A DNA stretch of 64,000 nucleotides, taken from NCBI GenBank assembly GCA_963813155.1, contig CAWEYG010000003.1, positions 704,001-768,000 of the forward strand. Reading direction: 5' to 3'. How positions within the stretch are numbered: position 1 is the first letter of the stretch; every line of letters starts with the position of its first letter. This stretch comes from an uncultured Acidobacteriota bacterium (GTDB taxonomy: Bacteria > Acidobacteriota > Thermoanaerobaculia > UBA5066 > DATFVB01). The position numbers were made by a program, and so were the translations under genes. The notes under the pieces were generated by a model. It made no database searches. It saw only the letters and a list, made by a program, of their open reading frames with translations, and had not been told where the DNA came from. Of this stretch, positions 1 through 64,000 are shown piece by piece.

Positions 1-1
1 C

Positions 2-697
2 GACCGCCTCCGCCACCGGGTGCAGGACCTCGAGACCGACCTGGCGACCGCGGAGACCTTCCTTTCCACCGAATTCCAGGAAACGAGCCAGGAAAAAGAG
101 CGCCTTCGGCGCCAGACCAACGAGCTCGAGCTCGAGAACCGCGACTTCGCGCAGCGCAACGTGGAGCTGGAAGACCGCACTTCGAGCCTCGCGAACCTCT
201 ACGCCGCGACCTTTCAACTCCACTCGACGCTCGACCCCGCGACGGTCATCCAGTGCGTCGTGGAGATCGCCCTGAACCTCATCGGAGCGGCCGACTTCGT
301 TCTCTACCTCACCGACGATTCACAGGGAGACTACGTGCTCGCCGCGCGGGAGGGGGACTCCGCGCCCGGCACGAACCGGCTTCCCTCGCTGGCGAAGCTC
401 GTGGAGCAGGGAGCGATCGAGCAGAAGCGCGCCTTCTTCCAGGACGAGCTGCCCGAGGGCGCCGGCGCCGACGAGCCGCTCTGCTGCGTGCCGCTGATCT
501 TCCGCGACCGGCTCGTCGGCGCGATGACCGTCTACGGCCTGCTGTCCCACAAGCAAACCTTCTCGTCCCTCGACCGGGAGCTCTTCGACCTGCTCGGCGG
601 GCAGGCCGCGCTCGCGATCGTCTCGTCGCAGGCCTACATCTCCGTGGACCGGAAGCTCAAGACGGTGCAGAAGTTCATGGAGCTCCTCAAAAACTGA
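2..697 (+). CDS. Coiled-coil plus GAF domain protein, probably 5'-truncated by the window edge
   Basis: The frame is open from base 2 (DRLRHRVQDL...). N-terminal half is heptad-like (KERLRRQTNELELENRDFAQRN). C-terminus is GAF-like (LCCVPLIFRDRLVGAMTVY...DRELFDLLGGQAALAI). Confidence 0.75.
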   Translation, partial: DRLRHRVQDLETDLATAETFLSTEFQETSQEKERLRRQTNELELENRDFAQRNVELEDRTSSLANLYAATFQLHSTLDPATVIQCVVEIALNLIGAADFVLYLTDDSQGDYVLAAREGDSAPGTNRLPSLAKLVEQGAIEQKRAFFQDELPEGAGADEPLCCVPLIFRDRLVGAMTVYGLLSHKQTFSSLDRELFDLLGGQAALAIVSSQAYISVDRKLKTVQKFMELLKN

Positions 698-699
698 CC

Positions 700-1917
700 A
701 TGCCTTCCCCTCGGACAAACGCACCGGACGAAGCCCGCATCCTCCGGGGGCTCATCGAGGATCTTCCGCTCTCCGACATCTTGCAGTTCCTCCAGGTCGG
801 AGCGAAGAGCGGAGCGCTCTTCCTGAACCGCCCGACCGGGGACACGGCCGTCGTCACGTTTCGAAGCGGGAACATCGTGCAGGCGGTTCGGACCGACGCC
901 TACCAGACGCTCGGGGACCGGCTGATCGACAAGAGCCTGATCACTGTCGAGCAGCTCCACGATTCGCTCGCGTACCTCGCCCACTTTCCGGGCATGCGGA
1001 TCGGGGACGCGCTCGTCGAGCGCGGAGTCATCACCCGGCAGACCGTCGAGCTCGAAGTGCGGCAACAGATCACCGAGACGATCGAGAGCCTCATGACCTG
1101 GTCGAACGCAGAATTCGAGTTCCGGATCGGAATGGTGTCGATCGGCCGCGGAATGCCGAATTTCGCGCTGGACCTGGTGCTTGCCGACGGCGTCGAGCCG
1201 CGCCACCTCCTGCTCGAGGCGAGCCTGATGAAGGACAAGCACGAGCGGGAATCGACGGAAACGCCCGCCGAGGAGGACGACGACGCGAAGACCATTCAAT
1301 GGTTCGACGACGGGTCCCGGCCGCCGGATTTCGACATGGAAGACCCGGAACAGCTGCGCATCGCGCACGCGTACCTGTCGGTCAGCGAAGAGCTCTTCTC
1401 GGCGAGCGAACGCGGCGAGATGGCCCTTCTCCTCCTGCGCTACGCGAGCGAGCTCTACGGCGAGGGAGGGCTGCTCCTGCGCGATTCGCAGGGCTTCCGC
1501 GTGCTCGGCCAGTTCGGCTCCGCGTTCGCCTGGGGCGACGAGGCGGCCCCGATCCAGAAAACGTCGTTTCCGATAGAACAGAATCCCCTGCTCAAGATGA
1601 TCGCGAGCGATGGACGGCCGTACGCCGGCTACGTCTCCCTCACCCCGGAGGGCGGGCTCGCAATGGCCCAGCCGAGGACTCCGGGGGCCGTCTCGACGCT
1701 CGCCGTTCCGCTGCTCGTGCTCGGCCGAGTCTCGCTCGTTCTTTTCTGCCGGTCGCCGCTCGCCTCCCTGACCGACGCAAGGGCCCTGATCGCGCTCGCG
1801 CGCCAGATCTCGATCGGGCTCGAAAACCTCGCGCTTCGCGAGGTGGCCCGGCGGAAGCCTCCGGAGCGCTCCGGCTTGACCATCGCGCCGGGATTCTCTA
1901 TCGTCCCAAAGAGATGA
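700..1917 (+). CDS. DUF4388 (PatA-N-like) domain protein with C-terminal GAF-like region
   Basis: ATG at 700, directly after the upstream stop. LRGLIEDLPLSDILQFLQVGAKSGAL, LGDRLIDKSLIT, RIGDALVERG and LMTWSNAEFEF are typical of DUF4388 proteins. Confidence 0.75.
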   Translation: MPSPRTNAPDEARILRGLIEDLPLSDILQFLQVGAKSGALFLNRPTGDTAVVTFRSGNIVQAVRTDAYQTLGDRLIDKSLITVEQLHDSLAYLAHFPGMRIGDALVERGVITRQTVELEVRQQITETIESLMTWSNAEFEFRIGMVSIGRGMPNFALDLVLADGVEPRHLLLEASLMKDKHERESTETPAEEDDDAKTIQWFDDGSRPPDFDMEDPEQLRIAHAYLSVSEELFSASERGEMALLLLRYASELYGEGGLLLRDSQGFRVLGQFGSAFAWGDEAAPIQKTSFPIEQNPLLKMIASDGRPYAGYVSLTPEGGLAMAQPRTPGAVSTLAVPLLVLGRVSLVLFCRSPLASLTDARALIALARQISIGLENLALREVARRKPPERSGLTIAPGFSIVPKR

Positions 1918-2312
1918 CTTCGCAAAACCCGTCCATCCTCATCGTCGAAGACTCTTCGACCGTCCGGCAGATGCTGATGCTGAACCTGAAGCAGCTTACC
2001 GGCTGCAAGATCACGGAAGCGTCCAACGGCGCCGAAGCGCTCGCGAAGCTTTCCGTTCAGCCCGTGGACCTCATCCTGACCGACATCAACATGCCCATCA
2101 TGGACGGGTTGAAGCTCGTCGGATTCGTCCGTCAGAACGAGAACCTGAAGAACATCCCGATCATCATCATCACGACGAAGGGCGCGGACGAGGACCGCGA
2201 GCGCGGCCTCGCGCTCGGCGCGAACGCCTACATCCCGAAGCCGATCCAGGCGAGCGCGCTCATGCAGACCGTGCGCAAGCTCCTCGCCGAGCCCAGCGCG
2301 AAACCCGCGTAA
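1914..2312 (+). CDS. Single-domain response regulator (CheY-like receiver)
   Basis: ATGA overlap with the upstream stop. ILIVEDS, DLILTDINMPIMDG, IIIITT and YIPKP receiver motifs. Confidence 0.92.
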   Translation: MTSQNPSILIVEDSSTVRQMLMLNLKQLTGCKITEASNGAEALAKLSVQPVDLILTDINMPIMDGLKLVGFVRQNENLKNIPIIIITTKGADEDRERGLALGANAYIPKPIQASALMQTVRKLLAEPSAKPA

Positions 2313-2317
2313 ACCGA

Positions 2318-2434
2318 ACCCCTCACCCGGCTCGCCTCGCAGATACCTCGGCTCGCCGACCTCTCCCTCAAGGGGAGAGGTGGATCGAGCCCGCTTCACC
2401 CTCTCCCCCTGCGGGAGAGGGAAGGGTGAGGGGT
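2318..2434. repeat. REP-like intergenic palindromic element between convergent genes
   Basis: Outer 11-bp inverted repeat ACCCCTCACCC (2318-2328) / GGGTGAGGGGT (2424-2434). Two internal hairpins: ACCTCTCCC..GGGAGAGGT (2359-2381) and CCCTCTCCC..GGGAGAGGG (2399-2421). Confidence 0.75.
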
Positions 2435-2443
2435 GACTTCGGT

Positions 2444-3892
2444 CTACCCCGTCGCCCGCTCCCGCTCCGCCGCCTCTCCTGCCGCCGGCCGGGCCGAGGC
2501 GGCGTGCTCCTTGAGGTAAGCGGCGGGATCCATCATGCGCTGCGTCCGGGCGAGCACGCGAACGAGGTAGGGGATCTGCCGCGGCCGCACCTGCCGGATC
2601 CAGTCCCACAGGCTCTTCTCGCCGCTCGTGTTCAGGATCGACCGCCTCCACGTCTCCGCGTAGAGCTCGAAGAAGCGGCGGGCGCCGAGCTTCGGCTCCC
2701 ACAGGACGTGGCTCATGTCGTACTTGAACCAGGGTTGCCCCTCGATCGCGGGAGCCAGCTTTCGGTGGAGCTCCGTTCCCGGCAGCGGGGTCAGCACCGT
2801 GTAGCCGGCGCGCTGGAATCCGTGGCGCGCGACGAAGTCCCACAGCTCGCGGAAGTCCGCTTCCTCCCAGTCCGGGTCGACGAGGAAATTGCCCGTCACG
2901 CCGTATTTCAGGGAGCGGGCGACGCGGGCCGCCTCGACGCTCTGGTTCGCGCTCGCGTCCTTGACGACGCTCTGCAGCCCCGCGTCGGACGCCGACTCCA
3001 GCCCGAAGAAGATGTCGAAGTCCTTCGCGAGCGGCCGCCACTCCGCCAGGAGGTCCGCGTTGCGCGCGACGAGGTCCGTCCGGCTCTGGACGAGCATCCA
3101 CCGCTTGCGGATTCCCCTCTTGCGCAGCGCTCGCGCGAGCTCGAGGCTCCTCGCGGGGTGGTTCCAGAACAGGTCGTCGACGACGAAGACGTTCTCGCCG
3201 ACCGAGGCGAAATCTTCCACGACCGCGGCGACGCTTCTCTCCCGGAACGACCGGTCGTAGAGCTGCCAGACGGAACAGAAAGAACAGCGGTACGGGCAGC
3301 CGCGCGCCGTCTCCACGAGCCAGACCGGCTTGAAGAGAAGGCAGTGGTACCGGTTGCGGTAGCGGCCGACGAGATCGCGCGCCGGAAGAGCGACCTCGTC
3401 CAGCTCCGTGCGGTTCGACAGCGGCGGCGTGGAGATCCATCCGTCCCGTGTCCGAAGGCGCAGGCCCGGAACCTCCGAGAGCGGCCGGCGGCGGTCGAGC
3501 GCGCGCACGAGAGCCGGGAAGATCTCCTCCCCGTCGTCGGTGCAGATCGCGTCGAGAGCGTCGTTCTCGAGCGGTTCCGGATAGGCGGACGCCGCATGCC
3601 CCCCGGCGACGATGAAGGCGTCCGGAACGACGCGCCTCACCTCGCGCGCGACGCCGAGAACCTGGTCGTACTCGAGCGCGTGCATGCCGGAGATCCCGAC
3701 GACGTTCGGCCGGACGCGCCGGGCCCACGAAGCCGCGCCGGCCCCGAACCTCTCGTCGACGATGACCGACTCGTATCCGGCGCGGCGAAGGCCCGCTCCC
3801 ACGTATTCCAGGCCGAGCGGCTCGACGCGAAAAAACGGCCCGAGGCCGAAGCGCTCGTTGCCGGGGTCGGGTCGAATGAACAGGGTCTTCAT
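2444..3892 (-). CDS. Cobalamin-binding radical SAM enzyme (class B methyltransferase-like, resembles HpnR)
   Basis: EPLGLEYV and IVAGGHAAS (B12-binding domain), RGCPYRCSFC (CxxxCxxC), VDDLF, FFGLES, LTPLPGT. Start taken at MKTLFIRP. Confidence 0.85.
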   Translation of the reverse strand: MKTLFIRPDPGNERFGLGPFFRVEPLGLEYVGAGLRRAGYESVIVDERFGAGAASWARRVRPNVVGISGMHALEYDQVLGVAREVRRVVPDAFIVAGGHAASAYPEPLENDALDAICTDDGEEIFPALVRALDRRRPLSEVPGLRLRTRDGWISTPPLSNRTELDEVALPARDLVGRYRNRYHCLLFKPVWLVETARGCPYRCSFCSVWQLYDRSFRERSVAAVVEDFASVGENVFVVDDLFWNHPARSLELARALRKRGIRKRWMLVQSRTDLVARNADLLAEWRPLAKDFDIFFGLESASDAGLQSVVKDASANQSVEAARVARSLKYGVTGNFLVDPDWEEADFRELWDFVARHGFQRAGYTVLTPLPGTELHRKLAPAIEGQPWFKYDMSHVLWEPKLGARRFFELYAETWRRSILNTSGEKSLWDWIRQVRPRQIPYLVRVLARTQRMMDPAAYLKEHAASARPAAGEAAERERATG

Positions 3893-3979
3893 GGATTGGT
3901 CCAAAGAGTTTTTTCCGGCGCCGATCCTACGCGGATTCTTCCCCGCCGGCAACACGGGAAACGCGCCGGAGCCGGCGCC

Positions 3980-4008
3980 TTGACTCCCCCGCCCGGCTCC
4001 GCTATCTT
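3980..4008 (+). promoter_or_regulatory. sigma70-type promoter of tRNA-Gly
   Basis: TTGACT-N17-TATCTT, ending 19 nt before the tRNA. Confidence 0.65.
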
Positions 4009-4027
4009 CTTGCTTCTTCTGGCCTGG

Positions 4028-4102
4028 GCGGGAATAGCTCAGTGGTAGAGCGCCACCTTGCCAAGGTGGATGTCGCGGGTTCGACTCCCGTTTCCCGCTC
4101 CA
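4028..4102 (+). tRNA. tRNA-Gly (anticodon GCC)
   Basis: GCGGGAA/TTCCCGC acceptor stem, D-arm AGCTCAGTGGTAGAGC, anticodon arm CCACC-TTGCCAA-GGTGG, T-loop GGTTCGACTCC, encoded CCA. Confidence 0.97.
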
Positions 4103-4115
4103 AACTTTCGCCGAC

Positions 4116-4487
4116 TCACACGATCTTGCACGGGATGAGCGCGTCTTCGTCGAAGGAGTAGACGGCGCAGAGCCGGTGATACCCGTCCGCGATGACGACC
4201 TTGCCGAGCTCCGTCGCGCGCACGAGCAGGAGCGGCGAAAGCTTCTGACGCTTTCGAATCTTCGCGCGGTCCTTCTCCACGTGCGAATTGCTGACTCCCA
4301 GCAGCGACAGGCCCGAGGCCCGGAAGATGTCCTTCGCCTTGAACTCGACGACCTTCGACTTCTTCAAGCGCCGCACGAGGGACGCCGCGGACGCCTTGTC
4401 GTAGAGGAGGGTCAGGTAAGACTCGGCGGCCGGATAGTCATGATCTTCCGGCTCCTCGAGCCACCCGATCTTTGCCTTCGGCGCCAT
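4116..4487 (-). CDS. Small ParB/Sulfiredoxin-like domain protein (123 aa)
   Basis: Last 123 codons of ORF 4116..6266 from MAPKAKIGW. Contains LSPLLLV...VVIADGYHRL, like the ParB/Srx DGxHR motif. TAGAAT lies 7 nt before the ATG. Confidence 0.65.
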   Translation of the reverse strand: MAPKAKIGWLEEPEDHDYPAAESYLTLLYDKASAASLVRRLKKSKVVEFKAKDIFRASGLSLLGVSNSHVEKDRAKIRKRQKLSPLLLVRATELGKVVIADGYHRLCAVYSFDEDALIPCKIV

Positions 4488-4507
4488 CCGCAGAATTCTA
4501 TCCTCGA

Positions 4508-5798
4508 CTAGAGCTCCGACTTGAAGGGCCTCAGAGCCCATTCCGTCATCCGCTTCGCGAGCGTGCGGTTCTTCCACATCGCGAGCGTGTACGGGCGGCA
4601 CCGGGACAGGTCCCGCTGGAAAGACTGTTTCATCCGCCCGGCGAAATCCGTGTCGTACACGAACAGGTTCAGCTCCTCGTTCAGATGAAACGACCGGTCG
4701 TCGAAGTTCGCGGACCCCACGGTGGAGAAGATCCCGTCCACGACCATCGTCTTCAGGTGGTACATCGTCGGCTGGTACTCGAAGATCTTCACGCCTCCCG
4801 CCAGGAGCGGGCCGAGGAAGGAGCGCCCCGCGGCTTTCGTCGCCGGCACGTCGTTCTGTTCGTCGGAAGGCACGATGACCCGGACGTCCACGCCCCGCTT
4901 GACGGCCGCGACGAACAGCGTAACGGTCGAGTCGTCCGGCAGAAAGTAGGAATTCGCGATCCAGACCTCCTTCGAAGCCGCCGCGAGCGAGATCGCGTAC
5001 ACGCGCGCCGGCTCCCGACATCGCCGCGAGCGGCGACGACGGCACGACGGCGGCCGAAATCGACCCCGCCGCCGGAAGCGCGGGAAAAAAGTCTTCGCCG
5101 ACGAGAGCCTCTCCCGTCGTTTCCGACCAGTTCTCCTGGAACGCCCGCTGAAGGCCCCGAACGGCGGGACCGTCCACTCGCACCTGCGTGTCGCGCCAGT
5201 GTTCGGGCGAGTCGGCGCTCCCGAGCCACGGGTCGGCGAACCCCGCCCCTCCCGTGAACCCGACCGCGCCGTCCACCACGAGGACGCGGCGGTGGCTGCG
5301 ATGGTTGACGACCCAGATCACCCAGGGTTTCGTCGAATGGAAGAACTCCACGCGGCACCCGGCTCGTCGCAGGATTTCGACGTCGGTCGCCTTCAGCCGC
5401 CTGCCGGGAGATCCGACCGCGTCGAGCAGAACCCGCACCGCGACGCCGTGCGCGGCCCGTTCGGCGAGCGCGTCGCGGAAACGCGCGCCCACTTCGCCCG
5501 ACCAGAAGATATAGGCCTCGAAGTTGACCGTCCGGCGGGCCGAAGCGATCGCGGCGAGCATCGCGGGAAAGATCGCGTCGCCGTTCTCGAGAATCTCGAT
5601 CCGGTTGCCGGACGTCATCGTCGGGCCGGGCAGGGCGGACGGCAGAAACGTCGGCGAGGTGACCTTGAAATCGTGCGGCAGGTCGTAGACGGTCTCTTTC
5701 GGGGCGCTCGATTTCGCGATGCTGACGGCCAGCGCGTAGCCGGCGGCCACGAGGACGAGAAAGATCACGAAGTGGTGCCGGGGCCTGCGGTTTCTCAC
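4508..5798 (-). CDS. Phospholipase D / cardiolipin-synthase-like protein (frameshift near 5010)
   Basis: GTG start with SD GGAGGGGAGG, N-terminal TM, GNRIEILENGDAIFPAML, HRRVLVVDG, WRDTQVRVDGP. In the next frame: IANSYFLPD, HLKTMVVDG, GSANFD. Confidence 0.85.
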
Positions 5799-7789
5799 GG
5801 AGTCCTCCCCTCCAGCATCCCCATCGCTTCGAGGACGCGCGGTTGGTCCGGGCCGGAGCGCGAGCGAACGGCGGAAGAGCTCGAGGGCGCGATCCTTCCG
5901 GCCCATGCACGTGTGGAGCAGAGCCAGCAGGTTCAGAGTCTCCGGCTGCGTCGTCGCCGGCTCGAATCGGCCGATCGCGTCGAGCGCGCCGCCGCAATCC
6001 TTCCCCCGAAACCGGAATTCCGCGAGCGCGCGGGCGAGATCCTCGCGGCCGGGAAACGACGCGGCCGCGCGCTCCAGCAGGGCCTTTTCCGGACCCGGCT
6101 TGCCGGCGGCACGGTACTCGGCGGCCCAGCCGAGGACGGTGCCCGCGGGGTCCGCGTGTCCCGCCGAAAGCGCGCGGAAAAGCCAGTCTCGCGCGCGGTC
6201 GTCCTGCCCCTTCCTCCTGTACAGCACGGCGAGGTTGAAAATCGGCGACGGATAGTCGGGACGCATCGCGAGGGCGCGTTGAAAGTCCCTCTCGGCCCCG
6301 GCGAGGTCGCCGGAGACTTCCCGCTCGTAGAGGCCGAGGTTGTTGTACGCGCTCTCGGTCCGGCCCGGCCTCCCCCCGGAAGAGGGAAGGGGCCGCCGAA
6401 CGCGTGTCGCCCCCGGACAGGTACCCGAGCGATCGGAGCTTTTCCGCGTACTCGGCGGCGCTCGCGGCCGGGATCGGCGCCGCCGCGGCGCGGCGCACGG
6501 CGGGATCCGCCGAAGTCGCCGCGCGGGGAGGCGCTTTCAGATCGCGAAAGACGGGAATCGCCTTTCCCGTCATTCTCGCGGCGGGCGGAACGTCGAGCAG
6601 AGCGAGCACGGTCGGAGCGAGGTCGAACACGCTCGGGTGAGCGACGGCGCGGCCCGGGATGACCCGCGCCCCCCACGCCGCGAAGACGCCGTCGATCCGG
6701 TGCCAGAAGGCCGCCGTCGAAGACTCGAGCGAGGAGCGCTCGCACGTCCGGTCGCTCCCCCATTTGAAGCCGTGGTCGGAATTCACGATCAGGGTCGCGC
6801 CGTCCTCGCGGGCGCGGCGCATCCACTGGCCGAGAATGCGGTCGACCGCGCCGAAGTAGGTCTCGGCCGCCCGGCGGTCCCGGCGGAACCCGTCGTCGGA
6901 CGCGCACGGAAGGCGCGGCGGCGTCTCCGCGGCGAAGACGTGGCCGATCTCGTCGGTCCCCTCGAAATACACCGCGAGCAGGTCCGGGTGTTCGCGGTCG
7001 TACAGATCCCGGGCGATCCGCTGCGTGATGCGGGTCGCTCCCACGATCCGCGCGAGCGCGACGACCGGGTCTTCCCTGCCGCGGCCGCTCGAAAGCGCGC
7101 GGGAGATTTCGTCCGGAGGCGCGTCGAGGTAGGGCCGGAGATCCTCTCGCGTTCACGGCGCCGTCCCGCGCGCGAATCGAGCCGACCATCGCGTCGAGCG
7201 CGGGAGGGTACGCGACGCCGGCCGAGACCGGGGACTCGTGGAGAATCGGGCTCGCGCGGTCCGAGACGAAGAAGCCGTCGACGACCTCCGCGGGGTACGT
7301 CGCCCACCAGCCCACGACCCCGACCTTCGCGCCCGCCGCCGACGCGAAGTTCCAGACCGCCGGAACCGAGCGCGAAAGGCCCGAGATCGGAACTCTCGAA
7401 CCGGTCGCGGGGTCGATTTCCTGGAAATCGAGGACGCCGTGGACGTCGGGCCCGGCCCCCGTCGCGATCGTGGTCCAGACGGCCGGCGAGATCATCGGCA
7501 CGAAGCTCGCGAGTTTCGCGCTCGCGCCCTCCGCGACGAGCTTCGTCCAGTTCGGGACCTTCCCCTCCGCCGAAAGCCGGTCCATGAAATCGGGGTCGAG
7601 CCCGTCGAGCCCGATCCAGATCACCGGCGTTCGGCCGCCGGCCGGCCGGGAGGAGCGCGCCGCAGTGTCGGCGTCCTCGACGGCGGCGGGGCGTTCAGGC
7701 TGCGAGCCGCTCCCTCTCGAGTCGTTTCGACACGACAGGAAGCCGAGAGCCGCGCACACCCACAGAGAGAATCGAAGCGCTTTCGCCAT
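5795..7789 (-). CDS. Alkaline-phosphatase superfamily (type I phosphodiesterase-like) protein with C-terminal TPRs, probable lipoprotein (frameshifts near 7145, 6370, 5850)
   Basis: Signal peptide ending FLSC, IGLDG, ISPAVWTTIATG..PDVHG, YFEGTDEIGH, NSDHGF, DLAPTVL, EKLRSLGYL, then TPR-like PIFNLAVLY and TLNLLALLH. Stop overlaps the PLD start (GTGA). Confidence 0.75.
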
Positions 7790-7823
7790 GGAGAAGCGTC
7801 GATTCTACGCGGTCCTCTCGCTC

Positions 7824-10300
7824 TCAGTGCGGAATGACGGCTTCGCCCTTTCCCGGGCTGTCCGGCTCGAACAGGAGCCGGCCCGACTGGAACGAGGCGC
7901 CTCGAAGCGTGAGCGCGAGAGCCTCGCCCAGGTCGCGCACGGGGTGCGCCTGGATCGAGCTTCGAACTTCGTCCGGCAGGTCGGAGAGATCCGGCTCGTT
8001 CTCCTTCGGAAGCACGATCGTCGAAATCCCGGCCCGCACGGCTCCGAGGATCTTCTCCTTCAGCCCGCCGATCGGCAGGACGCGCCCCGAGAGCGTGATC
8101 TCGCCCGTCATCGCGATGTCGTTGCGCACGGGCCGGTGCGAGAGCGCCGAGACGACCGCCGTCGCCATCGTGATGCCGGCCGAGGGACCGTCCTTCGGGA
8201 TCGCCCCCGCGGGGACGTGGATGTGGAGGTCGCGGTCGAACGCTTCCTCCTCGATGCCGAGCAGGGCCGCGTGCGAGCGGGCGTACGTCCACGCCGCCCG
8301 GGCGGATTCCTTCATCACGTCGCCGAGCTGCCCGGTCAGGACGAGCTCGCCCTTGCCGCGCATCGGGGACGCCTCGACGAACATGATGTCGCCGCCGGCG
8401 GGCGTGTAGTACATGCCCGTCGCGACTCCGATCTGGTCCGTCCCCGCCATCCGCTCCGGATGAATCTTCGCCCGCCCGAGCAGCTCCGGAACGTCCTTGT
8501 GCTGCACGACCGCCGACGAAATCTCCCCGCGCCGCGATCTTGCGCGCGAGCTTGCGGGCGAGCTTCCCGAGCGTTCGCTCGAGCTGCCTCACGCCCGACT
8601 CCCGCGTGTAGCCGGTGATCATCTCCGCCAGCGCGTCGTCGGAAATCTCGAGCTGCCCGGCCTTCAGGCCGTTCTCCTCGCGCTGCCGCGGAAGCAGGTA
8701 GCTTCGGGCGATCGCGAGCTTTTCGCGCTCCGTGTAGCCCGCGAACTCCACGACCTCCATTCGGTCGACGAGCGGGCCCGGAATGCTCTGCAGGAAGTTC
8801 GCCGTTGCGATGAAGAGCACCTCCGAAAGGTCGAACGGAACTCCGAGGTAGTGGTCCGTGAAGCTGTCGTTCTGCGCCGGGTCGAGCACCTCGAGCAGCG
8901 CGCTCGCCGGATCCCCCTGGTACGAGATGCCGAGCTTGTCGACCTCGTCGAGCAGGAAGACCGGGTTCTTCGTGCCGGCCTGCTTCATGCCGTTCAGGAT
9001 CCGCCCCGGCATCGCGCCCACGTAGGTGCGCCGGTGCCCGCGGATGTCGGCTTCGTCGCGCGCGCCTCCCAGGGAGATTCGCACGTACTTGCGGCCCATG
9101 GCGCGGGCGATCGATTTCGCGATCGACGTCTTTCCGACGCCGGGAGGGCCGGCGAACAGAAGAATTCTCCCCTTTCCGCCTCGTCCCTCGGCCGGGGCCT
9201 CGCCCGGCTCGCCCTCGGACGGCTCCGCTTTCTCGGCCTTCTCGGCTTTCTCAGCCTTCTCCGCAGAGTCCCGAAGCTGGCGAACGGCCAGAAACTCGAG
9301 GATCCGATCCTTCACGTCCTTGAGGCCGTAGTGGTCCTCGTCCAGAATCTTCGACGCGGCCTGGATGTCGAGGTGCTCGTCGCTCCGGGCGTTCCACGGC
9401 AGCTCCGCGACGTACTCGAGGTAATTTCGGATGATCTGCGATTCCATCGACTCCCGGCCGAGCCGGGTCAGCCGCGCCCACTCGCGGTCAACTTCCTTCC
9501 GGACGGGATCGGAAAGCTGCAGCGCGTCGAGCTTGTCGCGAAGCTCCTTGATTCCTTCGTCTCCGCCTTCCGCCCCTTCGCCGAGCTCCTTTTGAATCGC
9601 CTTCATCTGTTCGCGAAGGAACATCTCCCGCTGGCGTCCGCCGAGCTCTTCCTGGACCTTCGACTTGATGTCCTCCTGGGCGTCGAGGACCGAGATCTGC
9701 CGCTGGACATGGACGAGCATCCGGCGGAGACGGTCTTCGACCGCCAGGGTCTCGAGAAGACCCTGCCGTTCCGCGAAGGGAATCTCGACGTACCCGGCGA
9801 CGAGGTCGGCCAGGCGGCCCGGCTCCTCCACTTCCGCGAGGATCTGATCGATGACCTCGTCGGGAAGGCCGCTCTTGCGGCCCAGCTCGGCCGCCCTCTC
9901 GCGGGCTTCGCGGTAGAGAGCCACGAACGCCGCGTCGTTCGGGATCGATCGGCAGCATCTCTGCCGCGTCGAGAACGGCGGCCTCGAGGTAGCCGTCCCG
10001 GGTCGAAAACCTCGCCGCGATTCCCCGCCGCTTTCCCTGGAGCAGAAGCCGCGTGCCGCCGAGACCTCGCTGGATCGCGCCGATCGAGGCGACGGTCCCG
10101 ATCGTGTAGAGCGTCTCGGGGGAGACTTTCTCGATGTCCTGGCGCTGCGAGATCGCGAAGACGAGCCGGTCCGGCGACGCTGCGGCCGCCTCGATCGCGC
10201 GGAGCGTTCCCGGACGACCCGCGGCAATGGGAATACTCACCCCGGGGAAGAGCACCGCCGCCCTCAGCGGAACGACGGGAAGGTTCACCGTTTCGACCAT
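7824..10300 (-). CDS. lon: ATP-dependent protease La (Lon), split by frameshifts near 9945 and 8520
   Basis: LPVVPLR..VLFPG N-domain, DHYGLKDVKDRILEFLAV, GPPGVGKT Walker A, LLDEVDK, catalytic PKDGPSAG and PIGGLKEK. Confidence 0.95.
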
Positions 10301-10381
10301 CGAAGTCCTCCTGTCAATATCTACACCGACATTCGACATCCGAAACATTGATAGTAGCGCCATTATTTCTTCAACGGAAGA

Positions 10382-10404
10382 ATCTGAGCTTAAACAGCTT
10401 AGAT
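10382..10404. promoter_or_regulatory. Inverted repeat upstream of lon (HAIR/HspR-operator-like)
   Basis: ATCTGAGCT-TAAAC-AGCTTAGAT (8/9 dyad), which reads as TCTGAGC-N7-GCTTAGA versus HAIR CTTGAGT-N7-ACTCAAG. Confidence 0.45.
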
Positions 10405-10412
10405 ATGACAGT

Positions 10413-10448
10413 GTGCGGTTTTGGGATTTTGGCGTCCCACAAGCGCAC
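10413..10448. promoter_or_regulatory. Candidate enhancer (UAS) for a sigma54 activator
   Basis: Dyad GTGCG-N4-TGGGA-N8-TCCCA-N4-CGCAC, about 75-110 bp upstream of the -24 element. Confidence 0.5.
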
Positions 10449-10482
10449 GTTCCCGGGGTCTCCTGCGTTCTCCCATCGCTGT

Positions 10483-10495
10483 CAACTCATTGATA
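10483..10495 (-). promoter_or_regulatory. IHF binding site
   Basis: The minus strand reads TATCAATGAGTTG, a perfect WATCAANNNNTTR, between the UAS and the -24/-12 element. Confidence 0.55.
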
Positions 10496-10523
10496 AATCA
10501 AGTGTTGGTCGAAGAGCCGTCCG

Positions 10524-10538
10524 TGGCACGGACTTTGA
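10524..10538 (+). promoter_or_regulatory. sigma54 (-24/-12) promoter of the transporter operon
   Basis: TGGCACG-GACT-TTGA: perfect -24 box, -12 box TTGA instead of TTGC, 24 nt before the ATG at 10563. Confidence 0.55.
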
Positions 10539-10562
10539 GCTACAGGCTGCCCGAGAGAACGA

Positions 10563-11810
10563 ATGGACATCGCACGCGATACCCGAAAGCCGAAACGCCG
10601 GCGGATCATCCTCGGAATTTCCGGGGTCCTGGCCGTACTGCTCGTCACGCTCGGCCTGAGCCGGCTCAAGCCCGCCGCCCCGTCGGTTGACCGCGGAACG
10701 CTCTGGATCGATGCCGTCAAACGCGGCGAGATGCTCCGCGAGGTGCGAGGAACTGGAACGCTCCTGCCCGAAGTGGTGCGCTGGATCCCCGCGGCCACAG
10801 AAGGGCGGGTGGAACGGATCCTCGTCTACCCCGGAACCGAAGTGAAGCCGGACACCGTGATCCTCGAGCTCTCCAACCCGGACGTCATGCTGGCCTCGCA
10901 GGACGCCGCGCTGCAGCTCAAGAGCGCGGAAGCCGATTTCGTGAGCCAGCGCGTGAGCATCGAGGGGAAGCAGATGGACCAGCAGTCGACGCTCGCCTCG
11001 CTGGAGGCCGACTACAACCAGGCTTCGCGGGAATCCGCGATGAATGAAAAACTTTTCCAGGACGGGCTCGTCTCCAGTTTAGTGCTGCAGAACTCGCGCG
11101 GGAAAGCGGAGGAGCTCTCGAAGCGTCTCGACATCGAGCGGCGGAGGCTCGCCATGAGCGGAGATTCCGTCCAGGCGCAGCTCGCGGCGCAGCGGACTCA
11201 GGTCGAAAAGGTCCAGGCGCTCGTCGCGGTCCGCCGGGAGCAGGCCGGCGCCCTGAAGGTCCGGGCGGGCATCCGGGGGGTCCTCCAGCAGGTTCCCGTC
11301 GAAGTGGGCCAGCGCGTCGCCCCGGGCGCGACGCTCGCGAAGGTCGCCCAGCCGGAGAAGCTCAAGGCGGAGTTGAAGATCGCGGAGACCCAGGCCAAGG
11401 ACATCCTGCCCGGCCAGCTCGCCTCGATCGACACGCGCAACGGCATCGTGCCGGGCAAGGTCTTCCGCATCGACCCGGCCGTTCAGAACGGAACCGTCAC
11501 GGTCGACGTCGCCCTCCTCGGAGACCTCCCGAAGGGCGCCCGGCCCGACCTGACGGTCGACGGAACGATCGAGCTCGAGAGGCTCGAGAAGATCCTCTTC
11601 ATCGGGCGCCCGGCCTTCGGCCAGGAGCGCAGCACCGTGGGAATGTTCCGGCTCGATCCGAACGAGAAATTCGCCGTTCGCGTCCCCGTCCAGCTCGGGC
11701 GGGGCTCGGTCAACACGGTCGAGGTGGTCGGCGGTCTCAAGGAGGGAGAGAAGGCGATTCTCTCCGATATGTCGCGTTGGGACGGTTTCGACCGAATTCG
11801 ACTGGAGTGA
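10563..11810 (+). CDS. Periplasmic adaptor / membrane fusion protein (HlyD/MacA-like)
   Basis: N-terminal TM, EGRVERILVYPG and VRAGIRGVLQQVPVEVGQRV lipoyl halves around a coiled coil, C-terminal VEVVGGLKEGE. Confidence 0.92.
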   Translation: MDIARDTRKPKRRRIILGISGVLAVLLVTLGLSRLKPAAPSVDRGTLWIDAVKRGEMLREVRGTGTLLPEVVRWIPAATEGRVERILVYPGTEVKPDTVILELSNPDVMLASQDAALQLKSAEADFVSQRVSIEGKQMDQQSTLASLEADYNQASRESAMNEKLFQDGLVSSLVLQNSRGKAEELSKRLDIERRRLAMSGDSVQAQLAAQRTQVEKVQALVAVRREQAGALKVRAGIRGVLQQVPVEVGQRVAPGATLAKVAQPEKLKAELKIAETQAKDILPGQLASIDTRNGIVPGKVFRIDPAVQNGTVTVDVALLGDLPKGARPDLTVDGTIELERLEKILFIGRPAFGQERSTVGMFRLDPNEKFAVRVPVQLGRGSVNTVEVVGGLKEGEKAILSDMSRWDGFDRIRLE

Positions 11811-11821
11811 AAGGAAGCGGG

Positions 11822-12538
11822 ATGAACGACACCTCGAAGGCCATGGAAGACCGGTTGATCCAGATGGTGGGTATCCAGAAAGTCTTCTACACGGAAGAAG
11901 TGGAGACCCACGCCCTCTCGGAAATCCATCTGGAAATTTGCCGCGGCGAATACGTCGCGATCGCCGGCCCGTCGGGCTCGGGAAAGTCGACGCTCCTCGC
12001 GATCATGGGCCTGCTCGACACTCCGACCGGCGGCCAGTACATCCTCGCGGGAAAGCCCGTCGAGGACATCGACGCCTCCGAGCGGGCGCGAATCCGGAAC
12101 CGGCAGATCGGATTCATCTTCCAGAGCTTCAACCTGATCGGCGACCTGACGGTTTACGAGAACGTCGAGCTGCCACTGACCTACCGCGGCATGTCGTCGG
12201 CGGACCGCCGGACCCGCGTGCACGAGTCGCTCGAGCGTGTCGGGATGAGCCACCGCACGAAGCACTATCCTTCGCAGCTCTCCGGCGGCCAGCAGCAGCG
12301 CGTCGCGGTCGCCCGCGCCCTCGCCGGCTCGCCATCGATTCTCCTGGCCGACGAGCCGACCGGAAACCTCGACTCCCGGAACGCCGAATCCGTCATGGAG
12401 CTCCTCCAGGAACTGCACCGGGAGGGAGCGACGATCTGTACGGTCACGCACGACCCCCGGTTCGCCCAGCACGCCGACAGGACGATCCACGTGTTCGACG
12501 GGCGAATCGTCGAAGAGACGCTCGCGGCGGAAGCCTAG
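11822..12538 (+). CDS. ABC transporter ATP-binding protein (MacB/LolD-type) #1
   Basis: GPSGSGKST, IGFIFQSFNL, LSGGQQQRV, ILLADEPTGNLD, VTHD. Confidence 0.95.
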   Translation: MNDTSKAMEDRLIQMVGIQKVFYTEEVETHALSEIHLEICRGEYVAIAGPSGSGKSTLLAIMGLLDTPTGGQYILAGKPVEDIDASERARIRNRQIGFIFQSFNLIGDLTVYENVELPLTYRGMSSADRRTRVHESLERVGMSHRTKHYPSQLSGGQQQRVAVARALAGSPSILLADEPTGNLDSRNAESVMELLQELHREGATICTVTHDPRFAQHADRTIHVFDGRIVEETLAAEA

Positions 12539-12550
12539 AAAGGGGCTGCC

Positions 12551-15017
12551 ATGGAGACGGTGCGAGCCTTTCTCCGGGACCTCCGACACGCGGTCCGTGC
12601 GCTCGCCGCCCGCCCGGGTTTCACCGCCGCGGCGATCGTCTCGCTCGCGATCGGGATCGGCGCCGGGACCGCGATCTTTTCGGTCGTTTACGGCGTCCTC
12701 CTGCGGCCCCTTCCCTACCCGGGCGAAAACCGGCTCGTCGATGTCGCCGAGGTCAACGCGAAAGGACACGTCACGCGGATGGCCGACGCGAACTTTCTCG
12801 ACCTGCGCGACCGAAGCCGGACGCTCGAGGCGCTCGCCGAGTACTCGTCCGGCGTCGGAGCCGTCGCGACGCCGACCGAAGCTCTCCGAACGGACGTCGC
12901 CTCCGTTTCGGCGCAATTCTTCCGCACTCTCGGCGTCGAACCGTCGTTCGGCCGCGGCTTCGCGCCGGCCGAGCTCGTCCCGGGCGGCCCTCCGGTCGCC
13001 CTCGTCAGCGAAGAATTCTGGCGCGCTCATCTGGGCGCCGCGCGCAATCCGGGGTCGGTTCCGCTTCGCATCGACGGAGTGCCCCACACGGTCGTCGGCG
13101 TCCTGCCCGCCGGTTTCCATTTTCCCGCAGCCGCGCAGGTGTGGGTGGCGCGGGAGCGGTTCCCGTGGCTTCCGAGTCGCACCGCGCACAACGACCGGGT
13201 AATCGGCCGGAGGAAGCCCGGCGTCTCGCTGGACGCGCTGCGCGCGGACCTCTCGGCCATTGCGAAGCGCCTCGCGGCAGAATACGGCAAGGACACCAAC
13301 ATGGCCGACACGGCGGCCGTGCCGCTGCGCGAATCGATCGTCGGCCGCACCCGGCCCGCCCTTTTCCTTCTCCTGGGCGCGGCGGCGGCGCTCTTTCTGG
13401 TCGGATGCGTGGACGTCGTGGCGCTGCTCCTGGCGCGCGCGGCGTCCCGGCGACGCGAAATCGCAGTTCGACGCGCGCTCGGCGCGGGCCGCCTTGACGT
13501 CATCCGCACGTTTCTCGCCGAGGCGCTCGGTGTTTCCATCCCGGGAGGGATCCTCGGTGTGGCGATCGCCGCGGTCCTCGTGCGCTCGGTCGCCCGGTTC
13601 GCGCCTCCCGGCCTCCCGCGGGTCGCAGAGATCGCGATCGACGCTCCGGCTCTCGCCGCCGCGCTGTTTCTCTCCGTGTTCGCGGCGGGGATGCTCGCGG
13701 TCGCAACCGCGTGGAACGAGTACGGCAGCCGGCTCGCCGAAGTGCTCCGCGGGCACCAGACCACCTCCGACACCCGGACTCGCCGGGCGCAACGAACGCT
13801 CTCGGTCGGCCAGCTCGCCGTCACGACCGTCCTCCTCGCGGGTGTTTCCCTGCTCGCCCGAAGCCTCACCCGGCTGCTCGACGTTCCTTTCGGATTCCAG
13901 CCGGCTCACGTGCTGACCATGGATCTCGACCTTCCGGCCGCGGGATATCGCTACGTCCTTCCCTCGGACGAACGGTCGCAAAGGGCCGAGAAGATCGCCC
14001 GCGTCCTCGACGGCGTGAGCCGCCTCCCGGGCGTCGAAAAGGTGGGAGCGACCGACGCGCTCCCGATCGGTACCGACGCGCCCGACGGCACGTTTCTCCT
14101 TCTTCAGCCGGGACAGGCGATCACCGATCCGTCCGATTTCGAACGGCTCTTCCGGGACGCCGGCCGAACGGGATCGGCCGATTTCGCGCTCGCGACGGCC
14201 GGGTACTTTCCTTCGATGGGAATCCCTCTGCTGCGGGGACGCCTGTTCGACGCGCGCGACGGCGCAGACGCCCCTCACGTCGCCGTGATCAGCCAATCCC
14301 TGGCGAAGGCGCGCTTCGCCGACCGGGACCCCATCGGGCAGGCGATCGAGTTCGGCAACATGGACGGCGACCTGCGGCCGCTGACGATCGTCGGCGTGGT
14401 CGGCGACGTGCACGAGAGCCGCATCGAGAACCCGCCCGAGCCCATTCTGTACGCCAACCTCGCGCAGCGCCAGAAGGGACCGACCGTGACCGTGACGATA
14501 CGCGCCGCCGGCAACCCCCTCGCGCTCGCGGCAGGCCGCGCGTCGCGTCGCTCGCGACGTGGATCCCTCCGTTCCGGCGACGATTCGGACCATGGACGAA
14601 GTGATCGCGGAGGCTGTCGCGCCCCGCCGCGTCGGGCTCCTGCTGCTTGTGGTCTTCAGCGTGGCCGCGCTCGCGCTCGCCTGCACGGGGCTCGCCGGCA
14701 TCACGGCCTACTCGATCGCCCAGCGGCAGCGCGAGATGGGAATCCGAACGGCGCTGGGGGCGCGTCCCTCCGGTCTTCTCGGGCTGCTTCTTTCCGAGCA
14801 GTCCCGGCTGGTCGCCGCCGGCGTGGCGGCGGGAGCCGTGATCGCCGCGGCGTTCGGAGGGACGGCTCGCGCGGTGCTGTTCGGAGTCGAGGCCTGGGAC
14901 CCGCTCTCGCTCGCGGCGTCCGCGGCGGTTCTCGCCGGGTGCGCGACGATCGCCGTTCTGATCCCCTCCCTGCGCCTGCTCCGGCTTCCCGCTGCGGACG
15001 CGTTGCGAATGGAATGA
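12551..15017 (+). CDS. ADOP-family duplicated ABC permease #1 (frameshift near 14535)
   Basis: DLRHAVR..PGFT..LAIGIGAGTAIFSVV, RRREIAVRRALGA, second half QRQREMGIRTALGA, ending DALRME. Confidence 0.88.
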
Positions 15018-15026
15018 GGTGAAAAA

Positions 15027-17438
15027 ATGAACGGCTTTCTGCACGACCTTCGATTCGCCGCCCGCTCGCTGAGAAAGTCGCCGGGCTTCACGGCGGTCGC
15101 CGTCGCGACCCTGGCGCTGGGGATCGGCGCGAATACCGCCATCTTCTCCGTCGTTCATGCCGCCCTTCTTCGCCGGCTGCCGTTCCGGGACGCCGATCGG
15201 CTCGTCTTCGTCTGGGAATCCGCCAGGACGCAGGGTTCGGAGAAAAACGTCGTCAACCCGGGCAACTACATGCGCTGGACGGAGAGAAACCGATCCTTCG
15301 AGAGCCTCGCGGCGATGACCCCGTGGACCGCGAACCTGAGCGGGCCGGGAGATCCCGTTCGAATCAAGATCGGCTACGTCTCGGGGAACTTCTTTCCGAC
15401 TCTCGGAGGCCTGCCCCTCGCCGGACGGCTCCTGCAACCGTCGGACGCGAAGGACCGGAGCCCCGACGTGGTCGCAATTTCCGCGGGGCTCTGGCAGAGG
15501 CGCTTTGGAAGCGACCCCTCGATCCTCGGGAAGATCGTCCGGATCAACGGCGTCCCCTGCGCCGTGGTCGGAGTCGTACCGCTCCATCTCGACGTTCCCG
15601 CCGGCACGGATGTCTGGATGCCGATGGCGTTCGGCGCCCGGCAGCGGGACGTGCCGGGAAGGTATCTGACCGTCATCGGGCGTCTGAGGAGGGGCGTTTC
15701 CCTTCGACAGTCTCAGCAGGAAATGGCGTCGATCGCGGCCGCGCTTCGGAAAGAGCGTCCCGACATCGACAGCGGGTGGGGCGCGCGCGTCGTTTCGATG
15801 CGCGAACAGATCGTCGGCGATTTTCGAACCGGCCTTCTGGTCCTGATGGGGGCCGTCGGCTGCCTCCTGCTGATCGGTTGCGCGAATCTCGCGAATCTCG
15901 TCCTCGGCCGGACGGCCGGCCGGCGGCGGGAGCTCGCCGTTCGCGCCGCGCTCGGGGCTTCCCGCGGGCAGATCGCCCGGGCCCTCCTCGCCGAAACCGT
16001 TCTGCTCGCGATCGCGGGAGGCTTCGCAGGAGGCGCGTTCGGAATCCTCGGCGTCCGGGCGCTCCTGGCCCTCGTCCCGGCGGACCTTCCGAATTTCCTC
16101 GGCGTGCGCGTCAGCGCGCCCGTTCTGGCATTCACGGCGGCCGTCTCGGTTCTCGTCGGCTTTCTCTTCGGCCTCTATCCGGCCCTTCGCGCCGGAGGTG
16201 GAAACCTGCAGGAGAGACTGCGGGGCGCGGGCTCGACGGACTCGCCCACGGGCGCGAAATACTCCCGCTGGCTGATCGGCATGGAAGTCGCCGCCTGCGT
16301 CGTCCTTTTGTCCGGCGCCGGCCTGCTCCTGAGAAGCCTGGCCGCGCTCTGGAGCGTCGATCCCGGTTTCCGCACCGAAAGCATCCTGACTTTTCGCCTC
16401 GACCTTCCCACCCGGAGCTACTCCGATTCGCAGAAAATCACGACTTTTTCGGATGCCGCGGAACAAAGGCTGCGCTCCCTGCCCGGCGTGAATAGCGTCG
16501 GGGTCATCAGCTGGCTACCGCTCGGCGGGCCCGGCGCGGCGACCCAATACTTTCCCGCGGACCGCCCCGCGCCGGCCCCGGGCTCCGAACCGGTTGCCGA
16601 AGTTCGAGTCGTCAGCTCCGGATTCTTCCCGACGGCGGGAGTGCCGCTTCTTCACGGCCGGCTCTTCGGAAACGAGGACTCGGCGCGGAGCCCATTGCGC
16701 GCCGTGATCAACGCTCAGCTGGCCCGAAGAAGCTTCGACGGCCGCGATCCGATCGGTAAGCGGCTTTCCGTGAGCTGGGGCCCGGCCCCGGAAGGCGAGA
16801 GCGTGGAAGTCGTCGGCGTCGTGGCGGACTCGCAATTCGTCTCTCTCGACGCGGAAGTTCGCCCGGTGATCTTCCTTCCGCAGAGCCAGCAACCCAACAA
16901 TTTCATGACCGTGCTGTTGCGAAGCTCCGGGCGCCCGGCGTCCCTCGCGCCGTCGATTCGCGCGACGATCCGCTCCCTCGATCCGGAGCTGCCTGTCGCG
17001 GAGATTCAACCGATGGACAGGGTCGTCGCGGATTCCCTCAAACGGCCCCGGTTCTTCTCGACGCTCCTCGGCCTGTTCGCAGGTCTCGCGCTCCTGCTCG
17101 CGGCCATCGGCGTCTACGGCGTCGTCAATTCGTCAACCGTCCGGCGAACCCGCGAAGTCGGAATCCGGATCGCTCTCGGCGCGCGCCCCGCCGACATCGT
17201 CCGGAACGTCGTCTCACGGGGGATGTTGCCGGTCGCCGCGGGCGCCGCAACCGGCCTCGCGGGATCGTTCGTCGCGGGGCGCCTCCTCAAGAGCCTCCTG
17301 TTCGGAAGAACCCCTGTGGACGCCGTCGCCCTCCTCGGCGCGGTTTTCCTTCTCGTTACGACGGCCCTCATCGCCTGCGCGATTCCCGCCCGACGCGCCG
17401 CGAAAATCGATCCCCTCCGGGCGCTTCGAGCAGAGTGA
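15027..17438 (+). CDS. ADOP-family duplicated ABC permease #2
   Basis: 803 aa, two MacB-PCD/FtsX repeats, LGIGANTAIFSVV, CANLANL, REVGIRIALGA, IDPLRALRAE. Confidence 0.92.
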   Translation: MNGFLHDLRFAARSLRKSPGFTAVAVATLALGIGANTAIFSVVHAALLRRLPFRDADRLVFVWESARTQGSEKNVVNPGNYMRWTERNRSFESLAAMTPWTANLSGPGDPVRIKIGYVSGNFFPTLGGLPLAGRLLQPSDAKDRSPDVVAISAGLWQRRFGSDPSILGKIVRINGVPCAVVGVVPLHLDVPAGTDVWMPMAFGARQRDVPGRYLTVIGRLRRGVSLRQSQQEMASIAAALRKERPDIDSGWGARVVSMREQIVGDFRTGLLVLMGAVGCLLLIGCANLANLVLGRTAGRRRELAVRAALGASRGQIARALLAETVLLAIAGGFAGGAFGILGVRALLALVPADLPNFLGVRVSAPVLAFTAAVSVLVGFLFGLYPALRAGGGNLQERLRGAGSTDSPTGAKYSRWLIGMEVAACVVLLSGAGLLLRSLAALWSVDPGFRTESILTFRLDLPTRSYSDSQKITTFSDAAEQRLRSLPGVNSVGVISWLPLGGPGAATQYFPADRPAPAPGSEPVAEVRVVSSGFFPTAGVPLLHGRLFGNEDSARSPLRAVINAQLARRSFDGRDPIGKRLSVSWGPAPEGESVEVVGVVADSQFVSLDAEVRPVIFLPQSQQPNNFMTVLLRSSGRPASLAPSIRATIRSLDPELPVAEIQPMDRVVADSLKRPRFFSTLLGLFAGLALLLAAIGVYGVVNSSTVRRTREVGIRIALGARPADIVRNVVSRGMLPVAAGAATGLAGSFVAGRLLKSLLFGRTPVDAVALLGAVFLLVTTALIACAIPARRAAKIDPLRALRAE

Positions 17439-17447
17439 GGTGACGCG

Positions 17448-19859
17448 ATGACCGGAATTTGGCACGACCTCCGATACGCGGCGCGGACGCTCCGCAGGTC
17501 TCCCGGTTTCACCGCCGTCGCGGTCCTGACGCTCGCCCTCGGCATCGGAGCGAACACGGCGATCTACGGCATCGTCAACGGAGTCCTCCTGCGGCCGCTC
17601 CCCTTTCCCGACTCGGATCGCCTCGTCATGGTCCGCGAAGACGAGCCCGAGAAGGGATTTCTCGGCATGACCGCTTCGCCCCCCAATTTCCTGGATTGGA
17701 AGGCCCAGAGCCATTCCTTCACGGATCTCGCCGCCTACGATCGAAGCTCGGACGCGGTCACCGGCTCGGGCGATCCGGAGCAGGTGAAGTACGCGGAGGC
17801 CACGGCCTCGCTCTTTTCCGTCCTCGGCGTCCGCCCGGCGATCGGCCGCGTCTATTCGGAGCAGGAGTGCGTCAAGGGGAAAGACCGCGTCGCGGTGTTG
17901 AGCCACGGGCTCTGGCTGCGCCGATTCGGAGGACGCGCGGACGCGGTCGGTTCGACTCTGCGGCTCGCCGGCGAGCCGTACACCGTGATCGGGGTGATGC
18001 CGCCCGGGTTCCAGTTTCCGGCGACGAACCACGACCTCTGGATTCCCATGAGCTTTCCCGCAGACGTCGCGACGCAGCGCGGCGCCCATTACATTTCCGT
18101 CGTGGGACGGCTTCGGCCGGGGGTTTCCCTTCCGGGAGTCGAGACCGAAATGAAGGGAATCGCGTCCCGCCTCGCGGCCGCGTATCCCAAAACGAACCAG
18201 GGGCACACGGTCTCGATCAAGACGCTGAAGGAACAGATCGTCGGAAAGGTGAAGCCCGCGCTCCTCCTGCTGATGGGAGCCGTCGCTCTCGTCGTCCTGA
18301 TCGCCTGCGCGAACGTCGCGAACCTGCTCCTCGCCCGCTCGTCGGGCCGCGGCCGGGAAATGGCGGTTCGCACCGCGCTCGGCGCGGGCCGGCCGCGCCT
18401 GATCCGGCAGCTCCTCACGGAGTCGTTGCTCCTCTCCGGAATCGGCGCGGCGCTCGCGGTCCTGCTCGCGCGGCTCGCCGACGGACTCATCATCCGGTTC
18501 GGACCGAAGGACATTCCGCGGCTCGCCGAGGCGGGAATCGACGGCGCGGTTCTGGCCGTGACGGCGGGGATCGCCGTGGCGACAACCGTCGTTTTCGGCC
18601 TGCTCCCCGCGCTTCGGGCGACCCGCTCCAGTCCGTCTTCCACGCTCAAGGAAAACTCTGCCACGGGAGGCCCGAACCGGGAGCGCCTCCGCGGCGTCCT
18701 CGTGGCCGGCGAGATGGCGCTCGCGCTCATGCTCCTCGCCGGCGCGGGCCTTCTCGTCAAGAGCCTTTCACGGCTGGTGCGAATCGACCCGGGGTTCCGA
18801 ACCGACCACGTCCTGACGTTCGACCTCACACTCGACTCGAAATACAAGGACACGGCGGCGGTGTCCGGCTTCTATCGAGGCCTTCTCGACGAGATCAACC
18901 GGATCCCCGGCGTCCGCGCTTCGGGAAGCGTGTTCTGCGCCCCGCTCTCCGACTCGGGGTTCAGCAGCTCGTTCTCCGTTCGGGGCGCTCCCGTCCCGGA
19001 GCAGGACCAGCCTTCGCTCAATCTCCGCGTCGTCTCGCCCGATTACTTTCGCACGATGAGGATTCCGCTCGTCGCAGGCCGGCTCCTCTCGGACCACGAC
19101 CGCCGCGGCGGCGACCGGGTCCTGCTGCTCACACAGACGGCGGCGCGCAGGTTCTGGCCGAACGGAGGAGCAATCGGACAATACCTGCGCCTCGGCGCGC
19201 GGCCGAGCTCGGACGAGGTGGAGGGCACGGTCGTCGGGATCGTCGGGGACACCCGTGATTCCGCTCTCGCCGAAGACCCGCAACCCGCGGCCTACTTTCC
19301 GCTCGACCAGGTCGGCGTTTCGGGATTGACGATCGTCGTTCGAACGGCACAACCGCCCAAAGCCGTCGCCGCCTCCGTTCGAAGCGTCGTCTCCCGCCTC
19401 GACCGGGACCTGCCGGTCGTCGGAATGACGTCGATGGACGACGTCGTCTCCCAGTCGCTCGCGCGACCCCGGTTCTACGCATTCCTGCTCCTGGTCTTTT
19501 CGCTGACCGCCCTCGGGCTCGCCGCCGTCGGGATCTACGGGGTCCTTTCGTACGCGGTCGCCCAGCGGACCCGGGAAATCGGCATCCGGATCGCCGTCGG
19601 GGCAGAGCGCAAGGACGTGATGGCGATGATCCTCCGCCGGGCCGCGCTCCTCGCGCTCACCGGCCTGGGAGCGGGGCTCGTCGCGTCGCTTCTCTCGACG
19701 CGCCTGCTTTCGGGGATTCTCTACGGCGTGGCGCCGACGGACCCCGCGACGATCCTCGAGGTCTCGGCAGTTCTTTTCGCCGTCGCGCTCCTGGCTTCCT
19801 ATTTCCCGGCGCGCCGGGCGACGCGGGTCGATCCGATGACGGCGCTTCGGAACGAATGA
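17448..19859 (+). CDS. ADOP-family duplicated ABC permease #3
   Basis: 803 aa, LIACANVANLLLAR, QRTREIGIRIAVGA, VDPMTALRNE. Confidence 0.92.
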   Translation: MTGIWHDLRYAARTLRRSPGFTAVAVLTLALGIGANTAIYGIVNGVLLRPLPFPDSDRLVMVREDEPEKGFLGMTASPPNFLDWKAQSHSFTDLAAYDRSSDAVTGSGDPEQVKYAEATASLFSVLGVRPAIGRVYSEQECVKGKDRVAVLSHGLWLRRFGGRADAVGSTLRLAGEPYTVIGVMPPGFQFPATNHDLWIPMSFPADVATQRGAHYISVVGRLRPGVSLPGVETEMKGIASRLAAAYPKTNQGHTVSIKTLKEQIVGKVKPALLLLMGAVALVVLIACANVANLLLARSSGRGREMAVRTALGAGRPRLIRQLLTESLLLSGIGAALAVLLARLADGLIIRFGPKDIPRLAEAGIDGAVLAVTAGIAVATTVVFGLLPALRATRSSPSSTLKENSATGGPNRERLRGVLVAGEMALALMLLAGAGLLVKSLSRLVRIDPGFRTDHVLTFDLTLDSKYKDTAAVSGFYRGLLDEINRIPGVRASGSVFCAPLSDSGFSSSFSVRGAPVPEQDQPSLNLRVVSPDYFRTMRIPLVAGRLLSDHDRRGGDRVLLLTQTAARRFWPNGGAIGQYLRLGARPSSDEVEGTVVGIVGDTRDSALAEDPQPAAYFPLDQVGVSGLTIVVRTAQPPKAVAASVRSVVSRLDRDLPVVGMTSMDDVVSQSLARPRFYAFLLLVFSLTALGLAAVGIYGVLSYAVAQRTREIGIRIAVGAERKDVMAMILRRAALLALTGLGAGLVASLLSTRLLSGILYGVAPTDPATILEVSAVLFAVALLASYFPARRATRVDPMTALRNE

Positions 19860-19869
19860 GGAGGCTCGA

Positions 19870-22295
19870 ATGAACCGCACGGCCCAGAACGTCCGCTACG
19901 CCCTTCGCTCGTTCCGCCGGAGCCCGGGGTTCTCCCTCGTCGCGATCGGTACACTCGCGCTCGCGATCGGGACGACGACGGCGATTGTTTCGCTCTCGCG
20001 CGCGGCGTTGACGAAGTCCCTTCCGTACCGGGATCCGGAAAGGCTCGTCCACGTCTGGGTCACGTATCCGAACGGGGAGCACGAAACGTCTTATCCCGAC
20101 TACCTCGACTGGCGAAGCAAAAGCGCCGCGTTCGAGGACATGGGCGGATACGTCGGCGGGCTGAAAGGCTCACTACGGCTGCGCGCGGATTCCGTGCCGG
20201 TCCGCGCCGCGACCGCGACCGCGAGTTTCTTCACGACGCTCGGGGTCGCGCCGATCCTTGGCCGCGGATTCGACGCGCGCGACGAGCTCCCGAATTCGGA
20301 ACGCGTCGTGCTCCTGAGCCACCGGCTGTGGGCCGAGCGGTTCGGCGCCGACCCGGGCATCGTCGGCCGTTCGATCGAATTCAACGGCTCTCCGAGGCGC
20401 ATCGCGGGAATCCTGCCGTCGCTCTTCAACTTCGCTCCCGCCGGCGGGGCCGAGATCTGGGTGAACGTGCGTCTCGACGCGGAGCGGATGCGACGCAACC
20501 TCTGGTGGCTCAACGTCGTCGCGAGAACGAAGCCGGGAGTCTCGACTCGAAAAGCCCGTGCGGATCTGGCCCACGTCCAAGCGTTGCTCGAGAAGGCTTA
20601 TCCCGATTCCGACTCGGGTCTCGGGATCCGGCTCGTGTCCCTGCGCGACCAGGTGCTCGGCCCCGTGCGGCCCATCCTCGCCGCCCTTCTCGGCGCCGTC
20701 GCGGCCGTCCTTCTGATCGCGTGCGCGAACGTCGCGGGCCTCCTTCTCGGCCGGGCTTCGGCGAGGAGAAAAGAAATCGCTATCCGGATGGCGCTCGGCG
20801 CCGGCTCGCGCGATCTCGTGGCGCAGTTGCTCACGGAAAGCCTCACTCTCGGCGCGATCGGGGGCGCGATCGGAATTCTCGGGGCCCACTGGGGCGTGCG
20901 TCTGCTGCTCTCCGGAATTCCCGAGGCCCAGGCCGCCGCCATGCCGTATCTCGCGCACGCGGGCCTCGACGGAGAAGTCCTGCTCGCGGGAATCGCTCTC
21001 TCGCTCGGCAACGGGAGTGCTGTTCGGCCTCGTCCCGGCGCTCCAGAGCGCGCGGCCGGCCCCGGAGGAGGCCCTGAAAGACGGATACGCGGCCGGCGGC
21101 CGGTCCCGCAACCGGATGCGCAGCGCTCTCGTCGTCTCGGAAATTGCGATCGCGATCGTGCTGCTCACGGGAGCGGGCCTGATGCTCCGAAGCACGCTCG
21201 CTCTTCTCCGGGTGGATCCGGGCTTCGAGACGAAGAACCTGCTGACTCTCCAGATTGCGCTCCCCTCCAACGGCCGCTATGAAGGCGAGGACAAGCTCGC
21301 GATGTTCCACGACCAGCTCATGGCGAAGGATCCGCGCGGTTCCCGGCGTGAAGTCGGTCGGAACGGTGGACGTTCTGCCGCTCTCCGGCGGCGGCAACAC
21401 CGTGGACTTCGCCGTCGAGGGAAGGACGGTCCTTCCGGGTCAGGAGATGGAAGCGAACATCCGCACGGTCTCGCCGAACTATTTCCACGACATGGGCATC
21501 CCGCTCGCGGGCGGGAGGGCCTTCGACGCGAGGGACGTCCGGAGCGGTCCGCGAACCGTCATCGTCAACCGCACGCTCGCCCGCCGCTTCTTCGGCGGCG
21601 CGAACCCGATCGGCCGCCGGATCCGGTTCACGTTCAACGACAAGCAGCCGTTCCGGGAGATCGTCGGCGTCGTCGGCGACGAAAACGAGAAGAGCCTCGA
21701 CTCGGAGCCCGCGCCCGTCGTCTACGCGAGCTTCTTTCAGAGCCTCGACGACTCGATGAGCGTCGTCGTCCGCACGGCAGGGAGGCCGGAGGACCTCGGG
21801 GCTTCGGTGAAGGCGGCGATCCGTTCGATCGACAAAGACGTCATGATCCTCGACGTGACGAGCATGGGGCGGCTCATCACCGACGCTCCGTCCACTTTCC
21901 TCCGGCGCTATCCCGCCTTCCTCATCGGCCTCTTCGCCGCGCTCGCCCTCCTTCTGGCGGCGATCGGCCTGTACGGGATCATGGCGTTCGCGGTGAATTG
22001 CCGCGTGCGCGAGATCGGAATCCGCGTCGCCCTCGGCGCGCAGCGCGGCGACGTGATCGGAATGGTGCTCCGCGAAGGCAGCCGCCTCGTCGCGGCCGGG
22101 CTCGCTCTCGGGATCGCCGGCGCCCTCGCGGCGAGCCGCCTTCTGGCCTCGATCCTCTTCCGGACCAAGCCGTTCGATCCGCCGACGATCGCCGCGGTCT
22201 CGACTCTTCTCGCTCTCGCGGCGCTGCTCGCGTGTTATCTGCCCGCCCGCCGGGCCGCGAACGTCGATCCAATGGTCGCGCTGCGGGAAGAGTGA
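19870..22295 (+). CDS. ADOP-family duplicated ABC permease #4 (frameshifts near 21012 and 21325)
   Basis: Three ORF pieces join into the family architecture: LIACANVAGLL, VDPGFETKNLL, REIGIRVALGA, VDPMVALREE. Confidence 0.88.
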
Positions 22296-22302
22296 GGGAA
22301 TC

Positions 22303-24799
22303 ATGAGCGGGATCTTCCAGGACGTTCGGTATGCTTTGCGATCCCTTCGCAAAACGCCGGGTTTTACGGTGGTCGCCGTGTTCACCCTCGCGCTCGGCAT
22401 CGGCGCGAACACCGCGATCTTCTCGGTGGTCGACGCGGTTCTTCTTCGCCCGCTTCCGTTCCGCGCGCCCAACCGCCTCGTCATGGTCTGGGAACGGAGG
22501 CCGCAACGCGACCACGTGGTCGCGAGCTACCCGGATTTCCGCGACTGGCGAGACCGCAGCCGTTCGTTCGACGGCATGGCGGCGTTCTCGGCCTGGACGC
22601 ACAATCTCACCGGCGCAAGCTCTCCGGAGCGCGTCGAAAGCGCCGTCGTCTCGACGAACTTCTTCGACGTCCTCGGGGTCACGCCGAGCATCGGCCGAGC
22701 CTTCCGGCCGGAGGAGGAAACGAAAGGCCACGACGATGTCGTCGTGCTGGGCCACGCGTTCTTTCTGAGGCGATTCGGCGGCGATCGATCCGTCGTCGGA
22801 AAGAACATTCTGCTCGACGGAACACCCTTCCGGGTGATCGGCGTGGCGCCGACCGGAATTCGGCTCCCGTCGCTCTCGTCGAACACGGATCTGTTCGTTC
22901 CGGTCATCACCGAGCGCGCCGCGAACGAGACGGCGCCCGCCGGCGCGCCGCACGAGCATGACGGTCCGGTCGTCGCCGACCGGGCCGCCCACGGGTATTA
23001 CCGGGCGGTCGAGAACCGGCAGGGACATTACCTGAGCGTCGTCGCGCGTCTCAAGGGACGGGGTCTCGCTCGCCGCCGCGCAGGGCGATCTCTCCGCGGT
23101 CGCCCGCACGCTTCAGCGGGAGTACCCCGTTTCGAACTCGAACCACGCGATCGACGCCTTCCCGCTTTCGCGCGAGGTCGCCGGTCCCGCGCGCCCGGCT
23201 CTCCTCGCGCTTCTCGGCTCGGTTTTCGTCCTCCTCGCGATCGCGTCGGTCAACGTCGCGAACATGCTCCTTTCGCGAGCCACGGCGCGGTCCCACGAGA
23301 TCGCCGTCCGCACGGCCCTTGGCGCCGGCCGTGCTCGGCTGGTCCAGCAACTCCTGGTCGAGAGCCTCGTCCTGTCCCTGATCGGCGGCGCGCTGGGGGT
23401 CATCGCCGCGTCGACGGGTGTCGCGCTCGTCCGGAGATTCGGGCCCGCGGACATAGCCCGCCTCGACCAGGCGCGGGTGGATGGGGCCGTCCTCCTCTAT
23501 GCGTTCGCGATCTCGCTCGCGACCGGAGTTCTTTTCGGCCTCGCGCCGGCCGCGCACGCCTCCGTGAAGCGCCTGAGCGATGCCCTCAAGCAGGGCGACC
23601 GGCGCGTCGCGCGGGGGGAAGGGCGAGCGGGGCGCGTCCTCGTCGCGTCTGAATTCGCGCTGTCGGTGGTTCTCCTGCTCGGCGCCGGGCTCATGCTCAA
23701 GAGCTTCTGGCGCCTCGCCCACGTCGACCCCGGCTTCGCAACGGATAGGATCATGACCGCGGAGCTCGATTTTCCCGAAGCGAAGTACCCGCGGGGGCGC
23801 GACATTTCGGCCTTCGGCACGCGGCTGCTCGAGCGGCTGCGCGCCATGCCCGGCGTCGATCGGGCCGGCGCCGTTTCGAACCTGCCGTTCCGCGGCGATC
23901 GGCGAATGAACCTGTCTTTCGTCGTCCAGGGACGGCGATCGGATCCCGCCAGTCCGCTCATCGCCGTCTACTCGTCCGCGACACCCGGCTACTTCGAAAC
24001 GCTCGAGCTCCCTCTCGAGCGCGGACGCCCGTTCACCGACGGCGACACCCGCGAGGCGCCGAAAGTCGCAATCGTCAACCGGACCCTCGCGCACTCCATA
24101 TTCCCCGGACAGGATCCCGTCGGCCGGCGGATCTCCCTCGAGGACGAGCCCGGGCCGAACGACTGGGCGACGATCGTGGGAGTCGTCGGGGACGTCCGGA
24201 GCGATTCGCTCGCCTCGGCCGCCACGAACCAGATCTACATGCCCTTCGCTCAGAACGCGCAATCGGGCATGGCCGTCGTCGTGCGCGCGCGAGAGCCGAA
24301 GGCGCTTGCCGCCGCGATTCGTTCGGCCGTCTCGGAGATCGATCCGGACGAGCCCGTGTACGCCATCCTGCCGCTCGCCGACATCGTGGCGGAGACGACG
24401 GAGCAGCCCCGCTTTCGAGCGTTCCTCACCGCCGCGTTCGCCGCGCTCGCGCTGATTCTCGCGGCGATCGGAATCTACGGCGTGCTGTCGTATTCCGTCG
24501 CGCGGCGCACGCACGAGATCGGGATCCGGATCGCGCTCGGCGCCGCGCGGAGAGACGTGCTGCGGCTCGTCGTCGGAGGCGGGATGCTCCTCGCCGTGAT
24601 CGGCGTCGCGGTCGGTCTGATCGCCGGCGCGCTCGCTTCGCGAGCGCTTTCGGCGCTGCTCTACGGTGTTGCCGCCACCGACGTACCGACGTTTGCGGCC
24701 GTCGCCGGGATTCTCCTCGGCGTCGCGCTCGCGGCGTCCGTCGTGCCCGGGTGGCGGGCCTTGCGCGTCGACCCCATGGTCGCGCTGCGGGAAGAGTGA
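22303..24799 (+). CDS. ADOP-family duplicated ABC permease #5 (frameshift near 23058)
   Basis: DVRYALRSLRKTPGF start. The second piece carries HEIAVRTALGA, HEIGIRIALGA and VDPMVALREE. Confidence 0.88.
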
Positions 24800-24808
24800 G
24801 GTGAAACG

Positions 24809-27229
24809 ATGAACGGACTTCTCCAGGATCTTCGGTACGTTCTCCGCGGGTTTCGGAAGTCGCCCGGTTTCGCGGCGGTCGCCGTCGCGACGCTCGCGCT
24901 CGGGATCGGGGCCAACACGGCGATCTTCACCGTCGTCGACACGGTGCTGCTGCGGCCCCTGAGCTTTCCGGCTCCCGAGCGAATCGTCACGCTGTGGGAC
25001 CGGGATTCCGAGGGCAAGCCCGACAATGTCGGGTGGCCGACTTTCGTGGACTGGAAGCGCGAGACGCGCTCTTTCTCCGACATCGCCGTCCTCTCGTACT
25101 GGAGCCCGACGTTGACCGGTGGGCTCCGGGCCGAATCGCTGGAGGGCCTCCGCGTTACGGAAGGATTTTTCCGGACCCTCGGCGTCTCTCCCGCCCTCGG
25201 CCGAGACTTCCTCCCCGAAGAGGACCGCAAGGACCGAAACCACGTAGTCATTCTCGGAAACGGCCTTTTCGAGAGGCGATTCGGCGGCGACCGCTCGATC
25301 GTCGGGCGCGCGATCTCGCTGGGGGGAACCCCCTACACGGTCGTCGGTGTTCTGCCGAAGCAATTCGACTCGGTCTTCTCGGTCGATCGGCACGAAGACA
25401 CCCAGATCTGGTCCCCGCTCGGCTACGACGCGACGATCCCGTGGGCTTGCCGCGACTGCCGGCACCTCCGCGCCATCGGCCGCCTGAAACCGGGAGCGTC
25501 CCTTGCGGCCGCCAATCTCGATCTCAACCGGGTGGAAACGTCGCTGTTCCGCGCTTACCCGAAGGAATATGCGTCGCCGAAGACGTCGGTGATCCCGCTC
25601 GTCCAGCAGCTCTTCGGAAAGGTCCGCGTGTCCCTTCTCGCCATGCTGGCGGCCGTCGCGCTCGTGCTCGTGATGGCGTGCGCGAACGTCGCGAGCGTCC
25701 TCCTCGCCCGCGTCGGCGAGCGCCGCAAGGAGATCGCCCTGCGATTCGCCCTCGGCGCCAGCCACGGCCGCGTCGTCCGGCTCCTCCTGACGGAAAGCCT
25801 CCTTCTCTCCCTCTTCGGCGGGGCCCTCGGTCTCGCGATCGCGGCGGGGGCTTCCCGCGGCCTCGCCGCGGCCGCTCCGGTCGACCTGCCGAGGCTCTCC
25901 TCGATGGCAATCGACCTGCGCGTCTTCTTCGTCTGCCTGTTGACGTCGATCGCGACGGGCATCGCGTTCGGTCTCGGGCCCGCATTCGCGATGGGCCGTT
26001 TCGATTCCGCCGCGGCCCTGGCCGATTCCTCCGGAGGGACGGCGGGCCGGCAGCGAAGGCGTTTTCTGGCCGGCCTCGTCGTCGCCGACGTCGCGCTCGC
26101 GCTCGTTCTGCTCTCGGGAGCGGGGCTCCTCGTTCGAAGCGTTTCGCGCCTGTTCGGCGTCGAATCCGGATTCGATGCGAGCCGCGTGGCGAAACTCGAC
26201 GTGCATCTCTCCGGCGCCCGCTATCGGAAAGACGAAGCGCTGAACGCGTTCTACCGAAACGCGCTGGACCGGGTCCGTTCGCTCCCCGGCGTCGAGTCGG
26301 CCGCCGTCACGAGCCTGCTGCCGCTCGGGACGAACTTCGACGCCTACGGCGTCCACTCGGAAGACCACCCGAACCCGAATCCCGAGAACGATCCTTCGGC
26401 CGACCGATTCTCCGTGAGCCCCGATTACCTCAAGACGATGCAGATTCCCGTTCTTCGCGGGCGAGGACTCGCCGAGTCCGAAAGCACGCCCGTCGTCCTG
26501 ATCAACCGCGAGCTCGCGCGCGGGGTCTTCGGGACGGCGGATCCGATCGGAAAACGGATCCGGGTGGGGGGCACGGACGGTCCCTGGAGAACGATCGTCG
26601 GAATCGTCGGCGACGTCCGCCAGCGCGGCCTCGACGCCCCCCAGTCGTACCAGGTCTATCTCCCCGCAGAGCAGTTCATGGCGGACAACGACCGAACGAT
26701 CGTGATCCGGACTTCCCGCTCTTTGCCGGGCGCCGTCGCACGGACCGCGGCCGCCGCCGTCGCGGCGCTCGACCGCGACCAGGTCGTCGATCACGTCGGC
26801 ACGATGGAAGAAGTCGTCGCGGCATCCGCCGGCCGGAGGCGCTTCGCCGAAGTCGCCCTCGGAGCTTTCGCCCTGATGGCGATCCTCCTCGCCTCGATCG
26901 GAATCTACGGCGTCGTCGCGCGCGGCGTCGTCCAGCGCCGGCGGGAGTTCGGCATCCGGATGGCCCTCGGCGCGCCGCGAGCGTCCGTTCTGCGGCTCGT
27001 CGCGGCCGGGACATTCGGCTGGATCGCGGCGGGCCTCGCGGTTGGCGTCGCCGGGACCCTCGCGGCCACGCGGCTGCTCCAGAACGAGCTGTTCGCCGTG
27101 AGCCCGCGCGATCCGGCCACGCTCGCCGAAGTCGTCGCCCTGATGACGGCGGTCGGCCTCCTCGCCTGTCTCATCCCCGCCCGGCGCGCCATGCGGGTCG
27201 ACCCGATGACCGCCCTGCGGGAGGAATGA
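24809..27229 (+). CDS. ADOP-family duplicated ABC permease #6
   Basis: 806 aa with family motifs, periplasmic WACRDCRHL, VDPMTALREE. Confidence 0.92.
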   Translation: MNGLLQDLRYVLRGFRKSPGFAAVAVATLALGIGANTAIFTVVDTVLLRPLSFPAPERIVTLWDRDSEGKPDNVGWPTFVDWKRETRSFSDIAVLSYWSPTLTGGLRAESLEGLRVTEGFFRTLGVSPALGRDFLPEEDRKDRNHVVILGNGLFERRFGGDRSIVGRAISLGGTPYTVVGVLPKQFDSVFSVDRHEDTQIWSPLGYDATIPWACRDCRHLRAIGRLKPGASLAAANLDLNRVETSLFRAYPKEYASPKTSVIPLVQQLFGKVRVSLLAMLAAVALVLVMACANVASVLLARVGERRKEIALRFALGASHGRVVRLLLTESLLLSLFGGALGLAIAAGASRGLAAAAPVDLPRLSSMAIDLRVFFVCLLTSIATGIAFGLGPAFAMGRFDSAAALADSSGGTAGRQRRRFLAGLVVADVALALVLLSGAGLLVRSVSRLFGVESGFDASRVAKLDVHLSGARYRKDEALNAFYRNALDRVRSLPGVESAAVTSLLPLGTNFDAYGVHSEDHPNPNPENDPSADRFSVSPDYLKTMQIPVLRGRGLAESESTPVVLINRELARGVFGTADPIGKRIRVGGTDGPWRTIVGIVGDVRQRGLDAPQSYQVYLPAEQFMADNDRTIVIRTSRSLPGAVARTAAAAVAALDRDQVVDHVGTMEEVVAASAGRRRFAEVALGAFALMAILLASIGIYGVVARGVVQRRREFGIRMALGAPRASVLRLVAAGTFGWIAAGLAVGVAGTLAATRLLQNELFAVSPRDPATLAEVVALMTAVGLLACLIPARRAMRVDPMTALREE

Positions 27230-27238
27230 GGTGATTCG

Positions 27239-29680
27239 ATGAACGGATTTCTCCACGATCTCCGCTATGCGCTGCGCGGAATCCGGAAGTCGCCCGGGTT
27301 CACGGTCGTCGCCGTCGCGACCCTCGCGCTCGGCATCGGCGCGAATACCGCGATCTTCAGCGTCGTGCGGGCGGTGCTGCTGCGTCCCCTGCCTTTTCCC
27401 CGCGCCGACCGGCTCGTGGCCGTCGATCAGGTCGCCCGGGGCGGGCAGCACGAAGCGATGTCAGCGGCCGATTTCCTGGACGTGGCGGCGCAGACCCGCG
27501 ACACGGTGCGGCTCGCGGCCTCGAGGGAGCGGGAGCTCACGCTCTCGCTCGCCGGCAACCCGGAACGCGTCGGGGCAGCGGTCGTCACGCCGAATTACTT
27601 TTCCGTTCTCGGTCTCGAGCCGCGGCTGGGGCGCGGATTTCTCGAGAGCGGGGCGGGACAGAGGCGCGAAGTCGTCCTCAGCCACTCCCTCTGGGTGCGG
27701 CGATTCGGCTCGCGCCGCGACGCCGTCGGCGAGAACGTGGTGCTCGACGGCGAGCCGGCGAGCATCGTCGGCGTGCTCGGCCCGGGCGCCGACTATCCGG
27801 TCGACACCGAGCTGTGGGCCTCTCCCCGCGCCGGCTTCGCCGCCCCGGAGCATCCCCTCGAGCCCCAATCCGACCCGGCGCAGATGCGCGGGTCGCATTA
27901 CTTCGAGGGGGTCGGGAGGCTTCGCGACGGGATATCGCCGGAACGGGCGCGGGCCGATCTCGATGTCGCGTTCGACCGGGTCGTGAGCGCTCATCCCGAT
28001 TCCGACTTGAAAGACGCGCGCGCGGGAATCGAAGACCTCCACCAGCACGAGGTGAAGGGTTCCCGGGGTTCGCTCTACGCCCTTCTCGGCGCCGTCGGCC
28101 TCGTGCTCCTGATCGCCTGCGCGAACGTCGCGAACCTGCTTCTCGCGCGCGGCACGATTCGTTCGCACGAGATCGCGGTGCGCACGGCGCTCGGCGCCGG
28201 CCGCGCCGCGCTCGTGCGGCTCTTTCTGGCGGAGAGTTGCCTGACGGTGCTCGCCGCCGCCGCGCTCGGCGTCGGCGTCGCGCATCTCGGAACGGGCGCT
28301 CTCGCCGCCCTCCTCACCCGGGGGATCGTCGCCGCCGACACCGTGCGGATCGACGGATCCGTTCTCGCTTTCACCCTTGCGCTCTCGATCGCGGCCGCGC
28401 TCCTGTTCGGCCTCTGGCCCGCGATTCGCTCGTCCGGGCGGGATCCCCAGCTCGTGCTCCAGCGGGGGACGCGGACTTCCTCCGGAGAGCACCGGCTCAC
28501 CCATGGCGCCCTCGTGCTCGTCGAATCCGGCCTTTCGCTGCTCCTTCTCGTCGGAGCCGGACTCCTGCTGAAAAGCCTCTCCCGGATCCTCGCCCAGGAC
28601 GAGGGCTTTCGGGCGGACCGCATCCTCACGCTTGCGACCTCGCTGCCGCCGATCCGATACGCCGATCCGGAAGCCCGCGTTCGTTTCGTCGACCGCGTGC
28701 TGGAGAACGCGCGATCGCTCCCGGGCGCCCGCAGCGCGGCGGTCGTGTCGCGCCTTCCCCTCAATTCCGGCAACAGCACCCGAAGCTTCGTGATCGAAGG
28801 CCACACGTATTCGGCATTTCAGGATTCCGAGCCGCTGAGCCCCGACTACCTGGTCGCCAGCCCGGGCTACTTCGAGTCCCTCGGCATCCCCGTTCTGGCC
28901 GGGCGCTCCTTCACCGACCGCGATCGCGCGAATGCGCCCCCCGTCGCCGTCATCAGCCGGGCGATGGCGCAGGCCTTCTGGCCGGGCGAGAGCCCGATCG
29001 GCAAGCGCATCAAGAACGGGGGGATCTCGGATCCCATACCCTGGGTTACGATCGTGGGCGTCGTCGGCGACGTCCGCCAGCACGACCTCTCCCGGAACGG
29101 CGCTCCGACGCTGTACGTTCCCTACGATCAGGACCCCTGGACGTTTCTCACGGTCGTCGTGCGGACCTCCGGGGCGCCCGAGGCCCTTTCCGGCGCCGCC
29201 ATCGCCGCGATCCGCCGCGCCGATCCCGATCAGGCGGTGTTCAACGTCCGGCCCATGGAAGACGTCGTGGCGCGTTCGATCGGACCGCGCCGCGCGAACA
29301 CCCTCCTCCTCGGGCTCTTCGCGGCGCTCGCGCTCCTCCTCGCGGCCGTCGGCGTCTTCAGCGTGATGTCCTTCGGCGTCGCGCAGCGAACGCGCGAGAT
29401 CGGCATCCGGGTCGCTTTCGGCGCGCGTCCGGCCAACATCCTCCGGCTGATCCTCGGCGACGGCCTTCGCTGGGCCCTTCTCGGCGAAGCGAGCGGGCTC
29501 GTTGCCGTTCTCGCCCTGCGCCGAACCCTGGAGCACTTCGTCTTCGGCGTCCGCGCGACCGATATCGCGACGCTGGCCGGAGCCGCCGGATTGCTTCTGC
29601 TCGTCGCGACGGCGGCCTGCGCCGTTCCCGCCCTTCGCGCCCTTCGGGTCGATCCGCTGACGGCGCTCCGGTACGAGTGA
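27239..29680 (+). CDS. ADOP-family duplicated ABC permease #7
   Basis: 813 aa, LIACANVANLLLAR, QRTREIGIRVAFGA, VDPLTALRYE. Confidence 0.92.
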   Translation: MNGFLHDLRYALRGIRKSPGFTVVAVATLALGIGANTAIFSVVRAVLLRPLPFPRADRLVAVDQVARGGQHEAMSAADFLDVAAQTRDTVRLAASRERELTLSLAGNPERVGAAVVTPNYFSVLGLEPRLGRGFLESGAGQRREVVLSHSLWVRRFGSRRDAVGENVVLDGEPASIVGVLGPGADYPVDTELWASPRAGFAAPEHPLEPQSDPAQMRGSHYFEGVGRLRDGISPERARADLDVAFDRVVSAHPDSDLKDARAGIEDLHQHEVKGSRGSLYALLGAVGLVLLIACANVANLLLARGTIRSHEIAVRTALGAGRAALVRLFLAESCLTVLAAAALGVGVAHLGTGALAALLTRGIVAADTVRIDGSVLAFTLALSIAAALLFGLWPAIRSSGRDPQLVLQRGTRTSSGEHRLTHGALVLVESGLSLLLLVGAGLLLKSLSRILAQDEGFRADRILTLATSLPPIRYADPEARVRFVDRVLENARSLPGARSAAVVSRLPLNSGNSTRSFVIEGHTYSAFQDSEPLSPDYLVASPGYFESLGIPVLAGRSFTDRDRANAPPVAVISRAMAQAFWPGESPIGKRIKNGGISDPIPWVTIVGVVGDVRQHDLSRNGAPTLYVPYDQDPWTFLTVVVRTSGAPEALSGAAIAAIRRADPDQAVFNVRPMEDVVARSIGPRRANTLLLGLFAALALLLAAVGVFSVMSFGVAQRTREIGIRVAFGARPANILRLILGDGLRWALLGEASGLVAVLALRRTLEHFVFGVRATDIATLAGAAGLLLLVATAACAVPALRALRVDPLTALRYE

Positions 29681-29690
29681 GGAGACCAGA

Positions 29691-32099
29691 ATGAACGGAT
29701 TTCTCCAGGACATTCGCTACGCTCTGAGGAGCTTCCGAAGGAACCCGGCGTTCGCGGCGACGGCCATCCTCACGCTCGCGCTCGGAATCGGGGCGACGAC
29801 GGCGGTCTTCAGCTTCGTGAACGGGATTCTGCTTCGCGCCCTTCCCGCGCCGGAGCCTTCCCGCATCGTTTTCATCACTCGCTCCGGGGACGTCTCCATC
29901 CCGGACGGTCGGGACTGGCGCGCGTCCGCGCCGGCCCTCGGTTCGGTGGGACTCTTCCTGCGCGACTGGGACCTCGACCTCACGGGCCTTGGCGAACCCG
30001 AACGCCTGCGTTCCGCGGTCGTCGAGGCGCAGTACTTTCGCGTTCTTGGCATCGCGCCGCTCGTGGGACGAACGATCGAGCCGGCGGACGACCAGTCGGG
30101 GGGACGCCGGGTCGCGGTCATCCGGGAAGCCTTCTGGAACCGGCGCTTCCGCCGCGACCCCGCGATCGTCGGGAAAGTCATATCCCTGAGCGATCACCCC
30201 ACGACGATCATCGGCGTCATGCCGGACGCCTTCGACGTTCTCGGGGACGGCACCGACGTCTGGGTGCCGGCGGCCGTGGAAACGCCGTGGGCGCTCGGCG
30301 AACGAGGCACCAACAACTTCGACGCGATCGGGCGCCTCGCTCCCGGCGCGAGTCTCGCGACCGCAAAAGCACAGCTTCGCTCCGTTTGCGAGCGGCTCGA
30401 GCGGCAGTTCCCCGCGACGAACCAGGGAAAGGTCGTCGAACCGATTCTGCTGCTGGACTTCCTCACCGGCGCCGTCCGGCGCGGGATTCTCGTGCTGTTC
30501 GCCGCCGTCGCCTTCGTCATGCTGATCGGATGCGTGAACCTCGCGAGCCTCCTGCTTGCGCGGCTCGCTTCGAGGGGACCGGAGCTGGCGGTGCGCCGGG
30601 CGCTCGGCGCGGGCAGTGCCAGGATCTTCCGGCAACTGATCGTCGAGGCGGAAGTCCTCAGTCTCGGCGGCGCGCTGCTCGGAGTCCCGATCGCCGCCGC
30701 CGGAACGCGCATGCTCCTGCGCCTGGCGCCCGCGAGCCTTCCCCGCTCCGGCGGGGTGGCCCTCGACCTGCCCGTCCTCGCGTTCGATTTCGGAGCGGCC
30801 CTGCTCGCGGGACTCGCCTGCGCCGCGATCCCGGTCTGGCGGTCGCGGCGAGCGGATCTCTTCGCGCCGGCCGGCGGCGGACGACAGGCGGGCTCGCTGC
30901 GCCGGAGCGGGTCGCTCGGATGGATCATCGCCTCGGAAATCGCGCTCGCCGTTCCCCTCGTCGTCGGGGCGCAGCTGCTGACGCGGAGTTTCCTGGGATT
31001 GAATCGGGTTCCTCTCGGTTTCGAGCCGCGAGGGGCCCTGACCGCGGAGCTCGTCCTCCCCGAGAGCCGCTACTCCGACCGCGCCGCGCAGACCCGGGCG
31101 TTCCGGCGAATCGTCGGGGAGTTGTCCGCCACGCCGGGGATCGAATCCGCGGCGTCGGTGATCGGGGCTCCCCTCCGTCCGTCCGGGCGCGGAATCGGGT
31201 CCTCGATCGACGTGGCCGGCGCCGCGCCTGACCGCTCAGGACGGGCCCCGAGCGCGCGAGTCCGGCCCGTTCTGGGAGACTATTTTCGCGCCCTCCGCAT
31301 TCCTGTCCTTCGGGGACGGGTTCTCCGAGACGCCGACGACGAGAACCACGAGCCGGTCGCGGTCGTCAATCTCGCCCTTGCCCGGCGGTACTGGCCCGGG
31401 CAGGAGGCGGTCGGGAAGACGATTCGCCTCTCGGGCTGGGACGATCCCCGCTCGTTCCGGGTCGTCGGCCTCGTGGCCGACACGAAGCCCTCGGATCTCA
31501 CGGAAGAAGACACGCGGGCGGTCTACATCCCGTACGCCCAGCGAGCGCCGGCGTGGCAGCGATTCGGCACGATCGTGGTCCGCGCGGCGCGCGGCGCAAC
31601 GAATCTGCTGCCCCGAATTCGCGAGGCGATCTGGAGAGTCGACCCCTCCCTGACGATCTCGGAGATCGAGCCCCTGGACCTTCAGTTCCGCCGGAGCCTC
31701 GCGCCCTCGCGCTTTCTCGCCCAGGTGCTCGGAGGCTTCGCGGCCGCGGCCCTTCTCCTCGCCGCACAGGGCCTTTACGGCGTCCTCGCCTACTCCGTCG
31801 TTCTCCGGCGCAAGGAGATCGGCGTGCGGATCGCGCTGGGAGCGACGCGCGGACGCGTCATCTCCCACATCGCGCGCCGGGCCGCCCTTCCGGTCGCCGC
31901 CGGACTCGGCGCGGGCGTCGCAGCCGCGTTCCTCGCTCGCCGGGTTCTGGGGAACCTCCTGTTCGGGGTCTCGAGCTCCGACCCCGCGACGTACGCCCTG
32001 GCGGCCGCCGCCCTTCTCCTCCTCGCCGCGACGGCAAGCTCGCTGCCCGCCCTTCGAGCGTCGAGAATCGATCCGATGACGGCGCTGCGGGAAGACTGA
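29691..32099 (+). CDS. ADOP-family duplicated ABC permease #8
   Basis: 802 aa, CVNLASLLLAR, RRKEIGVRIALGA, IDPMTALRED. Confidence 0.92.
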   Translation: MNGFLQDIRYALRSFRRNPAFAATAILTLALGIGATTAVFSFVNGILLRALPAPEPSRIVFITRSGDVSIPDGRDWRASAPALGSVGLFLRDWDLDLTGLGEPERLRSAVVEAQYFRVLGIAPLVGRTIEPADDQSGGRRVAVIREAFWNRRFRRDPAIVGKVISLSDHPTTIIGVMPDAFDVLGDGTDVWVPAAVETPWALGERGTNNFDAIGRLAPGASLATAKAQLRSVCERLERQFPATNQGKVVEPILLLDFLTGAVRRGILVLFAAVAFVMLIGCVNLASLLLARLASRGPELAVRRALGAGSARIFRQLIVEAEVLSLGGALLGVPIAAAGTRMLLRLAPASLPRSGGVALDLPVLAFDFGAALLAGLACAAIPVWRSRRADLFAPAGGGRQAGSLRRSGSLGWIIASEIALAVPLVVGAQLLTRSFLGLNRVPLGFEPRGALTAELVLPESRYSDRAAQTRAFRRIVGELSATPGIESAASVIGAPLRPSGRGIGSSIDVAGAAPDRSGRAPSARVRPVLGDYFRALRIPVLRGRVLRDADDENHEPVAVVNLALARRYWPGQEAVGKTIRLSGWDDPRSFRVVGLVADTKPSDLTEEDTRAVYIPYAQRAPAWQRFGTIVVRAARGATNLLPRIREAIWRVDPSLTISEIEPLDLQFRRSLAPSRFLAQVLGGFAAAALLLAAQGLYGVLAYSVVLRRKEIGVRIALGATRGRVISHIARRAALPVAAGLGAGVAAAFLARRVLGNLLFGVSSSDPATYALAAAALLLLAATASSLPALRASRIDPMTALRED

Positions 32100-32124
32100 T
32101 GCACGGACGAAAAGGAGACCTTCC

Positions 32125-34581
32125 ATGAACGGACTCGGCCAGGACGTTCGCTTCGCGCTGCGGAGCTTCCGCAAGTCGCCCGGCTTCACGGCGGTCGCGG
32201 TTGTGACGCTCGCGCTCGGCATCGGCGCGAATTCCGCCATCTTCTCGGTCGTCGATGCCGTCCTGCTCCGGCCGCTGCCGTTCCGCGATCCGGGGCGCCT
32301 CGTTCAGATCTTCGAGCCCCTCTCCGAAGGCCAGGGAGCGAGAAACAGCCAGTCGTACCTCGACGTCCAGGACTTTCGGTCAATGAACCGGGTCTTCACC
32401 GGCATCGCCACCTACCGTTCGGAAAGCTTCACTCTCACGGGCGAGGGCGAACCGCTGCACGCTCGAGGAACGGTCGCTTCTTCGAATCTCATGGAGGTTC
32501 TCGGGATTGCGCCCAAGCTCGGCCGTTCCTTCACGCCGGCCGACGACCGGCCCGGGCCGCGGACGGTTCTCCTCGCCGACGGCCTCTGGCGCCGCCGTTT
32601 CGCGGGCGACCCGGGAATCGTCGGACGCACGATCCTGATCGACGGCCGCGCGTTCCGGGTCGCCGGAGTGATGCCGGCCGGGTTCCAGTTTCCGATCGAT
32701 CCCCGTCCCGGCGAGCTCTGGGCGAACGCGGGACTCGACGCCGAACGGCCGGCCGACGATCCGAACGGAAAGTCGCAGGCCGAACAGCGCGGGTGGCGCT
32801 CTCTTCGAACAGTCGCCCGGCTGAAGCCCGGCGTGACGATCGGCCGGGCGACGGCCGAGATGAACGCGATCGCCCGAACGCTCGCCGCGCTCCATCCGGA
32901 CGAAGACGCGCGCCGGAGCGCCGAGGTCCTGGCGCTGCACGAATCGCTGGTTCGCAACCTCGAGCCCGCTCTGCTCGTGCTCTTCGGCGCCGTGGGTTGC
33001 GTGCTCCTCATCGCGTGCGCGAACATCGCGAATCTTCTGCTCGCTCGCGCGGCATCCCGCGAAAAGGAGCTCGCCGTTCGCGCGGCCATCGGAGCGAGCC
33101 GGGCCCGGATGATCCGCCAGCTTCTGACGGAGAGCGTTCTCCTCTCGCTGTTCGGCGGGGCCGCGGGGGTCCTGCTGGCGTACTGGGGAATCGCGCTCGT
33201 CGTCGCCCGCGGCCCGCGGGACCTGCCGCGGCTTTCCCAGATCCACCTCGATGGCTGGGTTCTCCTCTTCACGGCGGCGCTCTCGCTCGTCACCGGCGTC
33301 GTCTTCGGGTTGGCCCCCGCGTTGCGCTCGTCGCCTTCGCGGCTGGCCGAATCGTTGAAAGACGGTGGCCGGGGGGCGAGCGCCGGTCTCCGACAAAATC
33401 GATTTCGAAGCCTGCTCGTGATCGCCGAAGTCACGCTCGCGCTGATTCTCCTCGCGGGGGCCGGACTGCTGCTCCAGAGCTTCGTTCGTCTCCAGCGCGT
33501 CGACCCCGGTTTCCGGCCCGATCACGTCCTTTCGCTGCGCTTCAGCCTCCCGGACCGGTCCTATCCGACTTCGGCCCGGATCGCGGCATTCGTCGCGGGC
33601 ACGGTCGAACGGTGCGCGGCCGTGCCCGGCGTCGTTGCCGCGGCCGCCGTCGGTCCCCTTCCGCTCGGAGGCGGCAACATGGGAACGAGTTTCGAGATCG
33701 AAGGACATCCGACCCCGAAGGCCGAACAGCCGGGCACCGACGTCCGGATCGCGACGCCCGGATACTTCCGAACGATGGGTATTACTCTGTCTTCCGGGCG
33801 CGATTTCCAGCCCGAAGACCGGATCGACGCTCCGCCGGTCGCCATCATCAATCAGACTCTCGCGCGAAAGTTCTTTCCCGGCGTCGACCCGATCGGGCGG
33901 CGGATCCGGCCCGGACTGAGCGCCCTTCCCGGGGATCCTCCCTTCCGGCGAATCGTCGGAGTCGTGGGAGACGTCAAGCACGTCGAGCTCGCGGAGGTCG
34001 ACGGCCCGGAGACGTACCTGCCGGAGGGGCAGGTGCCGTTCAGCACGATGACGGTCGTGGCGCGCACGGCGGGAAGGCCGCTCGACGCCGAGGCCTCGCT
34101 CGCGGCCGCCGTTCACGCCGGCGATCCGACGGTGCCCGTTTTCGACGTTCGGACGATCGACGAGTACATGTCGCAGGCCGTCGCCCGGCCCCGCTTCAAC
34201 GCGGTCCTCCTCGGCCTGTTCGCCGCGCTCGCGCTCGTCCTGACGGCGGTCGGCCTGTACGGAGTCCTGTCCTATTCCGTTTCCCAGCGCACGCACGAGA
34301 TCGGAATCCGGCGCGCGCTCGGCGCCAGCGATTCCGCCGTCTACCGCCTCGTCGTCGGCCATGGCATGCGCCTCGCGGCGCTCGGTCTCGTCCTCGGAAT
34401 CGCCGGGGCTCTCGTGGCGACGCGACTCCTCTCGACGCTGCTGTTCCGGATGAAGCCGTTCGACTTTCCGACCTTCGCCGCCGTGACGCTCGGTCTCGCG
34501 CTCGTGTCCCTCGCGGCGTCGTGGCTGCCGGCCCGGCGGGCCGCGGGGATCGAGCCGACGGTGGCGCTGCGCGACGAGTGA
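32125..34581 (+). CDS. ADOP-family duplicated ABC permease #9
   Basis: 818 aa, CANIANLLLAR, QRTHEIGIRRALGA, IEPTVALRDE. Confidence 0.92.
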   Translation: MNGLGQDVRFALRSFRKSPGFTAVAVVTLALGIGANSAIFSVVDAVLLRPLPFRDPGRLVQIFEPLSEGQGARNSQSYLDVQDFRSMNRVFTGIATYRSESFTLTGEGEPLHARGTVASSNLMEVLGIAPKLGRSFTPADDRPGPRTVLLADGLWRRRFAGDPGIVGRTILIDGRAFRVAGVMPAGFQFPIDPRPGELWANAGLDAERPADDPNGKSQAEQRGWRSLRTVARLKPGVTIGRATAEMNAIARTLAALHPDEDARRSAEVLALHESLVRNLEPALLVLFGAVGCVLLIACANIANLLLARAASREKELAVRAAIGASRARMIRQLLTESVLLSLFGGAAGVLLAYWGIALVVARGPRDLPRLSQIHLDGWVLLFTAALSLVTGVVFGLAPALRSSPSRLAESLKDGGRGASAGLRQNRFRSLLVIAEVTLALILLAGAGLLLQSFVRLQRVDPGFRPDHVLSLRFSLPDRSYPTSARIAAFVAGTVERCAAVPGVVAAAAVGPLPLGGGNMGTSFEIEGHPTPKAEQPGTDVRIATPGYFRTMGITLSSGRDFQPEDRIDAPPVAIINQTLARKFFPGVDPIGRRIRPGLSALPGDPPFRRIVGVVGDVKHVELAEVDGPETYLPEGQVPFSTMTVVARTAGRPLDAEASLAAAVHAGDPTVPVFDVRTIDEYMSQAVARPRFNAVLLGLFAALALVLTAVGLYGVLSYSVSQRTHEIGIRRALGASDSAVYRLVVGHGMRLAALGLVLGIAGALVATRLLSTLLFRMKPFDFPTFAAVTLGLALVSLAASWLPARRAAGIEPTVALRDE

Positions 34582-34623
34582 GCGGAGCGGAAGGATTTCT
34601 TTCGCGGAGAATGAGGTGAACAG

Positions 34624-37067
34624 ATGACCGGAATCCTTCAGGATCTTCGTTTTGCGGCCCGGTTGCTGCGCCGCTCGCCCGGGTTCGCGTTCGGATCGAT
34701 CGTCGTTCTCGCTCTCGGCATCGCGGCCAACGTGACTCTCTTCGGCGTCGTCGACACGGTTCTTCTCAAGCCGCTGCCCTTTGACCACCCCGATCGCCTG
34801 TATGCGATCGTCACTTCGGACGTGAAGCAGCATTTTCGCGCCGCGGCCTCGCCTCCCGACTTCCTCGACTACCGCCGGTCGGTTCGCTCCTTGAAAGACG
34901 TCGCGGCTTCCCAGCCCTGGAACCCGAACGTCACCGGCGAAGCGTCTCCCGAAAGACTGAACGCGCTGCTCGTCTCGGCGAACTTCTTTTCGACCCTCGG
35001 CGTTTCCGCCGCGCGGGGCCGAACGTTTCTTCCCGCCGAGGAAGTCGACGGCCGTGAACGGGTCGCGGTTCTCAGCGACGCTTTCTGGAGACGAAGGTTC
35101 GGCTCGGACCCATCGCGGGTCGGCAAACCGATCCGGCTGAACGGCGAAGAGTACATCGTCGTCGGCGTCATGCCCCCCGGATTCCGGTGGGGCCGCGCGT
35201 ACGGCGGGAGCGGGGCCGCGGACCTCTGGGCGCCGTTCGCGCTGACGCCCTCGCGGATTGCCCCCGACCAGCGCGGCAACGAATACCTCGACCTGATCGG
35301 CCGGCTTCGGCCGGGCGTTTCCGTCCGAGCCGCTCAGGGCGAGATCGACCAGCTCATGGAGGGATTCCGCCGAAGCTACCCGGAGAACTTTCCCCGAGGA
35401 GGGGGGCTCACCACGACGCTCGTTCCCCTCCGGGACGACCTGGTCGAAAACGTGCGCTCGCCTCTCTGGGTGCTCGTCGGTTCGGTCGGGTTCCTTCTGG
35501 CGATCGCGTGCACGAACGTGGCGGGCCTTCTTCTCGCCCGGGCCGCGGCGCGGCGGGGCGAAATCGCGATTCGGGCTTCGCTCGGCGCCACCCGGCAGCG
35601 CCTGCTGCGCCAGCTGCTCGCGGAGAGCGCCCTGCTGGCGTTTGTTGCCGGGGCCCTCGGAGCGTTTCTGGCGGCGGTCGCGTTGGGCGTCGTCCGGCGC
35701 GCGGGTTTCGAGACCTTTCCAGGACTGGAGAGAGCGAGATTCGACGGCGCCGCCGCGGTTTTCTCCGTCGGAGTCTCGGCGCTGACGGCCGTGCTTTTCG
35801 GTCTTCTCCCGGCTCTGGGGGACGACGCGTGGGAACCTCAGGGAAGAGATCGACGCGGATCGGCAGGCCTCCGGTGGAAACCGGGGCCGGCTGCGGCGGT
35901 TTCTCGTGGCCTCGCAGATGGCGTTCGCATCGCTGCTTCTGGTCGGCGCGGGTCTCCTCGTCTCGAGCCTTTCCCGGCTGCTCCAGCGTCAATCCGGGGT
36001 TCGACCCCAACGGCGTCGTCGCCGGCGAGATCTCGCTCCCCCCCTCGCGATACCCGGACCGGGCGTCCCGCGCGGCATTCGCGGAGGCTGTCCTCGCGCG
36101 CCTGCGCTCCGAGCCGGGAATTCGGGCCGCCGGCGCGGCCGAGATTCTTCCGCTCGGGGGTGAGATGAACAGCTCGACGTTCGACGTCGAGAATCGGCCT
36201 GCCGAGCCGGGAGGAACGAAGCCCCACGCCGAGAGCTGGCGAGCCTCGGTCGGCTATTTCGAAACGATGCGGATCCCGCTCTTTCGGGGGCGTCTCTTCG
36301 ATGCGACCGACCGACCCGGATCGGTGCCGGTCGCGATCGTCGACGAAGCGCTTGCGAAGAAATACTTCGGCGGGTTCGGCGCGCTCGGCAGGAGAATCGA
36401 TTTCGAGGGCGACCCGGGCGCGCCGCGATGGCGCGTCATCGTGGGAGTCGTCGGGACGATCCGCGCCCGATCGCTCGACGACGAGCCGCGATCCGCGTTC
36501 TATGTTCCTTTCGCGCAAAGGCCGCCCGGAATGATGGCGCTCGTCGCGAGGACGGGAGGCGATCCGAATCTCGCGGCCCAGGGGCTGCGATCCGCGGTCG
36601 CGGCCGTCGACCGCGACCAGCCGGTTGCCGACGTCGTGCCGCTCTCGGAGGTCCTGTCGGCGTCGGTGTCCCGCCGGCGGCTCGCGGCGGTCGCTCTCTC
36701 GGCCTTCGCCTCGTCGGCGCTCGTTCTCGCGGGCATCGGTCTGTACGGCGTCCTGGCTTACTCCGTCGCCCAGCGGCGCCGCGAGATCGGCATCCGAATG
36801 GCCCTCGGCGCCCGCCCCGGATCGGTCCTGCGCCTCGTCCTGGGCGAGAGCTCGAAGATGATCGCCCTCGGCATCGGGTCGGGCCTCGCGGGCGCGGCCC
36901 TGGCGACGCGATGGCTGACCGGCCTTCTTTACGGCGTCGCGCCGCTCGATCCCGCCACTTTCGCCGGCACGGCAGCCGTGCTCGCCTGCGTCGGTCTCCT
37001 CGCGAGCGGCCTCCCCGCCCGAAGAGCCGCGAGAATCGACCCGATGGAAGCCCTGCGATCCGAATGA
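34624..37067 (+). CDS. ADOP-family duplicated ABC permease #10 (frameshifts near 35815 and 35985)
   Basis: DLRFAARLLRRSPGF start, CTNVAGLLLAR. The final piece runs VNPGFDP...QRRREIGIRMALGA...IDPMEALRSE. Confidence 0.88.
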
Positions 37068-37110
37068 GGGTCGGCGGAATCCTGTCGTTTATGATGAAGG
37101 AGACGCAACG

Positions 37111-37776
37111 ATGATCCAGCTTCGCAACGTCGAAAAGTCGTTCCCCGCGGGAGGGGGCCGCACGTTCGTTCTGCGGCAGATCGAGCTGGGCGTGGAGGAA
37201 GGCGAGTTCGTCTCGATCATGGGCCCGTCCGGATCCGGAAAGACGACGCTCCTCTCGATTCTCGGCATGCTCGACGCGGACTGGAGCGGCGAGTACGAAT
37301 TCCTCGGCCAGTCCGTCCACCGGATGAAGCCGAAAGAGCGCGCGGAGCTCAACAAGAAGAACATCGGGTTCGTCTTTCAGCAGTACCACCTCCTCGACAA
37401 CCTGACGGTCCGCGAAAATCTCGACGTTCCCCTGTCGTACCGAAACGTCAAATCGTCCGAACGAGCGGCGCTCGTCGCGGACACGCTCGACCGCTTCCGC
37501 ATCGTCGGAAAAAAGGATCTTTTCCCCTCCCAGCTCTCCGGCGGGCAGCAGCAGCTCGTGGGCGTCGCGCGCGCGCTCATCGCGAAACCGAAGCTCATCC
37601 TCGCCGACGAACCGACCGGGAACCTCCACTCCGACCAGGGGCGGGAGATCATGGAGCTGTTTCGCGAATTGAACGCCTCCGGCACGACGATCATCCAGGT
37701 GACCCACTCCGACACGAACGCGGGGTACGGAAACCGGGTCGTCCGCCTCCACGACGGGTGGATCCAACGCGATTGA
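37111..37776 (+). CDS. ABC transporter ATP-binding protein (MacB/LolD-type) #2
   Basis: GPSGSGKTT, GFVFQQYHL, LSGGQQQLVGVARAL, LADEPTGNL, VTHS. SD AAGGAG upstream. Confidence 0.95.
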   Translation: MIQLRNVEKSFPAGGGRTFVLRQIELGVEEGEFVSIMGPSGSGKTTLLSILGMLDADWSGEYEFLGQSVHRMKPKERAELNKKNIGFVFQQYHLLDNLTVRENLDVPLSYRNVKSSERAALVADTLDRFRIVGKKDLFPSQLSGGQQQLVGVARALIAKPKLILADEPTGNLHSDQGREIMELFRELNASGTTIIQVTHSDTNAGYGNRVVRLHDGWIQRD

Positions 37777-37809
37777 CGCGAGCTCTCAAACGCGGAATGC
37801 TCGCGTAGG

Positions 37810-39180
37810 ATGCCGACGACCGGAGAAACCGCGCCCCGCCTGCTCGTGGCCGACGACCAGCCGGCGGTCCTCGAGGCGATCCGACTTCTCGTCAAGCCGG
37901 AGGGCTTTCTCGTGGAAACGGCGGGCTCGCCCGCGGCGGCCCTGGATGCCGCCCGCCACCGGGAGTTCGACGCCGTCCTGATCGACCTCAACTATGCGCG
38001 CGACACGACTTCGGGGCGGGAGGGGCTCGATCTCCTGACCCGGCTTCTCGAGACCGACGAGACGCTTCCCGTGATCGTGATGACCGCCTGGGGCTCGATC
38101 GACCTCGCCGTCGAGGCCGTGCGCCGCGGTGCCCGGGATTTCGTCCAGAAGCCGTGGGACAACGCGCGCCTTGTCGCGACGCTTCGCACCCAGGTCGAGC
38201 TCGGGGCCGCGTTGCGGCGCGGGAGGCGGCTCGAGGCCGAGAACCGTCTTCTGCGGGGCGCCGGCGCGCCGCCGATCGTCGCTCAATCCGCCGCGATGCA
38301 GCCGATCCTGCAGATGGTCGCGCGGGTCGGGCCCACGGAAGCAAATGTCCTCATCACCGGGGAAAGCGGAACGGGAAAGGGACTCATCGCCCAGGCGCTC
38401 CACGCCGCGTCCCGGCGCGCCGCAGCCCCGATGGTCACGATCAACATGGGCGGGCTGCCGGAAGGCGTTTTCGAGAGCGAGCTGTTCGGGCACGTCAAAG
38501 GGGCGTTCACCGACGCGAAAGCCGACCGAATCGGGCGATTCGAGCTCGCCCGCGGCGGAACTCTGTTCCAGGACGAAATCGCGAACCTGACGCTCGCGCA
38601 GCAGGCGCGTCTCCTCCGCGTGATCGAAACCGGCGAGTTCGAGCCCGTGGGATCCTCCCGGACGCGCCGCGCCGACGTGCGAATCCTGTCCGCGACGAAC
38701 GCCGACCTGCGGCAGGAAGTCGCGGCGGGAAAGTTTCGCCAGGACCTGCTGTTCCGCCTCAATACCGTCGAGATCTCGATTCCGCCGCTCCGCGAGCGCC
38801 CGGACGACATCGCCGGCCTCGCGACGCACTTCCTCGGGCTGCACACGGTCCGCCACCGCAAAAAGGCCAACGAACTGGATCCGGCGGCGCTCGACGCGCT
38901 GCGGCGGTATCCCTGGCCCGGAAACGTGCGAGAGCTCGAGCACGTGATCGAGCGCGCAGTCCTGATGTCGGAAGGAGAGCGAATCCGCATTTCCGACCTG
39001 GGGCTCGCCTCCGGGCGCGAGACGGACACCCGCCTCGAGGAAATGGGGCTGGAAGAAATGGAAGCACTGCTGATCCGAAAGGCTCTCGCGCGCCACGAAG
39101 GCAACGTGAGCAAAGCGGCCGACGCGCTCGGCCTCTCGCGAAGCGCGCTGTACCGGCGGCTCCAGCGGCACGGAATGTGA
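37810..39180 (+). CDS. sigma54-dependent response regulator (NtrC family: REC-AAA+-HTH)
   Basis: LLVADD..DLNY receiver, GESGTGKG, ESELFGH..GAFTDA, FRQDLLFRLN, WPGNVREL, Fis-type HTH LGLSRSALYRRL. Confidence 0.95.
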   Translation: MPTTGETAPRLLVADDQPAVLEAIRLLVKPEGFLVETAGSPAAALDAARHREFDAVLIDLNYARDTTSGREGLDLLTRLLETDETLPVIVMTAWGSIDLAVEAVRRGARDFVQKPWDNARLVATLRTQVELGAALRRGRRLEAENRLLRGAGAPPIVAQSAAMQPILQMVARVGPTEANVLITGESGTGKGLIAQALHAASRRAAAPMVTINMGGLPEGVFESELFGHVKGAFTDAKADRIGRFELARGGTLFQDEIANLTLAQQARLLRVIETGEFEPVGSSRTRRADVRILSATNADLRQEVAAGKFRQDLLFRLNTVEISIPPLRERPDDIAGLATHFLGLHTVRHRKKANELDPAALDALRRYPWPGNVRELEHVIERAVLMSEGERIRISDLGLASGRETDTRLEEMGLEEMEALLIRKALARHEGNVSKAADALGLSRSALYRRLQRHGM

Positions 39181-39190
39181 GTCGCAGGCG

Positions 39191-40546
39191 ATGCTGAAGC
39201 GGCCGCGACGCAACCACGAGGGACGGATCTTCGGCCTCGCGCTCGCCGCCGGGCTCCCCGCGATCGCCGGCGCCGGAATCCTTCTGTGGACCGCTCACGC
39301 GGGCCGGGGCCTCGCGTGGACGGTCCTCGCGCTCCTCGCGGGCTCGACCGCGGCGTTCGCGTTCGCGATTCGGAGCCGCGTCGTCCGGACCCTCCAGACG
39401 GTCGCGAACCTGCTCGGCGCGATCCGAGAAGACGACTACTCGATACGGGGAACGATCACGCCGGGCCAGGACGCCTTGAGCCTCGTCTTCTGGGAGATCA
39501 ACGAGCTCGCGGAAACCCTTCGGGGCCGGAGGCTGGGCGAGCTCGAATCCGCCGCCCTCTTGCGCGCGGTCGTCGCGAAGATCGACACGGCGATTTTCAC
39601 GTTCGATTTCGACGCGAACCTGCAATTCGTGAACCGCTCCGCGGAATCGCTCCTCGGAACGCCGGCGGACAGGCTTGTCGGGAAGCGGGCCGCGGACCTC
39701 GGCCTCGCCGAATGGCTCGAGGGCCCCGAGGCGAGGACCGTCGAGCACGTCCTTTCGGTCCCCGGCCGCTGGTCCGTGCGCCGCTCGGCCTTTCGCGAAG
39801 AGGGCCGCCCGCACCACCTCGTCGTCGTCACCGATCTCCGCCAGGCGCTGCGCGAGGAGGAGCGGCAGGCCTGGCAGCGGATCATCCGGGTCCTCGGGCA
39901 CGAGCTGAACAACTCGCTCGCGCCGATCCGCTCGATCGCAGAGAGCCTCCTCTCGGCTTCCGCGAGAACGCCGCGGTCCGCCGACTGGGATGCCGACCTG
40001 GGCCGCGGCCTCGAGGTCATCGGCTCCCGCGCGGCCGCATTGACGCGATTCCTCGAGGGATACCGGCAGCTCGCCCGGCTCCCCGAGCCGCAGCGCCGCC
40101 GGGTCGATCTCGCCGGCCTTCTCCGGCGCGTCGCCGCTCTCGAGAGCCGCGTCCCGGTTCGCGTCGCCGGAGGGCCCGACGTCGTGATCGAGGCGGACGG
40201 AGATCAGCTCGAGCAACTCTTCATCAACCTCCTACGGAACGCCGCCGATGCGGCCCTCGAGACCGGAGGATCGGTAGAGGTCGGGTGGGACCTCGGCCCG
40301 GGCGGGGTCGAAGCGAGCGTCATCGACGACGGACCCGGCATCGCCAGCACGAACAACCTCTTCGTGCCGTTCTACACGACGAAACCGGGAGGCTCGGGGA
40401 TCGGCCTGCTTCTCAGCCGGCAGATCGCCGAGGCGCACGGCGGCTCCCTGACGCTGTCCAACCGCCGCGATGCGACCGGCTGCGTCGCGCGCCTGACGCT
40501 GCCGATCGGGCCCTGGACCCGCACCGGCGACGCCGCCTTTCAGTAG
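39191..40546 (+). CDS. Sensor histidine kinase (2 TM, PAS-like, HisKA, HATPase)
   Basis: Two closely spaced TMs, FVNRSAESLLG PAS-like segment, H-box HELNNSLAPI, NLLRNA, DDGPG, PFYTTKPGGSGIGL. Confidence 0.93.
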   Translation: MLKRPRRNHEGRIFGLALAAGLPAIAGAGILLWTAHAGRGLAWTVLALLAGSTAAFAFAIRSRVVRTLQTVANLLGAIREDDYSIRGTITPGQDALSLVFWEINELAETLRGRRLGELESAALLRAVVAKIDTAIFTFDFDANLQFVNRSAESLLGTPADRLVGKRAADLGLAEWLEGPEARTVEHVLSVPGRWSVRRSAFREEGRPHHLVVVTDLRQALREEERQAWQRIIRVLGHELNNSLAPIRSIAESLLSASARTPRSADWDADLGRGLEVIGSRAAALTRFLEGYRQLARLPEPQRRRVDLAGLLRRVAALESRVPVRVAGGPDVVIEADGDQLEQLFINLLRNAADAALETGGSVEVGWDLGPGGVEASVIDDGPGIASTNNLFVPFYTTKPGGSGIGLLLSRQIAEAHGGSLTLSNRRDATGCVARLTLPIGPWTRTGDAAFQ

Positions 40547-41820
40547 TACGGCTCCCAGATCCAGAAGATGAGCTCCGAAACCCGCGCGAGCAGCCCCCGG
40601 TGCGACCAGTTCGGGTACGTGATCTCCCGGCATTTCTTCATGTCGTCGTTGAACATTTCTTCGATCTGCTGCGCGAACCCCCGGTCGTAGAAGGCGACGC
40701 TCTCTTCCGCGTTCTTCCCCATCGATCGCGTGTCGAAATTGATCGAGCCGATCGTGGAGAAAACGCCGTCGACGACGAAGGATTTCGTGTGCATCATCGT
40801 CGGCTGGTATTCGTAGAACTTGACGCCGGCCTTCAACATCGGCCCGTAGTGGAGCCGCCCCGCGAGCCGCACCATCGGAAGATCGATGTTCATGCCGGGA
40901 ACCATCACCTGCACGTCGACTCCCCTCCGAACCGCCCGGATCAGGGCGTTGCGCGTCTGGCGGTCCGGTAGGAAATAGGCGTTCTGGATGTGGATGCTCT
41001 TTCGGGCCGCCTGGATGCACATGTAGTAGAGCATCTTCGGAAGCGAGGAAGCGTCTCCCCGCGAGGCCTTCATCGCCGCGACGTCGATCTTGCCGGCCGG
41101 CGCGATCTTCGGAAAGAACCTCTCCCCGGCCAGGATTTCGCCCGTCGTGAACGTCCAGTCTTCGGAGAAAATCGCCTGCATCTGCGCCGCGACGGGACCT
41201 TCGACGCGAACCTGCGTGTCGCGCCATTCGGAGGTGGTTCGGGCGTCACCCAGCCACCGCTTGTCGATGCCCAGGCCGCCCGTGTATCCGACCTTTCCGT
41301 CCACGATCAGGAGCTTCCGGTGCGTGCGCTTCCCGATCTTGTAGATCGAGATCAGGCGGATCGGACGGTACACCTTCACGTTCACGCCCGCCTGCTTGAG
41401 CGGTTCCTCGAGGTCGCCCAGGGAGCTCCCGTAGCCGTCAATGAGGAGCCGGACCTCGACGCCTCGCTTCGCCGCGTCGATCATGGCGTCCGCGAACTGG
41501 CGGCCCGCCGCGTCCGGCTGAAAGATGTACGTCTCCAGGTTCACACTCATTTTCGCGGCGCGGATCTCGCGGGTCATCGCCGGGAAGATCTGATCGCCGT
41601 TCTTCAGAAGCTCGGCGGAGTTTCCGCTCGTCATGCTGCTCTCCAGCGTGTCGAGCGAACGGCGGAACTGGGGCTCCTCCACGCCGAAGTCCGGCTTGAA
41701 GTGATAGATCTCCCTCTTCTCCGAAGCGATGACCCCGCGAAGAACGGTGCAGCCCGAAAGGGCAAGAGCCGTTCCGGCGAGGCCGGTGAGCAGCGCGGCG
41801 ACCCGAATCTTCACGAACAT
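40540..41820 (-). CDS. Phospholipase D / cardiolipin-synthase-like protein with lipoprotein signal
   Basis: Two HKD motifs (HRKLLIVDG, HTKSFVVDG), GSINFD. N-terminus ...TALALSGC lipobox. Confidence 0.88.
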   Translation of the reverse strand: MFVKIRVAALLTGLAGTALALSGCTVLRGVIASEKREIYHFKPDFGVEEPQFRRSLDTLESSMTSGNSAELLKNGDQIFPAMTREIRAAKMSVNLETYIFQPDAAGRQFADAMIDAAKRGVEVRLLIDGYGSSLGDLEEPLKQAGVNVKVYRPIRLISIYKIGKRTHRKLLIVDGKVGYTGGLGIDKRWLGDARTTSEWRDTQVRVEGPVAAQMQAIFSEDWTFTTGEILAGERFFPKIAPAGKIDVAAMKASRGDASSLPKMLYYMCIQAARKSIHIQNAYFLPDRQTRNALIRAVRRGVDVQVMVPGMNIDLPMVRLAGRLHYGPMLKAGVKFYEYQPTMMHTKSFVVDGVFSTIGSINFDTRSMGKNAEESVAFYDRGFAQQIEEMFNDDMKKCREITYPNWSHRGLLARVSELIFWIWEPYY

Positions 41821-41860
41821 TCGACAGCCGAAAATAGCAACATTCGTGCCGCCGGAGCGC

Positions 41861-41885
41861 AAAAAAAACCCCGCCGAAGCGGGGT
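41861..41885 (-). terminator. Rho-independent terminator
   Basis: Minus strand ACCCCGC-TTCG-GCGGGGT followed by T7. Confidence 0.85.
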
Positions 41886-41923
41886 CCCGGATCACTCCGG
41901 GCCGCTGGTGATGGCTCCAGCGG

Positions 41924-42280
41924 TCAAGGCATCAGACGGATTTTCTCGATATCGAGCTTGTCCCCCTTCAGGTCGCCGACGATCTGCACTCGCTGGCCAG
42001 CGTAACCGGCGGCCTTCTTCTGGTTCTCGATGTTGTAGGTCTTGTTCGATTCGGTATCGGCGAGCACGTACTTCGCGCCCCCTTCGACGCACGCCTTCGT
42101 ACAGACGGCCGTTGAGTACTGGGCAACGCCCCCGTGTTTTCGCTGCATCTCGGAGTGATCGAGGCCGCACATGCTGTCGCTGATGTAGCCGATGACGGTC
42201 ACGTCATCATGGGCGAGCAGGCTGCCCGCGGCGGCCAGCATGAGTATCGTGACGCCGACGGCGGAAAAAATGCGTTTCAT
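41924..42280 (-). CDS. Small secreted Cys-containing protein (DUF5818-like)
   Basis: SD GGGAGG, signal peptide MKRIFSAVGVTILMLAAAGSLLA, GYISDSMCG..H...CTKACV.GGAKYVL...AGQRVQIVG. Confidence 0.75.
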   Translation of the reverse strand: MKRIFSAVGVTILMLAAAGSLLAHDDVTVIGYISDSMCGLDHSEMQRKHGGVAQYSTAVCTKACVEGGAKYVLADTESNKTYNIENQKKAAGYAGQRVQIVGDLKGDKLDIEKIRLMP

Positions 42281-42788
42281 ACCCGTGTCCTCCCGCGGGT
42301 ATACCGTGCACGATTTGTGCCAGCGAGAGCGAGCGGCGCCTTCGCGGCCGGTAAGGGCCTTCGAACGCGTTTCGGAGGATCTCGACCCGCGCCACCCCGT
42401 TCTCCTCGAGGATCGCGACGACGTCGAACCGGGCCGCAGAGCCAGTCTTCTTGCGTTTCGCGAGATACCATTCCGCCGTGCGCGCAAGGCGCCGCTGCTT
42501 CTCCGGCGTGACGGCCTCCGCCGGATGGCCCATGTTCTCGTCCCGCCGCCATTTCACCTCGACGAAGCAGAGCACGTCCCGCTCCCGCGCGACGACGTCG
42601 ATTTCCCCGATGGGCGTTCGAAAATTTCGCTCGACGATCTCGTAGCCGGCTTCGACGAGCGCGTCGATCGCGAGCGTCTCTCCCCGCTGCCCGACGCCGC
42701 GCAACCCCTCCCACTCGGGCAGGTCGTCTTCGCGGCCGAGCTTCGACAGCGCCTCGCGGATGTATTCGAGCGGAGTCCGCAGCATCAC
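42207..42788 (-). CDS. yraN: YraN / UPF0102 putative endonuclease
   Basis: GQRGE..A, GYEIVERNFR..GEIDVVA, FVEVK, AEAVTPEKQRRL, RFDVVAI. The C-terminal tail overlaps the next gene and may be an artefact. Confidence 0.88.
   Translation of the reverse strand: MMLRTPLEYIREALSKLGREDDLPEWEGLRGVGQRGETLAIDALVEAGYEIVERNFRTPIGEIDVVARERDVLCFVEVKWRRDENMGHPAEAVTPEKQRRLARTAEWYLAKRKKTGSAARFDVVAILEENGVARVEILRNAFEGPYRPRRRRSLSLAQIVHGIPAGGHGYETHFFRRRRHDTHAGRRGQPARP
42307..42322 (-). promoter_or_regulatory. sigma54 -24/-12 promoter for the small secreted protein
   Basis: TGGCACAAATCGTGCA with correct GG-N10-GC spacing, 26 nt before the ATG. Confidence 0.65.
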
Positions 42789-42827
42789 GCCGGATTATCT
42801 CTCTTCGCGTGTTAAACTTCGCGCGCT

Positions 42828-44879
42828 TTGGACGCCGCTTTTCTCGTCTCCGCCATCCGTCAGGGCCTGGCGGAAGCCGTTCGAGTCGCCCTCGAGGGCG
42901 CCTTCGGCGTCACCGACGCGGAGTTCTCCCTCGAACGGCCGCCGAACGTCTCGCAGGGAGACCTGTCGACGACGATCGCCTTCGACCTGGCGAAGCGCCT
43001 TCGGAAGGCTCCGCGCGCGATCGCGGCCGAGCTCGCGCGGACCCTCGTTCTCCCGCCCGGCGTCGCCGGGGCCGCCGTCGAAGGGGCGGGATACCTGAAT
43101 TTCCGCCTCGATCGCGGCGCGTTCGTCGCCGGAATGTTCCGGCCTCGACCCACCGGGGTCGCGGAACCGCCGGCCCGCGCCGGCAAAGTCATCGTCGAGC
43201 ACACGAACATCAACCCCAACAAGGCCGCTCACATCGGCCACCTTCGCAATGCCGTCCTCGGCGACACTCTCGTGCGCTGTCTCCGGCATGCCGGCCGCGA
43301 GGTGGAAGTGCAGAACTACATCGACGACACGGGCGTCCAGGTGGCCGACGTGGTCGTCGGCTTTCTCGACGTCCGGCGATGGACGCTCGAACAGATCGAG
43401 GATGCGATCCGGAGCCCCGCCGCGAGCGGCGCGAGATATCGGACGTTCGGCGACCTCTGCTGGGACGTGTATGCCGACGTGGGGCGCGAGTACGAGCAGC
43501 GCCCCGAGACGAAGGGCCTTCGGGCGGAGACGCTCCATGCGATGGAAGAGGGGGGCAACCTCCGATCCGCGTCGGCCGAGAAAATCGCCGCGGCGATCGT
43601 CGCGGAACACGTCGCGACGATGGGCCGGATCGGGGTCGCCTACGATCTCCTTCCCCGCGAATCCGACATCCTCAAGAAGCATTTCTGGGTTCGCGCCTTC
43701 TCTCTCCTGAAGGAGCGGGACGCGATCGCCCTCGAAAGCGAGGGCCGCCACGCCGGCTGCTGGGTCATGAGACTGTCCGCCTCGGAAGCCTTTGCCGGTC
43801 TCGACGAGCCGGACAAGATTCTCGTCCGCAGCAACGGAACCGTCACGTACACCGGCAAGGACATCGCCTACCAGCTCTGGAAGTTCGGACGCCTGGGGCT
43901 CGACTTCGACTATGCGCCGTACGAACCCGACTGGTCGGCCGGGCGCGGGGGCGCGGGGGCCGTTCCGGACGAAGTCCGGCGTCACCCGGTCTGGCAGACG
44001 TCAACCGGCGCCCCGCCGTCGTCGCCCGGCTTCGGCTCGGCCGCGAGAGTCTTCAACGTGATCGACGTCCGCCAGTCCTACCCCCAGAAGGTCGTTCAGG
44101 AAGGACTGAGGGTCCTCGGTTTCGGCGACGAGGCCGACGCGTCGGTGCACTTCGCGTACGAGATGGTCGCCCTGACACCGGGAACGGTGCGCCGGCTCCA
44201 CGACGTCTACGGAGACGAGTACCGCCTCTCCGAAGAAGACGAAAAGAAAGCATTCGTCGAGATGTCGGGGCGGAAGGGACAGGGCGTCAAGGCGCACGAC
44301 CTGCTCGAGACGATGGTCGAACAGGCGCTCGCCCAGATCCGGGAGCGGGATCCCGCCCTCGCGCCCGGCGAGGCGGAAGTCCGGGCTCGCGAGATCGCCG
44401 TCGGCGCCCTCCGGTATTTCATGCTGAAGTTCGGCCGCAACAAGATCCTCGCGTTCGATTTCGATGAGGCCTTGAACTTCGAGGGCGACACCGGGCCGTA
44501 CCTCCAGTATTCGGTCGTGCGGGCCGAGAACATCTTTCGGAAGCTCGAGGGAATGGGAATCGCCGCGGCTGTCGACCCGGGCTCGCTGGACCGGCTCGCC
44601 GCCGCGGACTGGCCCGACGACCTCTGGGAGATCTTTCTCGAGGTCTCCCGGATCACGGAAGTCGTCGAACGGGCCCTCTCGTCGCTCGAGCTGGCGGCCG
44701 TCGCGAGGCACGCCTTCTCGCTCGCGCAGCTCTTTTCCCAGTTCTACCACCGGCACCCGATCGCGCAGGAACGCGACGAGGTCCTCCGCGCGCAGAAAGT
44801 CGCCGCGGCGCGGGCCTTCCACTCCGGGCTCGGGCTCCTTTTATCGCTTCTGGGAATCCCCTCGCCCGAAAAGATGTAG
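42828..44879 (+). CDS. argS: Arginine--tRNA ligase
   Basis: GAGYLNF, EHTNINPNKAAHIGHLRN (HIGH), YIDDTGVQ, MSGRKG, EGDTGPYLQYS, DALR-type C-terminal domain. Confidence 0.96.
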   Translation: MDAAFLVSAIRQGLAEAVRVALEGAFGVTDAEFSLERPPNVSQGDLSTTIAFDLAKRLRKAPRAIAAELARTLVLPPGVAGAAVEGAGYLNFRLDRGAFVAGMFRPRPTGVAEPPARAGKVIVEHTNINPNKAAHIGHLRNAVLGDTLVRCLRHAGREVEVQNYIDDTGVQVADVVVGFLDVRRWTLEQIEDAIRSPAASGARYRTFGDLCWDVYADVGREYEQRPETKGLRAETLHAMEEGGNLRSASAEKIAAAIVAEHVATMGRIGVAYDLLPRESDILKKHFWVRAFSLLKERDAIALESEGRHAGCWVMRLSASEAFAGLDEPDKILVRSNGTVTYTGKDIAYQLWKFGRLGLDFDYAPYEPDWSAGRGGAGAVPDEVRRHPVWQTSTGAPPSSPGFGSAARVFNVIDVRQSYPQKVVQEGLRVLGFGDEADASVHFAYEMVALTPGTVRRLHDVYGDEYRLSEEDEKKAFVEMSGRKGQGVKAHDLLETMVEQALAQIRERDPALAPGEAEVRAREIAVGALRYFMLKFGRNKILAFDFDEALNFEGDTGPYLQYSVVRAENIFRKLEGMGIAAAVDPGSLDRLAAADWPDDLWEIFLEVSRITEVVERALSSLELAAVARHAFSLAQLFSQFYHRHPIAQERDEVLRAQKVAAARAFHSGLGLLLSLLGIPSPEKM

Positions 44880-45170
44880 CCCCGGCAGGACCTTCCCGCC
44901 CGCGAACCGCGCGACGACGGGCGCGAGCTTCAAAAGCCATTTCGCCGATCGAAAGCCTCGGCGCAGGGAGGTCATCCGCAGAACCGCGGCCGAGGTCAGC
45001 AACGCGAGGCCGCCCCACTTGAGTGAATTGCCCGCCTTCTCGAGGCCCGACGTGAGATCGGCCGCGCCCTGCCGGGTCGCGAACTCGAGTTCCCGGAAAC
45101 GTCGGCCGACGCGGTCGCGTTCGCTCGCGCCCGCGGCGATCCACCGGCTCCACTTCTCCTCGGAGCTCAT
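44841..45170 (-). CDS. Hypothetical membrane protein (YqjK-like position)
   Basis: ATGA overlap with the holin-like gene and one hydrophobic segment. 3' end overlaps the end of argS convergently. Confidence 0.5.
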   Translation of the reverse strand: MSSEEKWSRWIAAGASERDRVGRRFRELEFATRQGAADLTSGLEKAGNSLKWGGLALLTSAAVLRMTSLRRGFRSAKWLLKLAPVVARFAGGKVLPGLHLFGRGDSQKR

Positions 45171-45580
45171 TGCTCCCCTCCGGTCCAGGACTCGAAATCC
45201 TTCCGGATCTCGCCCGCAGTCCGTTCGAACATCGGCCGGGACAGGCGGCTCCGAAGAGCGGCGAAGACCAGGCCGGCGGCGGAGAGAACGCAGATTCCGA
45301 AGCTCGCGAACACCGCCGCAATCAGGCTTCTGAACCAGAGATCCAGGAGAAGAACGACGCCGACGAGCAGGAAAACGAGAGCGAGGAACGACAGCGCCGC
45401 CGCTGTCGCGAAAAGGGCGACGCGGACGAGGGCAAAGCGGCTCCACTCCTTCGCCTCGCTCTTGGCCATCTCCCAGCGGAGAAAGCCGAGCGAGCCCAGG
45501 GCCGAAAGGAATGCGGCGAGCGAGCGCTTCCACTCCTGCCAGGTCCCGTCGGGGACCTCGGGAATCTCGTCCGATTCCAC
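45167..45580 (-). CDS. Phage-holin-family / YqjE-like membrane protein
   Basis: RWEMAKSEAKE, two TMs, PMFERTAGEIRKDFE. Start uncertain. Confidence 0.7.
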   Translation of the reverse strand: MESDEIPEVPDGTWQEWKRSLAAFLSALGSLGFLRWEMAKSEAKEWSRFALVRVALFATAAALSFLALVFLLVGVVLLLDLWFRSLIAAVFASFGICVLSAAGLVFAALRSRLSRPMFERTAGEIRKDFESWTGGEQ

Positions 45581-45591
45581 GTCCGGCTCGA

Positions 45592-45906
45592 TCAATCGCG
45601 CGACGTGGCGACCACGACGGCGGCGATCGCGGCGATCGCGGCGGCGGCGACCCAGATCCTCCACGAGGATCGGCGCCGCCGGCGCGAAGTTCCCGTGAGG
45701 AGGGGCAGGCCGTATTCGCGCGCGAGCTCCGCCCCGTGGCGCGCCGCCAGCGCGAGCAGCTCGGCCCCTTCGTGCTTCGCCTCGCCGAGCAAACGGTTCG
45801 CGCGGGCCGCCGCGTCGGTGCGGACGTCTTCGTACCGTTCCGCGACGTCGCCCCGGCTCAGCAGCGCGCCGGATGCTTGGCCCAGAATCTCCGTCAGAGT
45901 TGCCAT
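45592..45906 (-). CDS. Helical protein with C-terminal TM anchor (YqjD/DUF883-like position)
   Basis: SD GGAGG, Ala-rich helix, RRRRR followed by a TM. TATGAT -10 upstream. Confidence 0.55.
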   Translation of the reverse strand: MATLTEILGQASGALLSRGDVAERYEDVRTDAAARANRLLGEAKHEGAELLALAARHGAELAREYGLPLLTGTSRRRRRSSWRIWVAAAAIAAIAAVVVATSRD

Positions 45907-45928
45907 CCCAAATGCCTCCGAACCCGAA

Positions 45929-46285
45929 TCATACGCCGTCAGCCGGCTCGGAAAAAAGCTTCTCTTCTTCTTCGGGAGTCCACAGCGAGTCCGGTTCGAG
46001 CGGCTCGAGATCCGCGGACTCGGACGATTCCACCCATCGCACCCTTTCGGCCGCGACGGCGTAAAAGCCGCGCCGGCCATCGATTCCGATCGCGCTCGTC
46101 TCCTCGGCCCGATTCGCGAGCCCCAGCCGGCCGGCGAGCCGAAGGAGGGGCACGCGGCCGCGGGCGAGAACGAGCTGGTCGTCCTCGGTCACGCGCAGGG
46201 GAGCGACGAACGCGAGGCGCTCGACCGGGAGAAAGAAGCTGCGGCCGCCGACTTCGATCGCGACGCCCGCCCGGCCGGAGATCAA
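45929..46285 (-). CDS. CheW-like protein (divergent)
   Basis: TTGA overlap with the MCP stop. GGRSFFLPVERL, RGRVPLLRLAGRLG, FYAVAAERV resemble the CheW fold. Confidence 0.55.
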   Translation of the reverse strand: MISGRAGVAIEVGGRSFFLPVERLAFVAPLRVTEDDQLVLARGRVPLLRLAGRLGLANRAEETSAIGIDGRRGFYAVAAERVRWVESSESADLEPLEPDSLWTPEEEEKLFSEPADGV

Positions 46286-48453
46286 CTCGACGCCCCCTCC
46301 AGCCGGAAGCGCTCGATCTCCCGCTCGAGCAATCCAATCTCGGAACGAAGAACCTGGATCGCCTCGCCGACCGCCGCCGCGCTCGCGCTGTTGTCGCCGC
46401 TCTGGCGGCGGACGCCGGAAATCAGCTCGACGAGCCGGGCGGATTCCGTCTTCTGCCGTTCGGTGGAGGCGAGGACCTCGCGAATCCGCGACAGCGTGCT
46501 CTCGGCCGCCTGGGCGATCGAGTCCCCCGCGTTCTTCTGCTCCCGGACGGCGCCCTTGATGGAAGCGGAGCGCTCGCGCATCGAGACGACGGCCTGCTCG
46601 ACGTGGCGTCCGCCCGCTTTCTGCTGCGACATCGCCGAGGCGATCTGCGCAATCTGTTCGCGAACGCGGTCGATCGCCGTCGCGACCCGGTGGGAGCCCT
46701 CGCTCTGTTCGGCGGTCGCGCGGGCGATCTCCGCGGCGGACTCGCTCGCCAGGCGCGACCGGTCGAGAATTTTCGAGAGCCTCTCTCCGGCGCCCTGCGA
46801 CCGGCCGACGCCGTCCTCGACGCGGCGAACACTCTCCTTCATCGAGTCGGAGAGAGCGCCGATTTCCTGCTGGATTCCCGAAAGCAGCTGGCCGATCTCC
46901 GAAGCTCCCGCCGAGGCGCGCTGGGACAGGGCGCGAATCTCGGCCGCGACGACGCCGAATCCTTTTCCTTCTTCGCCGGACTGCGCCGCGAGAATCGCGG
47001 CGTTGAGCGCGAGCAGGTGCGTCTCGCCGGCGACTTCCTCGATCATCCCGACGATCTTCCCGATTTCGCGCGACCGCTCGCCGAGCGCGTTCATGCGCGC
47101 CGAGTCGCCTTTCACCGCGTCGCGCACGGCCGACATCGCGGACACGGTCTTCATGACCGCCCCCTGCCCTCCCTCGGCGTCGGTCGCCGCCCCTTCCGAG
47201 AGCTGCGCGCTCTTCTTCGCGCTCTCCCGGACCTGGCGGATCGACGCGTCGATTTCCGTCATCGAGGTCGCCGTCTCGGCGGCGAAAGCCGACAGCGTCT
47301 CGAGCGACGAGTCGATCGACGAGATCGACTGCGCCATCTCCACCGCCGCCGTCGACATCTCCTCGATCGAGGCGTGGAGGGCGTCCATGTGCTGCGAGAC
47401 CTCTTCGAGGGACGCCGCCATTTCGAGAATCGACGAGCCGGTCTGCTCGGCCGAAGCGGAGAGATCTTCCATCCGCTCTCCGATCCGCCGCGAGTCGGAA
47501 TCGGACTGCTCGATCGAGGCCGAGGCCTTATCGACGATCTCGTTCTGCGCCACCGCGCGGCCGGCGACCGCTTCGGTGTCGCGCTGAATTCCTTCCGCGA
47601 CCTTGCGGACGCGGCGCTGCCCTTCGCGAATCCGCACGGCGATGCCGGCCAGGCCCTCCGCCATCGAATTGAACGCGGAGGCCAGCACACCGATCTCGTT
47701 GCGTCGGGTAACCGCGATCCGGCGCGTGAGGTCGCCAGACGCCATCTTCCCGGCGGAAAACGCGATGCTTTCGAGGGGTTTGATCATGTAGCGCGCCGCG
47801 AAGACAATGATGAGGATGCCGACGGCCAGGCCGACGAGCGTCAGCGCGGCGCCCAGCCCCCACACGGTCCGGCGCATGTCCTGCCAGTCCCGGGAATTCA
47901 TGACCAGCCGAAGCGTTCCCACGATCGCCGATTTCCGGAAGTTCTCCACGTCCGCACGCGCGACGCCCGCCGTGACGATCGCGTCCTCGGAAACCCGGGC
48001 GAGCTCGGGCCGGCTCGCGACGCCGAGGCGATCGAGCGCCCTCGCGTCCGCGGGCGTGTCCGCGACCGGGGCGCCGAACGCAATCTCCCCGGCGGGCAGG
48101 GCGCGGGAGGTTCCCAGCGCCGCGGGCCGCTTCGAAGCGTCGCTCTGCGCGAGGAGCTTTCCGTCGCCGTCGAGGAATTCGACGTAGTCGACCGAGCGGT
48201 TGAGAAGCAGGGACTGGGCGATGTCGCGGAGGTTCGCCTCCAGGCGGAAGTCCACGTAGTAGCCGCTCCCCGCGGCGATCGTCTTCGACAGCGACGTTCC
48301 TTCCCGCTTGAGGCGCTCGAAGAACGTCTTCCGGGCGATCAGCGTAAACAGAATCAGGTACGCCGCCGCGGTGCCGACGAGAAGTGCGATCACGACCGAC
48401 ACGAGCTGGGCGATCAGCGAGGCGTTCCGGCTGCGGGACATCATCTGACTCAT
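46282..48453 (-). CDS. Methyl-accepting chemotaxis protein
   Basis: Two TMs, HAMP (GDLTRRI..RNEIGVLASAFNSM), hairpin tip VAGETHLLALNAAILAAQSGEEGKGFGVVAAEIRALS. Confidence 0.93.
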   Translation of the reverse strand: MSQMMSRSRNASLIAQLVSVVIALLVGTAAAYLILFTLIARKTFFERLKREGTSLSKTIAAGSGYYVDFRLEANLRDIAQSLLLNRSVDYVEFLDGDGKLLAQSDASKRPAALGTSRALPAGEIAFGAPVADTPADARALDRLGVASRPELARVSEDAIVTAGVARADVENFRKSAIVGTLRLVMNSRDWQDMRRTVWGLGAALTLVGLAVGILIIVFAARYMIKPLESIAFSAGKMASGDLTRRIAVTRRNEIGVLASAFNSMAEGLAGIAVRIREGQRRVRKVAEGIQRDTEAVAGRAVAQNEIVDKASASIEQSDSDSRRIGERMEDLSASAEQTGSSILEMAASLEEVSQHMDALHASIEEMSTAAVEMAQSISSIDSSLETLSAFAAETATSMTEIDASIRQVRESAKKSAQLSEGAATDAEGGQGAVMKTVSAMSAVRDAVKGDSARMNALGERSREIGKIVGMIEEVAGETHLLALNAAILAAQSGEEGKGFGVVAAEIRALSQRASAGASEIGQLLSGIQQEIGALSDSMKESVRRVEDGVGRSQGAGERLSKILDRSRLASESAAEIARATAEQSEGSHRVATAIDRVREQIAQIASAMSQQKAGGRHVEQAVVSMRERSASIKGAVREQKNAGDSIAQAAESTLSRIREVLASTERQKTESARLVELISGVRRQSGDNSASAAAVGEAIQVLRSEIGLLEREIERFRLEGASS

Positions 48454-49475
48454 CCTGGACTTGAGGAAAAGGATATCAGATCTCCGAATCGCAGCCCGTC
48501 GTTTTCGGGCGACGCTTCGAAGATCGCCCCGCCCGCGAGCCCGCGAAGGGCGTCGACGACGGCCTCCCTCCGCGGCGCCGGGGTCAGGATCGCAAGGACG
48601 CCGCCGCCTCCCGCTCCGCACGCCTTCGCGCCCCAGGCGCCCGCCGCCCGGCTCCGCCGGTCGGCCTCGTCGAGGAGATCGGTCGACGCGCGCTTCGACA
48701 GCCGCTTGCGAAACGCCCACTCTTCTCCCATCGCGAGTCCCATCGCTTCGAAGTCGAGGCCATGAGACGCCCGGGCCAGCGCGAGCGCGCAGTCCCGGAT
48801 GCCGTCGAGCGCGTCGCGCACGCTCGCGTCTCCGTCGATTCGGGCCTTGTAGATCTCCCAGTTGTTCAGGCCCGAAGAATGCGAGGTCCCCGAGTCGAAG
48901 AGCACGAGATGCCTCGAGAAATCCTCCGCGGGCACCGCCCGGGTCTCGATGACCGCGCCGCCGATCCCGAAGGAAATCACGTTCAGGCCGCCGCGAAGCG
49001 CGGATTCGTAGTCCTGCGTGCCCGCCGGCGCCCCGAGAACGCGGGTCTCGACGTCGCGGCAGATTTCGCAGATCCGCTCAGCCGGCAGCTCGGTCTCGGA
49101 AAAACGCGCGAGGGCGGCGACGATGGCGACGAGCAGCGCCGACGATCCGCCGAGGCCGGACCCGAACGGCACCGCCGACGAGGTCTCGATGCGCAGCCCG
49201 TTCTCGAGACCGAGGGCGAGGGCCGCCCCCGAGGCGATCGAGGCCTCGCGGCTCTGCCCGGCCGAGCGCACGGTCTCGTACCGCCGTTCGAACCGGAGGT
49301 CCTGCGAAACGAGCTCGAATCCGGAGCCGATCGCGGACACCGCCGCGCGCGCCCGGCGATCGATCGCAAGGTTCACGGTCTTCGAGTTTTCGTGGAGGAG
49401 ATAGAGAGGCCACAGATCGAGGGTGCCGCCGGCCAGGTCCACGCGGGCCGGGGCGGACGCGGAAACGCCGGTCAG
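48450..49475 (-). CDS. GHMP kinase (HddA/sugar-phosphate kinase-like)
   Basis: SAPARVDLAGGTLD, PFGSGLGGSS, GTQDY, AKACGAGGGG. Start probably CTG at 49475. Confidence 0.88.
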   Translation of the reverse strand: MTGVSASAPARVDLAGGTLDLWPLYLLHENSKTVNLAIDRRARAAVSAIGSGFELVSQDLRFERRYETVRSAGQSREASIASGAALALGLENGLRIETSSAVPFGSGLGGSSALLVAIVAALARFSETELPAERICEICRDVETRVLGAPAGTQDYESALRGGLNVISFGIGGAVIETRAVPAEDFSRHLVLFDSGTSHSSGLNNWEIYKARIDGDASVRDALDGIRDCALALARASHGLDFEAMGLAMGEEWAFRKRLSKRASTDLLDEADRRSRAAGAWGAKACGAGGGGVLAILTPAPRREAVVDALRGLAGGAIFEASPENDGLRFGDLISFSSSPG

Positions 49476-50056
49476 CGAATGCTCTCGGCCGCGACGACGT
49501 GGCTCGCCGGGAAGTACCGCCCGGCCATCGCGACCTCGCCGGTCGGGTACGATTCCGGGCACGCCTCGCGGTTGAGCAGGATCCAGACTTCTCCGTCGTC
49601 GGAACGGAACGCCGCAAGATGCGGATTCGACCCGGCGGGCGCCGCGGCGATCTCGGCCTTTCCCTTCAGAGCGCAGCGCAGGCAGAAGATCCGGCCGCGC
49701 AGCACGCGCTCCACCGGCTTCTCCTTCAGAGCGTCCCTTTCGACGGGAGATCGCGAGATCGAATCCGCGACGACGGGAATCACGAGGAGACAGAGGGCCG
49801 CGGCGGCGACGGCCGGCCGCCACGCTCGCCTTCTCGAAGGCAGCCGCATGCGGGCGATCCGGCGCCGAAGGTCGGCGGGAGCCGGCTGCCGCGGCGAGCG
49901 GTCCTTCAGGATCGCGCGGACGCGGCGAAAGGAGTCCAGACGAACGGCGCACCGCTCGCACCTCGAAAGGTGCAGCGCGACCTGACGGCGGTCGCCCTCG
50001 GCGAGCTCCCCGTCGAGGTAGGCATTCAGGAAAAATCTGGTTCTGGCGCAGTCCAT
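49472..50056 (-). CDS. Zinc-binding (ZAS/zf-HC2) membrane-anchored anti-sigma factor
   Basis: MDC...AYLDGEL...HLSRCERC (HxxxCxxC), one TM, C-terminal domain with CLRC. Confidence 0.85.
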   Translation of the reverse strand: MDCARTRFFLNAYLDGELAEGDRRQVALHLSRCERCAVRLDSFRRVRAILKDRSPRQPAPADLRRRIARMRLPSRRRAWRPAVAAAALCLLVIPVVADSISRSPVERDALKEKPVERVLRGRIFCLRCALKGKAEIAAAPAGSNPHLAAFRSDDGEVWILLNREACPESYPTGEVAMAGRYFPASHVVAAESIR

Positions 50057-50101
50057 AAGTGAAAATCTCGCGACGTCACCGACGCGATATTCTCCCTTAA
50101 G

Positions 50102-50127
50102 AACGGATAAATTTCGATCCCTATTCC
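50102..50127 (-). promoter_or_regulatory. ECF (SigR/SigH-type) promoter upstream of the anti-sigma gene
   Basis: Minus strand GGAAT-N18-GTT (GGAATagggatcgaaatttatcCGTT). Confidence 0.6.
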
Positions 50128-50148
50128 GGGGAACCGCCCGGGAGCCCT

Positions 50149-50799
50149 TTATTTCGAGGCTTTGAGGCGGGTTCGGGCCGGGGCTCCGCCCCGGAGGTAG
50201 CCGTGGGACTTCGCGTACCGCATGAGCGCCTTCTCGAGCAGCTTCCGGCCGCGGTAGAGACGCGACATGACCGTTCCCACCGGGCAATCGAGGATCTCGG
50301 CGATCTCCTTGTACGAGAAGTCCTCCAGATCGGCCAGGAGAACGACCATCCGGTAGTCCGTCGGGAGCGACTCGAGCGCCTTTTTGACGCCCTCGTCCAT
50401 GATGCTCGACAGGTACTGGGTCTCCGGGTCGAGCGGCACGTCGTCCGGGTCGTGGCGAACGATCCGCTCGAACGACTCCTCGATCTCGGAAAACTCGACG
50501 CTCTTGGGCTCCAGCTTTTTCTTACGGTAGTTGTTGATGAACGTGTTCTTCAAGATCTTGAAGAGCCAGGCCTTGAGGTTCGTTCCCTCTTCGAACTTGT
50601 CGTAGTACTTGTAGGCCTTGAAGAACGTCTCCTGGACGAGGTCTTCCGCGTCCTGGGAGTTTCCGGTCATCCGGTAGGCCGTGTTGTAGAGCGAGTCCAC
50701 GTACGGCATCGTTTTCGAGTCGAAATCCCACGCCGTGACTCCCTGGGGTCCCATCGGGGCGGTGGATTCAGTTGCAAGCTTCAGCACGTCTTCCTCCAA
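50149..50799 (-). CDS. ECF sigma factor (SigR/SigH-like)
   Basis: LYNTAYRMTGNSQDAEDLVQET, GTNLKAWLFKILKNTFINNYRK, FSYKEIAEILDCPVGTVMSRLYRGR. Alternative ATG start at 50754. Confidence 0.93.
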   Translation of the reverse strand: MEEDVLKLATESTAPMGPQGVTAWDFDSKTMPYVDSLYNTAYRMTGNSQDAEDLVQETFFKAYKYYDKFEEGTNLKAWLFKILKNTFINNYRKKKLEPKSVEFSEIEESFERIVRHDPDDVPLDPETQYLSSIMDEGVKKALESLPTDYRMVVLLADLEDFSYKEIAEILDCPVGTVMSRLYRGRKLLEKALMRYAKSHGYLRGGAPARTRLKASK

Positions 50800-50906
50800 A
50801 TCTGGAATAAATCGGTTGCAATTCCCCTGCCGGGCCCGCTCCGAGCCTTCCGACTTCGGCCTTCGAGCAGTTTCAGGGACTTACCGGAACCCCGGCTCAT
50901 CCCTGT

Positions 50907-50934
50907 TTACGAAGGGGCGTAGAAAAACGTTTCG
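50907..50934 (-). promoter_or_regulatory. Candidate ECF-type promoter upstream of the sigma gene
   Basis: Minus strand CGAAAC-N17-CGTAA. Confidence 0.35.
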
Positions 50935-50963
50935 GAGAATGTCAAAGTGGACGTGCTGCCCTG

Positions 50964-50996
50964 AAAAAAGGACGCCCCCGCCGGGCGGCGGGGGCG
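50964..50996 (-). terminator. Rho-independent terminator after atpE
   Basis: 10-bp GC stem CGCCCCCGCC/GGCGGGGGCG with a 4-nt loop, followed by TCC-T6 on the minus strand. Confidence 0.8.
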
Positions 50997-51025
50997 CGAT
51001 ACAACGAAGTGCGGAACGGGAAGCC

Positions 51026-51343
51026 TTACGCCCCTTTGATCGCGAACGCGATCACGAGCGCGTAGATGACGAGCGACTCGATGAGCGCGAGGCCCAGAAT
51101 CGCCATCACGCGGATCGGCCCGGCCGCGCCGGGATTCCTCGCCATGCCCTCGCAGGCCGCCGCCGTCGCCTTGCCCTGCGCGAACGCGCCGCCGAACGCC
51201 GAGATCGCGATCGCAAACGCCGCGCCGATGACGCCCCATTTGACGCCGCCGGTCGCGCCCGCCGCCGCGGTCTCCTGGGCGAACGCCGGCATCGCCATCA
51301 ACGCCGTCGCCGCCAACCCCATGAACATTCCCTTTTTCGACAT
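51026..51343 (-). CDS. atpE: ATP synthase Fo subunit c
   Basis: ARNP loop, [11 protein letters not shown] with the essential Glu, N-terminal extension. Confidence 0.95.
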
Positions 51344-51386
51344 CAGACGAAACTCCTTTCAAAACCTCTCAATGTTCTTCGTGAAC

Positions 51387-52145
51387 TCAGTGTTCTTCGT
51401 GCCCCACCGCTCCCGCGATGTAGATCGTCGACAGAATCACGAAAATGAACGCCTGCAGAAGCGCGCCGATGAGCCCGAGGGCCATCATCGGCCACGGAAC
51501 CAGGATCGGCGCCATCGTGAAGAAGACTCCCGTCGCGATGTGCTCGCCGCCGATGTTGCCGACGAGACGCAGCGACAGGGAGAGGATGCGCGCGAACACG
51601 CTGATGATCTCGATCAGGAACATCAGCGGCGCCAGCACGAGCATCGGCCCCATGAAATGCTTCAGGTATCCGAAGAGCCCGTGCTCCCGAATTCCATGGA
51701 AATTGAAATAAACAAATGACGTGATAGCGAGCGCGATCGTCGTCTGGAACGAAGCCGTCGGCGGGGAGAGGAAGAAGAAGAGGCCCATGAGATTGGAGAG
51801 AAGGATGAAGTACGCGAAAGCGCCGAGCAGCGGAAGGTACTTCTTTCCCGCGCCGTGCCCGACGACGTCGTCGATGAGGTCCCTCACGGCGAGAACGATC
51901 ATCTCGTTCAAGTTCTGGAACCAGTTCGGGCTGCGCTTGCGGTACTTGCGGCTCGCGATCGGAAGCACGACCGCGAGAAGAACGAGCAGCAGGAGCGCCA
52001 TGATCACGTTGTCCTGCAGCCAGATCCCCGGCCCGTCCGGAAAGAGGTAGCCACGGAGCCCCGGGGAAAGCCGCGCAAGCGGAGGCGGACCGAACAGCGC
52101 GGTCAGCAGCCGGTTGATCGGCCCGTAGAGAAACGAGTGTTCCAT
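51387..52145 (-). CDS. atpB: ATP synthase Fo subunit a
   Basis: NLMGL, PPTA, EIISVFARILSLSLRLVGNIGGEH, LQAFIFVILSTIYI. Confidence 0.95.
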   Translation of the reverse strand: MEHSFLYGPINRLLTALFGPPPLARLSPGLRGYLFPDGPGIWLQDNVIMALLLLVLLAVVLPIASRKYRKRSPNWFQNLNEMIVLAVRDLIDDVVGHGAGKKYLPLLGAFAYFILLSNLMGLFFFLSPPTASFQTTIALAITSFVYFNFHGIREHGLFGYLKHFMGPMLVLAPLMFLIEIISVFARILSLSLRLVGNIGGEHIATGVFFTMAPILVPWPMMALGLIGALLQAFIFVILSTIYIAGAVGHEEH

Positions 52146-52167
52146 TCCCGCCGTTCTCCTTCCGTCC

Positions 52168-52542
52168 CTATTTCCAGCCCCCGAGGGCGCCCCGCCAGGC
52201 TATCGCGACCACGATGACCGAGAGTCCCGCGAGCCCCGCAACGAGATCGAAGGCCTTCCATCTCAGCACCGCCGTGAGCAGCAGAAGGATCAACAGAAAA
52301 CCCGCTGCCGGAATCGCGACGTCGGTGAATCGCATACCGGTTCTGGGGGTGAGGACCCTTCCCATCACCTTTTCCAGAACGAAAAAGTTGAATATAGCGA
52401 TGGCCGCCCCGATCGTCAAGGACAGGCCGGCGCGGGTCCCGAAGAGCGCGAACGTCGCCGCGGAGGCTGCCGCGGCGAGCAGGAACGCGGTCTTTCGGAC
52501 GCCGAGGAGGAGCCGCTCGGAAGGGTCAATCGGACTTGTCAT
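52168..52542 (-). CDS. atpI: ATP synthase protein I (4 TM)
   Basis: Four hydrophobic segments, GAAIAIFNF, immediately upstream of atpB. Confidence 0.7.
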   Translation of the reverse strand: MTSPIDPSERLLLGVRKTAFLLAAAASAATFALFGTRAGLSLTIGAAIAIFNFFVLEKVMGRVLTPRTGMRFTDVAIPAAGFLLILLLLTAVLRWKAFDLVAGLAGLSVIVVAIAWRGALGGWK

Positions 52543-52747
52543 CGTTCGATGCGCGGCCCGCGATCCAGTACAGGTTGACGAATGCCGCCGCGCTCCCGAG
52601 GAGGCCTCCCCCGTACGAGAGGGCACGTCCGGTATGGAACAGCGAATCGAGCCAGTGCCCCAGGAAATACCCGGCGAGCGTGCAGGCGGGAAAGGTCAGG
52701 CCGAGCGCCGCGGCGTCCGCGGCCGTGCGCAGGCGCGAACGGCTCAA
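52526..52747 (-). CDS. AtpZ/AtpI family protein
   Basis: TTG start overlapping the nuoN stop. GYFLGHWLDSLFHT...GLLG pattern. Confidence 0.75.
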   Translation of the reverse strand: MSRSRLRTAADAAALGLTFPACTLAGYFLGHWLDSLFHTGRALSYGGGLLGSAAAFVNLYWIAGRASNDDKSD

Positions 52748-54183
52748 AGCAGGCAGCGGCGAACGACGGACAGGAACGGCTGCGGGGCGAGACCGATCAC
52801 CATCGTCGCGATCGCGCACGCCGAGACCGTCACGGTCAGCCCGATCGAGCCCTTCAGCGGCGCCCCCTCGCCCTCGGACAGGTACATCGCCGTCACGATG
52901 CGGAAGTAGTAGAAGAGCGAGACCGCCGAAGCGAGCACGGCGAGCACGGCGAGGCCCGGATATCCGGCTCGGATCGCAACCGCGAACAGGTAGTACTTTC
53001 CGATGAACCCCGCGGTCGTCGGGATGCCGGCAAGCGAGAGGAGAAAGATCAGCATCACGGCGGCGATCAGCGGGTTCCGGCGCGAGAGGCCTTTCCAGTC
53101 GTCGATCGATTCGCCTGCGTACCCCTTCGATTCCAGGAAAATCACGAGGGCGAAAGCTCCGAAGTTCATGAACGTGTATGCGAGCAGGTAGATTTCGATC
53201 GCCTCGATCCCGCCCTGCGAGAACCCGAGCACGCCGAGCAGGGCGTATCCCGCGTTCGCGATCGACGAGTACGCGAGCAGCCGCTTGACGTTCGTCTGCA
53301 GCAGCGCCGCGACGTTCCCGACGACGAGCGTGAGCGCGGCCGCGATCGCGACGATCAGCTTCCAGTCAGCCGCAAAATGCGGGAGAGCGACGTAGAAGAT
53401 GCGCGCGAGAATCGCATAGGAGCCCGCCTTCGGCCCCACGGAGAAGAACGCCGCGATCGGCGTCGGCGCCCCCTCGTAGACGTCCGGGGCCCAGACGTGA
53501 AACGGGACGGCCGCGATCTTGAACAGGATCCCGAAGAGAAGAAGGAGAGCTCCGATCGTCGCGATCCGGCTCGGAGCGAGCGTCTGAAACGACGCCGCCA
53601 GCTCCGGCAGCCCGAGCTTCCCCGAAAATCCGTACAGCAGGGAGATCCCGTAGAGAAGCACGCCCGACGAAAACGCGCCGAGGATGAAATATTTCGTCGC
53701 CGCCTCGATCGACTTCACCTGTTCCTTGAAATAGCCGGCGAGCACGTAGGAGGACAGCGCCATGAGCTCGAGCGAAACGTAGATCGACGCGAGATTGTCG
53801 CCCGATGCCATGAACATCGTACCGAGCGTCGCGAAAAGAACGAGGCCGTAGTACTCCCCCGCGGGATACGGCGCGTCTCCGACGAAGCGAATCGACGCAA
53901 GGACGGTCAGCGCCGCCGAGCCGAGCACGAGAAACTTGAAATAGATTGAAAAGTTGTCGACCACGAACATACCGGAGAGGATCGGAACTCCGCGGCCGGG
54001 CACCCTCAGCAGGATGCCGAGCAGGAGCGCGGCGGCCCCGGCGATTCCTGCGAGCGCGACGCCCGCGAGGATCTTCTCGCGCTTCTTCGAAGTGACGACG
54101 GCGAGGCAGAGGATGAGCGCCGCGACGCCGCAGAGGAAAAGCTCCGGCGAAAGGAGCAGCCACTCGATCGGGCGGATCTTCAT
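52744..54183 (-). CDS. nuoN: NADH-quinone oxidoreductase subunit N
   Basis: EAATKYF, FKIAAVPFHVWAPDVYEGAP, KRLLAYSSIA, LSLAGIP..GFIGK. Confidence 0.95.
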   Translation of the reverse strand: MKIRPIEWLLLSPELFLCGVAALILCLAVVTSKKREKILAGVALAGIAGAAALLLGILLRVPGRGVPILSGMFVVDNFSIYFKFLVLGSAALTVLASIRFVGDAPYPAGEYYGLVLFATLGTMFMASGDNLASIYVSLELMALSSYVLAGYFKEQVKSIEAATKYFILGAFSSGVLLYGISLLYGFSGKLGLPELAASFQTLAPSRIATIGALLLLFGILFKIAAVPFHVWAPDVYEGAPTPIAAFFSVGPKAGSYAILARIFYVALPHFAADWKLIVAIAAALTLVVGNVAALLQTNVKRLLAYSSIANAGYALLGVLGFSQGGIEAIEIYLLAYTFMNFGAFALVIFLESKGYAGESIDDWKGLSRRNPLIAAVMLIFLLSLAGIPTTAGFIGKYYLFAVAIRAGYPGLAVLAVLASAVSLFYYFRIVTAMYLSEGEGAPLKGSIGLTVTVSACAIATMVIGLAPQPFLSVVRRCLL

Positions 54184-55757
54184 TTCGTCCGGAGCCGCGC
54201 GACAGCGCCCGGCGGCGTCCCGGGAGCGGACGCCGTGGCGATCGCCGCGACGATCTTGTCGACCGGCTTCGCCATGATGTCGAAGAACGGCTGCGGGTAG
54301 ACGCCGATCCACAACGCGCACGCGATCAGGGGAATGAGCGTCCACTGCTCGCGGGCCGACAGATCTTTCAGTTTTTCATTGGCCGGGTTCGACAGCTCGC
54401 CGAAAAAGACCCTCTGGTAGAGCCACAGGAGGTAGGCCGCCCCGAGCACGATTCCCCAGAGCGCCCAGAAAGCCCACCACGGATTGTGGAGGTACGCGCC
54501 GTTCAGGATCGTGAACTCCCCGACGAACCCGTTCAGAAGTGGGAGCCCCATCGACGAAAGCGCGATGATGAGAAAGAAAACCGCGTAGATCGGCATCTGC
54601 TTCGCGAGGCCGCCGTATTCCGCGATCATTCTCGTGTGCCGGCGCTCGTAGACGATGCCGACGAGGAGAAAGAGCGCTCCGGTGGAAATTCCGTGGTTCA
54701 CCATCTGCAGGATCCCGCCCCGCAACCCCGCCGTGTTCAGAGCGAACACGCCGAGCATCACGAATCCCAGGTGGGAGACCGACGAGTAGGCGACGAGCTT
54801 CTTCATGTCTTTCTGAACGAGGGAGACCATCGCGCCGTAGATGATCCCGACGATCGAGATCGCGGCCATCAGGAGGAGCACCCAGTGCGTCGTGACGGCC
54901 TTCGGGAACATCGGCAGCGAGAAGCGGACGAATCCGTACGTGCCCATCTTCAGCAAAACGCCCGCGAGGATGACCGAGCCTGCCGTCGGCGCTTCCACGT
55001 GCGCGTCCGGAAGCCACGTGTGGAACGGGAACATCGGAACCTTGATCGCGAAGCCGAAGAAGAACGCGAAGAACAGCAGGATCTGGAGATGCGCGGGCAT
55101 TCCCGGCGTCAGCGCCGTCAGCGTCGGGATGTCGAACGTCGGAGCGTTGCCGAGGCCGGCGACCCCGAGCGCTCCGGTCGTGTTGTAGAAGTAGACCGTG
55201 ATGATGCCAAGCAGCATCAGGACCGACCCGGAGAGCGTGTAGAGGAAGAACTTGATCGCCGCGTAGAGCCTTCGCGGACCGCCCCAGATTCCGATGAGGA
55301 AGTACATCGGAACGAGCATCACCTCCCAGAACACGTAGAACAGGAAGAAATCCAGGGTCATGAACGTCCCGAGCATCCCGGTCTGGAGAAGCAACAGGAA
55401 AACGTAATACTCCTTTTCACGCTCGTGGATCGCGGTGAACGACGAATAGATCGAGATCACGCCCAGGAGCGTCGTCAGGAGGATCAGCAGCAGCGAGATC
55501 CCGTCGATCCCGAAGTGGTACTGCACGCCGAGCGAAGGGATCCAGCTCGCGACTTCCTGGAACTGGAATCCGTCCTTCGCGCGATCGAACCAGAACCAGA
55601 GGAACAGCGAGACGGCAAAATCGAGGCCCGCGACGGCCGTCGCGAACGCCCGGATCGCGCCGCTCTTCGACCGGGGAATCGCGAAGACCAGCAGCAGCGC
55701 GCCCGCGAGCGGAATGTAGGCGACGATCGAAAGAATGTGGGCTTGAAGAAAATTCAT
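54180..55757 (-). CDS. nuoM: NADH-quinone oxidoreductase subunit M
   Basis: FYVFWE, KVPMFPFHTWLPDAHVEAPT, LLKMGTYG, AYSSVSHLG. Confidence 0.96.
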   Translation of the reverse strand: MNFLQAHILSIVAYIPLAGALLLVFAIPRSKSGAIRAFATAVAGLDFAVSLFLWFWFDRAKDGFQFQEVASWIPSLGVQYHFGIDGISLLLILLTTLLGVISIYSSFTAIHEREKEYYVFLLLLQTGMLGTFMTLDFFLFYVFWEVMLVPMYFLIGIWGGPRRLYAAIKFFLYTLSGSVLMLLGIITVYFYNTTGALGVAGLGNAPTFDIPTLTALTPGMPAHLQILLFFAFFFGFAIKVPMFPFHTWLPDAHVEAPTAGSVILAGVLLKMGTYGFVRFSLPMFPKAVTTHWVLLLMAAISIVGIIYGAMVSLVQKDMKKLVAYSSVSHLGFVMLGVFALNTAGLRGGILQMVNHGISTGALFLLVGIVYERRHTRMIAEYGGLAKQMPIYAVFFLIIALSSMGLPLLNGFVGEFTILNGAYLHNPWWAFWALWGIVLGAAYLLWLYQRVFFGELSNPANEKLKDLSAREQWTLIPLIACALWIGVYPQPFFDIMAKPVDKIVAAIATASAPGTPPGAVARLRTK

Positions 55758-55770
55758 GCTTGCTCTTCCC

Positions 55771-57945
55771 CTATCTCCAGATCAGGTAGGCGGCGATCAG
55801 CACCAGGAATCCGCCCCCCATGACGAATGCATAATTCTGAACGCGGCCCGTCTGAAGCCTCTTCAGGCCGCGAAATCCCGCCTGGAGCGAGCCGGCGACG
55901 CCGTTGACGAGGCCGTCAACGACGTACTGGTCGAAAACGGACGCGAGCCAAGAGAGAGCGAGCGGCACCTTCGTGAACAGTCCGTTCACGCCGATTCCGT
56001 CGATGACGCGAGCGTCGAAATCCCACAGGAAACGTCCGCCTCCCTTGCCGAGGCCCTCGACGAAGACCGCGTTGTACGCCTCGTCGACGTAGTACTTGTT
56101 CTGGAGAACGCGGTAGGCCCCCGCAAACCGTTCCGCGAGCCGTTTCGGCGCCGCAAACGCCCGCTCCCCGAGATAGAAGCGCGCAGCGACGAGGATGCCG
56201 GCGATCGCGGCTCCGACCGAGACGCCCATCAGGAGAAACTCCGTGCCCGGCGCCAGCCGGGCCTCGGCCGCGTTTCGCCCCGCGAGGGGCAGGAAGATCG
56301 GCTCGAGCCAGTTCTTCAGGAGATGGGAGTGAGAGCGAAACGCCTCGGGAATTCCGAGGAAGCCGGCCAGGATCGCGCCGACGCCCAGAACGATCAGCGG
56401 AATCGTCATCGTCGCGGGCGACTCGTGGAGATGGTTCTCCTGTTCGGCCGTTCCGCGGAACTTTCCGTAGAACGTCAGAAAGACGGTCCGAAACATGTAG
56501 AACGCGGTCATGCCCGCCGTGAGGAGACCCACGCCGTAGAGAATGCGATGCCCGCCCGCGAACGTCTCTCCGAGGATCTCGTCTTTCGAGAAGAACCCGG
56601 CGAACGGAATGATCCCGGCGATCGCGAGCGTCGAGACGAGGTACGTCCAGTGCGTCGTCTTCATGCGGCTCTTCAGACCGCCCATCGCGCGCATGTCCTG
56701 CTCCCCCGCCATGGCATGGATCACCGAGCCCGATCCGAGGAAGAGACAAGCCTTGAAGAACGCGTGCGTGAAGACGTGGAACATTCCTCCGACGAAAGCG
56801 CCGACGCCGCAGCCCAGGAACATGTAGCCGAGCTGCGAGATCGTCGAGTACGCGAGGACCTTCTTGATGTCGTTCTGGACGAGCGCGATCGTGGCCGCAA
56901 AGATCGCCGTCGCGCAGCCGATGACGGCGACGAACAGCATCGCCTCCGGCGACAGCCGGAAAAGCACGTTGCAGCGGGCGACCATGTACACGCCGGCGGT
57001 CACCATCGTCGCCGCGTGGATCAGCGCGGAAACCGGCGTGGGCCCGGCCATCGCGTCCGGAAGCCAGACGTACAGGGGAATCTGCGCCGACTTGCCCATC
57101 GCGCCCACGAAAAGACACAGGCAGATCGCGGTCAGGTACGGGGCGTAGGTCCCGGGCGAAGCCGCCGCGAGGGAGAAGACGCGGCCGAAGTCGGAGGTGC
57201 CGAAGAGCGAGAAGATCCCGAAGATCCCGAGCGCGAAGCCGAGATCGCCGATCCGGTTGACGACGAACGCCTTCTTGCCTGCGTCCGCCGCGAAATTCTT
57301 CTCGTAGTAGTAGCCGATCAGGAGGTACGAGCAGAGACCGACGCCCTCCCAGCCGGCGAACATGACGATGAAGTTGCCGCCCAAAACGAGCAGCAGCATC
57401 GAGAACATGAAGAGGTTGAGGTACGCGAAGAACCTTCCGAATCCCTCTTCGTGGCCCATGTACCCGATCGAATAGACGTGGATCAGGAAACCCACGAACG
57501 TGACGAAGGAGATCATCAGCGCCGAGAGCGGATCGAGCCGGAACGTCCAGTCGACGGCCATCGCGGCCGTTCCGCCGAGCTTCAGCGGGTTGACCCCCTG
57601 GGGAATCCAGCTCGCGAGCGTCACGACGTGGGGGTGCGCGAGCCCCTCCGATCTCACCCAGTCGATGATCGCGCCGAAGGAAAACACGCAGGAGAGCGCG
57701 ATCATCAGCGGGGACAGCACCGCGTGAACGGTCTTGAAGGGAACGTGAGGGTGCTCTCCGACGTGCGCCGAGGGCGCCGACGCGTGCGGCGGAGAGATCG
57801 CTTTTGCCTCGGTCGGATGGACTTCGGGCCCGTGGTCCCCCGCCGCGAGCTCCCCCTGCGTCCGGTGCGACAGCAGGTAGAGGAAGCCGTTCACGACGAA
57901 TCCCGCGAGCGGGAAGAGCGGAATCAGCCAGAGAAGGTCTTTCAT
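55771..57945 (-). CDS. nuoL: NADH-quinone oxidoreductase subunit L
   Basis: GWEGVGLCSYLLIG, NRIGD, GKSAQIPLYVWLPDAMAGPTPVSALIHAATMV, HAFFKA. Confidence 0.96.
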   Translation of the reverse strand: MKDLLWLIPLFPLAGFVVNGFLYLLSHRTQGELAAGDHGPEVHPTEAKAISPPHASAPSAHVGEHPHVPFKTVHAVLSPLMIALSCVFSFGAIIDWVRSEGLAHPHVVTLASWIPQGVNPLKLGGTAAMAVDWTFRLDPLSALMISFVTFVGFLIHVYSIGYMGHEEGFGRFFAYLNLFMFSMLLLVLGGNFIVMFAGWEGVGLCSYLLIGYYYEKNFAADAGKKAFVVNRIGDLGFALGIFGIFSLFGTSDFGRVFSLAAASPGTYAPYLTAICLCLFVGAMGKSAQIPLYVWLPDAMAGPTPVSALIHAATMVTAGVYMVARCNVLFRLSPEAMLFVAVIGCATAIFAATIALVQNDIKKVLAYSTISQLGYMFLGCGVGAFVGGMFHVFTHAFFKACLFLGSGSVIHAMAGEQDMRAMGGLKSRMKTTHWTYLVSTLAIAGIIPFAGFFSKDEILGETFAGGHRILYGVGLLTAGMTAFYMFRTVFLTFYGKFRGTAEQENHLHESPATMTIPLIVLGVGAILAGFLGIPEAFRSHSHLLKNWLEPIFLPLAGRNAAEARLAPGTEFLLMGVSVGAAIAGILVAARFYLGERAFAAPKRLAERFAGAYRVLQNKYYVDEAYNAVFVEGLGKGGGRFLWDFDARVIDGIGVNGLFTKVPLALSWLASVFDQYVVDGLVNGVAGSLQAGFRGLKRLQTGRVQNYAFVMGGGFLVLIAAYLIWR

Positions 57946-58250
57946 CAGCCCTGCATCGTGTCGGCTTCGTCGACGTACAACGTCTGCTTCTGCCGGTACA
58001 GCGAGATGATGATGGCCAGGCCGATGGCGGCTTCCCCGGCCGCGATCGTGATCACGAACACAGCGAAGATCTGGCCCGTGAGGTCCGAAAGGCGGTGCGA
58101 AAACGCGATGAGGTTCAGGTTCACCGCGTTCAACATGAGCTCGATCGACATCAGCACGGTCAGGAAGTTCCGGCGGATCAAAACGCCGATGAAGCCGATC
58201 GTGAAGAGCAGAAACGAAAGCGCGAGGTAGTCGTTGATCGTGATCGTCAT
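57945..58250 (-). CDS. nuoK: NADH-quinone oxidoreductase subunit K
   Basis: RRN...MSIELMLNAVNLN, GQIF, AGEAAIGLAI. Confidence 0.95.
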   Translation of the reverse strand: MTITINDYLALSFLLFTIGFIGVLIRRNFLTVLMSIELMLNAVNLNLIAFSHRLSDLTGQIFAVFVITIAAGEAAIGLAIIISLYRQKQTLYVDEADTMQG

Positions 58251-58254
58251 GACT

Positions 58255-58812
58255 TCAGTCCATCTTTTCGACGGATCGCCGGCCGAGCACGACGGCGCCG
58301 ACGATTGCGACGAGCAGGAAGATCGACGCGATCTCGAACGGCAGGAGATATTCGCGGTACAGGCCCCAGGCCACCGCCTGCGAGTTGCCGAGGAGCTTGC
58401 CCGCGACCGTGCGGAAAACGTCCGGCTGGAACGGGGCTCCGGGGCCGAGAGGCTCCAGCAGGAGCTGCGAGTCGAAGAGCACGTTCAGGATGAACCCGAG
58501 CACGACGGCCGCGACGATCTGCTTCTGGTACGGCTCGACCTGCGGCAGACGCTGGACGTTGACGAGCATGATGACGAAGAGGAAAAGAACCATGATCCCG
58601 CCGGCGTAAACGAGGATCTGGACGGCCCCCACGAATTCCGCCTCCTGCAGGAAGAAGATCCCCGCGACCATGAGAAACGCGAGGAGCAGGGAAAGCGCCG
58701 AATGGATCGGGTTCCGCGCGAGGACGACCGAGATCGCGCAGACGACCGCGACGAGCGCGAACGCGGCGAAGATCCAGCCGGAGATTCCCGTCAGGAGCGC
58801 GCCCTCGCTCAT
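58255..58812 (-). CDS. nuoJ: NADH-quinone oxidoreductase subunit J
   Basis: NPIHSAL, AEFVGAVQILVYAGGIMVLFLFVIML, PFEIASIFLLVAIVGA. Confidence 0.95.
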   Translation of the reverse strand: MSEGALLTGISGWIFAAFALVAVVCAISVVLARNPIHSALSLLLAFLMVAGIFFLQEAEFVGAVQILVYAGGIMVLFLFVIMLVNVQRLPQVEPYQKQIVAAVVLGFILNVLFDSQLLLEPLGPGAPFQPDVFRTVAGKLLGNSQAVAWGLYREYLLPFEIASIFLLVAIVGAVVLGRRSVEKMD

Positions 58813-59285
58813 CCCTTCTCCGTGATCGTGAACGGCTTCACGTTTTCGTCCCACTCCGTGAGCTTGTCGATGTCCAGGTAGAGCGCCTCGTTTCGCTCGT
58901 AAGTCGAGAGCTCGTAGGTCTTCGTCGTCAGCCAGATCGACTTCGGGACGGTCGGGCACGCTTCTTCGCACAACTGGCAGAACATGCAGCGCTTGAGATC
59001 GAGGTCGAAGCGGTCCAAAACCTTGACCGACTTGGCCGCCTCGTTCTTCTCGTTGTGCCAGTCGATGAAGATGATGTTGATCGGGCACTCGATCGCGCAA
59101 AGAGTGCACTTGATGCACCGCTCCTCGTCGAGCCGGAACATTCCCCGGAAACGGTCCGACGGCTCCTTCTTCTGCTCCGGGTACTGGATCGTCGTCTTCT
59201 TCTTCACGAAGTGGCGGCCCGTGACCATGAGCCCGTCGAACAGGTCGAGCAGAACGATCTTGTCCAGGAACTTTCGGAGGCTCAT
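58809..59285 (-). CDS. nuoI: NADH-quinone oxidoreductase subunit I
   Basis: TIQYPE..RFRG, CIKCTLCAIECP and CMFCQLCEEACP (2x4Fe-4S). Confidence 0.93.
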   Translation of the reverse strand: MSLRKFLDKIVLLDLFDGLMVTGRHFVKKKTTIQYPEQKKEPSDRFRGMFRLDEERCIKCTLCAIECPINIIFIDWHNEKNEAAKSVKVLDRFDLDLKRCMFCQLCEEACPTVPKSIWLTTKTYELSTYERNEALYLDIDKLTEWDENVKPFTITEKG

Positions 59286-60418
59286 TTCGCCTCCGCGGCC
59301 GCGAGCGAGCGCCGGAGAACGGAAAGCGCGAACATCGCGGCGAACAGCCCGCCGAACACCCATCCGAGGGCCCGCAGCCCGTGCAGGTACGTCGTGTCCG
59401 CCAGCACGCAGCCGGCGACGACGAGGATGTTCCCGAGGGCGAGCGGGATGAGCCACTTCCAACCGAGGTTCATGAGCTGGTCGAACCGGTAGCGTGGAAA
59501 CGTCGACCGGAACCAGATGTAACAGAAGATGAAGACACCGACCTTCGCGAGGAACCAGACCATTCCGGGCACCGCGCTCAGGAACGGCAGCAGGTGCGGG
59601 AAGGGCGCCAGCCAGCCTCCGAAGAACAGCGTGACGGCGACCGAGGAGACGACGATCATCGCCGTGTACTCGCCGAGAAAATAGAAGGCGAACTTGATTC
59701 CCGAATACTCCGTGTTGAAGCCCGAGACGAGCTCCGACTCCGCCTCCGGAAGGTCGAAGGGATTCCGGTTCGTCTCCGCGACCCCCGACACGAAGTAGAT
59801 GAAGAACGACAGGAGCCCGGGAAAGATGAACCACAGGCGCGCGCGCTCCTGGACTCTCACGATCTCCACGAGCGACATCGAGCGCGACATCAGGAGCACG
59901 GCGACGATGGCGAGCCCCATCGGAACCTCGTAGGAGACGAGCTGCGCCGCGGAGCGAAGCCCCCCGAGGAGCGAGAACTTGTTGTTCGACGCCCAGCCGC
60001 CCAGGATGATGCCGTACACGCCGATCGACGTGATTCCGAGAAGGAACAGGAGCCCGACGTTGACGTCGGCGACCCAGAGCGGCGTCTCGATCCCGGCGAT
60101 CCGGATGCCGGCCCCGAACGGAATGAGCGCGAGGGCCGTCAGGGCCGGGATGACCGAGAGCACCGGGCCGAAGAAGTAGCTGATCTTCTCCGCCTTCGCG
60201 GGCGTCAGGTCCTCTTTCGTCACGAGCTTCAGAAGGTCCGCGAGCCCCTGCAGCGTGCCCTGCGGGCCGACCCGGTTGGGGCCGAGCCTCCCCTGCATGA
60301 AGCCCATGAATCGCCTTTCGGCGAGAACGATGACGAAACCGACGATCGCCGGGACGACGAGGACGATCAGGAGGATCTTGACCGCCGTGAAGAGCGTCTG
60401 CAGGTTCTGCGGGCTCAT
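59282..60418 (-). CDS. nuoH: NADH-quinone oxidoreductase subunit H
   Basis: [54 protein letters not shown]. Fused to nuoD in the ORF track only because of a frameshift. Confidence 0.95.
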
Positions 60419-61621
60419 CGGTCCACCTCGCCGAGGACGATGTCGACCGTGCCGATCAGCGCCACGAGGTCCGAGACGAGGTGCCCCCGGGCGAGGCGCG
60501 GCAGCGCCTGCAGATTGATGAGCGAAGGAGGCCTCACGTGCAGGCGGTACGGCTTGTTCGATCCGTTCGAGACGAGGTAGAAGCCGAGTCTCCCCCTTCG
60601 GGGATTCGACCGACGCGTAGACTTCCTCGGCCGGCGGCTTGATGACGCGGGGGACCTTGCCCTTGATCTCGCCCGGCTCGAGCCGGTCGAGGCACTGGCG
60701 GATGATTCGGGCGGACTGGCGCATCTCCGCGACGCGGACGAGGTATCGGTCGTAGGTGTCGCCGTTCTTGCCGGTCGGGACGACGAAGTCGAGCTCGTCG
60801 TAGCACTCGTACGGCTGCGCGCGGCGAAGGTCCCACTCGATGCCCGATCCCCGGATGAGCGGGCCGGTGAGCCCCCATTCGATGCACTCCTCGCCGGAAA
60901 TGACGCCGATTCCGACCGTCCGCTTCTTCCAGATCCGGTTGTTCGTGAGAAGGGTCTCGTAATCGTCCACCCGCGCCGGAAAATCCTCGATGAACTCTGC
61001 GACGGCCTCCGTCCAGTTCGGCGTCAGGTCGAAGGGAAGGCCCCCGATCCGCATGCAGTTCAACGTCAGGCGGGCGCCGCAGTACTCCTCGAAGAAATCG
61101 AGGATCTGCTCCCGCTCCCGGAAGCAGTACCAGAACGGCGTGACCGCGCCGAGATCGATTCCCGACGTCCCGAGCCACACCAGGTGGGACGAGATCCGCT
61201 GCAGCTCGTCGAGGATCACGCGGATCAGCTGGGCGCGGCGCGGGATCTCGACGCCGAGGAGCTTCTCGACGGTCAGGCAGTAGGCGTGATTGCTCGTGGC
61301 GGCCGCGATGTAGTCCATGCGGTCCGTGTGCGGGATCGCCATCGGGTAGGTTTCGGTCTCGAAGAGCTTTTCCGTGCCGCGGTGGAGATAGCCGACGTCC
61401 GGAATCGCGTCCACGATCTTCTCGCCGTCGACCTTGAGAACGATCCGGAGCACGCCGTGCGTCGAGGGGTGCTGCGGCCCGAAGTTCAGCTCCATCTCCG
61501 TGACGTCGAACAGCGTCTTCGGAGCCGCGACCGTCCGGGCCGGGGGGTTGTGCAGCGTCTGCGCCGACTTCGCGCGCGCCGCGAAGTAGGCCGCTTCGTC
61601 CTGTTCGGGGGTGCGGCTCAT
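60415..61621 (-). CDS. nuoD: NADH-quinone oxidoreductase subunit D (frameshift near 60590)
   Basis: [37 protein letters not shown]-terminus ...GEVDR* is in another frame. Confidence 0.94.
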
Positions 61622-62181
61622 GACACCGACTTCTGGTTCGGGTCGTCGGGCGCGGGGCCGCCGCCGGCGGGATATTCCTCCGGGTAGATCGCGGCGCCCG
61701 TGTCGATCCCCTCGAGCGGGAAATCCTTCCGCAGCGGATGTCCCTGGAATCCGTCCCAGGTGACGAGCCGCCGGAGGTCCGGGTGATCGGTGAAGCGAAT
61801 TCCGTACAGGTCGAACACCTCGCGCTCCGACCAGTTCGCCGCGAGGTACGTCGTCGCGATCGTCGGGACTTCCTCCCCGTCCGCGCAGCCGAGCTTCACG
61901 CGGATTCTCGCGTTCTTGGAAAACGAGTAGAAGTGATAGACGACGTCGAACCGCGGCGTGCGGTCGCGCCAGTCGACGGCCGTGACGTCGACGCAGTATT
62001 TGAAGTCCTCGGCGTCCTTGAGGTGCCGCGCGACCTCCACGATCTTCTCGCGCGCGACGGTGACGGTGACCTGCGAGGCGAACATCTTGGCGGCCACGAC
62101 GGAGTCGGGCACGGCGCCCCGAAGGGAAACGACCCAGGGGTGATCGGACGCGTCCGTCGCGGCAGGTTTCGCTTCGGCCAT
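61618..62181 (-). CDS. nuoC: NADH-quinone oxidoreductase subunit C
   Basis: DVTAVD, RFDVVYH, ANWSEREVFDLYGIRF.DHPDLRR, GHPLRKDFP. Confidence 0.94.
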   Translation of the reverse strand: MAEAKPAATDASDHPWVVSLRGAVPDSVVAAKMFASQVTVTVAREKIVEVARHLKDAEDFKYCVDVTAVDWRDRTPRFDVVYHFYSFSKNARIRVKLGCADGEEVPTIATTYLAANWSEREVFDLYGIRFTDHPDLRRLVTWDGFQGHPLRKDFPLEGIDTGAAIYPEEYPAGGGPAPDDPNQKSVS

Positions 62182-62666
62182 CAGGACGCCTTGCGAATGA
62201 CCTTCATCTTGTCGATTTTCTTCTGGAGCTGGATGATGCCGTACAGCAGGGCTTCCGGCCGCGGCGGGCAGCCCGGCACGTAGACGTCTACGGGAACGAT
62301 GCGGTCCACGCCCTGCGTGACCGCGTACGTCCGGTAAGGTCCGCCGCAAGTCGCGCACGAGCCCATCGCGATCACCCATTTCGGATCGGGCATCTGATCG
62401 TAGAGCCGCTTGACGACGGGGGCCATCTTTTCGACGACCGTGCCGGCGACGATCATGAGGTCCGACTGGCGCGGCGTGCCGCGGAACACCTCCGCCCCGA
62501 ACCGCGCGAGATCGTGCCGCGAATCCATGACCGCCATCATTTCGATCGCGCAGCACGCGAGACCGAACTGCATCGGCCAGATCGCGCTGCGCCTCGCCCA
62601 GTTGATGACGGAGTCGACCGTCGTCGTGAGGACGTTCTCTTCGAAGCGGTTCGTGAGGATGCTCAT
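62181..62666 (-). CDS. nuoB: NADH-quinone oxidoreductase subunit B
   Basis: [37 protein letters not shown]. Confidence 0.96.
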
Positions 62667-62847
62667 TGCCCGTCCCCAGAACAGGCAGCCGCGTCTCCTG
62701 AGAACTGCGTAACTTTTCGAGCCTGGGTCCGGTATTCAGTTGGAGACAGCTGACTTGCGAGAAAAGTTAGCCGAGCGGCGGCCATGGACCGATGCCACGA
62801 AGTGGGCCGCTGCGTCAGGTCGAGGGAGATGCGGCGGCCTGTTCCGG

Positions 62848-63204
62848 TCACGCCCACTGCAGCGCTCCCCGCTTCCACGCGTAGAAGTAGCCGACGATCA
62901 GGATCGCGAGGAAGAGAACCATCTCGAAGAAGCCGAAGATCGCGAGCTTGTCGAGGAGGATCGCCCACGGAAAGAGGAAGATCGTCTCGACGTCGAAGAC
63001 GACGAAGAGAACGGCGATCAGGAAGTACCTGGCGGAAAAGCGGTAATCGAATGCCGTCGTCGTCGATTCGATTCCGCATTCGTAGGGCTCGCCCTTGGCC
63101 GTATTCGGCGTGCCGTGCTGCAGGAGCCGGGCGGCCACGATCGTCCCGATCGGCAGAGCGGCCGCCAGGACGGCGAAAACCAGAATGAAAAAGTAAGCTT
63201 CCAT
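62848..63204 (-). CDS. nuoA: NADH-quinone oxidoreductase subunit A
   Basis: KGEPYECG, YFLIAVLFVVFDVETIFLFPWA, YAWKRGALQW. Confidence 0.96.
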   Translation of the reverse strand: MEAYFFILVFAVLAAALPIGTIVAARLLQHGTPNTAKGEPYECGIESTTTAFDYRFSARYFLIAVLFVVFDVETIFLFPWAILLDKLAIFGFFEMVLFLAILIVGYFYAWKRGALQWA

Positions 63205-63215
63205 TGAGCCTAGGG

Positions 63216-63244
63216 ATTCTCTCGATTCACCTTCCGGATGTCAA
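63216..63244 (-). promoter_or_regulatory. Candidate sigma70 promoter of the nuo-atp operon
   Basis: TTGACA-N17-GAGAAT, ending 11 nt before the nuoA ATG. Confidence 0.5.
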
Positions 63245-64000
63245 TTGTGAAAAAAAGCGCAAGCTCGCAACCTGCTTCGACTGAACGAGAACGGAGAGCG
63301 TTTCGCCGAGGCCTTCCGGATCGAGCAGGCGCATCGCCGCGATCTTGTCGCGGTACGCGTCCTGGAAGAGGCCCGACTCGACCAGGAATCGCGAGAGTCG
63401 ACGGATCTCTTCCGACGCGAAGCCTTCCGCTTCTCCCACCGCGATCGAGGTCGTCCCAGTTCACGTGAGCCGTCAGGTCGACGAGCCCGGGATTCTCCAG
63501 CGGGTCGCCGCCGCGGCGTCCTCTCGAGTGCACCGCGAGCGTTCCGCGCGGCCGCGCGTGCGAATGGTAGAGGACCGGCGCGCGGTGGCCGTAGTCGAAG
63601 GCAACGATTCTTCCAACCCGGATCGACCGGCAGAGCGCCCGATGGAGCGGGCCGGCGTCGAGATTGATTTCCGCGATCTGGCCCTCCGCCAGCTCGACGC
63701 CGAAGCGGGCGAGGTAGTCGGAAAGAGGCGAGGGAGCCGGCCAGGATGTCCACGCGAAGCCGTGCCGGTCGAGAGCGCTCCGCGCAGGCTGGTCTTCGAG
63801 ATCCCGAGGGAAAGCGAACTGCGGCCGAGGGTCGAGAAGACTTGCCGAGACGGAGCGCTCGGCTTCCGGCTTGACCGACGAGCCGAGCGTGACCCCCAGC
63901 TCGAAGAGCTCGGCCTTCGCGCATCTGGACTCGGTGAACCGGGAGCGCGTCGTACAGCTCATTCGAGAAAATCCAGCCGGAGATCGATTCCTTCTCGAGC
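63227..64000 (-). CDS. SAM-dependent methyltransferase, MidA/NDUFAF7 family (5' partial, frameshifted)
   Basis: GQIAEINL, AFDYG, RPRGTL, DPLENPGLVDLTAHVNW. C-terminal RLLDPEGLGETLSVLVQSK in a second frame. Confidence 0.8.

Follow-up and report, generated by a model that had tools for sequence, protein, structure and literature searches.

A ten-paralog ADOP permease array in a soil bacterium and its candidate shared type VII ABC chassis

Closest described systems and make-up of the operon

Pumps of the MacB family expel drugs and peptides (PMC5985334), and type VII ABC transporters are also described in lipoprotein release, cell division and lipid extraction (PMC5985334; PMC12646458). MacAB-TolC shares the type VII fold, an adaptor and ATPases of the MacB/LolD type with the locus described here; however, MacB is a homodimer with its ATPase fused to a four-helix permease, and there is one permease type per adaptor, whereas at this locus a single chain contains both halves, there are two kinds of separate ATPase, and ten permeases stand to one adaptor. 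The NCBIfam model for fused-ATPase MacB gave 240 bits at best against a cut-off of 966. YbbAP-TesA of E. coli, as described in PMC12646458 and PMC5985334, likewise combines a fused double permease bearing two periplasmic domains with a separate ATPase, but its partner is a hydrolase where the partner gene here encodes an adaptor; YbbP is 15% identical to permease 9 and has two extra linking helices, permease 9 having eight TM segments, and the scores against the YbbA cut-off of 336 bits were 211 and 172. The darobactin exporter DarBCD is also composed of permease, adaptor and separate ATPase (PMC8442675). DarD is the best named NCBIfam match of both ATPases and DarC the second match of the adaptor, all far under their cut-offs (62 against 450; 255 and 242 against 375), DarB was unmatched among the matches listed, and the operon holds no precursor or radical-SAM gene. 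In BceRS-BceAB a loop-less membrane kinase is again encoded with a MacB-fold transporter (PMC7828314), but BceB is a ten-helix protein with a single outside domain (PMC5985334), compared with the eight helices and two periplasmic domains of the present permeases. Unlike that of Bce, the regulator here is of the NtrC/sigma-54 type, and it is accompanied by an adaptor and many permeases. Response regulators of the Bce type are of the OmpR type.

The permeases belong to the ADOP family (TIGR03434), which is defined as being without adjacent ATPases. This orphan trait describes context and is not a sequence criterion: the array copies match the family in domains and score, but adjoin an adaptor, two ATPases and a two-component system and hence are not orphan, while the five solo ADOPs found elsewhere in the same genome have neither operon ATPase type alongside. 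Ten ADOP paralogs (eight according to the legend), clustered over 42 kb, have already been published from Psychroflexus torquis; the cluster includes other transporter genes, ATP-binding ones among them, is highly translated, and was suggested to act in efflux, with product release left open (PMC3914696). That cluster comes from another phylum and lies on a genomic island, and the passage describing it mentions neither a shared motor nor sigma-54 control, nor any turnover from genome to genome. Among the papers listed in literature searches, none beyond those cited appears by its title to test an ADOP or to describe a shared motor. The ten-paralog array is real, common and known in outline, another example of a common layout and no new kind of system.

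The operon lies in a window of 64,000 nucleotides (the whole stretch of DNA analysed) and runs on the forward strand throughout, in the order adaptor, ATPase-1, ten ADOP units, ATPase-2, NtrC-type regulator and kinase. The order, strand and coordinates given in the initial annotation were confirmed by the open reading frames and domain matches, as was its tight spacing (claimed as about 7–45 nt and measured as 7–43 nt at all 14 junctions). The periplasmic adaptor, a membrane fusion protein of 415 aa (10563..11810), matches Pfam HlyD_D23 and HlyD_3 above cut-off and falls just under that of TIGR01730 (93.4 against 94.9). ATPase-1 (11825..12538) is LolD/MacB/DarD-like with a canonical D-loop, whilst in ATPase-2 (221 aa; 37111..37776), which is present in single copy, the D-loop Asp is changed to His in 14/14 orthologs. 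The activator (37810..39180) comprises a receiver, an AAA+ domain and a Fis-type HTH, and the histidine kinase (39191..40546) has two TM helices joined by a loop of just 6–11 residues in all 13 aligned orthologs, with no outside sensor domain. The operon is flanked by Lon and a phospholipase D-family gene; the flanks differ in other genera (BlaI/M56, for example, among the matches listed).

The permease run spans 12551–37067. Its assignment to ADOP by the annotation held directly for six units, which are open frames scoring above the TIGR03434 cut-off of 622 bits: permeases 2 (15027..17438, 803 aa, 917 bits), 3 (17448..19859, 803 aa, 981 bits), 6 (24809..27229, 806 aa, 901 bits), 7 (27239..29680, 813 aa, 870 bits), 8 (29691..32099, 802 aa, 825 bits) and 9 (32125..34581, 818 aa, 984 bits). 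Permeases 1 (12551..15017), 4 (19870..22295), 5 (22303..24799) and 10 (34624..37067) are frameshifted, which had gone unreported, and their pieces together cover model positions 1–803. Permease 7 carries two MacB_PCD and two FtsX domains (Pfam), the internally duplicated architecture of about 800 aa. An AlphaFold2 model of permease 9 (pLDDT 91.7, pTM 0.89) predicts eight TM helices, two periplasmic domains and a type VII fold; its Foldseek matches are YbbAP, MacB and LolCDE, with YbbP the best (E 2.5e-20) and MacB at E 2e-14 with probability 1.00 (phmmer E 1e-12).

Integrity, divergence and turnover of the array

Each of the six frameshifts consists of one extra base, near 14534 in permease 1, 21010 and 21326 in permease 4, 23055 in permease 5, and 35815 and 35986 in permease 10. 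The extra base is absent at 6/6 sites from near-identical short-read contigs of run X1, and at five of the six from contigs belonging to further studies (X2, X3 or X7; among the matches listed). Because the short-read contigs lack all six, the breaks are assembly errors, and the ten permeases are intact once these are corrected. Elsewhere in the same assembly, 18 of the 92 orthologous genes tested are broken (0.17 per kb), a background rate at which 4.1 frameshifts are expected in the array against the six observed (P(≥6) = 0.24), and Lon is intact on a twin contig (C22, 97.6% identical) where the window has single extra bases. Short-read contigs bridge at least five of the nine permease–permease junctions (1|2, 3|4, 4|5, 5|6 and 9|10, among the matches listed); the comparison covered these five and 2|3, for which the list holds no bridging contig. 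For units 1, 4, 5 and 10, pseudogenisation and programmed frameshifting were ruled out by the short-read contigs together with the background error rate, and a misassembled repeat by the same contigs together with the paralog identities.

These identities are 32–45% between pairs of paralogs; near-identical copies, which the annotation had named as fatal to its reading, were looked for and are absent. By region, the paralogs are 33–35% identical in the periplasmic domains, 45–47% in the TM and coupling segments and 62% over the first 47 residues; cytoplasm-facing segments stand at 51–58% versus 32–33% for the periplasmic domains, equally within and between genomes. The divergence is therefore not that of an assembly repeat, being strongest in the periplasmic domains, and the earlier description of shared TM and coupling parts with differing periplasmic domains is upheld. 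Between orthologs, which are intact and 58–82% identical over their length, the periplasmic domains are conserved about as fully as the TM parts (69–72% and 73%, 10 pairs), and faster change of the periplasmic domains inside a subtype was not found at the protein level. Intact orthologs exist for permease 1 (70–76%, in relatives G004 and G005), permease 4 (82%, G002), permease 5 (75%, G005) and permease 10 (70%, G002), and a partial one for permease 7 (69%, G002); the subtypes of permeases 3 and 6 each occur in 9/14 genomes, and permeases 2 and 8 have no ortholog in the relatives examined, their best matches being 43% and 42%. Two further processes were considered and rejected: ongoing domain swapping among paralogs, as no mosaic appeared in 100-residue windows of the seven units with an ortholog, and gene conversion at the 5′ ends, whose conserved sequence is 57.5% identical within and 58.6% between genomes, with no within-genome homogenisation.

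Adaptor and kinase are present together in 14 of 30 relatives, whose contiguous arrays hold 4–12 permeases and drift slowly in content and order; the array of fixed size and order that would have spoken against a repertoire was not found. Arrays of four relatives bear deletion scars, and the 42-nt gap between permeases 9 and 10 (34582..34623, forward strand), the 3′ part of which resembles a decayed permease-gene end, is possibly another. The proposed repertoire behaviour stands insofar as the set differs between genomes, but the change takes place on an evolutionary time scale and apparently by whole genes. Judging from the sequences, the array is composed of ten old, separately conserved permease genes.

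Copy number of the motor genes and control of the operon

The genome to which the window belongs holds one ATPase-2 and one full adaptor of this type (a further, incomplete copy lies on a redundant strain contig) against 15 full-length ADOPs. In 161 genomes of the phylum the adaptor was found in 66, ADOPs in 67, both in 66 and neither in 94, so that 66/66 adaptor-positive genomes have ADOPs and 66/67 ADOP-positive genomes the adaptor; these counts treat kin genomes as if independent, and since the two genes often share the operon, part of their co-occurrence is to be expected from that alone. The sole ADOP-positive genome without an adaptor is in 620 contigs and has the kinase. Within families the distribution is patchy (1/4, 1/2, 5/8 and 2/12). 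ATPase-2 is single-copy (67–82% identity) in 5/5 genomes picked for many ADOPs, which number 20, 34 and at least 53 in each of three. Motor genes also occur without permeases: two genomes (G032 and G067) have an adaptor–ATPase-1–regulator–kinase operon with no ADOP within the 14 kb examined, and at one further locus (L112) adaptor, both ATPases, regulator and kinase are consecutive with no permease between. Most of the 80 loci compared are labelled Acidobacteriota or its groups, and the closest titled one (L063, adaptor 92% identical) is labelled Thermoanaerobaculia.

The idea of a shared chassis, put forward in the initial annotation, gains from these copy numbers, phylum profiles and permease-less operons and is well supported by the genomics; the specificity subunits that it proposes may be interchangeable, and their turnover is slow and evolutionary. 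That one motor is shared by all the permeases appears quite probable. The five solo ADOPs of the window's genome each follow a TIGR03433 PadR gene, the PadR family being often tied to drug export, and one of them nests among array members of another family (tree support 0.998). The genome also encodes other MacB/LolD-type ATPases, which could serve solo permeases.

Upstream of the adaptor lie, on the forward strand, a predicted enhancer (10411..10439), a degenerate copy of a conserved palindrome with three mismatches, and a predicted sigma-54 promoter (10524..10538) with a −24 box TGGCAC and a variant −12 box. Between them, on the reverse strand, is an IHF-like site (10483..10495), which matches the IHF consensus exactly in 1/14 loci, that of the window; relatives have A/T-rich look-alikes at this position. 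In the 14 loci, the same set from which the promoter and enhancer motif was defined, the palindrome occurs throughout with 0–3 mismatches at −90, −97 to −99 or −112 from the −24 box, and TGGCAY is found 29–40 nt upstream of the adaptor start in 13 and at 271 nt in one. Among further loci TGGCAY was found in 32/71 against a background of 4.2%, with no −24 box within 120 nt in 39/71, and promoter plus enhancer in 14/71 against 0.16%, the enhancer match being missing in 57/71. The window's own site ranks eighth of 261 candidates in its genome, in which rpoN is present; the top candidate is a second enhancer and sigma-54 box heading an AraC-family gene. Internal promoters or terminators, which had been named as evidence against a single operon, were sought: no sigma-70-like site was found in the array, and terminator-like sites are not in excess (12 against 11.9 expected, and 8 against 9.7). 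One weak hairpin precedes ATPase-2 (37072–37087) and differs in related strains. The operon is likely one sigma-54 transcription unit, and its own regulator probably drives the promoter before the adaptor.

Possible roles of the operon

The reading that we favour, with a probability of about 0.55, is that of an inducible, shared type VII ABC chassis with interchangeable permeases that likely clears envelope-active compounds. Each ADOP, as a fused pseudo-dimer, would need two ATPase subunits, probably ATPase-1 and ATPase-2, a pairing suggested because both are kept as distinct types and the D-loop change of ATPase-2 is fixed. Cargo would be picked up from the periplasm or membrane surface, and the periplasmic domains, set in motion by ATP (mechanotransmission, as in MacB), would push it into the adaptor and a TolC-type duct encoded elsewhere; the genome has eight TolC-type genes outside the operon (16 domain hits), the closest of which lies some 15 kb upstream and has a regulator of its own ahead of it. 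The permeases would likely alternate on the single motor, on which the five PadR-headed solo ADOPs may also draw in trans. The periplasmic domains would determine specificity, and the set of permeases would be adjusted slowly as whole genes are gained, lost or reordered, whilst kinase and activator would turn on the promoter before the adaptor in a positive loop. Detoxifying efflux as the operon's job is itself somewhat better than an even bet.

Less likely, the permeases may mainly act as receptors, ligand-bound cycling (as in BceAB-BceS) activating the loop-less kinase and the NtrC activator then driving the operon and other genes; efflux may coexist with this. In line with it, kinases of the BceS type lack an outside sensor and their sensing requires the MacB-fold transporter (PMC7828314). 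The short loop of the present kinase agrees, as does the enhancer and sigma-54 box before the AraC-family gene, and the kinase is single-copy in 60/161 genomes, every one ADOP-positive, although 7/67 ADOP-positive genomes have none at the threshold used. Against it, sensing needs no periplasmic adaptor, yet one accompanies ADOPs in all but one of the 67 genomes; the five solo ADOPs come with PadR genes of their own, and the 330 nt ahead of them contain no −24 box; and the cytoplasmic stretch that separates TM2 from the kinase core, which has no Pfam match and is presumably PAS-like, could sense alone. Complex prediction for permease 9 and a pair of kinase N-terminal stretches (90 residues each) gave a score of 0.00, uninformative either way.

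That the operon exports what the cell itself makes (peptides, small proteins, lipids or siderophore-like molecules), with one permease per cargo class as in DarBCD or MacAB enterotoxin export, is rather unlikely. The DarD and DarC matches, the two- to four-fold fall in darobactin yield upon darBCD deletion (PMC8442675) and the product release left open in the Psychroflexus account (PMC3914696) favour it; however, no precursor or biosynthetic gene is a conserved neighbour among the matches listed, where flanks vary, and the solo ADOPs stand behind PadR genes. More doubtful still are envelope machines working without a duct, in lipid or lipoprotein extraction or periplasmic enzyme activation after the manner of YbbAP-TesA, LolCDE or FtsEX. 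YbbP as top fold match and the lack of a TolC gene within the operon, or beside it in the relatives examined, are consistent with such machines, but the adaptor, a hallmark of tripartite pumps, is tied to ADOPs, a TolC-type gene lies inside the operon at 7/80 loci, and no conserved periplasmic enzyme gene stands beside the array among the matches listed. A mostly non-functional expansion or assembly artefact, in which copies accumulate and decay with few in use, is largely refuted and highly improbable, for the four broken units and the scars in relatives are set against six breaks that fit the background error rate, orthologs that are intact and a G004 array with 12/12 permeases whole.

ADOPs form a large family in a phylum that dominates soils, reaching at least 53 copies in three genomes. 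If one adaptor and one ATPase pair do power all of them, loss of three genes from a culturable acidobacterium would put every ADOP out of action, and the predicted promoter offers a reporter for inducer screening, by which the old question of their function becomes testable. More tentatively, the operon could be pump and receptor array in one, an asymmetric ATPase-1/ATPase-2 pair and the adaptor powering every ADOP and the active permease signalling via the loop-less kinase to the sigma-54 switch. If so, Bce flux sensing would have a Gram-negative and multi-ligand equivalent, whose set of receptors is edited as whole genes are gained, lost or moved between the operon and PadR-controlled sites.

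Organisation and integrity of the cluster

The cluster is real, intact, conserved and operon-like. As the initial annotation had described, its genes lie in one order on a single strand: an adaptor, a periplasmic membrane fusion protein (10563-11810, +), ATPase-1, a separate ABC ATPase (11825-12538, +), ten permease units (12551-37067, +), a second ATPase, ATPase-2 (37111-37776, +), an NtrC-type regulator (37810-39180, +) and a kinase (39191-40546, +), with gaps of 7-43 nt at 14/14 junctions, several of which have a stop codon overlapping the ribosome-binding site of the following gene. GC content is even over the cluster region (66% for the window, G000:C3:704001-768000), and the best-matching sequencing runs are soil metagenomes. 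A phospholipase D-family (cardiolipin synthase-like) gene (40540-41895, -) converges on the kinase gene and overlaps its end; the relative G002 has a similar gene after its kinase, and G004 does not.

Pairwise identity among the ten units is 32-45%, hence they are not near-identical copies. The ADOP profile (TIGR03434) finds open frames above its cut-off in units 2, 3, 6, 7, 8 and 9 only (825-984 bits vs 622), whilst comparison with intact orthologs shows one surplus base at each of six frameshifts, which fall in units 1, 4, 5 and 10. Frameshifts are common elsewhere in the assembly, affecting 18/92 orthologous genes with 21 shifts over 124 kb (of 166 candidate frames taken from 400 kb of G004, 149 had a match and 92 passed at >=50% identity), and this background predicts 4.1 in the array (P(>=6) = 0.24). 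Sequence comparison also identifies a strain twin of window 4508-11221 on another contig (G000:C22:6970-13676, 97.6% identical), in which the Lon and phosphodiesterase-family frames are intact; the corresponding stretch of the window carries seven one-base insertions, which break both genes, Lon (~7824-10363, -) included. The extra base is absent at 6/6 array sites from contigs of the short-read run X1, possibly the source sample, and at 5/6 sites from contigs of other studies, among those listed; short-read contigs span at least 5/9 permease junctions. The background rate, the C22 twin and the short-read contigs rule out truly broken copies, and all six array frameshifts are assembly errors. 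Split genes in this assembly, at ~0.17 frameshifts per kb, should be regarded with distrust. The window also holds one open frame (59282-61621, -) with a NuoH domain and a stretch of the 49-kDa subunit of complex I; this is probably two genes joined by an extra-base error and no true fusion.

Permease subtypes and their turnover

Domain matches divide each unit into two fused MacB/FtsX halves, and an AlphaFold2 model of unit 9 (65-row alignment; pLDDT 91.7, pTM 0.89) predicts eight membrane helices and two periplasmic domains, resembling YbbAP, MacB, LolCDE and BceAB in a structure search. Both ATPases possess Walker A, Q-loop, signature and Walker B motifs; ATPase-1 is canonical in 14/14 orthologs, whilst the D-loop Asp of ATPase-2 is His in 14/14. 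The claim that the paralogs share membrane and coupling segments but diverge in their periplasmic domains was borne out (45-47% vs 33-35% identity, with 62% over the first 47 residues). Between ten ortholog pairs the periplasmic domains are 69-72% identical vs 73% for the membrane parts, a pattern which, set against that of the paralogs, indicates that every subtype is old and retained. By sequence, the subtypes thus have periplasmic domains of their own and a shared cytoplasmic face.

The adaptor was found in 14/30 relatives (a count including G008), and likewise the kinase: 4/6 in the organism's own family, 10/12 in a second and 0/12 in a third. Contiguous arrays in nine relatives hold 4, 4, 9, 10, 10, 11, 11, 12 and 12 permeases and split loci at least 11 and at least 15, so that size is not fixed; ATPase-2 stands at the array's end in the first family and within it in the second. 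The 126 full-length units from 14 genomes (17/143 aligned rows being dropped as partial, reverse-strand or solo) form 54-72 ortholog groups at 50-60% identity, the broadest spanning 9/14 genomes at most, although such a threshold underestimates sharing among distant genomes. G000 has 5/10 units in common with G004 (adaptor 75% identical), with 2/10 pairs inverted, order too being unfixed; where adaptors are 94-95% identical, genomes have 8/10 and 10/12 units in common and their arrangement barely differs.

A recent tandem pair in G020 is a visible birth, and four genomes (G030, G016, G012 and G022) hold collapsed remnants retaining just a permease's start and end. In these arrays (G030:C63 and G016:C1, L018 and L023; G012 and G022, L008 and L013) the remnants comprise in-frame mini-genes of ~96 and 59 codons, in which a permease start is fused to a permease end, and decayed start/end scars. 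Remnants may preserve translational coupling after deletion. Judged by these comparisons the repertoire proposed initially is real, in that content and length vary (4-12 when contiguous), but slow to change. It is no switching or shuffling device, and neither mosaics among permeases nor homogenisation of paralogs within genomes were found.

Other genes accompany some arrays. In several second-family genomes, and not in the first family, genes for a BlaI-type repressor, a BlaR1/M56 peptidase and an unannotated repeat protein lie just upstream of the adaptor (L013:2755-6482; similar genes in L004, L020, L023 and L026). In one genus the last permease and the regulator are separated by a gene for methionine sulfoxide reductase B (SelR; L005:13535-13942, with similar genes in G010, G020 and G030). 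Arrays of G016 and G028 contain a protein of 233-237 aa with a signal-peptide-like start (L024:9476-10189, L028:1917-2618), the former having no Pfam match.

A probable shared chassis and a predicted promoter

Five further full-length ADOPs outside the array, each after a TIGR03433 PadR gene, are encoded in G000 (L143-L146, on G000:C2, C4 and C5), together with a fragmented sixth at a contig end (G000:C6:227812-228899), alongside one full adaptor of array type and one ATPase-2. One solo ADOP nests among the second family's array members (support 0.998). Across 161 genomes of the phylum (including G000 and G008), the adaptor occurs in 66, ADOP in 67, both in 66 and neither in 94, and the lone ADOP-positive genome without an adaptor is a 620-contig assembly. 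ATPase-2 is single-copy in all five genomes chosen for high ADOP number (20 and 34 in two of them, and at least 53, the full number scored, in the other three); in 2/5 no permease accompanies the adaptor-ATPase-1-regulator-kinase operon within the 14 kb examined, and at L112 five chassis genes are consecutive with no permease between them. The shared chassis suggested initially is thus supported by co-occurrence (66/67) and copy number, which are consistent with assembly in trans but fall short of proof, since related genomes are not independent and G000 encodes further MacB-type ATPases. Array-type adaptors also occur in records labelled outside the Acidobacteriota (L078, L080, L081, L085, L088, L093, L101, L102, L103, L117, L121, L124, L132), in part perhaps through binning errors; in the Opitutaceae records the regulator and kinase precede the adaptor.

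The adaptor is preceded by a predicted sigma-54 element (-24 box), at a distance of 29-40 nt in 13/14 loci and of 271 nt in the other. All 14 also have a predicted enhancer palindrome, whose position (-90, about -98 or -112) varies in steps of about one helical turn. Among 71 additional loci the box occurs in 32, and with the palindrome in 14 (random windows: 4.2% and 0.16%), and is absent from the remaining 39. G000 has a sigma-54 gene. The window's palindrome, which we infer to be read by the operon's own activator, is degenerate (rank 8/261 candidates in G000); the top-ranked precedes an AraC-family gene (L060:9521-10750, G000:C1:453521-454750, -) and is paired with a sigma-54 box, an IHF-like site lying between palindrome and box; this gene is a likely second target of the activator. 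Internal promoters or terminators had been named as evidence against a single operon; inside the cluster sigma-70-like promoters were absent and terminators no more frequent than expected.

Possible roles

Most likely, each permease would act as a fused pseudo-dimer docking ATPase-1 and ATPase-2. ATP binding would shift its periplasmic domains, as described for MacB (PMC5985334), and cargo would pass to the adaptor and then to a TolC-type duct encoded elsewhere, distinct periplasmic domains handling distinct compounds. TolC lies inside the operon in 7/80 loci, and G000 has eight TolC-type candidates. One, ~15 kb upstream of the adaptor (L062:4173-5600, G000:C3:698173-699600), has a small regulator gene before it and RND-like genes after it and probably belongs to a separate pump, yet is still a candidate duct.

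Clearance of envelope-active molecules is our best guess for the task (probability about 0.55). The kinase has two membrane helices joined by a loop of 6-11 residues (13/13 orthologs), and is single-copy in 60/161 genomes, every one ADOP-positive, falling below threshold in 7 ADOP-positive genomes. Because BceS-type kinases of like shape are described as sensing via a MacB-fold transporter (PMC7828314), transporter-coupled sensing through it is, by analogy, a fair rival or addition to clearance; sensing as the task itself appears unlikely. Export of the cell's own products is less probable still, as the flanking genes listed included no conserved gene for biosynthesis or for a precursor, and envelope work without a duct is the most doubtful.

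Psychroflexus torquis is described as having a highly translated 42-kb cluster of ten ADOP paralogs and other transporters, its role given there as unknown (PMC3914696), and 28 and 33 ADOP copies are reported in Dyadobacter (PMC11573002). No functional study of any ADOP was listed in searches of the main texts of open-access literature. The array is a further instance of this known layout of putative function; what is added here is the correction of assembly errors, the pattern of turnover, a testable promoter and an almost perfect match between adaptor and ADOP occurrence, with ATPase-2 in single copy.

Follow-up and report, generated by a model that had tools for sequence, protein, structure and literature searches.

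An Acidobacteriota operon joining ten ADOP permeases to a Vfm-type histidine kinase, with a predicted sigma54 circuit

Intramembrane-sensing histidine kinases have two membrane helices, a linker of fewer than 25 residues and no extracytoplasmic domain (PMC4388633; here and below, statements follow the portions of the cited papers available to us). In the Bce system, the response regulator drives the promoter of the transporter (PMC11009047), and the kinase BceS has nothing but a HAMP-like linker of 60 residues before its core (bioRxiv 2020.02.28.969956). In the Vfm system of Dickeya, the kinase VfmI also has two helices and a very short loop, and the signal specificity groups track polymorphism of vfmG and not of vfmI, which is genetic evidence that the permease sets specificity (PMC9306890). 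The same 2022 paper proposes the VfmG permease as a co-sensor by analogy with Bce, itself calling this role untested. The response regulator VfmH carries a GAFTDA motif, and sigma54 was not found in a VfmH pull-down, in the available text of the report (PMC10714721). According to the part of a review available, VfmH binds to the promoters of vfmE and vfmA, and does not regulate vfmFGHIJ, so a direct autoregulatory loop is not a feature of Vfm; beyond Dickeya, the review describes Vfm as 'not widespread' (PMC7912708). ADOP permeases form a large family, of which a cluster of ten paralogues was described in Psychroflexus torquis (PMC3914696); the paper found in our search on ADOP gave neither a function nor a link to a kinase.

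We analysed a stretch of 64,000 nucleotides (the window) from an uncultured Acidobacteriota bacterium, in which one operon encodes an adaptor, two ABC ATPases, ten permeases, a response regulator and a histidine kinase (Table 1). The original prediction had described it as a Bce-like system with a sigma54 output. Sequence comparison identifies Dickeya Vfm, not Bce, as the closest known system. The window kinase is 36% identical to VfmI of D. dadantii 3937 over 430 aa (E 6e-92) and has the same domain order, and in the kinase tree the module kinases, VfmI among them, are on one side of a 98/95 branch with seven other kinases on the opposite side. All five components match, in the same order, a cluster of Rahnella (adaptor 32%, ATPase 64%, permease 30–31%, regulator 47% and kinase 34% identity), which we infer to be vfm-like from its gene content and from its kinase, which is 51% identical to the VfmI cluster. 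The permease value extends over more than 800 aa and refers to the Rahnella protein, not to Dickeya VfmG. The regulator and kinase ORFs are real and have the same orientation.

Table 1. Positions of the operon genes and predicted regulatory elements in the window
Feature	Position	Strand	Remarks
Upstream activator site 1	10412..10427	.	Degenerate TGTCCG-N4-CGGACA, 112 bases before the -24 box; predicted regulator binding site
Upstream activator site 2	10434..10449	.	22 bases after site 1; nearly inverted copy of site 1
IHF-like site	10483..10495	-	Between enhancer and promoter
Sigma54 -24/-12 promoter	10524..10539	+	TGGCAC-N5-TTGA
Adaptor (HlyD/MFP type)	10563..11810	+	Periplasmic, 415 aa
ABC ATPase 1	11822..12538	+	Canonical motifs, D-loop GNLD
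ADOP permease 1	12551..15017	+	Frameshift near 14534, probably assembly error
ADOP permease 2	15027..17438	+	
ADOP permease 3	17448..19859	+	
ADOP permease 4	19870..22295	+	Frameshifts near 21009 and 21325, probably assembly errors
ADOP permease 5	22303..24799	+	Frameshift near 23053, probably assembly error
ADOP permease 6	24809..27229	+	
ADOP permease 7	27239..29680	+	
ADOP permease 8	29691..32099	+	
ADOP permease 9	32125..34581	+	
ADOP permease 10	34624..37067	+	Frameshifts near 35815 and 35987, probably assembly errors
ABC ATPase 2	37111..37776	+	D-loop altered (GNLH), family-wide; Leu replaces Arg after signature motif
VfmH-like sigma54 response regulator	37810..39180	+	456 aa; REC (Asp59), AAA+ with GAFTDA (codons 38500-38517), Fis-type HTH (HTH_8)
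VfmI-like histidine kinase	39191..40546	+	451 aa; two membrane helices, short loop, HAMP-like, PAS, DHp (invariant His237), HATPase_c
Kinase membrane hairpin (residues 9-62)	39215..39376	+	Loop about residues 34-41
Kinase cytoplasmic PAS fold (residues 134-215)	39590..39835	+	

The ten permease genes span 12551–37067 and belong to the ADOP family (TIGR03434), six being above the family cut-off as read and four split by frameshifts. Scoring covered the six intact ORFs, all of which exceeded the curated cut-off of 622.3 (825–984 bits). We considered the split genes as pseudogenes and rejected this reading, as near-identical short-read contigs are shorter by one base at all six breaks; the ten permeases are probably all intact. 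An ADOP permease shows eight hydrophobic windows and contains two each of the MacB_PCD and FtsX domains. Among the six intact paralogues the periplasmic domains are only 33–34% identical, compared to 44–46% in the two main membrane blocks. The operon contains no TolC gene; OEP-family genes are present elsewhere in the genome (90.8% complete).

We observed that the kinase has the short linker and lacks the extracytoplasmic domain, as originally predicted. Its hydropathy profile has two 19-residue windows with 10 residues between them, every other window being at or below 1.6, and the AlphaFold2 model shows a helix (residues 9–34), a turn of 4 residues and a second helix (39–79), with a pLDDT of 90–95 over the hairpin. 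The linker is about 4–10 residues, and the LLW-TAHAGRG-LAW stretch corresponds to residues 31–43. Hairpin length, compared as the anchor-to-anchor span R12–A72 across 81 kinase orthologues, was 61 residues in 78 of them and 53, 62 and 63 in the others; the short loop is therefore a family trait. These features fit the intramembrane-sensing topology. Kinases of this class also rely on an accessory membrane protein for signal perception, a point on which the co-occurrence described below and the Vfm precedent bear. The claim that the kinase has no sensor is true only for the periplasmic side, since a HAMP-like helix pair (residues ∼63–130) and the PAS fold, both overlooked before, lie between the membrane and the kinase core.

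The PAS fold raises the alternative that the kinase responds through it to a ligand in the cytoplasm or to the metabolic state, the hairpin being a mere anchor and the transporter being an output, or upstream only by moving the ligand. Consistent with this, PAS was seen in the window kinase, in VfmI and in all 8 proteins scanned, structural comparison gave WalK, LOV-kinase chimeras and further PAS kinases as the best matches, and no part of the protein is less conserved than the hairpin (mean identity of 19% over 36 modules). However, this PAS is small, at ∼82 aa; its conservation over the modules is 26%, only one residue is invariant and no Cys is conserved, and the hairpin span is fixed. In Dickeya, signal specificity does not track vfmI variation (PMC9306890, available part). 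A freely sensing kinase, moreover, would need no single type of transporter, yet the linkage described below holds in 56/56 genomes. We regard cytoplasmic sensing through PAS as rather unlikely.

The module of adaptor, ATPase, permease, regulator and kinase was found in 56 of the 151 genomes of the phylum, every one with ADOP permeases, and 55 of these 56 kinase-positive genomes have the adaptor. Kinase-positive relatives have ADOP in 30/30 cases, while neither is present in 28/61 relatives, nor in 87/151 genomes of the phylum; these counts include kin, so that the entries are not independent. Among the gammaproteobacterial kinase loci fetched, ATPase, permease and regulator adjoin the kinase in 40/40 and the adaptor in 39. 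Homologues of the sensing half also occur at Gemmatimonadota and Verrucomicrobiota loci, and in 50/301 genomes of one gammaproteobacterial order. Thus, the part of the Bce-like logic by which the kinase goes with a transporter stands (56/56 and 40/40), and the nearer model is Vfm, whose kinase has PAS. Genomes G164 (complete), G086, G092 and G090 keep the transporter while lacking both kinase and regulator, and one of these copies lies behind a PadR-like gene. The proposal that the permeases are the sensors gains from the specificity set by the Vfm permease (PMC9306890, as far as its available text goes), but because some genomes that lack the kinase still keep the transporter, they are not sensors only. 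No family was shared among the 68 of 117 ORFs scanned that flank the gammaproteobacterial modules, so the flanks offer no shared substrate clue. These flanks carry scattered peptidases, one PPTase-AraC pair and one LodA-type oxidase.

The co-evolution check suggested with the original prediction gave no specific coupling between kinase and permease. Over 36 single-permease modules, the distances of the kinase membrane helices and of the permease membrane parts had a partial r of -0.01, this being a weak test. In the same modules, the hairpin gave 0.30 with the adaptor compared to -0.01 with the permease membrane parts, and the HAMP region 0.37 compared to 0.20. These values would suit a kinase that reads the adaptor (its membrane anchor or its conserved cytoplasmic N-terminus) or the membrane state, and reports the total pump load rather than the engaged permease. 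The ten permeases share one adaptor, whose co-occurrence with the kinase (55/56) points the same way, as does the Met-Asp start in 102/108 adaptor sequences, which was favoured by the choice of start codon in the analysis. Distance correlations over related modules are, however, weak evidence, and in module L162 no adaptor adjoins the kinase, ATPase and permease. In Vfm, the permease is where specificity maps (PMC9306890, available part), although a relay through the adaptor would also fit. We consider adaptor reading unlikely.

Upstream of the adaptor gene, the enhancer layout at 10412–10539 comprises two palindromes and a sigma54 promoter. A 16-base matrix derived from 28 other promoters gave 13.7 bits for the window palindrome pair, a value reached by 0/100 local shuffles. 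The enhancer-plus-promoter pattern had 38 matches in 28/61 genomes, compared to 2 for the reversed control; in four genomes with a match and no close kinase orthologue, it lies in front of an adaptor gene that belongs to a paralogous module. A clear sigma54 site is present in 10/11 kinase-positive loci, whereas in kinase-less genomes it is absent before 4/5 adaptor copies and weak before the fifth. The genome has rpoN. An IHF-like site, assigned by the IHF consensus, was found in 15/38 module promoters. Between 34500 and 41000 we found no sigma70-type promoter, and a terminator-like hairpin at 37072–37087 was weak and at chance level. At the level of sequence, the claim that the regulator acts on the 10524 promoter of its own operon is supported by an enhancer arrangement that is conserved and goes with the kinase and the regulator.

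The regulator itself is of a conserved type: GAFTDA is present in 65/76 orthologues, with Asp at that position in 75/76, and most of the 76 also conserve SRSALYRR, the recognition stretch of the HTH. It is conceivable that the kinase and regulator do not act on the 10524 promoter through sigma54, this promoter being served by another activator or the regulator using another route. The -12 box is non-canonical as it reads TTGA, those of relatives being mostly TCGC, TTGC or TTGT, and the Walker B is LFQDE, a form found in 5/76 orthologues. The genome has many other sigma54 activators, and in Dickeya the VfmH pull-down (PMC10714721) and the lack of direct control of vfmFGHIJ (PMC7912708), in the accessible portions of both, lean the same way. 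Against this, the promoter and its enhancer accompany the module in paralogous subfamilies and are absent or weaker where the kinase-regulator pair is lost, and SRSALYRR is conserved in step with the palindrome. GAFTDA supported open-complex formation in NorR G266D (PMC2941729) and is listed as a compatible motif (PMC4641369), in the parts available. A circuit independent of sigma54 at this promoter is, in our view, improbable.

Genome-wide, the window's own promoter scored 24.2, the sixth of 576, which is inside the shuffled range, and it fails the strict pattern. The top score of 32.3 (shuffled maxima 22.9 and 26.3) was upstream of an AraC gene on contig C1, at position 454552. This element is retained in both same-genus genomes and absent from 3/3 AraC orthologues in the sister genus. 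The N-terminal part of this AraC protein is longer than that of the Rahnella one. The paired matrix gave no signal on 6 gammaproteobacterial test promoters (p 0.13–0.81).

Taken together, we lean slightly towards a Vfm-homologous module in which some or all of the permeases signal to the kinase, and the sigma54 regulator is predicted to activate its own promoter and the AraC gene. Some small molecule from outside the cell, probably a peptide made by other organisms, would engage the divergent periplasmic domains of a permease, and an ATP-driven change of shape would be passed to the kinase hairpin or stalk, HAMP and PAS acting as relays; we find this step somewhat likely. The kinase would then phosphorylate Asp59 of the regulator, which would bind the paired palindromes and open the sigma54 promoter, raising the levels of transporter, regulator and kinase; this is very likely. 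By analogy with VfmH and vfmE, activation of the AraC gene on contig C1 by the same regulator is reasonably likely. The permeases would also act as transporters in their own right. A bolder possibility, which we hold to be doubtful, is that one widespread Vfm-type kinase has the ADOP permeases as its exchangeable receptors. In an acidobacterium that has ten to fifteen such permeases but lacks a Vfm-type signal synthase, they might then form an array, like chemoreceptors feeding one kinase, that hears and clears peptide signals or antibiotics of other soil microbes, and the altered ATPase 2 may mark the signalling complexes.

Two questions meet in this operon, namely the role of the many ADOP permeases of Acidobacteriota and the identity of the Vfm receptor. 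The module would give a large unexplained transporter family a first testable job, its single-permease versions in culturable non-pathogens (Edaphobacter, Tunturiibacter, Colwellia or Pseudoalteromonas) make the co-sensor idea easy to test, and the palindrome pair offers a definite sequence at which VfmH-type regulators are predicted to bind. Should many permeases indeed feed one kinase, ABC permeases would constitute a receptor family in diderm bacteria. A literature search, with subscription papers largely outside its scope and an earlier mention possible, found neither the module nor its link to Vfm. We take as new the spread of the module, the ten probably intact permeases and the conserved palindrome pair; the Bce analogy for Vfm is already in print.

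Compared with known systems, the operon resembles Bce in its two-helix kinase without an outside domain, in a transporter with a MacB-like outside domain and in a regulator predicted to act on the transporter promoter. Bce signalling further depends on the transporter hydrolysing ATP (flux sensing). BceB, however, has ten helices and one outside domain, in contrast to the eight hydrophobic windows and two MacB-like domains of ADOP, and the adaptor and the kinase PAS fold, which BceS lacks, are further differences. BceR is an OmpR-type regulator, whereas the output here is of the sigma54 type (REC-AAA+-HTH_8). Permease topology, PAS and regulator led us to reject membership in Bce, which serves as an analogy. 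The genome has five further ADOP genes, each adjoining a PadR gene; unlike these pairs, the ADOP permeases of the operon are tied to a VfmI-type kinase. DarB, of the darobactin exporter DarBCD, is a duplicated-type permease. The adaptor and ATPases match the DarC and DarD models, all below the cut-offs, and the operon showed neither a precursor gene nor a modifying one.

The likeness to Vfm comprises full-length kinase homology, the short loop, a GAFTDA regulator, a co-encoded ABC permease as the proposed co-sensor and a predicted AraC second tier. Vfm, however, has one permease and one ATPase instead of ten and two, and its own signal-synthesis genes, which have no counterpart in the window genome, given its completeness; in the search for them, 13 Rahnella cluster genes gave only weak AraC and acyl-CoA dehydrogenase matches there. 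Direct autoregulation is predicted in the window operon and reported absent in Dickeya, while the sigma54/enhancer element before the AraC gene echoes the action of VfmH on vfmE.

The window spans C3:704001-768000. Its operon (see the table for coordinates) comprises fifteen plus-strand genes with intergenic gaps of 7–43 bases, in the order adaptor, ATPase 1, ten permeases of the ADOP family (TIGR03434), ATPase 2, sigma54-type response regulator and histidine kinase. The closest named homologue of the kinase is from Thermoanaerobaculia (80%), and the best sequencing-run match is a soil metagenome. Frameshifts split four of the ten permeases (six break points in all). Contigs from run X1, which is possibly the source sample and is ≥99% alike here, have one base fewer at each of the six break points; at three of these the base is also missing from contigs of two further studies. 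The adjacent lon gene is broken in the window and whole on contig C22, in a variant copy of 97.6% identity. On these grounds all ten permeases are probably intact. Window and C22 differ by seven indels, every one an extra G or C in the window; therefore, other genes of this assembly may carry single-base insertion errors too. A cardiolipin-synthase-like phospholipase D gene is convergent with the kinase, and the two stops overlap.

Features of the window, its genome (contigs C1–C5 and C22) and fetched loci (L numbers)
Feature	Location	Remark
Operon	window 10563-40546	plus strand
Adaptor start	window 10563-10600	
ATPase 2	window 37111-37776	
Regulator (VfmH-like)	window 37810-39180	
Kinase (VfmI-like)	window 39191-40546	
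Phospholipase D gene	window 40540-41895	
Region with variant copy on C22	window 4508-11221	
ADOP gene outside operon	C2:353264	adjoins PadR gene, no ATPase seen near
ADOP gene outside operon	C4:8892	adjoins PadR gene, no ATPase seen near
ADOP gene outside operon	C5:194209	adjoins PadR gene, no ATPase seen near
ADOP gene outside operon	C5:265263	adjoins PadR gene, no ATPase seen near
ADOP gene outside operon	C5:269517	adjoins PadR gene, no ATPase seen near
AraC gene	C1:453524-454468	with element region C1:453524-454660 (L208, L215); top enhancer-plus-sigma54 score in genome
LodA/GoxA-type oxidase pair	L138:86-3675; L165:14926-18527	near-identical Pseudoalteromonas loci

The kinase had been seen to have two membrane helices joined by a very short loop, and this was borne out: the AlphaFold2 model (mean pLDDT 81, hairpin 90–95, pTM 0.46) gives a linker of 4 residues and hydropathy one of 10, and 78 of 81 orthologues share a two-helix span of 61 residues. 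The loop is well below the limit of 25 residues by which intramembrane-sensing kinases are defined in the available part of the source (PMC4388633). To this architecture a PAS domain has to be added. The hairpin is followed by two HAMP-like helices, then a PAS fold (residues 134–215) and a complete core with an invariant His237; Pfam PAS matches are weak, below the cut-off for this kinase and above it for several orthologues. That the kinase senses through this PAS domain is unlikely in our estimate; the fold speaks for it, and the company that the kinase keeps is as follows.

Among 61 related genomes (kinase scored at E <1e-90), the kinase is present in 30, all with ADOP; three have ADOP alone and 28 neither. 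Across 151 genomes of the phylum the kinase occurs in 56, ADOP in 64 and the adaptor in 61, and the kinase-positive genomes have ADOP in 56/56 and the adaptor in 55/56. In the order containing a Colwellia genome, 50 of 301 genomes have a kinase match, and in 40 loci from the upper part of that match list regulator, ATPase and permease lie beside the kinase in every case and the adaptor in 39. Two genomes (G212, G109) have a solitary kinase, with ADOP and adaptor genes elsewhere. We examined five of the eight ADOP-positive, kinase-negative phylum genomes: G206 retains a truncated kinase–regulator pair, and G164, G086, G092 and G090 retain the adaptor, the orthologous pair being gone. As kin are not independent, these counts are patterns and not statistics. 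The unpublished genome G008 counts once in every tally, supplied a single one of the 28 training promoters and occupies one row of the tree; the conclusions hold without it. From these distributions, dependence appears to run one way, from kinase to transporter and not the reverse, which suits a sensing transporter with an additional job of its own. A kinase that reads the adaptor, also near-constant in these loci, is quite improbable.

We lean slightly towards a Vfm-type sense-and-respond unit, in which a ligand would bind to a permease, the altered state of the transporter would be read by the kinase, and the regulator would boost an AraC second tier as well as the operon itself. The co-evolution check of the kinase–permease link did not bear it out, the distance-coupling test, a weak one, giving no specific signal. 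The permease paralogues are 33–34% identical in the periplasmic domains versus 44–46% in the main membrane blocks, and several have sister-genus orthologues at 63–80% identity; judged by sequence, they are old, maintained lineages. Such divergence and age would be expected for distinct specificities, but any exporter family would look the same. By analogy we infer peptide-like ligands: adaptor and ATPases show below-cut-off similarity to the darobactin exporter, and a non-ribosomal peptide has been predicted as the Vfm signal (PMC9306890, available part).

ATPase 2 orthologues carry His or Gln (19/19) at the D-loop position where 83/83 ATPase 1 orthologues have the canonical Asp, and ATPase 2 has Leu where Arg normally succeeds the signature motif. 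ATPase 2 may serve as a regulatory or hydrolysis-poor partner of ATPase 1. The five outlying ADOP permeases probably use the operon's adaptor and ATPases. Module adaptors begin with Met-Asp in 102/108 (start choice is biased), then a basic stretch and an anchor helix; the start is a putative conserved cytoplasmic tail. In two Pseudoalteromonas loci, the LodA/GoxA-type oxidase pair divergent from the module could be a candidate target.

Upstream of the adaptor gene, relatives have a −24 box at near-constant spacing, a loose −12 box (TCGC in 20, TTGC in 6 and TTGT in 5 of 38 module promoters), an IHF-like site (15/38) and, further upstream, a palindrome pair (consensus TGTCCG-N4-CGGACA) ∼21 bases apart. 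With a matrix from 28 other promoters, the window pair falls at −112 and −90, identical in position to the same-genus genome G002, and its score was matched by none of 100 local shuffles. The support for this site is positional, because its genome-wide score ranks only sixth of 576 candidates, inside the shuffled range. Three checks reach past the training set: a strict enhancer-plus-promoter pattern, the adaptor genes of kinase-less genomes, and the top-scoring site of this genome, which precedes an AraC gene. The strict pattern matched 38 times, across 28 of the 61 genomes, against 2 matches for its reversed control; many are training promoters, four are without clear target and two were left unexamined. 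Matches also precede a paralogous module whose permease is a split pair (G013, G041, G049, G059) and an ADOP gene remote from the operon (G030, G038, G048). In L275, L276, L277, L279 and L281 the paralogous module has two half-size permeases replacing the duplicated permease, with enhancer and promoter of the same type in L275–L277. The sigma54 site before the adaptor is present in 10 of 11 kinase-positive loci; in kinase-less genomes it is absent in four of five and weak in one, and one G164 adaptor copy is preceded by a PadR-like gene.

The AraC-gene element is retained in both same-genus genomes (G001, G002) and missing from three of three sister-genus orthologues; in G003 it lies upstream of another AraC gene. 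A weaker version precedes the AraC gene of a Rahnella cluster, reached via a plasmid search, that has genes for MATE and hydrolase proteins, AraC, an adaptor, an ATPase, an 809-aa permease, a sigma54 regulator, a kinase, a PPTase and adenylation enzymes. The kinase encoded there shares 51% identity with a Dickeya cluster that has members named VfmI, and VfmI of D. dadantii 3937 is 36% identical to the window kinase across 430 residues. In a kinase-core tree of 62 rows, whose outgroup branches are long, a 98/95 branch parts 55 kinases including VfmI from seven others; among the 55 is a Parabacteroides kinase that lacks any transporter inside 14 kb. Such a vfm-like cluster lies on Rahnella megaplasmids (L136 is a Rahnella plasmid), and Sodalis, Pseudomonas and Serratia have near relatives of the kinase, the whole set comprising L136, L161 and P0123–P0131. 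Vfm-type signalling may reach well past Dickeya.

GAFTDA, which supports open-complex formation in NorR (PMC2941729), is present in 65 of 76 regulator orthologues. According to the available portions of the sources, sigma54 was not recovered in a VfmH pull-down (PMC10714721), and vfmFGHIJ is reportedly not under direct VfmH control, VfmH activating the AraC gene vfmE (PMC7912708).

The original reading of Bce-like logic stands as a likeness of working, by inference; a Bce system proper is ruled out, since a BceB-type permease, a HAMP-only linker and an OmpR-type regulator were not found. The coupling of Bce-like logic to a sigma54-type output in a diderm has already been published as a proposal, because the accessible text of PMC9306890 draws the Bce comparison for VfmI, whose loop is very short, and VfmH carries GAFTDA (PMC10714721, in part). 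There, signal specificity tracks the permease gene vfmG, not vfmI, and the authors ask for experiments. In the papers open to search we found none linking ADOP, the module and Vfm, closed-access literature being beyond reach. The system differs from Dickeya Vfm in signal synthesis, no counterparts of the vfm-like synthesis genes being found in the genome, and shares with it a VfmI-type kinase and a VfmH-type regulator.
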